This document shows positions 1-32,000 of a stretch of DNA of 32,000 bases, in pieces. The stretch is taken from the NCBI GenBank assembly GCA_042852035.1, contig BAAFHK010000001.1:270001-302000 (forward strand), read 5' to 3'. Made by a program: the position numbers and the translations under genes. Source of the stretch: Candidatus Saccharimonadota bacterium. GTDB taxonomy: Bacteria; Patescibacteriota; Gracilibacteria; BD1-5; UBA2023. Position 1 is the stretch's first letter; each line of letters starts with the position of its first letter. The notes below the pieces were generated by a model, which was not told where the DNA came from, did no database searches, and saw only the letters and a program-made list of their open reading frames with translations.

Positions 1-894
1 TCAGATACTGATAATGACGGATATGCTGACGGACTTGAGATAGAAAAGTCCTGGAATCCGCTTTCCCAAGAACTCTCTCCGGGACAGTATCCTTATGAAA
101 AAACAGAGGAACCAAGAGAAATTCCTCTCTCGTCTCAAGAGAGTTTTCATCCACAAAATAATAATCTTCTCCAAGATAGTGGTGTCTGGTGATCGGAATT
201 ATTTCATGAAGTACTGAGAAAGATTCGAATCTATATTGATGATGGAGAGAGTCCAATTTCTATTTTCCTTCTCTTAGTTTCTGTTGTGATTCTTTGATTC
301 TTTCATGCCCTTGGACCATGACATTCCAAATGAGTATTGGTATCGCAAATTATCAATGAAGATATGAGCTATATTCGTAGTATATTTTACTGTTGAGTTT
401 TTACTTTTGTACACCTTTTGGATATCGTAATTGTCGTTATACTCTCAAAATTCCTTTTTTCTTATATTGATTCGAGTGTATACCTTTCATATATTGCTCG
501 CTTGAGTACGGTACTTATTTTCTGAATTTCATTCTATTTGCTCTATCGTTCTGTCTCGAAATATTTTGTGAAAAATAGAAATTTATGAATAAATAACTCC
601 ACCCACCAGAAGGGCTCTATATTTCTTGCTATAATTACTGGTCTCACTCCATGCGCTTTTTGATGGAGTATTTTTCTTATGCTCTTTGCTCTCAAAAAAA
701 TTAATCTAGCACTCCCAATCCTTTCTGCTCTTGGTTTAGGTATTTTTCTCTGTCTCCTGAGTATTGCTACAGTAACCTGGTATTCGAGATCAAAAATATA
801 TAGTTTCTCTCCAAAAATTTCTCAGATATCACCAATTATTTCTTCCGTATTTCTCTTATTCATTGGATCAGGCCTTTTACTACAAAATTTTTAA
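1..894 (+). CDS. RcnA/NicO-family metal (Ni/Co) efflux-like membrane protein with hydrophilic N-terminal extension; 5' end outside window
   Basis: Frame 1 is open from base 1 to TAA 892-894 when TGA=Gly (several in-frame TGA). FFHALGPGHSKG at 298-333 matches the RcnA signature (E. coli RcnA LHGLEPGHSKT), and the Gly of PGH is a TGA. GLTPCAFG resembles RcnA GLIPCPAA. There are several hydrophobic spans. The first ~95 aa in the window are hydrophilic and carry a DTDNDGYADG Ca-binding-like motif. Confidence 0.6.
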
Positions 895-903
895 TTTTTT
901 TCT

Positions 904-3900
904 ATGAAAAAATTTCTCTCCCTTCTTCTTGTTCTCATTGTTTTAGTGTATAATACTTTTTTTATCACTTCGGCACTTCCGACAAACAATCTTTCATCAC
1001 CTTGGACGAGAGAAAAAGCAGAGCATCTTGCAAAGGCGGTCCTCTTTTCTGCAGATGCCAGGATGATAGATGATCTTTATAGTGCAGGAAGCGCAGCGCG
1101 TGCGGTCGATATTCTTTTCCCAAGTAGAGAGGGTCCTGATAGGACAGAATTTAAAAATTATCTCACTGCCTATACCTCTTCTGGATTTAATTGGGCGGAT
1201 GCAAACCACACAACAAGACTTTATCAGATTGTCTACGGAGCAGATCCCTATGAAGCGAAAAGAAAGCTTTTTTCACTATTCGAAGATATTTTTTCAGTGA
1301 ATAATGATAGCGGAAAAGATATAACTTTTAAAGATATTTCTGACTTACATACGCTCATATATGATAATATGTTTGGAGATTATCAGCTTCTAGTAAAAAA
1401 AGTTCTTTATAATAACTGATGAAGAGGGGATTACGCACTTTGAGCTTTTTTGGACCTTTTTAATCAAAATGACCCAGCCAAACCAAATGAGAACTACGCT
1501 CGTGAATTATTGCAGCTTTTTCTTATGGGGGAATATAAACCTCATGAATCAAAAGACAATGGTGATGTAAGGAATTACGAAGAATCTGATGTTCTGGCTC
1601 TTGCAAAGATACTTACTGGTCTCCGTTCTGTTCCTACAAGTCATGTTCTTTATTTTGATTCCACAAATCATTATGTTGCAAATCAGATTTCATTTTTAAC
1701 AGGTTCGATGTCTGAAACATTTCCATATTATAATACCTCTTCATGATTAATTGATCCAGTTAGTATTGTTGCTCCAGTAAATGCAAATAATTGACTTACA
1801 GATAATGTGATTGAGTATATTTTTGCTAAAAGATCAGATGCTATTGCTCTCTTTCTCGCTGATAGAATTGTACGATTTTATATTGAAGACAAGCCAAGCC
1901 GTGATAAGTTAGATTATGTGGCAGCGATTATTAAATCAAATAATTTTGATATCTATAATTCAGTAAAATCGATACTCACACTCGATATGATGTATTCAGA
2001 GACTTCGATGAATAGTATTCGATACAAAAATCCTCTTGAACTTAGTATCGGAACGATCCGATTTATGAGAAATAATGCATTTACTGGAATAATAATTGAT
2101 CCAAATCTCATAGATACGAATCTCCTTAGAAGATTGGGATGGACACCATATTTTCCAGGTAGTATTTTCGGAAGGGACTGATTTGATAATTCGATAAAAT
2201 GGTCGAGCACGAGTACGCTTTCTTCATGGATGAGTGCAACAAACATGTTTACATATCGAGTGAATGGTACTGGTGTGGTTGATTTTCTGTCCATCCTCTG
2301 AAATCAAAAAAAAGAAATTACGACGGAAGTTATCGGTGTCATGACACATGCAAATAATAGTTATTCAGGAGTACTTACTATCATTTCGTGAAGTCTTGAT
2401 CTTGGTGATCCAATAGTTACTTGAGTTTCACAGGCAAGGATTGCTCAATTTTCTTTCTTGGATGAAAACCTAAGTATCGAAGAACAAATAGTCAAAAATG
2501 GCTATCCACTCGATCCAGTTGTTGCCATAGAATGAGGAGAAAATCTCAATTTTATTACAAGTGAAATAACTTCATTTACTCCTGCGCTTCCGATACCTGA
2601 TGAGCCCTGAATGAATGAAGAAGCACCTATTCAAAGCGTTGAAATTAGCATATGAGATTCAGTGAATAACCCCTGAAATACTTGATCGGAATCCCTGATT
2701 ATTCCAGTTATAGAGTCAGAATCTATGACTGGAAGCTCCGTAATGTCTACTGAGATAGAGTCAGGGGGGACTATTAGTGGATCTGTCGAAGTTACCGAGA
2801 GGTCTAAAATTTTATCAATGGTACAAGAAGTCCAAGAAGCATCAACTGAAGTCACATGACAAAATATTTTGTCTTGAACGCTCCCAGAAGAATGAATTCC
2901 CTCATGAAGTGGAGAAGTTGTTGCCGTTTCTGAAGTATCAATACTTTCTGAAGAGAATACAAGATCTCTCTCTTGAATGACTGAAACAGGAGAGGTTATC
3001 AATACCGAACAATTAATAGGAAAGGTTGATTTTATTGATAGTACCTGATCATGAATTTGAGTCCAAACAGGGGGCATCCTCAATCTTTCTAACACGTGAA
3101 ATACGATCCCTGATTCATTATCAGGAAAGATAGATAATCTTCCTCAGTTAGAAGCCGTGACGATGGTATCGAATCTCACTGGATCAGTTACTCTCCCAAG
3201 CTTCCGAATTAACACAAATCTCTGAGCCATAACGCTTGGGAGTGGTTCATATGATGGACAAAAGAAGATCCTTACTGTTTTCTCTGGAACATTGCTCCAA
3301 GCTTCTGGTGCGATACTTCCGATATATTCATGAGTATTCCAGTTTTCTTCAGAATCTCGACTGATTGCTGATACAATCACTCCTGACATGATTATATCGA
3401 ATTATGAACAATATATTTATGGCGACTCTCGTATCCCAACTGACGCACGAGTATTTATGAGAGATTTTATTACACATGATTGAAGCGGTGCACTTATACC
3501 AGTAGCACCCTCGAATGCGGTATATTTCAATAAATATATTCGAGGACTTCTTTCGATTATGCTCTCACAGCCAGAATATGTCCTTCTTCGCTGATATGAT
3601 ATCCCTATTATAGAAAATCCGAATGAAACCAAATTTCTTGATTCCATTAAGGGAAAAATTTTCTTTATTGAACTGTATGGTGGAAATGATTACATGACGA
3701 GTATTATTCCAAAAGATGAGTATAGTACATATTTGGATTATCGATCCAATAGTTCTTGATCTATTGCTATTTCTGGGACAGGGCTTGTTGATATTGGTAA
3801 CTTTTACATGAATAGTGCTCTTGCATATGGAAATTCTGGTGCTACGGGATTCAAAGATCTCTATGATCAATGATATCTCAAAATTTTTAATAGAGTCGGT

Positions 3901-6900
3901 GGATATAAACACTCAAATGATCATGATGCAGCTGCGAAACAGATTTCATCGTATGATAGTACTACATCAGCATTTTCCGAATGAGTATTCGGGCATTTAG
4001 TAAAAAATGAACTTGAGAGTTCGCATACGATTTCTCTCGGGGCGAAGCTGCCAAATGTCTACCGTGCTGGTCACTATGTTAACCTTGGGTGAAATATCAT
4101 ACTTACAAACCCGCTCGATTCCTGAGGACAATGGAAATCGCATATGGATACGATGGTGACAATTACAAAAAATAGAGTTTATCCAGCTGATACGAGAAAC
4201 CTTTTTCAAGATGCAGGAAAAATCAGTGAAATTGGTAAGATTTCCGTTGCTCAATGATGAGCTCCAGGAGCAAGTGGAGATATGAATAGTGTCTTTAATT
4301 TTGCTAAAGTACTTATAAATAACAATATTTGAAGGACATTTTATATGTGATGAGCATGATGATATGATACTCATGGAAACCAATTTACATGACTCAATCA
4401 AAATCTTCGAACAGTGGGTAGTGCTGTTACAAAATTTTTTAATGATGTAAAAGATACGCAAGATGTAACAATCATAATCTTCTCTGAATTCGGACGTACG
4501 AATAAGACGAATGGAGATCTTGGAACTGATCATGGTGATGGAGGATGAATGTTCGTGCTCACATCGAATACTGATTTAAGGCAGCGCCTATCCGAAGGAA
4601 CGTATGGAAATATGTCTATTAAGTTTGCAAAGAATAACTCACTTGGTGTTGGTATTGATTATCGTTCGATTTATGGTTCAATTTTTCAATCCATATATTG
4701 ACTGAGTCCGATATCATATTTTGGTACGAATATTGATTTGAATCGAGATATTAGTCTCGAAAAGAGTAAGGTACAACTTCTTTCTTATTCATATCAGGCA
4801 TCATGACAAAACGTGATACTCAATGGTGAGTTTACGATATCAGGTTCTAATTATGATCCCGGAAAAGCATGATATACGAGGCTTGTTACTCATACGGGTT
4901 CTTCCAATCTAAAAATAACTCGACTGAGTGAAAAGTATACTCCAGAAGGATTTAAATATACCTTTCAAGCGAATCAAACTTCTAGCCCATATTTTACTAT
5001 TGAGTCATTCTCGAATCAGTATGCACTTTCTTCGTTTTCTGGAAATCTTGTTGATGCAACTCGGCCGATAATTCTTGGGAGTAATGTTCGTCATATTTCA
5101 CAATCCCAATCAAGTATTCTTCCAATTTTTTCAAATATTCAAGCCCCAGTGAAGCTCTCTGGGAGTGGGGTAATTCTTGAAAGTACAGGAAATACTATTG
5201 TGACACTTAGTGGAAGTTCTCTTCTTGCCCTTCATTTCGCTAGTGGTATAACACATGTTACTGATTTGACTACTACTTCATGATCTCTAGCTTGGAAATG
5301 AGGATTTATCCTTGGTGAAAAGGTAGATCGTGATTTATTTATTCCTGATAATGCTACTATAGTTTCTGAAAACAAAATTCTCCAAAGAGAATCCATCATC
5401 TCACTTATAAAAATAGGCGCAGATGTTCGTTGAATTGGTATGAATTTAAACCAACCAATTGGACTCGAGTTTCGATCACTCATTCCTAAAGAGAATTATC
5501 GTGTTCTCACAAGTCAGGATGGTATATCTTGGGATGATGTTGAATCGGGAAAAAGTTATACAGGAAGCACAAATGGGAGTATATACGTAGAGACGAGTCA
5601 TTTCTCATATTTTGCTGTAGTTCTCGCGAATGGTATTATTGAGAGTATCCCCACTTGTACAATCAGCGCAAGTCCAGTGAGCGTATTCAATTGATCAGGA
5701 ACTACGCTTTCTTGGGCTATTCAAAATACACTTACGGGTACGCTTAGCCCACTAAATAGCATCATTGGCACAGGTGGATTCCTTAATGTGATCCCCCCAA
5801 ATAATGCCACTACACGCTATACTATACAGGTATCAAATTCTGCAGGTGTGAATTCTTGTAGTGTGAGTGTTACTTCTATGGATGTACCACCACCTCCTCC
5901 TGATTCTCCATGATGTTTCATTACGGCTTCACCAACTACAGTACAAAATGGTAGTAGTTCGATAATTAGCTGGACCCTAATAAATACGCAGTCATGAGTA
6001 CTCAATCCAGGAAATCTTTCAGTAGGGATGACTTGATCGTTCTCATATACTCCTCCAGTTAATTCAAGTACAACCTTTGGTATAGATGTAAGAAATTCTA
6101 CGGGTTCATGATTTTGTAGCGTAGTAGTTAAAAGCAATACGGAAAATACAAATCCAGTGGTACCGAATGTTCCAAATATCTGACCCGGCTGACCAAGCTG
6201 ATTGCCTGATTCTAGTTCTTGTCCAATCGGACTTCACCTCTGTGATAAAAGCAACGGATTAATATCTCATCAATCTTCCCAAAGTGGGTATACTGATGTT
6301 ATCCCAGTGCAAGATAGTATTTTTGGCACAATGAATTATATAATTCAAAAATGGGAAAATTGAAGTGTACGTCTTATTTCTCCAGGACCATCAGTGCTTT
6401 CCAAGGAAATAATGAATCATCTTCAAAATGGGGTAACTTGAAAAATAACATCTCTTGGTAATGTAATAGACTACTTAAGGATGCAAAAAATCGGAAAGAA
6501 ATCTCAAACGCAGCGAGCTATAAATCGAACTATATTGGAAATCCAGACCAACTCTTCAAGATGACAAATTGCAGCTTTGCATGAAAAAACCCCAGAAGTT
6601 ACCGATTTTGAATCCAAAAATCCTGAAGTACTCAGCAGAGTTCCTATCGAATCGATGGGATTTGTACCCACAAAAGGTCAATTTTATGTTGCGGCTGAAA
6701 GCTCACTGAGGCTCCATACTACCCCAGTGGTTTCCGATCTTAACATTATCGACTATCTTCCAAGGAATACAAGAGTGGAATTACTCGAGACGAATGGGGA
6801 TTGGGCAAATGTGAAATTCGGATCACAAGAATGATATGTACGACAGTCATTTCTTCGAGAATTAAAGCTTGAAGACAGAATTCGATCATGAGAAGTAGAT

Positions 6901-7098
6901 TTTTCACTTGGTGAACATAAAAAAATAGATGTAAAGCAGAGCCTCTTTATTCGAGAAAAACAATCAACCACCTCTTCGATTCGATGAGTACTTTTTCGGG
7001 ATGATGTGGTGGTTATTCTTGATAGAGTTGGAAAGTGGGTAGAGATTCTCACGGATAAATATCACGGATTTATTAACAAAAAGTATCTCGTTGAATAA
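904..7098 (+). CDS. Giant (2,064 aa) secreted or surface protein: DUF1800-DUF1501 fusion followed by beta-rich region, two Cys-bracketed Ig-like repeats and two SH3b-like domains
   Basis: Frame 1 was checked codon by codon: there is no TAA/TAG between ATG 904 and TAA 7096-7098, and there are dozens of in-frame TGA. The N-terminus is signal-peptide-like (MKKFLSLLLVLIVLVYNTFFITSALP). DUF1800 hallmarks are NENYARELLQLFLMGEY (1486-1536) and the C-terminal SQPEYVLLRGYD (~3565-3600). DUF1501 hallmarks follow directly in frame: FFIELYGGNDYMTSIIP (~3661-3711), GGAGGYDTHGNQ (4348-4383, encoded TGA TGA GCA TGA TGA ...) and FSEFGRTNKTNGDLGTDHGDGGG (4480-4548). The repeats lie at 5650-6135 and the SH3b-like modules at ~6673-6855 and ~6931-7092. 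Confidence 0.8.
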
Positions 7099-7249
7099 GT
7101 AAATATCTCGTTATTCAAAACAACTCAAGATTCGCATTGAGAATTTATAAGATTAATATTGGAGAAGGCTCGCACACAAGTATATTGCAATGAATGCTAT
7201 CCATGTATATATTTCATACAGAATTTGATTTCTAAAAAATATAATAAAT

Positions 7250-7277
7250 TTGCTTTCCAATGCCTTTTTTATATAAT
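7250..7277 (+). promoter_or_regulatory. Putative sigma70-type promoter of rpsO
   Basis: TTGCTT (7250-7255), 16-nt spacer, TATAAT (7272-7277), ~70 nt upstream of the rpsO ATG. Confidence 0.4.
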
Positions 7278-7345
7278 TTAGCTGTCTTTCTGGTGTATTT
7301 TTCGGTAAGATTTCTTTAATTCTAAAATACTGTAACTCCAACAAT

Positions 7346-7609
7346 ATGGAACACAAAGCAAAAAAATCCCTCATGGAAAAGTATGCGACACATAAGGGTG
7401 ATACTGGTTCTCCAGAAGTTCAAATCGCAATTCTCACGTCTCGTATAGAAAACCTTAAGTCTCACCTTGAGACTCACAAGCAAGATAATCACTCTCGTCG
7501 TGGTATCGTAATGATGGTGGCAAAACGAAGAAAGCTTCTAGACTATCTTAAGAGAAAAGATGAAGCTCGCTACAACGACCTTATAGGAAAACTTGAACTC
7601 AGAAAATAA
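7346..7609 (+). CDS. rpsO: 30S ribosomal protein S15
   Basis: The 87-aa ORF contains [57 protein letters not shown], which is colinear with bacterial S15. It ends in TAA. Confidence 0.95.
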
Positions 7610-7615
7610 TCAAAA

Positions 7616-7645
7616 AGGATCTCCAACTGGAGGTCCTTTTTTTCT
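7616..7645 (+). terminator. Rho-independent terminator after rpsO
   Basis: AGGATCTCC (7616-7624) / loop AACT / GGAGGTCCT (7629-7637), a 9-bp stem with one G-U pair, followed by T7 (7638-7644). Confidence 0.7.
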
Positions 7646-7688
7646 TTGTCCCTATTGTTTTCTTCCTATTTTTCTTTATTATCAGTTT

Positions 7689-8210
7689 ATGATTTCCTAT
7701 TTTCTCATTGGTGTCTCCATCCTTGTGACGCTTTATGTTTGGCAGAATAAAACACTGCTTATGTATGGAATGAATTGAGACTTTCTTAAGAAAGGGGATT
7801 ATGTCTCTTTTTGGAAGCAGGTACTTGCATTCCAATTCATACATGGCGATGTTTTACATATCGTCATGAATAGTTATTTTCTCTATTCAGCATGACCAAT
7901 TATTGAGGAGATACTTTGAAGCGCTCGATATGGTGTATTTTTTATTACCTCGACACTCTTTTCAGTGGCGATGCTTTTTTTCTTTGCTTCAAGACAAAAT
8001 ACTATAGGAATATCTGGTTTTTGTATGTCAATCCTATCGTATCTCTGGATTCTACTTTATTCTTCTTGATCATCATGAACAGAAGAGATAGGAAGACTCC
8101 TTATTATTAATATTGTTATTGGATTTCTTCCTGGTATTTCACTTGTTGGACATGTCGCAGGAGCTATTTGGGGTATTCTTTTCTGGATCATAACTCGAAA
8201 CTTTATCTAA
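7689..8210 (+). CDS. Rhomboid-family intramembrane serine protease (173 aa), paralog 1
   Basis: With TGA=Gly the translation gives FIHGDVLHIVMNSYFLYSAGPIIEEILG (rhomboid HxxxxHxxxN region), GISGFCMSILSY (GxSG catalytic Ser) and GHVAGAIWG (catalytic His), plus multiple TM spans. The ATG at 7689 is the most plausible start after the rpsO terminator. Confidence 0.75.
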
Positions 8211-8226
8211 ACTAGAGTATTTTAAT

Positions 8227-8796
8227 ATGAAGATACATTCCTCAATTGCTTTTTATCCAAAAAGATATATTTCCCACTTTCTTATACTTTTATCAGTAAT
8301 AATAAGCATTTTTGGTTTTCTTATGCCAAATTTAGTGCAATTATTTTGACTTCATAGGATACAAGTTTCCTCTGATTCTCTTTTTTACGTTATTTGACAG
8401 ATTGTTTTATTTCAGTTCCTCCATGGATGATTCTTACATCTCTTTCTGAATTCTTACTTTCTTTACCAGGCATGACCAGAAATAGAATCTCGCATGCAAA
8501 GAAAAACTTTCTTTATTTTTTTCGCTTGATCTTCACTTTTTGTTGCTCTATCACTTTGGATTTTTTCGGGAAATGTTCTCACAGTTGGGATTTCTGGATT
8601 CTGTATGGCACTCCTGTCATATTTATATATGGATTTAAATCGCATCCGGCACCCGTATGCAAATCAAATTCTATTTATGCTCGTAGTAAATATTCTTATG
8701 TGACTTTATGGGAATATAAGTTTTGTTGGACATTTGAGTGGTGCTTTGTGGGGATTTCTCTGGTGGCAAATGAGGGAAAAAAGGAAGTTCCGATAA
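8227..8796 (+). CDS. Rhomboid-family intramembrane serine protease (189 aa), paralog 2
   Basis: Same motif set as paralog 1: FLHGGFLHLFLNSYFLYQAGPEIE, GISGFCMALLSY, GHLSGALWG. It starts 16 nt after paralog 1 and ends TAA 8794-8796. Confidence 0.75.
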
Positions 8797-8800
8797 GTTA

Positions 8801-9718
8801 TTAAATCTTTATCACAAGCATATTTTCGCGTTCATGAAAATTTGGAGATTCTTTCATGAGAATTGGGTAATTTTCCTTCTTTCCAGTGTAATAGAGGTGA
8901 AAATAATACTTTCTTGTTGTTTTTTTCTTCCGCAATTCCTCGAAAGATTTTTTCATCGCTAAAATATTGGAAAGTGAATCATCTGAGAATCCAATCGATA
9001 GCGGGAGATCATGCAGAAGGGTGTTTTTATAAATTTTATCTTCCACAAGAGAAAGAGCATGTTTGAGCGCGAAAACTTTTCTATCTGACATATTTTCAAC
9101 ACTATTTATATTAAGATATTTCGCTACGTGTGGATTTGATACAGGATAGTAGGACACAATCTGCTCAAAATAATATCTCAGAGCTTGATCTGGGCTTAAA
9201 ACGGTTTTGCTCTTTTGAAGTAGGGAGTAGAGATTTTGAATATTTTTTTGCTGTATTGCTTTTTCTTCTTGTGAAAGCAACATCTCATTGATAATCCAGA
9301 GAATACGAGCTAGATTATCCGGTCAATGGCCTCGACTTGTTATAATCGTCAGAAATCTTGCAGGAATAAGAAAAAGTTCTTTTAAACTCAAGAAACTTGG
9401 TGAGAGAGCTTTTTCCTTTACGGCTTGTTCAATATCTTCTTTAAGTTTATCTGGTCATCAATGCCTTGGATCGCTATGGTAGTCACGAAAGTGTATGAGT
9501 GAATCTAGTATATCATTATGCCAACGATATGGCGCTTCGGGTCATGATATAAGTTCTGGGTTTTTATCAAGGGTATGTCATGCGATTGCAACTTCTTCAC
9601 CAGACTTTCGGTCAATCACATATATTGGTGTTTCTGGCGCGAGGATATTCCCATCGAAGTCGAATGCTCCGAGGGCAATGCGTTCGTCAATGAGAAGTGA
9701 ATTGGCTAAATGTTTCAT
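8801..9718 (-). CDS. HAD-superfamily-like hydrolase (305 aa), function unknown
   Basis: ATG at 9718-9716; the frame was verified free of TAA/TAG down to TAA 8801-8803. AFDFDGNIL (~9641-9667) looks like HAD motif I (DxDG), ITSRGH like motif II, and GFSDDS like the acidic motif IV. The start overlaps the helicase stop by 13 nt (ATGAAACATTTAG). Confidence 0.5.
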
Positions 9719-12700
9719 GCTATGAGATCTTCTTCAAACATACGAATTCATTCAATCGTTTGAGGGTATTTTTTCACATCAGGAAAATCAAGTGTCTTTA
9801 TTTTTGACATTACTGCAATTATGAGCTTTTTCGTGCGTTCAATTTCTCATTCTTGTATATACTCAATAACTCGATGATAGCGATCTTCATCCCTATTTTT
9901 TTCTACAAAAAAAAGCTCGAAAGTTTTTTTCTCAAACATTCGCCATCGAGGAGACATTTCGAATAAAACGGCATAAAAACAGAGCTGAAGTCGATACTTC
10001 CATTGTTTGAGTTTTTCATATTCGGCTCATTTTAGAGTAAAAGAGTCGAATCCTTGTCCAGTCTTATAGTCCGTTATTATGAGGCTATCATCAGGTTTTT
10101 TTTCAATACGATCGATTTTTCATGTAATTTGCACATCTCAAAGAAAAGTTCATCAATGAGCTGCACGAAAATCATACTCAAGAAAGAGCTCTCAGTAAGA
10201 TTCCTTTTTCAGTTCTTCATAGAGCGATTCGAGATGAGTTTTTCATCGTTCGAGGAAATCAGCCTCAGTTTGGGAATCAAACCCTTCTTTTATAAAGTAT
10301 TCTTTGAAGCTTTCAAAAAGAATTCATTTATTGTAAGCCTTTTTTGACATAAAATCCGTAAAGAAATCTTCAAGGGCTTTATGTATCGCAGATCAATAGC
10401 TTGCATTCGCGCTTTTTGCTTGAGGAAATCGCAGTAAAGAATTGGCAACAAAATACTGTGGTCATGCATCAACAATATTAAGAAAATTCTGAAGAGCGGT
10501 TACATTCATTACAAATATTTTCTCTATTCGATCTCGTAGAAAATCGGATTCTTCTCCAAGGTATGGGAGATTAAAAAGCTCATTCTTTTCGACCTCGAGT
10601 GTCGTAATTATGTTTGGAAGAGGAAGAGTTGTGAGCTCTTCCCAATCATCCGATTCAACCTCTATGCAGGGCAAAGGCTCAAGAGGTTTTTCGTTTATAT
10701 TTTCCCTTGAGTAACTAATAGTCAGGGAGTCTTTTGCTCGAGTAAATGCTGTATAAATAAGTCTTTCTATGTCTTCATTATTATCACGTTCTGCTTCAAG
10801 GGGAAGATTCTTAGGAAGAGGTGATCATCCAAATTTTCATTGTTGATACTCGCTACGAGTGACACATGGAACATAAACACACTTCCATTCGAGTCCCTTG
10901 GCTTTGTAAACAGTGATAAGGTTTATTGCATTCTTGTCATTTCATATAATATGTGAAGTTTCTATATCAAGATTGTATTTTTCAATAAGAGACAGGAGAT
11001 GTATTGCATCGGAAATTTTTAAATATCCTTTATTTTTCTTTTGTGCTCGGACTTGCTCTATAAATACTCGAATATTCGATAAATGGCGTGCATATATTAT
11101 ATTCGGATTATTATGGTTTGATAATTGACCAAAAAAGTAATTATAAAAAGGTGAGATATAATTTTTTCTCCCCGATCCAAATAGATCAATTTGTAAGAGA
11201 TTTTCTTTTCCTTCATCATCGTATTCATCTGGAATTGGGAGAGTATTTGCTCCAGTAATAAAGTCGATAATATCCTCTAATCTTTCATTCTGTGATTTGA
11301 AATTCAGTTCTCGAAAAAAATTAGCTATGTCACGAAGATTTCCATCTTCATGTCGGGCAAGATTTTCTATCCAAGACTTGTTGCTTTCCTTGCGGGCATG
11401 GTATATATTTTTTGAAATACTCCAAAGAGTGAGTCGATGGATTCCAAAACAAGGGTGAGAAAGTATACTTAGGAGAAGTTCAGCATCCTCGGTTCTGTAA
11501 TCACCGTTGAGTGAGTGTACAAATTTGAGTATATTTATGAGAAGATGAATTTCATCGGACTCAAAAATTGATTCATCTTTTGAGAGGTTTATGGGAATAT
11601 TTTTTTCAAGGAGTCATTTTCCTATAAGTTCGAGAGTTTTATTTTTCTTCGTGATGATTGCAATTTCATTAGACTTTACTCATGTTTTTAGTATGGAGGC
11701 TATATCTTCTATAATCCAGGCTATCTCCTCAAGTTCATTTCTAAAAATATGCTTTTTTACAATACCTTCAGTACCTCTTACGGCTTCAAATTTTTTTACA
11801 GCTCATTCAAAAATATTTGCAATATTGTTCAATTCTGATTTAATAACTGTACGACTTTCACAAATAATTTCATTCTTGGAACGATAATTTTGCTCAAGAA
11901 TAATAAGTCGAGTATCACTATATGCATCATGAAAATCACGAATATTCTTCGTATTTGCTCACTGGAATTTGTATATAGATTGATCATCATCACCGACTGC
12001 AAAAATATTTGGATTCTCAGTGACTCAAAGTATCCCGTTAATGAGAGTCATTTGTGCATCATTGGTGTCTTGAAATTCATCAATCATTATGAATTGATAT
12101 TGTTCTGCGAGACTCATTCGAACAATATCATTCTCTCTGATAAGTCTTATAGATTCTAGAATCATATCAGAAAAATCAATGAGTCATCGCTTTTTGAGTG
12201 CTGATTGATATTCTTCAAAAATGCTTATGAGTGCCTCTTGTTTTTGGAGCTTTCCTGTTTCTTTGAGGTCTCTGGTATTTTTGTGATTTTTTATCGTCCA
12301 AGAATCTCTCCAGCTATTCATGAATTTTGTGCTTCCATCACCTTCATAGAGTTCCCATATTTCATTCAGACTTCTTTGGAGAATGGTTTCAAATCGTTCG
12401 TAGGTTCCTATAGTCTTTTCAATAACGGACAATTCTTGAACCTTATTTGTTAATTCTTCGAATAACTTAATCTTTTTTTCCTTCTCTTCTTTCTTTTGTC
12501 ATAGTGCATCAATTTGTAAAAAATAGGCTTCAATGATGGGTGAAATTTTTTCAATGGCTTGTCTATTTTTTTCGAGGATAGCCTTATAAAAAGACGGTGT
12601 AATGCCTCATCTTTTGAGATTATCAATCGTTCACTGTACTTCTTTTATTGTATCACTTGCTCGGAAACCTGGCTTATATGGATTATCCCATGAAAGTTTT

Positions 12701-13086
12701 TCGAGAATTTCATCGAGAATACTTGAAGCTTCGATAGGGTCTACAGGACGTGCGTCATTATATTCTTTTGAGAGGTATCGAAAGCGATTCAGTATTTCAC
12801 TTCAAAAACTATGAAAGGTATGGATGGCAACCTTATATGCATCTTGACCAATCATGCTTGCGAGACGATCTCTCATATTGCGTGCAGCATTCTCTGTGAA
12901 GGTAAGACAGAGTATATTGTTTGGAAGATAGTCAGTAATTCTTAGGATATTGGCAATTCGTGCAGAGAGGAGCTCCGTCTTTCCGCTTCATGGTCAAGCA
13001 ATAACGAGCACAGGACCATAAATTGTATCCACAGCTTCTCTTTGTTTAATATTGAGTTTTTTATATCGTTCTTCGAAAGTAGTCAT
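9706..13086 (-). CDS. UvrD/PcrA-type SF1 helicase fused to C-terminal RecB-like PD-(D/E)xK nuclease (1,126 aa)
   Basis: All lines were scanned: no in-frame TAA/TAG from ATG 13086 to TAG 9706-9708. Walker A is AGPGSGKT (12976-12999, two of its Gly are TGA). Helicase motifs present: CLTFTENAARNM, MIDEFQDT (12064-12087), FAVGDDDQSIYKFQGA, LEQNYRS, TVYKAKGLEW, YTAFTRAK. The C-terminal nuclease motifs are GKIDRIEKKPDDSLIITDYKTG (~10060-10125) and YRLQLCFY (QxxxY). Confidence 0.8.
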
Positions 13087-13097
13087 GCCAATATGAT

Positions 13098-13127
13098 ATA
13101 AAAAATCCCCCGAAAGTCGAGGGATTT
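13098..13127 (-). terminator. Rho-independent terminator after ahcY
   Basis: On the minus strand: AAATCCCTCGA / CTT / TCGGGGGATTT, an 11-bp stem with one U-G pair, followed by a T-run. It begins 4 nt after the ahcY stop and ends ~12 nt before the helicase ATG. Confidence 0.6.
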
Positions 13128-13130
13128 CTA

Positions 13131-14519
<1,389 letters not shown>

Positions 14520-14571
14520 AAAATTTTAATTGTAAAAAAATTAACGAGAGAAGTTTATAGAAAAATTAAAT

Positions 14572-15510
14572 TTAGGCAAAAAATAGTTTCCCAAAATTTT
14601 CCTCTCCAAGTTCATTTATCTCATCACGGGAGAGATGGTGATTTTGTCATCAAAAATGACGTATTTTGATACTTGCGACAATGCTTCAGAGTTCTGCAGA
14701 TTTCACCATATCCCAGCCCTCAGAGAGTCCAAAGAGGAGTCCAGCTCGGTAGGCATCTCAACATCCTGTAGCATCAGAAATATTCTTTGGTGGAACGGCT
14801 TTTATTTCATGTATAGAATTTTCGTCATAAATAGTCGAACCCTTTTCTCCGAGAGTGAGGAGTGCAATTTTTCCATTTTCTTGACAAAGGCTCACGAAAT
14901 CTTTTCAGGTCATCTTTTCGAATTGAGTTCTTTCTGGCTCATTCATGGCGGTCATATTGGCTTTGTGAACCGCATGAAGAAGTTCTTCTTTTGAGAAAAT
15001 ACCCATGGCCTGTCCAGGATCAAAAATGGTAAAAATTCAGTCCTCGACACATTCATCAATTCTTCGAAGCATTCATTCTTTGGAATCTGGAGCTACAATA
15101 GCATGGCTGAATTGCTCTTTTTTGTGAGTAAGTCCTCCAGAGAGTGACATGGCACCAGCATGGAAGGTATTAATTTGTCCAGTTTTCTCATCTCGGATAA
15201 TAAAAGCTTGTGCAGAGAAGTTTCCTGCTTTTTGTTCTGAGAGATGGGTGTCGATACCAATATGTTGAAGATGTTCTATATATTCAATCCCATCATCACC
15301 ATAGGTGCCAATAAGAGAAGGAGTTTTTCCTAGGAGAGCAAGAGAATAGGCGATATTTGCTCCAGTTCCTCCGTGTTCTTTTTCGATACGAGGAGAAAAG
15401 AGAGAAAGGTGCATATCATCCTGAATGGTATTGGTATCATTTTGTCTGAATGTCCCAACCGTATGAATGATGGTGTCAAAGGCAATAGATCCAGAAACGA
15501 GGATAGTCAT
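14572..15510 (-). CDS. PfkB-family kinase, adenosine kinase-like (312 aa)
   Basis: The N-terminus MTILVSGSIAFDTI...HGGTGANIAYSLALLG follows the layout of the M. tuberculosis-type adenosine kinase (MTIAVTGSIATD...GGVAGNMAFAIGVLG, from memory). PfkB signature 2 is DATGCGDAYRAGLLFG. The frame was verified to TAA 14572-14574. The gene lies 52 nt upstream of ahcY on the same strand. Confidence 0.7.
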
Positions 15511-15681
15511 ATTTTGGCATTATTAAGTGTCGAAATTCTATAAAAAAATCCGATATTGTCGAATAAATTTCAAAACCTGAATTAAATTGACTTTATATAT
15601 AAATTTATTTAATGCACTATAGTTCACAATAGGTGGGATTTTTACTTTATTCTTCGGGAACTTTCCCTATACTTCAACTAT

Positions 15682-16806
15682 ATGAAGCTCATATGAATTT
15701 CTTGAATTCGTTGATTTGCCATGCTTTGCATCCTGGCATATCACCTCAATCAAATCAGGCCTATTCAAAACCTTGCTCTGTGGGATTGGAAATTATACCA
15801 ATTTGTTTCCATGTTTCCAGTAGTTGTGAGTATATTTTTTATCCTTGCAGGATTCCTTCGCTCCCTTTCGTATTGGAAAGTTATCTTCGATGGCTGAGAG
15901 ATTCCGCCTTTTTGGAAATGATTGAAGGAGAGATTTTTTCGCATTGCTCCTCTATTTTACATTGCATTAATTTCATCTTTTTTATGGTCTATATGGCTTT
16001 GAAATCAGGATTATAAAAGTTTTTTTGTTGGCTTTAGTTTTCTTTCATGGGCTCACCCTTCTACCTTTTTTCCTGTGGCTATAAATGGTCCACTTTGGTT
16101 TGTTGCTTATGATATGATGGGGAATATTCTTGTGATGATTTTTATGATGAAGCTTCTTTGGTTTTTCAGGTGGCTTCCAAATAAAAAATTTTCTATAACT
16201 ATCATTTTTTTTACTTTTGGCTTTCTAATATTGCTTGGTCTTCATCACTTTTTTGTTTCTCTTCCATTCCCCAAACTTGATGGAATCGTATCGGTATGGT
16301 TTCCTTATTATAATCCATTTATTTTTGGTACATATTATCTTTTTTGAGCTCTTCTTGCTTGATTTTATTTTTGGCTGAGAAAGCTCAATTTTGAACAATC
16401 TTTAATTTTTGATTTCATATTTGTTCTTATATTTGCGACTATAGGGGTATTTCTCTACCAGATTCGATCGGCTCCTGACCTTGCTTATTCATCACCGATT
16501 TCACCATATCGCTATCCTTTAGTACCGCTACTTTTTGGACTTTCGTTATTTGCACTCTTATTTTCGAGATATTTTGCAAACTGGATCGATAATCGTTTTT
16601 TTCTCTTTATTGCAGAGATTTCGTATCCGTTCTATCTTTTTCATGCTCTAATACTTGTTGTGGTACAGGAATTCTTGTTTCCTACTTTATGAGATTTTAC
16701 TACATGGACTCTTCTTTCTATTTCTGTTATCACTATTTCAGTGATTCTAAGCATGCTTCTCATTCGTTTAGAAAAGGTATGGTTCAAATTTCTTAAGAAG
16801 CATTAA
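15682..16806 (+). CDS. Acyltransferase_3 (OafA-like) family integral membrane protein (374 aa)
   Basis: The N-terminus MKLIGISGIRGFAMLCILAYHLN resembles the acyltransferase_3 start (ldglRgiA...H). NGPLWFVAYDM and AEISYPFYLFH motifs are present, and the protein is highly hydrophobic throughout. Frame 1 is open with TGA=Gly to TAA 16804-16806. Confidence 0.7.
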
Positions 16807-16985
16807 AAAATATCAAGCTCTCTAAGAGTATTTTCAGCATCATTACTTTCTTTTTTTTCAGCATCTTTTACTTTTTGTGCGATTAAATCCGCTTTTTCAT
16901 AGGCTCTTTTTGCTTTTTCGAGCTGCTTTTTTGTGAGTGGCTTACTTTTTCCAGATGATGAAGGCGTATAGTCTCAGTATCCCAT
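16803..16985 (-). CDS. Small Lys/Glu-rich hypothetical protein (60 aa)
   Basis: ATG 16985, 10 nt downstream of the murA stop. Translation: MGYGDYTPSSSGKSKPLTKKQLEKAKRAYEKADLIAQKVKDAEKKESNDAENTLRELDIF, with one in-frame TGA. I recognise no family; the call rests on ORF evidence only. Confidence 0.3.
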
Positions 16986-16995
16986 ATAAGGAGTA

Positions 16996-18258
16996 TTAAT
17001 CAATTTTTTCGATTATTCAACCGAGTGATGTGATTTTTCCAACAATATCTTCATAACCACGTTCTATATACTCAACATTAGTAATGAGTGTGTCGCCTCG
17101 AGCTATCATACCAGCGATAATCATTGTAACTCAGGCTCTTAGATCCCAACTTGACACGGTAGTTCCTTTGAGGTGGGTTCGCCCAAATATCATAGCTTCA
17201 TGAGGATTCATAATAGCAATATGGCCTTTCATTTTTTCTACTTCTATAAGCCAATTAAGTCTTCATTCGAAGAGTACCTCATGGATTCGTGAGATACCTT
17301 CAGCTTGAGTAAGCATGAGAGCAAAAGGAGATTGAAGATCAGTTGGAAATCCAGGAAAAATATTTGTTTGAAGATTCGTTGGCTTGAGGCTTGTTCGAGA
17401 ATTATAAACCGTAATTATATCGTGTTCGATATCGGTATCAAATCGTACGCCTGCATCTTCACATTTTCTAAGAAAGGAAGTTAAATCACTAATTCTCGCC
17501 CCCTCGATTTTTATAGATGGTTCAGCTGTAAGTGCGCCAAGAATAATGAAAGTTCCACTTTCGATATAATCACAAATTACTCTTCCCTGAGCTTCAGAGC
17601 GAGACACACTAGGGTTTCATGTTATGGTGATTGTATGGTTATAGTCCACATCTATTTCAACTCACATTCCACGGTAAAACTCTATAAGGTTCATAACGTG
17701 TGGTTCGATGGCGGCAAGTTCTATCGTTGTTTTTCAACTTCTAAGAGCAGCCATCATAATTATATTTTCTGTGGCTGTAACCGCAAAATTGGCTCGAAGG
17801 GTCACATTATTATGGTGATCCTTTCACTGGAAAGCGATATTTTCGCCCTCACCCATATTTTCGTATCCGAATGCAAGAAAAGCCTCAAGGTGTTCATCAA
17901 TCGGACGTTTTCCTATATTGCATCATCCAGGAAAGGGGATTTCTAGGGCTCCGAGTCGGGCAAGAAGTGCTGGGAAGAGAAAAATACCGACACGAATTTT
18001 TTTTATCTTATCTCGATTTATATGAGCAATAGTAAGTTTGCTTGTATCATAGGAAACAGTATTTCCATCCCAGGTGACAGTGACTCAAAGTGATTCAACT
18101 ATTGAGAGAAACGTCATGACATCACCTATTTTTGGTACATTATGAAGCCTAAATTTTTCAAAGAAAAGCCCAGCAGCCAAAAGAGGAAGGGCAGCATTTT
18201 TTGATCCAGATATTTTTACCGTTCCAGAGAGAGATTGAGGTCAAGAAATCTTAAGCAT
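16996..18258 (-). CDS. murA: UDP-N-acetylglucosamine 1-carboxyvinyltransferase (420 aa)
   Basis: MLKISGPQSLSGTVKISGSKNAALPLLAA, the active-site loop FPGGCNIGKRPIDEH (one Gly is TGA), FPGFPTDLQSPFALMLTQAEG, HEVLFEGRL, and IERGYEDIVGKITSLGG. The frame was verified with no TAA/TAG until 16996-16998. Confidence 0.93.
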
Positions 18259-18294
18259 AAATAGAAATATACGTTGTGGAAGATGGGAGATTTA

Positions 18295-18335
18295 CAAAAA
18301 AACTCCCCGACATTGTATAGTTTGGGGTTTTTTTT
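18295..18335. terminator. Weak symmetric terminator-like element between the response regulator and murA
   Basis: A8-CT-CCCC (18305-18308)-N15-GGGG (18324-18327)-T8. The GC stem is short and the loop long, so the call is tentative. Confidence 0.3.
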
Positions 18336-18346
18336 GCAAAAACTTT

Positions 18347-19012
18347 CTATCGAACTCGATAGCCAACCCCACGAATCGTCTCGATTTCTATAGCACCTTC
18401 AAGCTTCTTTCGTAGATTCTTTATGTGAGTATCTATCGTTCTGTCATAGAGATAATTATCATATCAAATGATATCTTTCATTAGAGATTCTCGTTTGATA
18501 ACTCATTTTGCATTCTTGAGGAGGTATTCAAGTATTGAAAATTCTGTTTTTGTAAGTTTTAGCTCCTCTCATGAAAGAAGGGCAATATGATTTTTACTAT
18601 CAATCTCAATAGATCCAAGAGAAAGTGTTTTCCCATTTTTTGAATCCTTTTTTTCTTCTGCACGCTTTGCAACTGCGGTAATGCGTGCTACAAGCTCGCG
18701 GGCGGAAAACGGCTTCGCAACATAATCATCAGCACCGAGTTCAAGTAATTGAACTTTGTCATCTTCAGATTCTCGAGCTGAGAGGATAATAATTGGAGTT
18801 TTTGATACCGTTCGTATTTCTCGACAGATCTCGATTCAATTTTTTCATGGAAGATTGATATCGAGAATTATGAGTTGTGGCTTTTCAGCAGAGAATGTAT
18901 CAAGGGCATCTCATCAATTACTACAGACACTTACGGTATGTCCTGCTTGTTTTAGGTATGCTGTTAGAGGGGTAATAATGCCTGAATCATCTTCAATAAG
19001 AAGAAGGTGCAT
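18347..19012 (-). CDS. OmpR/PhoB-family response regulator (221 aa)
   Basis: Receiver domain: MHLLLIEDD...[22 protein letters not shown]...[39 protein letters not shown]. Winged-helix C-terminus: [25 protein letters not shown]...[15 protein letters not shown]...[11 protein letters not shown]. The start was chosen at the ATG giving MHLLLIEDD. Stop is TAG 18347-18349. Confidence 0.88.
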
Positions 19013-19159
19013 AATGGAAAGATTAGGATTTAATTTGCTACAAATATTGTACGAAGTCTTTTCATAAAGCAAGCTTTGAGTAGGCAAGAAGTCATATGTT
19101 TTGCAAGGGAAAATATTCGATTCTTCATAAAAAAACTGATATGATAGCCATAATCGAGA

Positions 19160-19187
19160 TTGAAAAACAGACTCATTTCGATATAAT
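19160..19187 (+). promoter_or_regulatory. Putative sigma70-type promoter of clpC
   Basis: TTGAAA (19160-19165), 16-nt spacer, TATAAT (19182-19187), 25 nt upstream of ATG 19212. Confidence 0.45.
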
Positions 19188-19211
19188 CCTTCACACAAAT
19201 TTTACTAAAAT

Positions 19212-21794
19212 ATGCTTAATCAATTTAACGACGAATATAAAGAAGTCATGCTCGCGGCAGAAAATCGAGTACGTCAATTTGGACATAAAGAGATTCTTCC
19301 GGAGGATATCATAGTTCAAATTGCCTCTATACGAACAGGAAATATTTTTGATCTCTTTACGAGTTTTGGGCTCAATGATGTTATTATCCTTGATGTTCTC
19401 TCAAGACCACCATTTACTCCCCAAGTTTCACGTGATGGAAATTATGTGGGTATATCGGATCGTGTAAAAAATCTCATTGTTATGAGCATGAAGGTGGCGG
19501 CAAGTTTTCAAAAATCTCAAGCAGGAATTGAAGATTTTCTCCTTGCAATGTTTCGAATTGAGACAGAAAATTGGTTTTACCAACTGCTTGATTTTGTTGG
19601 CATTTCCCCAAAGGATTTTGAAACACAAGTAATTGAGATTAATACTCTTATTGCCGGTGCATCAAATGCTCAGTTAGCACCCGATTTAACGAATGGGGGT
19701 ATTTTTGGGCCTATTGATGAGATTATGAAGATGTTGGAAGATACATTTTCGAATGTAAAGAAAACTCAACAGTCATGAGCAGAAAAATGATCAAACCCTT
19801 TTGTTCAGAACAAGCCACAAGAAAAAAAAGAATCAAAAACACCTGCTCTTGATTTTTTTGGTCAGGATCTTACGGCTCGTGCACGAGATGGAAAAATTGA
19901 TCCAGTAATCGGCAGAGAAAGCGAAATCAGTCGTCTTATATCTATCTTGAATCGTAAGACGAAAAATAACCCCTGTCTCGTATGAGATCCTTGAGTGGGT
20001 AAGACTGCCGTTGTAGAGTGACTTGCTCGTCGAATTGCTCTTTGAGAAGTTCCTTTTGCTATGCGAGATAAGCGAATTATTGCTCTCGATCTTTCGATGA
20101 TGGTTGCTGGGACAAAGTACCGTGGAGAATTTGAATGACGCTTGAAACAAGTAATAGATGAGGCGGCCGTAGTTGAAAATGAGGTCGTGCTTTTTATAGA
20201 TGAGATTCATACTATTATTGGCGCTTGAGGCGCAGAGGGAACTCTTGATGCTGCAAATATCCTCAAGCCCGCGATGGCTCGTGGTCAAATTTGTCTTATA
20301 GGTGCAACTACCTTAAATGAGTACCAAAAATATATCGAAAAGGATAGCGCTCTCGAGAGAAGATTTCAGAAGGTTGATGTTCCAGAGCCGGATTTTGATA
20401 CTTCAATTGAAGTTATCTCAGGGCTTCGCCCGACATTTGAAGAGTTTCATAATCTCATCATTGATGATGATGCGATTGAGGATGCAGTAGCTCTTTCTAC
20501 TCGATATATTACTGATCGTTTTCTCCCTGATAAAGCAATCGATCTTATAGATGAAGCATGTAGTGAAAAGAGTATGACTTACTCAGTTGATACGACTGAG
20601 GTCGAAGAGATTAAAGAGCGTATCGCTACACTTCAGAAAGATATAGAATCTCTTCTTATTTCCCAACAATATCAAAAAGCTCTTGTTAAGAGACGAGAGA
20701 TGGATTTGCTTAAGGTAGAAGCTGATGAAAAAAGAAAAAAGCGAGTTATCCCACGAAAAAATAGACTTCATATAACCTCTGCAGATGTCCAAAAGGTAAT
20801 CCATCAAATGACGGGAGTTCCTCTCAAAAATCTTGAAAAAGAGGATCTTTCTCGGTTGCGCACCCTTGCCCTTACTCTTAAGAAACGAGTCATAGGGCAA
20901 GATAAAGCAATCGATTCCATTGTATCATCTCTTAAGCGATCTCGTGTTGGGATTTCTTCTCCGAACCGTCCAATTGGCTCATTTCTCTTTCTTGGTCCAA
21001 CAGGCGTAGGAAAAACTGAGCTTGTAAAAGTTCTTGCAGAAGAATTTTTCTCAGACTCAAAAGCACTCATTAAGATTGACATGAGTGAGTATCAGGATAA
21101 ATCAAGTGCTTCCAAGCTTATAGGGACTACTGCAGGCTATATCTGATATGAAGAGTGAGGTATGCTTACGGAAAAGGTTCGCCGAAAGCCATACTCAATT
21201 GTCCTCTTTGATGAAATTGAAAAAGGGAATTTTGATGTCTATAATCTTCTCCTCCAGATTCTCGAAGATGGGGAAATCACAGATGGGAAGGGAAGAAAGG
21301 TGAATTTCAAAAATACGATTGTCATAATGACATCTAATATTGGAAGTGAAGAGTTTAATACGGAAGCGCAAAAAATTGGATTTGCGACGTCGGATGCAGA
21401 AGAGAATAAAATTATTGCAAACTATGATGAAATCAAAGCAAAAGTTCTCAAGCAGCTCCCAGACTTCTTCGCTCCAGAGTTTCTTAATCGCGTTGATAAG
21501 ACGATTGTTTTTAATCCTCTAGATAAAAAAGTCTTAAAATCAATCGTTATCCTTCAATTATCTGAATTAATCGAAAGACTTTCAAAAATTTGAATCGAAC
21601 TGAGTTATGATACAAAAGTACTTGCGCATATAGTCTCCGAAACCTATAACCCAGAATACGGTGCACGACCAGTCAGACGATATATACAGGATGAGATTGA
21701 AGACGCTATTGCAGATGCTATGGTTGAGAAAAAGGCAAAAAAATCAGTCAAAATAGCAGTTGAAAAAAAGAAGCTGAAGTTTGAATTTAATTAA
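19212..21794 (+). CDS. clpC: ATP-dependent Clp protease ATP-binding subunit ClpC-type (860 aa)
   Basis: Three track ORFs (19212-19778, 20274-21146, 21162-21593) are in one frame, joined by TGA codons. The Clp_N N-terminus is present. D1 Walker A is LVGDPGVGKT (19983-20006, TGA at 19983 and 19992), followed by [13 protein letters not shown]. There is a short UVR-like middle segment. D2 is [14 protein letters not shown], and GYIGYEEGG has TGA at 21144 and 21156. LFDEIEKG, a KIGF loop and [10 protein letters not shown] are also present. Ends TAA 21792-21794. Confidence 0.92.
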
Positions 21795-21807
21795 TTGAAA
21801 AATAAAT

Positions 21808-21835
21808 TTGACAAAAGTATAAATATTAGTATATA
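21808..21835 (+). promoter_or_regulatory. Putative sigma70-type promoter of the SH3b lipoprotein gene
   Basis: TTGACA (21808-21813), 16-nt spacer, TATATA (21830-21835), 30 nt upstream of ATG 21865. Confidence 0.5.
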
Positions 21836-21864
21836 CAAATTTACTAACACTTATACTTTTTTAT

Positions 21865-22854
21865 ATGCGTTCACTTCTTGTTCTTGTTTCTACTATTCTT
21901 GTTGCCTGTACTTGAGCATATATTTTTTCTGTAAATAGTGACGAACTTGCAGGAGCCCAGCTTATCACAAACTGTGATGGAACCCAATTTATCAGGACTT
22001 CACCCGGAGAGCTCCGAGTGCAGATTGTAGCGAAGAATCTTCCTGGCTGTATCGGTAAGGCTTCATCTTGATCTACTTCTGTGGTAGTATCTTCTGGAAC
22101 AACTCTTACCGTAGTAAAAGATGTTACAAACTGTAATGGTCTCCGCGTTATTTCTTATTCTGATGGAAGCTATAAGAGTTTCTATGCAGAAAAAAATCTT
22201 CCAAATTGTATCCGAGCAGGATATGTTCCTGAGGTAAATACAGGTTCACGTATTGATCTTTCTCATGGACCTCTTCTTGATCTTGCTTCCACAGAAATCG
22301 TTAATTATCGAGCACAACTCCTAAAGGACCAAGGCATTCGATTCGCTAATGCCGTACGAAGTGCTCGAATCCGAAGAGCAGCTACAAAACAGTCAAATAC
22401 TGAAGCAATCCTCATGAGAAACGATGCCGTAGTCGTAAATGGAGATGTTACAGGTTGGACAAAAGTGACAGGTGCTGAACTTGAGGTAACAAGCACTCAG
22501 GAAAATACCGTAGAGGCTAATACTGATGGGAAAGCGTCTGGGTATACTGCAGGTCGACTTCTTCGTGATCCGAATATTTCGGATTTAGTAAAAATCGAGC
22601 AAGCAGACCATGCTTACTGGAGTGATATTGCTTATACAAATGTAGAAAAGTATGTGAATATTCGTTCAAATCCAAACTATGAAGCCCCAATAGTTACGAC
22701 TCTCGGAAGAAATTACCCACTCTTTGTAATTTCTACAGTAGATAACTGGTCTCTTGTGCGAAATGATTCTGGAACTATCCGTGGATACATCCGTTCAGAT
22801 TATCTTCGTATTGAAAAAGTCCAGCGTGTTGATACTTCAAATGGAGTAAAATAA
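21865..22854 (+). CDS. Putative lipoprotein with C-terminal SH3b-like domain (329 aa)
   Basis: MRSLLVLVSTILVAC has a lipobox-like LVAC. The ORF continues through two TGA codons into track ORF 22081-22854. The C-terminus YVNIRSNPNYEAPIVTTLGRNYPLFVISTVDNWSLVRNDSGTIRGYIRSDYL fits the bacterial SH3 (SH3_3) pattern. Confidence 0.7.
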
Positions 22855-22877
22855 TATCTTCCAACTTTTGCTTTTTT

Positions 22878-22903
22878 TACCTCTATCTGATACGATAGAG
22901 GTA
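22878..22903 (+). terminator. Hairpin (likely terminator) after the lipoprotein gene
   Basis: Perfect 10-bp inverted repeat TACCTCTATC / TGATAC / GATAGAGGTA, followed by T/A-rich sequence. It lies between stop 22854 and the next ATG at 22919. Confidence 0.5.
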
Positions 22904-22918
22904 TTATTAAATCTATTT

Positions 22919-23314
22919 ATGAACGACCTAAAAAATCTCTATATTTTCCAAGGGTTCTCAGAAGCAGAAGTAGCATATTTTCTCCTCATGAGCCAGACAC
23001 AACTTCGTAAGCAGGGTGATCGAATTATAACAGAAAGAGAAGAGTCAAATGGATGTGCTTATTATGTGACTCGATGAGTAGTAAATGTTACTCGTGATTG
23101 AGTAGAGCTTGCAAATCTTGGTCCTGGGTCATTTTTCTGAGAAATTGCTCTTATTACTGATGAGCCACGTACGGCAACGGTTGTTTGTCTGGAGGACTGT
23201 GAGCTTCAAGTCTTTATGAAGGATGATTTTATTACTCTTTTGAAGCGTAGCGTTCATTCTGAGGAGATGCGAAATGAGGTAATGCGAAGAATCAAAGACA
23301 GGGTGGGGCACTAA
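22919..23314 (+). CDS. Standalone cyclic-nucleotide-binding (CAP/Crp effector-type) domain protein (131 aa)
   Basis: LYIFQGFSEAEVAYFL...GDRIITERE..., then GPGSFFGEIALITDEPRTATVV (the FGE Gly is TGA 23138-23140). This is the canonical cNMP-binding phosphate-binding cassette. No DNA-binding or other output domain follows. Confidence 0.75.
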
Positions 23315-23338
23315 ATAGAGTCCTTAGCTATCCTTCAT

Positions 23339-24244
23339 ATGTCAATGCAAGCACCCGAATGGCGAGTAGACAGCTCAGGTAGTATCCAATCTTTGTCTTC
23401 GCAAGACTTCAGTTCTCTTGCCTTAAGATTGGTCGATGCTGATATAGTAGAGGTTATATCAATGTGGAAAAATCCTGATTTCCTTGGGCGTATTTTTATG
23501 CAGCAGGCCGATCGTTTAGGATTTACTGAAGAAGAAAAAATAGCTTTATTTTGATCGGTTACGCGAGATGTGATGTCTCAAATGGTTTCTTTCAGTCTCC
23601 ACAATGAAGGATATGCTCCATCTGATCAATCAAAGTTAGGTGCTGTGTTGCTAGAAAAGCTACCACACACCATAGAAAGTTATGAAGAATTACGTTCTTC
23701 TTTATTGAATGCAAAATGAATTATAGAAATATATCCAAGCCGTACAGATCGAGTATCGCATATTTATTCAGTGCTTCATCATGAAATAAATCACCTCTGT
23801 ATGATGCTGCTCTATATTTATAGAAATGAAAAGGAGTGAGTATCAATTCAAGAAACAGTTGATGCTATGTCATCATCTTTTTTTCATGAAGTTACCGAAA
23901 CTCTTGCTTGGCTAGATGGTGGTCAAGTTCCAAATTTTGAGCTTCTCCCTCCCGAGTATGCTGAGAAATATGCTTGATGGAATGAATGATGAAGATATGA
24001 TCTCTCAGTCGACTACGATAGAGCAAAACTTCGATCATATCGCATTCATGTACTTCAATTAAAAATTCATAACTTGAGTGATACAACTTCTTCTATGTAC
24101 CAGGACTGGTGTAGGAAAATACGCGATATTCTTTTTGCTTGATTGCGTAATGCTGAGTATCTAACACTTCTTGATGAATATCTCGAAAATAGATGAAATA
24201 AATGAAATCGAGAATTAAGGGATACTCTCTTAAGTATTCACTAA
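23339..24244 (+). CDS. Hypothetical protein with HExxH motif (301 aa)
   Basis: The frame was verified open with TGA=Gly from ATG 23339 to TAA 24242-24244. VLHHEINHLCMM (HEINH at 23780-23794) is the only recognisable motif. The gene starts 24 nt after the cNMP-binding gene. Confidence 0.55.
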
Positions 24245-24271
24245 AAAATACGGATTCACTCCGTATTTTTT
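24243..24271. terminator. Bidirectional rho-independent terminator between convergent HExxH gene and groEL
   Basis: A6-flanked stem AATACGGA / TTCAC / TCCGTATT followed by T6. The element is symmetric, so it is usable on both strands. Confidence 0.7.
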
Positions 24272-24285
24272 AGGATTACATTTTT

Positions 24286-25929
24286 TTAAAATCCCATACC
24301 ACCCATGCCACCCATTCCTCCTCCACCATGAGGATGGTCATGTTCCTTTTCTGGTTTTGGAGCATCCACGATGAGTGCTTCTGTTGTGAGGAACATTCAG
24401 GCGATTGAGATAGCATTCTCGAGAGCACATCGTTCAACTTTTGTTGGGTCAATTATACCTGCCTTTACGAGATCCTTATATTCGTCCATTGCAGCGTCAT
24501 ATCCATAGCTTGCATCTTTATTATTTGCAACTTCATTCACCACTACGGCTCATTCTTTCCCGGCATTATCGGCAATTTGGCGAACAGGGTAGCTTAGGGC
24601 ACGTGCTACGATATTTGCACCAACTTGTTCTGCAGGCGTGAGTTTAACACCTTCGATAGCTTTTGCTGCCTTGAGAAGTGCCACCCCACCACCAGCAACG
24701 ATTCCTTCATCGACAGCAGCTTTTGTAGCATTGAGTGCATCTTCGATGCGAAGTTTTTTCTCTTTCATTTCGACTTCACTTGCCGCACCAACCTTGATGA
24801 CCGCAATTCCTCAGGCAAGTTTTGCGATTCTTTCAGCGATTTTCTCTTTATCATAATCACTTTTCGTAACTTCAATCTGTCGACGAAGTTCATTTACGCG
24901 ACCTTCGATGAGATGTTTTTCTCCACCACCACCGATAATTGTTGTATTTTCTTTTGTTGAGACGACCGCTTTTGCATGACCAAGGTGCTCGATGCTTGCA
25001 TTTTCGAGTTTATATCCAGTTTCCTCTGTTATGAGAGTTGCTCCAGTGAGGATAGAGAGATCCTTGAGTATATCTTTCTTTCTGTCTCAGAAACCAGGAG
25101 CCTTGATGCCAAGTACAGTAAGAACCCCTTTGAGTTTATTAAGGATAATTCCTGTGAGCGCCTCTCCGTCAATATCATCTGCGATGATGACGAGTTCGCG
25201 ACGACCACTCTGGGCAAGTGATTCGAGTACTCCTATGATATCTTTTAGACTTGAAATTTTTTTATCAGTAATAAGGATATGTGCATCAGAGATGCGAGCT
25301 TCCATCTTCTCTCCGTCGGTAATCATATATGGAGAAACATATCCGTTCTCGAACTTCATTCCTTCAGTGACTTCGACTTCGAGTCCAAAGGTTTTTCATT
25401 CTTCGACCGTAATAACCCCATCTTTTCCAACTTTTTCCATCGCATGAGCGATGATCTGTCCGACTTCCGCATCCTGTGCTGAGATAGTTGCTACTTGCTC
25501 GATTTCTTCTTGAGTACCGAGAGTTTTACTCATGTTCGCGAGTTCAGCGACGACGAGAGAACCAGCTTTCTTCATTCCATTTTTAAGTTCTATGGCATTG
25601 ATTCCGGAGCGTATTTCACGAAGCCCTTCCTTTACCATAGCATAGGTGAGAAGGGTAGCAGTGGTTGTTCCATCTCCGGCAGCATCATTGGTTTTGCTTG
25701 CAGCCTCTTTGATGAGTTCAGCACCCATATTCTCGATTTTATCCTCGAGTTCGATTTCTTTGGCGATCGTAACACCATCATTGGTGACCTGTGGCGCGCC
25801 GTATGATTTACTAAAAATCACATTGCGACCCTTTGGTCCCATAGTGGCAGTGACAGTCTTTGCGACCTTCTCCATACCGGAGAACATTTTGAGACGAGCT
25901 TCGTCTCCGAAGTGAATTTGCTTTGACAT
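24286..25929 (-). CDS. groL: Chaperonin GroEL (547 aa)
   Basis: [39 protein letters not shown]...[12 protein letters not shown]. Five in-frame TGA codons (25396, 25087, 24811, 24550, 24397) fall at, for example, [25 protein letters not shown] and SIA-G-MFLTTE. The C-terminus is [13 protein letters not shown]. Stop is TAA 24286-24288. Confidence 0.97.
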
Positions 25930-26135
25930 ATTAATATTTTAGTTATAATAAAAGAAATTAAATCATACTATATGGTAACACCAACCGTTGAATTCCCAGC
26001 AGATAGGGGTCTAAAAGGGAGAGATAGGCTTGAACATATACTTTCATTGCAGAATTCTGTGCGTTTTCCAGCATTCCGCGTTCTTTCATCCAATGAAATG
26101 CAAGAATTTACAGCTGCTCGTGTGCATATGACAGA

Positions 26136-26201
26136 TTTGGAACAATGAGCAATAGCTTTTGGAACAATGAGCAATAGCTTTTGGAACAATGAGCAATAGC
26201 T
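26136..26201. repeat. Three perfect tandem copies of a 22-bp unit in the groES-groEL spacer
   Basis: TTTGGAACAATGAGCAATAGCT occurs at 26136-26157, 26158-26179 and 26180-26201. The copies are head to tail with no spacers. Confidence 0.95.
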
Positions 26202-26280
26202 GATGCAATCCATACAAGAGAATTTATTTTTCGAATTGCAGAGGCTGTTTGAAGAATTCGTTCCGAATGAAAGATGGTTT

Positions 26281-26595
26281 TTAACTAATCTTCGCTAGTA
26301 TATATTCGTAGGCTACAATCTTGTAAGTAGTATCTCCGACTTTTACATCATCACCCGAATATTGTCCACTGATGACTCGATCTCATTTTTTGAGGTCGAT
26401 TTTTATTTCTACACCATTTTTATCGACGCGACCAGGTCCACATGAGATAACCTCATAGAGGCTTGGGCGTTCTTTATTTGCGCTTTCAGGGAGGATTATC
26501 CCACTCGCAGTAATCTTATCGGCTTCGACAGGTCTTAGAAGGACACGGTCAGAAAGGGGAGTGATCTTTTCGATCATGTCATGAGTGATACTCAT
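26281..26595 (-). CDS. groS: Co-chaperonin GroES (104 aa)
   Basis: ITPLSDRVLLRPVEADKITASGIILPESANKERPSLYEVISCGPGRVDKNG...IKIDLKKGDRVISGQYSGDDV. One TGA codon (26383-26385) falls at the conserved G of KxGD. Stop is TAA 26281-26283. Confidence 0.93.
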
Positions 26596-26680
26596 AAATA
26601 AATAGAAAAGTTAAAGAATAAATTTTCGTGGCAATCCACAGAGAAATAGTATACGAATTTTTTAAGAAAGTCAAAAAAAA

Positions 26681-26714
26681 TTAGCACTTAATTTATTGAT
26701 GTGCTAAAATTATA
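26681..26714 (-). promoter_or_regulatory. CIRCE-like HrcA operator plus adjacent -10 box upstream of groES
   Basis: TTAGCACTT-N9-ATGTGCTAA (26681-26707) compared with the CIRCE consensus TTAGCACTC-N9-GAGTGCTAA. On the groES strand a TATAAT (26714-26709) lies immediately upstream of it. I found no convincing -35. Confidence 0.65.
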
Positions 26715-26725
26715 CGAGTAAATCA

Positions 26726-26750
26726 TTAAAAAATCCGCTCATAAGCGGAT
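26726..26750 (-). terminator. Rho-independent terminator of the HD-domain gene
   Basis: ATCCGCT / CATA / AGCGGAT (26733-26750) overlaps the stop codon. On the minus strand it is followed by a T-run. Confidence 0.65.
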
Positions 26751-27382
26751 TATACTGCGTGCATTGTATGCATTTCTTTTTGTGGAACCTCACATCCAAT
26801 CATTGGGAGAAACTTTTCCATATGCTCGATATCCTTCATTTGTTGCTCATGTCGTTCTCGTTTTGCGGTTGAAGTATGGAATTTATATTTCGTAAGAAGC
26901 GTGTAGACGAATTGCCAATAGGCGCAATCTGGTATATCTGCTTTCCCAATTATTTTTAGCTCATCATAATAATCGAGAGAGTAGTAGAATTCTTCTCGGG
27001 TTCATATGTTATCGAGGTCGGCATCTTGAATGATTTCTTCTAGGAGGGTGTGAGGGGTTGAAAAAAGTACGGTTGCCATAATAATGCTCTCGATCTTTTC
27101 AATACGATTTTCTGGATGCCCTTTTTCCATAAGCCACTTACGTGCGATGCGGGCTCAGATGTGTTCATTTTTTTCATATTGCTCTATAAAGCCTGTATCA
27201 TGAAAGAGGCATGCTATCTGTAGGTCTTCGAGATCTTCTCAGGTGACGTTTTCTGCTAAGGCTAGATATGTGGCGCGATTAAAAACTCCTAGAGTATGTT
27301 CCGGATTGTGATAGGGGTAATTTTTGCATTTTTCTTCGAGGAGGCTAAAAGTATAATTTCTTACCTGTTCAACGAGTGACAT
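26750..27382 (-). CDS. HD-domain phosphohydrolase family protein (210 aa)
   Basis: YHNPEHTLGVFNRATYLA...LQIACLFHDTGF...IIQDADLDNIG follows the H...HD...D pattern of the HD superfamily. The frame was verified from ATG 27382 to TAA 26750-26752. Confidence 0.75.
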
Positions 27383-27470
27383 ATATAAAGGGTTATGAAC
27401 TTGAGAGAGTTTTCAAGTATTGATTTCTCGAAATTTAATTCGTTACTATACTAACACTTTTCTCTTTTTC

Positions 27471-27498
27471 TTGCAAAAATGAATCATATTTCTATAAT
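27471..27498 (+). promoter_or_regulatory. Putative sigma70-type promoter of secD
   Basis: TTGCAA (27471-27476), 16-nt spacer, TATAAT (27493-27498), ~70 nt upstream of ATG 27567. Confidence 0.5.
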
Positions 27499-27566
27499 CA
27501 GCCCACGATACGTCACAATAGATTGTGTCTATAGACCCCTCTAAAACTATTATAACTTTATTTTGT

Positions 27567-29306
27567 ATGAAGATTTCGTATAGACTTCTCTTAGTTCTAG
27601 TTCTTGCTATTGGTTCTGGGCTTTATATTTTCCCTTGGGATAAGCTTGGGATTACTCCTCCTGAATGGGTTAAACCATACAAACTTGGTCTTGATCTCAA
27701 TGGTTGAGTTGAACTTGATTATAAGGTCGATCTTACCGAAGTGAGAGCACAAAGCGGACAAATTAATGAGGCAAATATTATTGATAGTCTAAAAAATATT
27801 ATTGACAGACGTGTACGTTCACTTGGTCTTGAGGAGCCTACAATTCAGACAGCGCAATATGGTCCTGGAGAATCACATATTATTGTTCAGATTCCAGTAA
27901 AAGATTATGGGAATATTTCGACAGAGGAAAAAATGCTAAAGAATGCCGAAGACATAAAGAAAGCGAAAGAAACAATCGGAAAAGTCGTAAAACTAGAATT
28001 TAAAGAACAAAAAAAGGATATTACTGATGAAGATAAGAAGCTTCGACAAGACATTGCAAATAAGGCAAAGGCAGAACTTGCCACAACTCCATTTGCTACT
28101 ATCGGTCTCAAATATCGTGATCAATATGAAAACGTTGCCTATATTTCTACTAGCTGATCTCTTGTTCCTCAGGCACAATTTGATGGAGTAGAAAAGGTAA
28201 CAAAATTTCCATTTATCTCGGAGGTGTACTATTCTCCAGGCGAAGAAATGGTAACTCTAGATACCGATGGAAAGCCTACGACAAAAAAATGACCTGGAGG
28301 CTATGCAATCACTCAACTTGAGTCAATGAAAGAAGTTGATGTTCCAGCTGTTGGTACTGGATCAGCAACTAAGAAAAAGGAATATGTGTACTCCGTTCTT
28401 TATATAGATGAACGTCCAAGTACTTGGACTGTTGCGAAAACGAGCGATGGAAAGTCACTGAATGATAAATATCTCACCCGAGCTGGAGTTTCATTTACGC
28501 AGGCTTGATATCCACAGGTGGATCTTGTTTTTAATGATGAAGGAAAAACGATATTTGGTGATCTTACAAAACGCCTCATAGGAAAGCAGATTGCTATATT
28601 TGTCTGAGGAGAGATGCTTACAGCTCCTACTGTTCAGGCGGTTATTTCAGATGGTAGAGCGGTAATTACTGGAGATTATACGATTGATTCAGCTCAGGAT
28701 CTTGCCAATGGTATTAATACCGGTATTGTCCCGGCTCCAATTTATCTCACAAGTGAAAGAACAATTGATGCAAAAATAGGTCGTGATGCACTCAGGGAGA
28801 TTCTCTATGCTTGAATTATAGGGCTTGGTGCAATTATTTTTCTTCTTGTATATTTTTACCACGTCGGAGGACTTCTTGCAGGAATCGCTCTTATTGTTTA
28901 TTCAATGATTCTTATCGCTCTTGTAAAATTCACGAATGTAACACTTACTCTTGCTTCAATTGCTTGAGTTATTCTCTCAATAGGTCTCGCTATCGATGCA
29001 AATATTCTTATATTTGAACGTATGAAAGAGTCGCTACGAGCAGGTCATCTTATGGATAAGGCTATATCTACTGGATTTGCGAAGTCTTGGACTGCAATCT
29101 GGGATTCCCATATTACTTCTCTTACTTCAGCAGTAATTCTTTATGTATTTGGTATATCACTTATAAAGGGTTTTGGTCTTATGTTAGGTCTCGGTATTGT
29201 TCTTTCTCTTTTTACAGCAATGTGGGTTTCTCGAGTGCTTATTGCCGCAGTAGGGAAGACTCGTATTGGTGAGAATGCATGATTATTTGTGGGTCATAAA
29301 GACTAA
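27567..29306 (+). CDS. secD: Protein translocase subunit SecD (579 aa)
   Basis: Five track ORFs in one frame are joined by TGA codons. There is an N-terminal TM (LLLVLVLAIGSGLYIF) and a large periplasmic domain (LGLDLNGGVELDYKV; IAIFVGGEMLTAPTVQAVISDGRAVITG). The C-terminal TM bundle carries ILSIGLAIDANILIFERMKE and FGLMLGLGIVLSLFTAMWVSR. The ATG at 27567 is preferred over the GTG at 27525. Stop is TAA 29304-29306. Confidence 0.88.
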
Positions 29307-29307
29307 T

Positions 29308-29646
29308 ATGTCACTCCAAATCCTTGAATTTACGAGCTTAGGAAATCCCGAAGATGAAGACTTTTTACGGTGGAAACATCGTTATGATAAATTTGGATTG
29401 GAAGTTGCAAAAAAAATCAAGGATTCCTGACGGAGTACACATGTCCTTCTCTCAAATATAAATTCTCTGAGGTCTGTACTTGGAAGAGGCTATAAATTGA
29501 AAAAGTATAATAATTGAATGAAGTTTTTAGATTCTATGGAGGAACTTTATAATCGAGTACGACTTCCTGAAGTGAGAGTGGTAGTAATTGACGCGGTGTA
29601 TTGACTTATTGAGGTTTCAGAAAGTGTGAATGAAGTATTATGATAG
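29308..29646 (+). CDS. Hypothetical protein (112 aa)
   Basis: ATG lies 1 nt after the secD stop. The frame is open with four TGA codons to TAG 29644-29646 and overlaps the murI start by 7 nt. The protein is hydrophilic with no recognisable motif, so it is not SecF. Confidence 0.4.
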
Positions 29647-30335
29647 TCTGATTTTTTGATTCATGACTGGGTGGAAAGGTGGTAATGGAGGAATTCAAGA
29701 GTCTCCATCCTCATTTAGAGGTAAGGCTTTATATGGATCGCCAAAATGCTCCTTATGGAGGCAAGTCTTGAGATGACATTCGCGCACTTACTAGGAAGGG
29801 AGTTGAAAGACTCTTTGATGAAGGATGTGATGTTGTTATTCTTGCTTGTAATACTGCGAGTGTTCATGCTCTTCGATGGCTCCAAAAGGAAGTCTATCCA
29901 GAAAAACATATTTTATGAGTAACAGTACCATGAGCGGAGGCCGTAGTAGAGGCTGGATATAAGAAAATCTGAGTCCTTGCCACCGAGGCAACAGTAAGGA
30001 CTCGAATGTATAAGGAGCGAGTCAATATACTCGATGATTCCGTCCTTGTTGAAGAAGTGGCAGCGCCATGACTTGTGCCACTTATAGAAAAATGAGTCAC
30101 AACGGGTCCTGACTTAGAGAATCTTCTTCGAGAGTATCTTTCGCAATTTTCTCCAGATATTGAGGCGTTAGTCCTAGGATGTACACACTATCCCATCATC
30201 GCTGATACGGTGCAAGTGATATGGTATAGCATGTTTCATAGGCAACTGTCTCTTATTGATCCAGGAGTGGAGGCTGCCAAAAAGTTTGCGATTTGGTGAG
30301 CTCGTCATTATTCATCATTCGGAAGTCACTTCTAA
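29640..30335 (+). CDS. murI: Glutamate racemase (231 aa)
   Basis: MIVGFFDSGLGG, DRQNAPYGGKS, VVILACNTASVHAL, VLATEATV and LVLGCTHYPII are the canonical MurI motifs, including both catalytic Cys contexts. Several conserved Gly are TGA. Stop is TAA 30333-30335. Confidence 0.88.
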
Positions 30336-31971
30336 CATAACTTCTCAGGTCTTCAACTAGATATCAGATTGCTATTCATACCTGAATTGGTTTTGCATCT
30401 GGAAATATAGCTTGTATTGCATCTTCCCTCCCTTTAATGCTAAAGAAGAAATGTTTCGTGTTTGGAGATTTATAGGCAATAAGGTATCCTTTTGAGATAA
30501 GATCCCAGAATAAGTCTCAGAAAGTTTCATGTCAAAGCGATTCTAGATACGGAACTCCTACTCGATTCGCAATAAGCTTATAAAGCGCACTTGGCTGGCG
30601 GTATTTTGGGCCACGAAAAAATGCATCAAGGAGTCATCGAAGTTTATAATAAGGATCTTCCTTTTTTTTGTTTTCAGCTTCAGACTCGGATATGAATTGT
30701 ATCTCTGCACCATATGGAGTATTTCAGAGTTTCATAAAGCCACTCAGGCTCATATTTGTAAAATTCTCATCGGTCATTTTTGACTTTGTTTCATTGATTG
30801 CGATAGGATTTTTTGTGAGGTTTTCTGTCAACCATCATGAATCACTTACGGCTCATTTGTTTTTTAGGACGTAGCCAAAGTCAGGCATAAGATTTGAAAA
30901 TACCGTAATGAGTTCCTTTTTTTCAGCATCACTTGTTGCATTCGGGTAGATGATATTCATGCCGATAATATCCCTCATGGCATCTACATTATTATACTGC
31001 TTCTTCTGCCACATTTTTTGGAGTATGCTTTCAGGTGTCTTTACTCTCCAGTCGATTTTATATACCTTCCCTTTGATGTGTAAGTCAGCATGATATATGA
31101 CGGCACCCGTGATGTGATCTTCGATTATTACATTTTCTATTTTAATTCAGGCCTTTTTTAGTGCAATCTCCATCTCGCCAATATTTTTTTTCGCATTTCG
31201 ACAAAGCTCCTCAATCTCAAGAACTCTTGGCCATGCAAAAAATGATTGTATAACCATCCATGCGTCTTCAACTTTCTCAGGGTCATCGAACATTCTATTG
31301 AGTACTCGAGTACATTCTTTAATGTCTTTGATGTGTTCTAGGGGTCCGAGTTCAAGTCAAAAAACTTTTCCAAGGTAATGAAGAAGTCTTGGAAATACGG
31401 ATGTAAAATATTTCGGACAATCTTTTTCTTTACAGTCATCGATGTTATTCGTAAGTCAAGAAATTATGAGTTTTTCTATCGCTTCTCAACGAGGCTTCTT
31501 TTTAAGTTTCGAGAATGAGTATCATGAACCATCAAGAATGGATACTTGTCTCGATGCAAATGCAATGAGAGAGGGATTATAAAGACTTGCTCTTAGTTCC
31601 TCTTGAAGTTTTTTTCACGTGTCTTCTGGTCTTCATCGTATGAGAAGTGTTTCCATGATATCTGCAATATTTGTTTCATCGATGTAGAGTGATCGAGAAT
31701 CATCAGGTTTGGTCTTTCGATGTTTATTGAGTTTGTTTAGAAAATCTCACCACGCACTCGGGTATTTGCTAAAAAATGACTTGAGTGATTTTGCTTTTGG
31801 AAGATAGGTTTCAAGTAAGACATGGAGATCTCCTCTATTTCTGAGTTCAACTAAATTTTTTACGGTATCTTCGACACTTCTTACAAGGTTTGTAGAGCTA
31901 TTTCTTGTGCTATTTCTCGAGGCATTTATATCTCCAAGACTAAATCGGTTGAGAGTGGAAAGAGCATTCAT
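30253..31971 (-). CDS. Large hypothetical protein with divergent RelA/SpoT-like (RSH nucleotidyltransferase) core (572 aa)
   Basis: All lines were scanned: no TAA/TAG between ATG 31971 and TAA 30253-30255, with many in-frame TGA. The ordered motifs WRVKTPESILQKM (31012-31050), MRDIIGMNIIY (30946-30978) and GAEIQFIS (~30688-30711) resemble the RelA_SpoT pattern RxKxxxSxxxK ... DxxGxR ... ExQxRT, but with substitutions. The N- and C-terminal regions are unrecognised. The 3' end overlaps the murI 3' end by 83 nt. Confidence 0.5.
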
Positions 31972-32000
31972 AATTGATTTCTAAAAAAAATTCTATATAG

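Follow-up and report, generated by a model that had tools for sequence, protein, structure and literature searches.

The window, the whole 32,000-nt stretch of DNA analysed here, resolved into 23 closely packed genes (~94% coding) when TAA and TAG were taken as the sole stops. These genes carried 228 in-frame TGAs, amounting to 2.3% of codons, within 22 of the 23. Pfam matches above the curated threshold were obtained for 18 genes, and many crossed TGAs at full length (AdoHcyase 1-299/299, Cpn60 1-489/490, EPSP_synthase 3-416/417), with AAA_2 and UvrD also among the families matched across TGAs. Gene order over ~20 genes was common to the window and its relatives L007/L013 and L008, and the S15 protein was found identical on 9 public contigs. 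An earlier note on this DNA singled out 16 TGA positions, each assigned to a gene, and at all of them TGA was present in that gene's frame and on its strand.

Table 1 Genes and features of the window with TAA and TAG as the only stops. Pfam, match above curated threshold.
Gene	Product or feature	Position	Strand	In-frame TGA	Remarks
g01	3' part of membrane protein gene	1..894	+	8	Runs off window start; ends TAA; no Pfam match
g02	2064-aa DUF1800 + DUF1501 + C-terminal SH3 protein	904..7098	+	61	Pfam
g02	Run TGA TGA GCA TGA TGA	4348-4362	+		In DUF1501 part
g03	rpsO (ribosomal protein S15)	7346..7609	+	0	Pfam 1-81/81; sole gene without TGA
g04	Rhomboid-family protein	7689..8210	+	5	Pfam; codon-aligned to relatives L001-L003
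g05	Rhomboid-family protein	8227..8796	+	6	Pfam; codon-aligned to relatives
g06	Conserved protein, function unassigned, 305 aa	8801..9718	-	5 (short form)	Start codon chosen to match relatives' 305-308 aa; ORF reaches 9850
g07	UvrD-type helicase + C-terminal PD-(D/E)XK nuclease	9706..13086	-	28	Pfam; two TGAs in Walker A (12988, 12994), one in motif III
g08	S-adenosylhomocysteine hydrolase (AhcY)	13131..14519	-	6	Pfam; 13743, 13161 and four more
g09	PfkB-family kinase	14572..15510	-	7	Pfam
g10	Acyltransferase_3 membrane protein	15682..16806	+	9	Pfam
g11	MurA	16996..18258	-	10	Pfam; one TGA at the family's FENRF Asn
g12	OmpR-type response regulator	18347..19012	-	7	Pfam
g13	ClpC	19212..21794	+	11	Pfam; 19983, 19992 (Walker A); 21144, 21156 (GYxGYxEGG)
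g14	Secreted SH3-domain protein	21865..22854	+	2	Pfam
g15	Cyclic-nucleotide-binding (cNMP) domain protein	22919..23314	+	3	Pfam; 23138 in FGE
g16	Protein without assigned function	23339..24244	+	9	
g17	GroEL	24286..25929	-	5	Pfam; 25087, 24811, 24397 and two more
g19	GroES	26281..26595	-	1	Pfam
g20	HD-domain protein	26750..27382	-	3	Pfam
g21	SecD	27567..29306	+	8	Pfam
g22	Small protein without assigned function	29308..29646	+	4	Start set at ATG right after secD stop; matches 108-aa gene in relative L008
g23	Glutamate racemase (MurI)	29640..30335	+	9	Pfam
g24	572-aa protein, weak RelA/SpoT-like region	30253..31971	-	16	RelA_SpoT match sub-threshold

Under the standard code the longest stop-to-stop ORF was 306 aa, and ORFs of at least 100 aa totalled 6,510 aa. 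Once TGA no longer counted as a stop, these values rose to 2,068 aa and 23,217 aa, whereas dropping TAA or TAG instead left the longest ORF at 306 aa (totals of 12,589 and 9,803 aa, respectively), so the effect on ORF length is specific to TGA. Translation with table 11 split the genes into 2-62 pieces each, and the earlier warning that a standard-code annotation of this DNA would be wrong was justified. The accompanying statement that every conserved gene is broken by TGA was right for 22 of the 23 genes and wrong for rpsO. Inside family-matched gene spans there was no in-frame TAA or TAG; both were common out of frame. The window genes ended in TAA (19) or TAG (4) and none in UGA, as had been claimed, and the C-terminus of AhcY (...HYRY) was the same as in its PDB homologues.

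Residues of solved homologues at the TGA positions of GroEL, ClpC, AhcY and MurA were predominantly glycine (30 cells: G 21, S 3, A 2, N 2, D 2, W 0), a tally that speaks to the predominant meaning of UGA, with low-level ambiguous decoding or occasional termination below its reach. GGN codons in the same alignments were 70-80% G, TGG codons matched W in 6 of 9 cells, and all well-sampled codons behaved as standard, including CGA (R in 16 of 29). The proportion of TGAs in variable columns (~30%) was the same as for GGN codons. The non-Gly share at TGA (S, A, N, D) therefore equals the GGN background and is no evidence against glycine.

The earlier note had placed the TGAs on invariant glycines, and at most of the motifs that it listed this was so. 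Against B. subtilis ClpC (3j3t), the TGAs of ClpC aligned with 6 G, 1 N, 2 D and 0 W, and the pairs in Walker A and in GYxGYxEGG both fell on G,G. Comparison of the helicase with PcrA (1pjr) gave G,G in AGAGSGKT and G in YRWRGA (motif III). In AhcY, 11 of 12 reference cells were G and one was A, with the TGAs of GDVGKGC and GP(Y/F)KP on G in both references. The GroEL TGAs in APGFGD and KLAGG matched G in 3/3 references, as did the FGE TGA in 3/3 PKG domains. The claim did not hold for GroEL SIAG (G/A/A) or for the TGAs in variable columns; GroEL TGAs outside APGFGD and KLAGG aligned with G/A/S/D. For the DUF1501 stretch translated as GGAGGYDTH, the last two TGAs lie on the conserved GG of GG(Y/F)DTH (14/15 and 15/15 G), and the first two are in variable columns (G/Q/V and G/A/N/S). 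MurA TGAs were matched by G in 13 of 19 PDB reference cells.

We also aligned codons at the DNA level with five syntenic related contigs, an approach that needs no translation table. The 316 pairs involving a window TGA comprised TGA (131), GGN (143) and other codons (42), with no TGG and no Cys codon seen as a partner, and window TGG was paired with W in 138 of 153 cases and with TGA in none. This pairing shows UGA to be interchangeable with GGN codons in evolution. One apparent exception is the TGA at the MurA FENRF site. That motif reads FEGRLNW in this lineage, and related loci carry GGA/GGT/GGG (8 loci) or TGA (3 loci) at the site, which fits a glycine meaning. Codon composition points the same way: GGN made up 5.2% of codons and GGN plus TGA 7.5%, with UGA supplying ~30% of all Gly codons in the window.

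These three independent lines of evidence (solved homologues, codon pairing and composition) support glycine and exclude tryptophan. The window almost certainly belongs to the chromosome of an uncultivated bacterium of Gracilibacteria type (in NCBI naming), a member of the table-25 clade within Patescibacteria/CPR whose genetic code is NCBI translation table 25. Judged from the sequence comparisons, UGA is a sense codon here, meaning Gly and not Trp, Sec or Cys; no other codon is reassigned, and UAA and UAG are the only terminators of the window genes. The earlier note had proposed this same code. UGA-to-Gly reassignment in this group is already known as table 25, the Candidate Division SR1 and Gracilibacteria code described in 2013 (Campbell et al. 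2013 and Rinke et al. 2013, as cited in PMC8629427), and the window adds one probable new species and opens no new question. The window shares with table 25 the code itself (UGA Gly, UAA/UAG sole stops, the rest standard), low-GC CPR DNA and nearest genomes named Gracilibacteria. There is no difference in code, and the organism is identical to no GTDB species representative searched.

A refinement of this explanation, and not a competitor to it, is that UGA means mainly glycine but is partly ambiguous or costly, with selection keeping it out of highly expressed genes. We consider this possible, though the odds are somewhat against it. The cause may be wobble of U34 of tRNA-Gly(UCA) onto UGG, or a scarce tRNA, and potential UGA/UGG wobble ambiguity has been raised for this clade (Shulgina & Eddy, PMC8629427). 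The TGA share of Gly codons was 0-16% in S15 (0 of 4), GroEL, GroES, SecD and AhcY and 45-62% in the helicase, MurI, g06, g16 and g24. This gradient recurred in four relatives (Spearman 0.36-0.79), with GroEL at 8-11% in all five genomes. However, the "highly expressed" set was picked after inspection of the data and rests on 23 genes with presumed expression levels, and the gradient may instead reflect ancestral GGN codons better kept at constrained sites under AT-biased mutation. It is still a little less likely that UGA-Gly is not yet neutral in the specific sense of being consistently kept from the genes with the heaviest translation while forming about half of the Gly codons in genes of presumed low expression. 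If so, decoding by tRNA-Gly(UCA) would be slow or error-prone (e.g. through the U34 wobble), and selection would be limiting how far a captured stop codon can spread. The literature searched contained no description of such UGA-Gly avoidance in heavily translated genes of table-25 bacteria.

That UGA means tryptophan (table 4) is very improbable, and the comparisons above already refute it as far as sequence can. Table 4 is used by Mycoplasmatales and by Hodgkinia, Zinderia, Nasuia and Stammera (several insect endosymbionts). It captures the same codon, and in low-GC DNA its signature in ORF length and coding density is identical, so that these signals do not distinguish tables 4 and 25. The mechanism expected from the literature, a tRNA with anticodon UCA plus loss of RF2, would not differ either. 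Moreover, public databases contain code-4 translations of this lineage's proteins, and UGA-to-Trp does exist in Patescibacteriota, in some Minisyncoccia (bioRxiv 10.64898/2026.05.24.727570). It is the amino acid that differs, with glycine in the window and zero support for Trp in either the 30 structure cells or the 316 codon pairs, against 21 G and 143 GGN. Tryptophan would have to occupy positions within the Walker A motifs and within FGE and APGFGD, and Trp content would reach 3.2% when TGG alone, at 0.93%, is already normal.

Less probable still is a standard code in which the TGAs are real premature stops, produced by pseudogene decay or by sequencing or assembly errors. Fragmentation of all genes but rpsO under table 11 is what this reading would predict, but decay should leave frameshifts and a random mix of stops, neither of which was seen. 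The interruptions were TGA only, fell on conserved glycines, affected the essential GroEL, MurA, SecD and ClpC, and recurred as the same pattern in independent assemblies from different samples. This reading too is already refuted. Selenocysteine insertion or context-dependent programmed read-through in an otherwise standard code has a practically negligible probability, for although in-frame UGA and anticodon UCA are common to both systems and ARAGORN by default labels anticodon-UCA tRNAs "SeC", it is already refuted by a TGA frequency that exceeds any selenoproteome by orders of magnitude, used throughout the window with no Cys/Sec association and no need of a SECIS, and by aligned residues that are Gly rather than Cys or Sec.

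Under the glycine reading, and following published work on the clade, a dedicated tRNA-Gly (anticodon UCA) would read UGA while retaining the bacterial GlyRS identity set (G1:C72, C2:G71, G3:C70, U73). The genome would also have lost release factor 2, the sole factor reading UGA. Gracilibacteria and Absconditabacteria are established cases of UGA-to-Gly with tRNA-Gly(UCA) and no RF2 (PMC8629427; PMC4032931; bioRxiv 10.64898/2026.05.24.727570). No tRNA genes were found in the window or in ~0.5 Mb of the relatives' ClpC neighbourhoods, and Pfam identified no prfB among the window genes, which sample 32 kb of the genome. In metagenomes, a pattern scan picked out 20 genes for tRNA(UCA) that carry the Gly identity set, on contigs not linkable to this genome. 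These candidate decoders are 71-76 nt long, with Gly acceptor identity and without the long-arm architecture of Sec tRNAs. The solitary low-GC genes among the 20 adjoin ORFs that stay unbroken only with TGA read as sense, e.g. one of 516 aa with 15 TGAs.

The earlier attribution to Gracilibacteria or Absconditabacteria (SR1) held and could be narrowed to the Gracilibacteria side, a placement based on record titles and ClpC identity and not on phylogeny. The nearest GTDB genomes by ClpC (76-81% identity) were mostly titled Candidatus Gracilibacteria bacterium, with a few "Peribacteria" or "Patescibacteria group", and SR1/Absconditabacterales ClpC matched only partially at 47-49%. Those nearest genomes that bear the Candidatus Gracilibacteria name are MAGs. 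GTDB class JAEDAM01 corresponds to the Gracilibacteria/Absconditabacteria clade (bioRxiv 10.64898/2026.05.24.727570). The best ClpC match was 81% among the GTDB species representatives searched and 92% in a metagenome contig. On these values, the organism probably represents an undescribed species within a known table-25 lineage.

Arginine codons agree with this placement. Absconditabacteria, the sister clade, share UGA-to-Gly with the window but have an extended code in which CGA and CGG are also reassigned, to Trp (Shulgina & Eddy 2021, PMC8629427). CGA occurred 134 times in the window (133 per 10,000 codons, versus <37 in Absconditabacteria; PMC8629427) and, as in the structure tally, was Arg in 184 of 230 codon pairs. 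CGG was very rare, as it is in that clade (7 codons, 7 per 10,000), and at 33 aligned CGG sites in relatives the partner was CGT/CGA/AGA/CGC at 29 and TGG at none. AGG also paired with Arg codons. CGA, CGG and AGG thus remain Arg, which indicates plain table 25 rather than the Absconditabacteria variant and puts the contig on the Gracilibacteria side.

As a lineage marker, the genetic code assigns the contig to the table-25 clade of Patescibacteria, and the main value of the result is practical, for annotation. Table 4, to which coding-density heuristics fall back, gives full-length proteins with Trp in place of Gly, and Walker A loops and further catalytic Gly motifs are among the sites affected. 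Mistranslated code-4 proteins would be misleading for structure prediction, for HMM building and for phylogeny, and public protein collections already contain such proteins of this lineage, with W inside Walker A.

Removal of TGA alone among the three stop triplets restored long reading frames in the window (32,000 bp, GC 37%). ORFs were measured stop-to-stop under four stop sets, and those of at least 100 aa were summed. The longest ORF was 306 aa with the standard stops (sum 6,510 aa) and remained so when TAA (12,589 aa) or TAG (9,803 aa) was dropped, while dropping TGA gave a longest ORF of 2,068 aa and a sum of 23,217 aa. With TAA and TAG as the only stops, we delineated 23 non-redundant genes comprising 10,061 codons (~94% of the window). 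These contained 228 in-frame TGA codons (223 if the conserved protein g06 starts at the ATG of its relatives) and no in-frame TAA or TAG, both of which were frequent in the other two frames. Gene ends were TAA (19) or TAG (4), in line with the earlier note's claim that these triplets alone terminate genes. Table 11 would split genes into 2–62 pieces each and leave only the TGA-free rpsO (S15) intact, so a standard-code annotation would be wrong, as that note had warned; its statement that every conserved gene is broken by TGA held for 22 of 23 genes but failed for rpsO.

Pfam matches exceeded the curated threshold for 18 of the 23 genes, many running end to end across TGAs: the giant DUF1800-DUF1501-SH3 protein (g02), S15, two rhomboids, a UvrD/PD-(D/E)XK helicase, AhcY (profile 1–299/299), a PfkB kinase, an acyltransferase_3, MurA (3–416/417), an OmpR-type regulator, ClpC, an SH3 protein, a cNMP-binding protein, GroEL (1–489/490), GroES, an HD protein, SecD, and MurI. 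The RelA/SpoT-like protein (g24) matched below threshold only. Because all family-matched genes were of housekeeping type, we assign the window to a cellular chromosome rather than to a phage. A search against Rfam returned no match at threshold in the window.

To avoid assuming a meaning for UGA, each TGA was translated as X and compared with experimentally solved homologues (see table). All 16 coordinates in the earlier note, which had placed TGA on invariant glycines, were TGA on the coding strand and matched X positions. Glycine occupied the reference position at the motifs it named in ClpC, AhcY, the helicase, and the cNMP-binding domain. Two of its GroEL motifs, APGFGD and LAGG, were likewise invariant, but SIAG was glycine in only one of three references. 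At the DUF1501 motif XXAXXYDTH, the last two X correspond to the conserved GG of GG(Y/F)DTH (glycine in 14/15 and 15/15 homologues), while the first two fall in variable columns. Two distant DUF1501 homologues (23–24% identity) had glycine in both cases at the second GG column, and one glycine and one aspartate at the first. The TGA at the FENRF site of MurA, where asparagine is conserved, was considered as a counter-example and rejected: across the lineage the site reads FEGRLNW, spelled GGA/GGT/GGG in eight related loci and TGA in three, which marks a lineage-specific change from asparagine to glycine.

Features of the window, with residues of solved homologues at TGA sites where applicable
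Feature	Position	Strand	Detail
g02, DUF1800+DUF1501+SH3	904–7098	+	2,064 aa; DUF1800 residues 45–464, DUF1501 ~residues 1150–1220, C-terminal SH3
AhcY, six sites incl. GDVGKGC and GP(Y/F)KP tail			11 G, 1 A in two references
Helicase Walker A			G,G in PcrA AGAGSGKT
Helicase motif III (YRWRGA)			G
MurA, ten sites			13 G, 0 W in 19 cells
MurA FENRF site, residue 332	17263–17265		N in both aligned PDB MurA references
ClpC Walker A	19983–19994		G,G in B. subtilis ClpC
ClpC GYVGYDEGG	21144–21158		G,G in B. subtilis ClpC
ClpC AEGLA			G
ClpC IGAGGAEG			G
ClpC, three variable sites			N, D, D
cNMP domain FGE			G in 3/3 PKG domains
GroEL APGF-x-D			G in 3/3 references
GroEL KLA-x-G			G in 3/3 references
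GroEL KE-x			G/G/D
GroEL SIA-x			G/A/A
GroEL VEE-x			S/S/A
groES-groEL spacer	25930–26280		351 bp
81-aa ORF (rejected)	25968–26213	-	In groES-groEL spacer
Tandem repeat	26136–26201		Perfect 3 x 22 bp; TTTGGAACAATGAGCAATAGCT on + strand
CIRCE-like inverted repeat	26681–26707		TTAGCAC-N13-GTGCTAA; 3 mismatches to consensus
murI/g24 3' overlap	30253–30335	+/-	83 nt
g24, RelA/SpoT-like	30253–31971	-	

Three independent tests agreed on the meaning of UGA. When all 64 codons were tallied in the manner of Codetta across 2,049 aligned positions (references GroEL 9c0d, ClpC 3j3t, AhcY 3d64, and MurA 5ujs), TGA stood opposite glycine 21 times, serine 3, alanine 2, asparagine 2, and aspartate 2, and never opposite tryptophan. 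The resulting glycine share (70%) is like that of GGA (76%), GGC (80%), GGG (72%), and GGT (70%); TGG aligned with tryptophan in 6/9 cases, and the remaining well-sampled codons all agreed with the standard code. The best 120 ClpC homologues all belonged to the same recoded lineage and were left out: whether they show W or G at a TGA site depends on the translation table used in gene calling, and both occur. Inputs were therefore restricted to PDB chains and DNA-level comparisons. For the latter, codons were paired through protein-guided alignments, independent of any translation table, with five related contigs (L001–L003, L007, and L008, with ClpC identities of 82% for L007 and 92% for L008) retrieved by way of S15, which lacks TGA, and of relatives of ClpC; L007 and L008 were syntenic with the window over ~20 genes. 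L008 is contig Ga0654615_0000159 of JGI 3300081562. Window TGA codons were paired with TGA 131 times, GGN 143 times, other codons 42 times, and TGG never, and TGA in the relatives stood opposite window GGN 104 times. TGG was paired with tryptophan in 138/153 cases and with TGA in none. By composition, GGN made up 5.2% of codons and GGN plus TGA 7.5%, a normal glycine content, and TGG (0.93%) by itself gave a normal tryptophan content. These data show that UGA is translated as glycine in the window, as the earlier note had proposed, that it is interchangeable with GGN, and that it has no terminator role in the 23 genes.

UGA decoding may nevertheless be partly ambiguous or costly. TGA supplied 30% of glycine codons in the window overall, and its share was gene-specific and reproducible in the relatives L007, L008, L009, and L018 (per-gene Spearman correlation with each relative 0.36–0.79). 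The share was low in S15 (0/4), GroEL (8–11% in five genomes), and AhcY (3–16%), and high in the helicase, MurI, and g24 (26–56%). A gene set that was picked after the data were seen had an odds ratio of 0.29 (Fisher p = 5e-10). This gradient may come from a cost of UGA decoding or from stronger conservation of ancestral GGN codons; we found no paper on a gene-dependent TGA share.

Reading UGA as tryptophan (table 4) is excluded by the absence of tryptophan from the PDB tally and of TGG from the TGA codon pairs, and by the tryptophan content of 3.2% that it would imply. Table-4 translations of this lineage are nonetheless present in public protein collections. In P0001, a ClpC relative, TGA in the Walker A loop is rendered as tryptophan, other ClpC relatives have tryptophan at TGA in Walker A and GYxGYxEGG, and 7–54 of the 120 closest ClpC sequences had W at each conserved-glycine TGA site. 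Pseudogenes or sequencing error are likewise excluded, since TGA is the only interruption, frameshifts are absent, essential genes are hit, and independent assemblies show the same pattern. Selenocysteine or programmed read-through is incompatible with a TGA frequency of 2.3% of codons and with the aligned residues.

The UGA-glycine reading is correct but already known: table 25 has been known from SR1 and Gracilibacteria since its description in 2013 (PMC8629427) and is now found routinely by Codetta and gTranslate (PMC8629427; bioRxiv 10.64898/2026.05.24.727570), and proteomic support for UGA as glycine exists for a BD1-5 bacterium (PMC4032931). It helps annotation and makes no open question testable.

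Beyond UGA, Absconditabacteria have CGA and CGG reassigned to tryptophan, and CGG is perhaps tryptophan in some Gracilibacteria (Shulgina & Eddy, PMC8629427). In the window organism, by contrast, CGA was common (134 codons, 133 per 10,000) and aligned to arginine in 16/29 PDB cells and 184/230 codon pairs. CGG was rare (7 codons in the window); CGG of relatives stood opposite window CGT/CGA/AGA/CGC at 29/33 sites and opposite TGG at none, and AGG was paired with arginine and lysine codons. We therefore rejected reassignment of CGA, CGG, or AGG on both tally and codon pairing; since all three behave as arginine-type codons, UGA is the sole reassigned codon.

A ClpC search in which each GTDB species was represented by a single genome found the nearest genomes at 76–81% identity, mostly labeled 'Candidatus Gracilibacteria bacterium' and some 'uncultured Candidatus Peribacteria' or 'Patescibacteria group', whereas SR1/Absconditabacterales ClpC gave partial matches at 47–49%. 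Protein matches to ClpC were also dominated by NCBI-named Gracilibacteria. These neighbors and labels therefore place the source in the table-25 clade as a Gracilibacteria-type bacterium, narrowing the earlier choice between Gracilibacteria and Absconditabacteria; the clade corresponds to GTDB class JAEDAM01 (bioRxiv 10.64898/2026.05.24.727570). Judging from ClpC sequence, the organism probably belongs to an undescribed species, because no GTDB representative exceeded 81% identity and the best metagenome contig reached 92%.

Going by the literature on the clade, in which tRNA-Gly(UCA) decoding and RF2 loss are reported (PMC8629427; bioRxiv 10.64898/2026.05.24.727570), UGA would be decoded by a tRNA-Gly(UCA) with G1:C72, C2:G71, G3:C70, and U73, and RF2 would have been lost. 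ARAGORN, for which Firmicutes loci served as a successful positive control, called no tRNA genes in the window, the S15-anchored contigs, or 31 Gracilibacteria/SR1 ClpC loci (~0.5 Mb). In metagenomes, 69 stretches fitted a DNA pattern that describes tRNA structure together with a UCA anticodon and the Gly identity set, and 20 of these were ARAGORN tRNAs with anticodon UCA. Solitary low-GC tRNA(UCA) genes adjoined ORFs that are whole only with TGA as sense: 516 aa with 15 TGA (L124), 349 aa with 12 (L139), 386 aa with 7 (L123), and 492 aa with 29 (L149). This shows that decoder tRNA and recoding co-occur in public data, on contigs with no known tie to the window organism.

Some large tRNA arrays, with as many as 27 tRNAs in 7.8 kb, also held a tRNA(UCA) gene of Gly acceptor identity, and one such gene adjoined a terminase-like ORF interrupted by 15 in-frame TGA. 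The array and terminase loci (L124, L126, L136, L141, and L148) probably belong to phages that either have table-25 hosts or use the code of such hosts. Six further loci (L090, L095, L115, L127, L140, and L143), on BNJS/BNJT accessions and ERZ1370068 contigs with some records of 0.6–2.8 Mb, carried a Thr(UGU)-Tyr(GUA)-[odd tRNA]-Thr(GGU) cluster. The odd third tRNA fits the Gly-identity/UCA pattern and was called '???' by ARAGORN, with a 2-nt anticodon 'tc'.

Gene order breaks at g02, whose middle and tail are long and Ser/Thr-rich, because contigs with an identical S15 protein carry hrcA, Band_7, and CofD upstream of rpsO in its place. The window contained no hrcA, which relatives encode beside rpsO; the CIRCE-like inverted repeat lies ~90 bp upstream of groES. 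An unusually long spacer separates groES from groEL; the spacers of relatives (~320 bp) showed no sequence conservation with it and lacked the tandem repeat. The ORF within the spacer was dismissed as spurious, as it had no family match, was not conserved, and overlaps the tandem repeat. The convergent murI and g24 also overlap at their 3' ends in the relatives, by 128 nt in L008 and 9 nt in L007.

Follow-up and report, generated by a model that had tools for sequence, protein, structure and literature searches.

A DUF1800-DUF1501 fusion in a predicted exported, surface-anchored protein of bacteria that read UGA as glycine

DUF1800 (PF08811) and DUF1501 (PF07394) form a known but uncharacterised module, which is encoded by two genes in Proteobacteria, Bacteroidota, Planctomycetota, Acidobacteriota and others. 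Our literature search revealed no biochemical function for either domain. In phyla outside the clade described here, we found the two as co-oriented adjacent ORFs at 71 of 73 species-representative loci; at L012-L014, DUF1800 lies immediately upstream of DUF1501. The twin arginine of the Tat motif is at least 90% conserved among 66 standalone DUF1501 proteins, and all eight that were inspected carry a Tat motif at their start. Both features, i.e., the adjacency of the genes and a Tat signal on the DUF1501 partner, had been stated correctly in the initial annotation of the present locus. DUF1501 also occurs together with PSCyt and PSD1 (DUF1549/DUF1553) in Planctomycetes and Verrucomicrobia (PMC3542564). 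These modules are likewise exported and have a large partner of unassigned role, but unlike the fused protein described below, they are unfused, employ Tat and are present as many paralogues per genome. With respect to export, Sec-exported enzymes can be supplied with their metal outside, and pre-metalated ones can take the Tat route (PMC10550928). An example is LtaS of Bacillus subtilis, a Sec-inserted, Mn-dependent enzyme that requires metal-delivery partners, namely MeeF and MeeY, which are TerC proteins (PMC10550928).

Here, we analysed a window of 32,000 nucleotides in which this module is seen as a single giant protein with a predicted export signal, offering testable clues to its function. 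A characterisation of the fused architecture was not found in our literature search, in agreement with the initial annotation. The fused gene is one ORF at positions 904..7098 of the forward strand, encoding 2,064 amino acids under genetic code 25 as proposed earlier. It contains 61 stop codons of table 11, every one being TGA, and ends with TAA; an in-frame scan found neither TAA nor TAG inside its 2,064 codons. The nearest upstream in-frame stop is located at position 892. TGA is the most frequent glycine codon of the ORF. At 28 TGA sites within conserved blocks, G or W accounts for 66% of the aligned homologue residues over a background of 8% (W was counted beside G because code-4 pipelines write TGA as W). 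UGA is read as glycine in the tiny symbiotic bacterium that carries the fused gene. The protein is identical to HHAS10_02880 from the MAG HHAS10 of Candidatus Altimarinota (JAEDAM01), a hybrid HiSeq/PacBio-CCS assembly with long reads that comprises 3 contigs.

Table 1 Features of the fused gene and of its upstream neighbour in the window
Feature	Residues	Positions	Strand	Basis
HHAS10_02870, 3' part (last 297 codons and stop; full product 505 aa)		1..894	+	Frame open from window edge
Sec-type signal peptide, MKKFLSLLLVLIVLVYNTFFITSA/LP	1-25	904..978	+	Inspection of translation
DUF1800 core, all-alpha	26-465	979..2298	+	Pfam PF08811, AF2 model
Insert nested in DUF1800 (~360 aa)	469-823	2308..3372	+	AF2 model
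DUF1800 C-terminal helices, ending SQPEYVLLR	827-896	3382..3591	+	Model, standalone comparison
Fusion linker (16 residues)	897-912	3592..3639	+	Family alignment
DUF1501 catalytic-type domain, alpha/beta	~913-1285	3640..4758	+	Pfam PF07394, hhalign, model
Two beta-sandwich modules, family-conserved extension	1289-1381 and 1412-1579	4768..5640	+	Conservation, model
Two Ig-like repeats	1584-1659 and 1670-1745	5653..6138	+	Self-alignment, model, Foldseek
Low-confidence linker, Pro-rich, partly helical (~175 aa)	1748-1923	6145..6672	+	pLDDT <50
Two SH3b (SH3_3) wall-binding modules, then TAA	~1924-1988 and 2008-2062	6673..7098	+	Pfam, PDB sequence matches

The fused protein opens with a Sec-type signal peptide (Table 1), as the initial annotation had suggested for export of the whole chain; inspection of this segment revealed neither a twin-arginine motif nor a lipobox cysteine. 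A simple signal-peptide heuristic was passed by 59 of the 75 family members, and an RR motif is present in none of the 75 N-termini. Pfam detects each of the expected families, with DUF1800 at residues 45-462 (E = 2e-34; 119.7 bits, cut-off 26.1), DUF1501 (E = 8e-13; 48.8 bits, cut-off 27) and SH3_3 in two stretches (E = 2e-13). The DUF1800 core is modelled at pLDDT >90 and contains the invariant NENYARE motif (195-201); compared with PDB structures, the model gave zero matches at E ≤ 0.001. The domain is present as annotated, but it is interrupted by an insert that had been left unmentioned. Residues 469-500 and 753-823 assemble into a nested β-module, which is split by a disordered acidic loop of ~240 residues (~508-749). 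The strands have a pLDDT of ~95 and the loop of ~30, and the segment 463-825 is S/G/T/E-rich with a net charge of -32. Among family members, ~75% possess the β-part but just 5-30% possess the loop, and some homologues have 10-25 residues at this position in place of the insert. The true C-terminus of DUF1800 is marked by SQPEYVLLRGYD (residues 888-899), in which P890 and E891 show no or almost no variation; three standalone DUF1800 proteins stop exactly at ...PE[FYM]xxx. From here, the chain runs in frame into DUF1501, as read previously, through a linker of variable sequence and conserved length that holds neither stop nor start. A Tat-like motif was found in none of the 75 family linkers.

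Downstream of DUF1501, the β-sandwich extension is conserved in >85% of the family and yields a confident all-β model, with F1310, N1316, Q1372, T1450, W1464, D1507, S1537 and W1543 being near-invariant. The two Ig-like repeats share 33 of 76 residues without a gap, are each bracketed by cysteines (1585/1652 and 1671/1738) and likewise give a confident all-β model, for which tandem Ig arrays rank first among the Foldseek matches (E = 4e-7 or weaker). A third Cys pair (1773/1780) lies in the low-confidence linker, in a motif degenerate with respect to the family motif CPxGD[YF]SxSYYDxxC. All six cysteines of the protein are found as three pairs within its C-terminal modules, which represents an extracellular signature. 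The SH3b modules match the SH3b domains 2kq8, 2kt8 and 2krs by sequence. Alignment, model and Pfam agree on the two Cys-bracketed repeats and two SH3b modules that had been proposed; the claim of ~780 β-rich residues stood for the ~460 residues from 1289 to 1745 and failed for the ~175 residues of the linker. A domain search found no toxin-like or lytic domain in the fused protein.

The DUF1501 part is modelled at pLDDT 85-97. Aligned by hhalign to 66 standalone DUF1501 proteins, its residues 911-1271 match with a probability of 99.9% (E = 3e-34) at ~24% sequence identity, and the standalone proteins align to residues ~913-1275. The four putative metal or catalytic motifs, GGND (926-929), GGYDTH (1152-1157), SEFGRT (1194-1199) and GTDHG (1207-1211), are all intact as initially annotated, with no variation at their D/H/S/E/R residues across 74 homologues. 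The invariant set comprises D929, R947, S1004, H1007, D1155, H1157, E1195, F1196, R1198, D1209 and H1210. Residues invariant in standalone DUF1501 are all retained in the fused form, and no loss of a conserved Asp or His that might indicate decay was observed. The candidate nucleophile serine shows a two-position offset in the alignment (S1004 in the fused protein, S116 in the standalone protein P0112). Among standalone members, three give weak Pfam matches to Phosphodiest (E = 0.002) and two to Sulfatase, and DUF1501 belongs to the alkaline-phosphatase clan of Pfam. Judging from the clan, these matches and the residue pattern, we infer that DUF1501 is an alkaline-phosphatase-type metal-dependent hydrolase or transferase. 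Its D...S/H...DxH...DH pattern looks more like that of two-metal phospho(di)esterases than that of formylglycine sulfatases. A search of the PDB with the DUF1501 profile was empty, two fold searches with the DUF1501-containing model returned match lists dominated by Ig arrays, and an hhalign comparison with AslA, which had one AslA sequence as its target, was without power.

The fused form is the standard state of the module in the clade that reads UGA as glycine (Gracilibacteria, JAEDAM01/Altimarinota and Absconditabacterales), while two genes are found elsewhere. It occurs in ~75 protein clusters, the named ones belonging to Gracilibacteria, Absconditabacterales and Altimarinota; the proposed search for the architecture in other table-25 genomes was therefore successful, and the idea that it might be peculiar to this genome is rejected. 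Both DUFs were detected in all 28 diverse members that were scanned, and none of these 28 matched PSCyt or PSD1. Searching 1.84 billion representatives for homologues yielded only 50 at E ≤ 1e-30, of which all long ones are fused; seemingly split forms result from in-frame TGA being taken as stop. The C-terminal module varies: close relatives carry SH3_3, Absconditabacterales carry SLH, and others have Big_9/cadherin-like modules. The family-conserved core consists of the enzyme and the two β-modules, not of the binding modules. Compared with the two-gene module, the fused form has the same domains in the same order, the same invariant residues and a predicted extracytoplasmic location, but it is one polypeptide with a single Sec signal, has lost Tat, carries the nested β-module and acidic loop in DUF1800 and adds ~780 C-terminal residues as stalk and wall anchors. 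For freshwater CPR bacteria, reports of Tat are confined to Microgenomatia, Paceibacteria and Saccharimonadia (PMC9166423).

A further difference lies in the genomic neighbourhood. The upstream gene HHAS10_02870 stops 9 nt before the fused ORF, and the product of its part in the window is identical to the C-terminus of protein P0216. The full product consists of a signal peptide, an extracytoplasmic domain of ~200 residues, Ca-binding TSP3 repeats and a membrane domain that resembles RcnA/NicO and has the motifs HALGPGHSKG and GLTPCAFGWS. Pfam NicO matched the window copy (202-aa ORF at 286-894) with E = 8e-5, below the Pfam cut-off, and the L002 copy with E = 1e-7; most copies score under the NCBIfam and Pfam family cut-offs. 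The profile of the neighbour family matches the Ni/Co exporter RcnA of E. coli with E = 3e-19 over both membrane halves, sharing the signatures LG.H..GPGHSK and GL.PC, and also matches the RcnA efflux subfamily model NCBIfam PRK10019. Unlike E. coli RcnA, the neighbour lacks the His-rich cytoplasmic loop and adds the N-terminal signal peptide, extracytoplasmic domain and TSP3 repeats; its predicted mature N-terminal residue is His in 40 of 48 members. The RcnA-like gene adjoins the fused gene in the same orientation at eight of ten loci (five upstream, three downstream), with other flanks being unrelated, and is absent within 8-10 kb at L003 and L016. As none was found at ~77 loci around unfused relatives, genetic linkage of the RcnA-like membrane protein is confined to the fused form. 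Taken together, we are highly confident in a real, lineage-wide fusion, predicted to be exported and surface-anchored, with a linked RcnA-like gene.

Proteins with SLH domains are tethered through them to wall polymers of the producer itself. Zoogloea, the reported host, is Gram-negative, and its peptidoglycan would therefore not be exposed. For these reasons, and given the varying C-terminal module, anchoring to the producer's own surface is the simpler reading, and we prefer it over host binding. The best explanation of the locus as a whole, which we hold to be about evenly balanced between right and wrong, would be a Sec-exported surface metallo-esterase on the symbiont's own wall that possibly obtains its metal from the adjacent transporter. 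DUF1800 and DUF1501 would work as one complex, with DUF1800 as an accessory or substrate-binding partner; the fusion to a Sec signal would take over from Tat export and, in a cell that has no periplasm, hold the two at a 1:1 stoichiometry. The enzyme would be tethered to the producer's own peptidoglycan by its Ig-like stalk and SH3b pair. This layout is that of wall-anchored exoenzymes of Gram-positive bacteria with SH3b or SLH modules, in which the catalytic part is N-terminal, an Ig-like stalk comes next and modules that bind the wall non-covalently are C-terminal, although the catalytic part is here a two-DUF fusion from a CPR lineage. Since the enzyme would cross the membrane unfolded, we propose that it acquires its metal outside the cell, where the RcnA-like exporter might deliver it. 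Such extracytoplasmic metalation is a tentative suggestion that we would sooner doubt than accept; it would work like LtaS and its TerC partners, in which a membrane transporter supplies an enzyme exported unfolded, but the transporter is here NicO/RcnA-like and its link to the enzyme is known from genes alone, and LtaS is membrane-embedded while the fused protein is predicted to be wall-anchored. In physiological terms, the protein would likely process or scavenge compounds of the phosphoester type where symbiont and host meet.

That the fusion is an artefact, i.e., a chimeric assembly, a wrongly set genetic code or a decaying pseudogene, has a negligible probability. Its sole apparent support, short 'DUF1501-only' database fragments, arises from code-11 gene calling over in-frame TGA. 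The ~75 independent homologues sharing the same junction and the hybrid long-read assembly exclude an assembly artefact there, and an ORF free of TAA and TAG with its invariant residues kept also argues against the idea. The initial annotation proposed a candidate factor for host-surface attack or attachment. In this reading, the surface of Zoogloea would be bound through the SH3b and Ig-like modules, and components of the host envelope would be damaged or remodelled by the enzyme. The organism is an episymbiont within Zoogloea clusters, near which the host FISH signal falls (PMC11393006). Its genome has no synthesis of nucleotides, amino acids or phospholipids, so that it must draw material from outside (PMC9530719). 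These deficits, the adhesin-like Ig arrays of a large exported protein and the cadherin-like/Big_9 modules of some members would fit. We nevertheless regard this as unlikely: the anchor type varies, the core excludes the binding modules, host peptidoglycan is hidden and toxin-like or lytic domains were not found.

A comparably small chance is given to an envelope-biogenesis enzyme, in which DUF1501, tethered by SH3b or SLH, would add phospho-substituents to polymers of the cell's own wall or surface, or take them off, in the manner of the alkaline-phosphatase-superfamily transferases LtaS, OpgB, EptA and BcsG. The metal dependence of LtaS, which needs a delivery partner, the conservation of the fused gene over the clade and the plausible own-wall anchoring speak for it. 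Moreover, neighbours in the window are housekeeping or envelope genes (MurA, MurI and SecDF by translation reading; Acyl_transf_3 and two rhomboids confirmed by Pfam), and in some Proteobacteria DUF1800/DUF1501 pairs were transferred jointly with genes for chitin synthase and for sugar modification (PMC5122149). However, envelope-gene synteny is not kept across the fused loci, the RcnA-like gene excepted, no polysaccharide or wall-synthesis neighbour recurs at 72 unfused loci, and a membrane anchor as in LtaS and EptA is missing beside the catalytic domain. Metal acquisition, with the surface enzyme freeing or capturing metal that the NicO-family neighbour imports, appears improbable. The NicO family includes the importers HoxN and NixA, the permease is tightly linked, it has a predicted mature N-terminal His in most members as well as extracellular Ca-binding TSP3 repeats, and Fur is encoded directly upstream of the Delftia DUF1800-DUF1501 pair. 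Yet Fur does not recur at the 72 unfused loci, unfused pairs have no metal-transporter neighbour, the conserved DUF1501 residues look like those of a metal site for catalysis and not of a metal shuttle, and the profile of the neighbour fits the efflux subfamily to which RcnA itself belongs.

Window positions 904-7098 (+) form one open frame of 2,064 sense codons when TGA is read as sense. The initial annotation had described it as an in-frame fusion of DUF1800 and DUF1501 with SH3b modules, and Pfam finds all three families in the product, whereas an NCBIfam scan of the same product gave no match. The frame follows an in-frame TAA at 892, contains 61 internal table-11 stops, all of them TGA, and terminates at TAA. 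Every plausible gene of the window contains in-frame TGA (1-28 per gene), and in the big ORF TGA is the most used Gly codon (61 versus 58 GGA). At the 28 TGA positions that fall into family-conserved blocks, 66% of the aligned homologue residues are G or W, compared with 8% over all positions, W in the homologues being TGA as rendered by code-4 pipelines. The product is identical to HHAS10_02880 on a 750-kb contig of the Candidatus Altimarinota bacterium MAG HHAS10. This organism has been placed in class JAEDAM01, its use of UGA for Gly was shown with Codetta, its hybrid HiSeq/PacBio-CCS assembly comprises 3 contigs and 1.3 Mb at 97.7% completeness, and its cells reside inside Zoogloea clusters of activated sludge (PMC11393006, PMC9530719); HHAS10_02880 itself goes unmentioned in both papers. 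An artefact or a pseudogene is excluded as the origin of the large frame, which is free of internal TAA and TAG and whose homologues carry the same fusion.

Both DUFs were detected above their HMM cut-offs. DUF1800 (PF08811) covers residues 45-462 with 119.7 bits (cut-off 26.1, E 2e-34); the same model matched all 28 diverse fused relatives scanned, and the motif NENYARE (195-201) is invariant in the fused family. At residues 888-899 lies SQPEYVLLRGYD, of which SQPEY (888-892) falls, in the alignment, on the extreme C-terminus of three standalone DUF1800 proteins that stem from unrelated bacteria and end in ...TPEFQIL, ...APEMMFR and ...SPEYAIER. Because these three proteins stop exactly there and the fused chain continues, residue ~896 marks the true DUF1800 end, and the continuation past the C-terminal [ST]PE[FY] motif is the fusion itself. 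We built two AlphaFold2 models (residues 26-900 and 830-1990), both with a 74-sequence family alignment. The model of residues 26-900 (pLDDT 77, pTM 0.73) shows an all-alpha DUF1800 core (pLDDT >90) and a confident beta module from strands 469-500 and 753-823, which is split by a loop of ~240 residues (508-749, pLDDT ~30). The segment 463-825 carries a net charge of -32. Since the confident helices 827-893 complete DUF1800 after this insert, the variable insert is nested inside DUF1800. About three quarters of the family members possess its beta part; its acidic loop occurs in the closest relatives only. When this model was compared with the PDB by Foldseek, no hit reached E <= 0.001 (best E 0.29); the DUF1800 fold, as modelled, has no solved structural relative detectable by this comparison.

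DUF1501 (PF07394) scored 48.8 bits (cut-off 27, E 8e-13), and hhalign of the fused family against 66 standalone DUF1501 proteins gave 99.9% probability (E 3e-34) over 340 columns corresponding to residues 911-1271. All motifs quoted in the initial annotation (SQPEYVLLRGYD, GGND, GGYDTH, SEFGRT, GTDHG) are present, and its expectation that the conserved Asp and His residues are kept and the domain is not decayed held: every invariant or near-invariant column of the standalone alignment has a counterpart in the fused family. The near-invariant standalone serine S116 (P0112 numbering) aligns two positions off the fused-family invariant S1004. In the model of residues 830-1990 (pLDDT 80) the domain has an alpha/beta structure that places the invariant residues where strands end and helices begin.

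Features of the big ORF product and corresponding residues of standalone DUF1501 proteins
Feature	Residues in big ORF product	Standalone residue (P0112 numbering)	Remark
GGND	926-929
conserved Asp	D929	D50
conserved Arg	R947	R67
conserved His	H1007	H117
GGYDTH	1152-1157
Asp/His of DxH	D1155/H1157	D263/H265
SEFGRT	1194-1199
Glu-Thr segment	E1195-T1199	E306-T310
conserved Asn	N1203	N314
GTDHG	1207-1211
Asp-His	D1209/H1210	D319/H320
beta-sandwich modules	1289-1381, 1412-1579		conserved across family; model 830-1990
all-beta repeats, ~75 residues each	1584-1659, 1670-1745		33/76 residues identical; a Cys pair brackets each
linker	1748-1923		low confidence, model 830-1990

The fusion differs from the standalone proteins in its export signal. 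The twin-arginine RR is at least 90% conserved among the 66 standalone DUF1501 proteins, and a Tat motif was present in 8 of 8 inspected. Conversely, none of the 75 fused proteins has a Tat-like motif in either linker or N-terminus, so that the loss of the DUF1501 Tat motif at the junction, claimed earlier for the window protein, extends to the whole family. The N-terminus of the window protein, MKKFLSLLLVLIVLVYNTFFITSA/LP, is by inspection a Sec-type signal. Taken together, this is a lineage-wide in-frame fusion of DUF1800 and DUF1501 that has lost Tat, gained a Sec signal and kept the conserved residues.

The order of the invariant DUF1501 residues along the chain is D ... S/H ... DxH ... 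DH, and metal ligands and nucleophile follow one another in this order in two-metal enzymes of the alkaline-phosphatase superfamily such as PhoA, NPP and iPGM; we also take DUF1501 to be a member of the alkaline-phosphatase clan of Pfam. On these grounds DUF1501 would be an alkaline-phosphatase-type esterase or transferase that depends on metal, with S1004, by position only, as a candidate nucleophile. The C/S-x-P-x-R formylglycine motif is absent from the big ORF product. Standalone members gave weak Pfam matches to Phosphodiest (three members, best E 0.002) and Sulfatase (two members), and a permissive Pfam scan of 28 fused members found no other family of the clan. Searching the PDB with the big protein and with the 74-sequence family profile yielded SH3b matches (2kq8, 2kt8 and 2krs with the big protein) and one low-complexity hit only. 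In Foldseek searches of the model of residues 830-1990 against PDB and BFVD, tandem Ig-like arrays dominated the top 50; the model also matched A0A6J5M742 in BFVD, a DUF1501 protein of 489 aa from an uncultured Caudovirales phage (E 1e-7). An hhalign comparison of the family profile with E. coli AslA gave 0.3% probability, against a one-sequence target and hence without power.

Conservation divides the family proteins into four parts, i.e., conserved residues 1-460, the variable insert, a second conserved stretch (~820-1573) and a variable tail. The tail contains SH3_3 in close relatives, SLH in Absconditabacterales and Big_9 or cadherin-like domains in others. In the window protein SH3_3 (PF08239) matched two stretches with 50.8 bits (cut-off 27, E 2e-13), and the first SH3b domain is included in the model of residues 830-1990. 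All six cysteines fall as three pairs into the C-terminal modules, as expected of extracellular proteins. The fusion has acquired a stalk as well as exchangeable modules for binding to surface or wall. A second secreted protein of the window (21865-22854 (+), 329 aa) has an N-terminal signal-like sequence and ends in SH3_3 (E 1e-12), which makes SH3b look like a wall anchor that this genome uses repeatedly. In 41 of the 75 fused-family proteins (P0013-P0075) the motif CPxGD[YF]SxSYYDxxC occurs ~180 residues before the C-terminus and could be a clade-specific surface-sorting or anchoring element; the window protein has a degenerate CPIGLHLC in its place (residues 1773-1780, nt 6220-6243). In a close relative (L006, JGI 3300056624, 8001-13420) the fused ORF stops at 1,205 aa, just past DUF1501, and ~400 nt downstream lies another ORF, of 464 aa, that matches SH3_3 faintly; here a real split or a sequencing error may have parted the catalytic core from stalk and anchor.

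The initial annotation had flagged the architecture for a search in other table-25 genomes. A word-indexed search found ~75 clusters (90% identity) of 1,205-2,266 aa with both DUFs, the named ones belonging to Candidatus Gracilibacteria, Absconditabacterales or Altimarinota. When 1.84 billion representatives (50% identity) were searched exhaustively, just 50 proteins scored E <= 1e-30; the long hits are fused, since each matches from its own residue ~430-930 onward, and standalone DUF1501 proteins of ~400 aa first appear at E ~1e-19. In the representative search, 2,998 clusters matched the query segment at E <= 0.001. A scan of species-representative genomes in GTDB listed 80 loci, of which 73 had both parts co-oriented: two, the two Gracilibacteria, as a single ORF, and 71 as two adjacent ORFs from Bacteroidota, Planctomycetota, Acidobacteriota, Chloroflexota, Actinomycetota and others, counts that are filled by unfused pairs and do not give the spread of the fusion inside the clade. 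In 48 of these 71 loci, a crude regular expression detected a Tat-like motif that precedes DUF1501. Public records of the clade are often mis-translated, being split at TGA (code 11) or carrying W for Gly (code 4), e.g. GWYDTH at a conserved Gly (P0078-P0111). Short close relatives that appear to contain DUF1501 only are gene-calling artefacts, and we reject the idea that the fusion is truly split in some relatives: the breaks at locus L010 (GCA_964540725.1, 4908-11327) are in-frame TGA codons, and homology runs through them. TGA is a sense codon even in this genome of 57% GC, though rare. In the diatom Seminavis robusta a protein of 2,363 aa (P0077) carries DUF1800 (~632-740) and then DUF1501 (~1903-1971) in one polypeptide; this eukaryotic fusion seems to have arisen independently.

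The fusion gene is genetically linked to a gene for an RcnA-like membrane protein. The ORF at window 1-894 (+), which runs off the left edge and stops 9 nt short of the big ORF, represents the 3' part of HHAS10_02870 (505 aa); a promoter and terminator scan stayed at chance level and found no such signal between the two genes. The HHAS10_02870 product consists of a signal peptide followed by AHPLD, an extracytoplasmic domain of ~200 aa, TSP3 Ca-binding repeats and a membrane domain, which by inspection of hydrophobic stretches is of a six-helix type and contains HALGPGHSKG and GLTPCAFGWS. Pfam NicO scored 22.5 bits for the window copy, below its cut-off of 27.7, and 32.1 bits for the copy at L002; NCBIfam PRK10019 (nickel/cobalt efflux transporter) matched weakly, far below cut-off. 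The neighbour-family profile matched E. coli RcnA with E 3e-19 in a one-sequence search, over both membrane halves and with both motifs conserved. An RcnA-type His-rich cytoplasmic loop is absent, with at most 2-3 His per 30-aa window. Of 10 complete fused loci, 8 have a neighbour homologue next to the fusion gene and in the same orientation, upstream of it in the window, L001, L005, L006 and L010 and downstream in L002, L004 and L015; such a homologue was not found within 8-10 kb in the fused loci L003 and L016, nor in any of ~77 loci fetched around unfused relatives. The fusion proteins of the neighbour-bearing loci are 26-58% identical to the window protein, and the remaining flanking genes differ. 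The neighbour family comprises ~50 clusters, the named ones from Gracilibacteria or Altimarinota, and for at least eight members the longest contig has the same length as that of a fusion-family member, which suggests shared contigs. The sequence [AGS]HP[LIVM]D directly follows the signal peptide in 40 of 48 full-length members (P0198-P0247), and the mature extracytoplasmic domain is therefore predicted to begin with a His, which could form a metal-binding N-terminus. Weak hints connect the extracytoplasmic domain with DUF6702 (PF20420): E is 0.29 in the L002 copy, and DUF6702 is precomputed on the distant relative P0248.

The literature reports a function for neither DUF1800 nor DUF1501, and the module is itself known but uncharacterised; new here are the conserved partner gene and a DUF1800 fold without PDB relative. 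Both parts would act as one complex, and their fusion would solve export and retention in a cell that lacks a periplasm. SLH domains bind the wall of their own producer, and in a Gram-negative host peptidoglycan is not exposed; for these two reasons we infer that the anchor binds the producer's own wall. The earlier proposal of a factor for host attack or attachment is possible, but it has no specific support: the anchor types argue for the own wall and against a host-directed adhesin, and self-anchoring is the simpler reading. A role in modifying wall polymers, similar to LtaS or BcsG, is equally compatible with the anatomy.

Tat export permits metal loading in the cytoplasm and Sec export does not (PMC10550928). 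As Sec, unlike Tat, precludes cytoplasmic loading, the RcnA-like exporter may supply the metal outside the cell, for which TerC proteins and the Mn-dependent, Sec-inserted LtaS would be a parallel. Metal uptake as the role of the pair is less likely, given the resemblance of the neighbour to the efflux subfamily. Among freshwater CPR, Tat has been reported in Microgenomatia, Paceibacteria and Saccharimonadia only (PMC9166423), a survey of freshwater CPR rather than of the window genome, which is consistent with this idea of export and metalation. It is conceivable, if rather doubtful, that the UGA-recoded CPR clade remodelled a two-protein enzyme of the periplasm, dependent on Tat, into a surface machine of three parts, in which a wall-tethered, Sec-exported fusion is joined by a dedicated RcnA-like exporter whose extracytoplasmic domain provides the enzyme, outside the cell, with its catalytic metal. 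If true, this would be a new extracytoplasmic metalation route and would give a first clue to the function of two very widespread DUFs; it might also mark a major enzyme of nutrient harvesting where symbiont and host meet.

Among extracytoplasmic protein pairs that are uncharacterised, DUF1800 and DUF1501 form one of the more widespread, with many paralogues in Planctomycetes, and their fusion is Rosetta-stone evidence that both work as one unit. The apparent swap from Tat to Sec together with the gain of a linked RcnA-like transporter offers a testable case for the metalation of exported metalloenzymes. Gracilibacteria and Absconditabacteria are episymbionts or predators with 1-Mb genomes, and a 6-kb gene that takes up ~0.5% of the genome and is kept throughout the clade stands out as a prime candidate for a key activity at their surface.

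When 590 ORFs from the surroundings of 72 unfused pairs were clustered, no informative recurrent neighbour emerged; the commonest, an OmpR-type regulator as judged from its representative sequence, occurred at 10 of the 72 loci. In Delftia (L013, CP120956.1, 3838-7215) a Fur-family gene lies directly upstream of the unfused pair, with ExbB/ExbD nearby; we rejected Fur as a meaningful neighbour, as it was a one-off not recurring among the 72 loci. Tandem genes for rhomboid-family intramembrane proteases (window 7593-8210 (+) and 8227-8796 (+); Pfam E 9e-19 and 2e-21) lie ~500 nt downstream of the big ORF, a linkage not seen in other fused loci. The window also contains a 349-aa ORF without Pfam match (8801-9850 (-)) and a gene for a UvrD-helicase/PD-(D/E)XK nuclease fusion of 1,126 aa (9706-13086 (-)). 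Delimited by first start codons, the 349-aa ORF overlaps the 5' end of the UvrD/nuclease gene by ~145 nt, and its true start probably lies further downstream.
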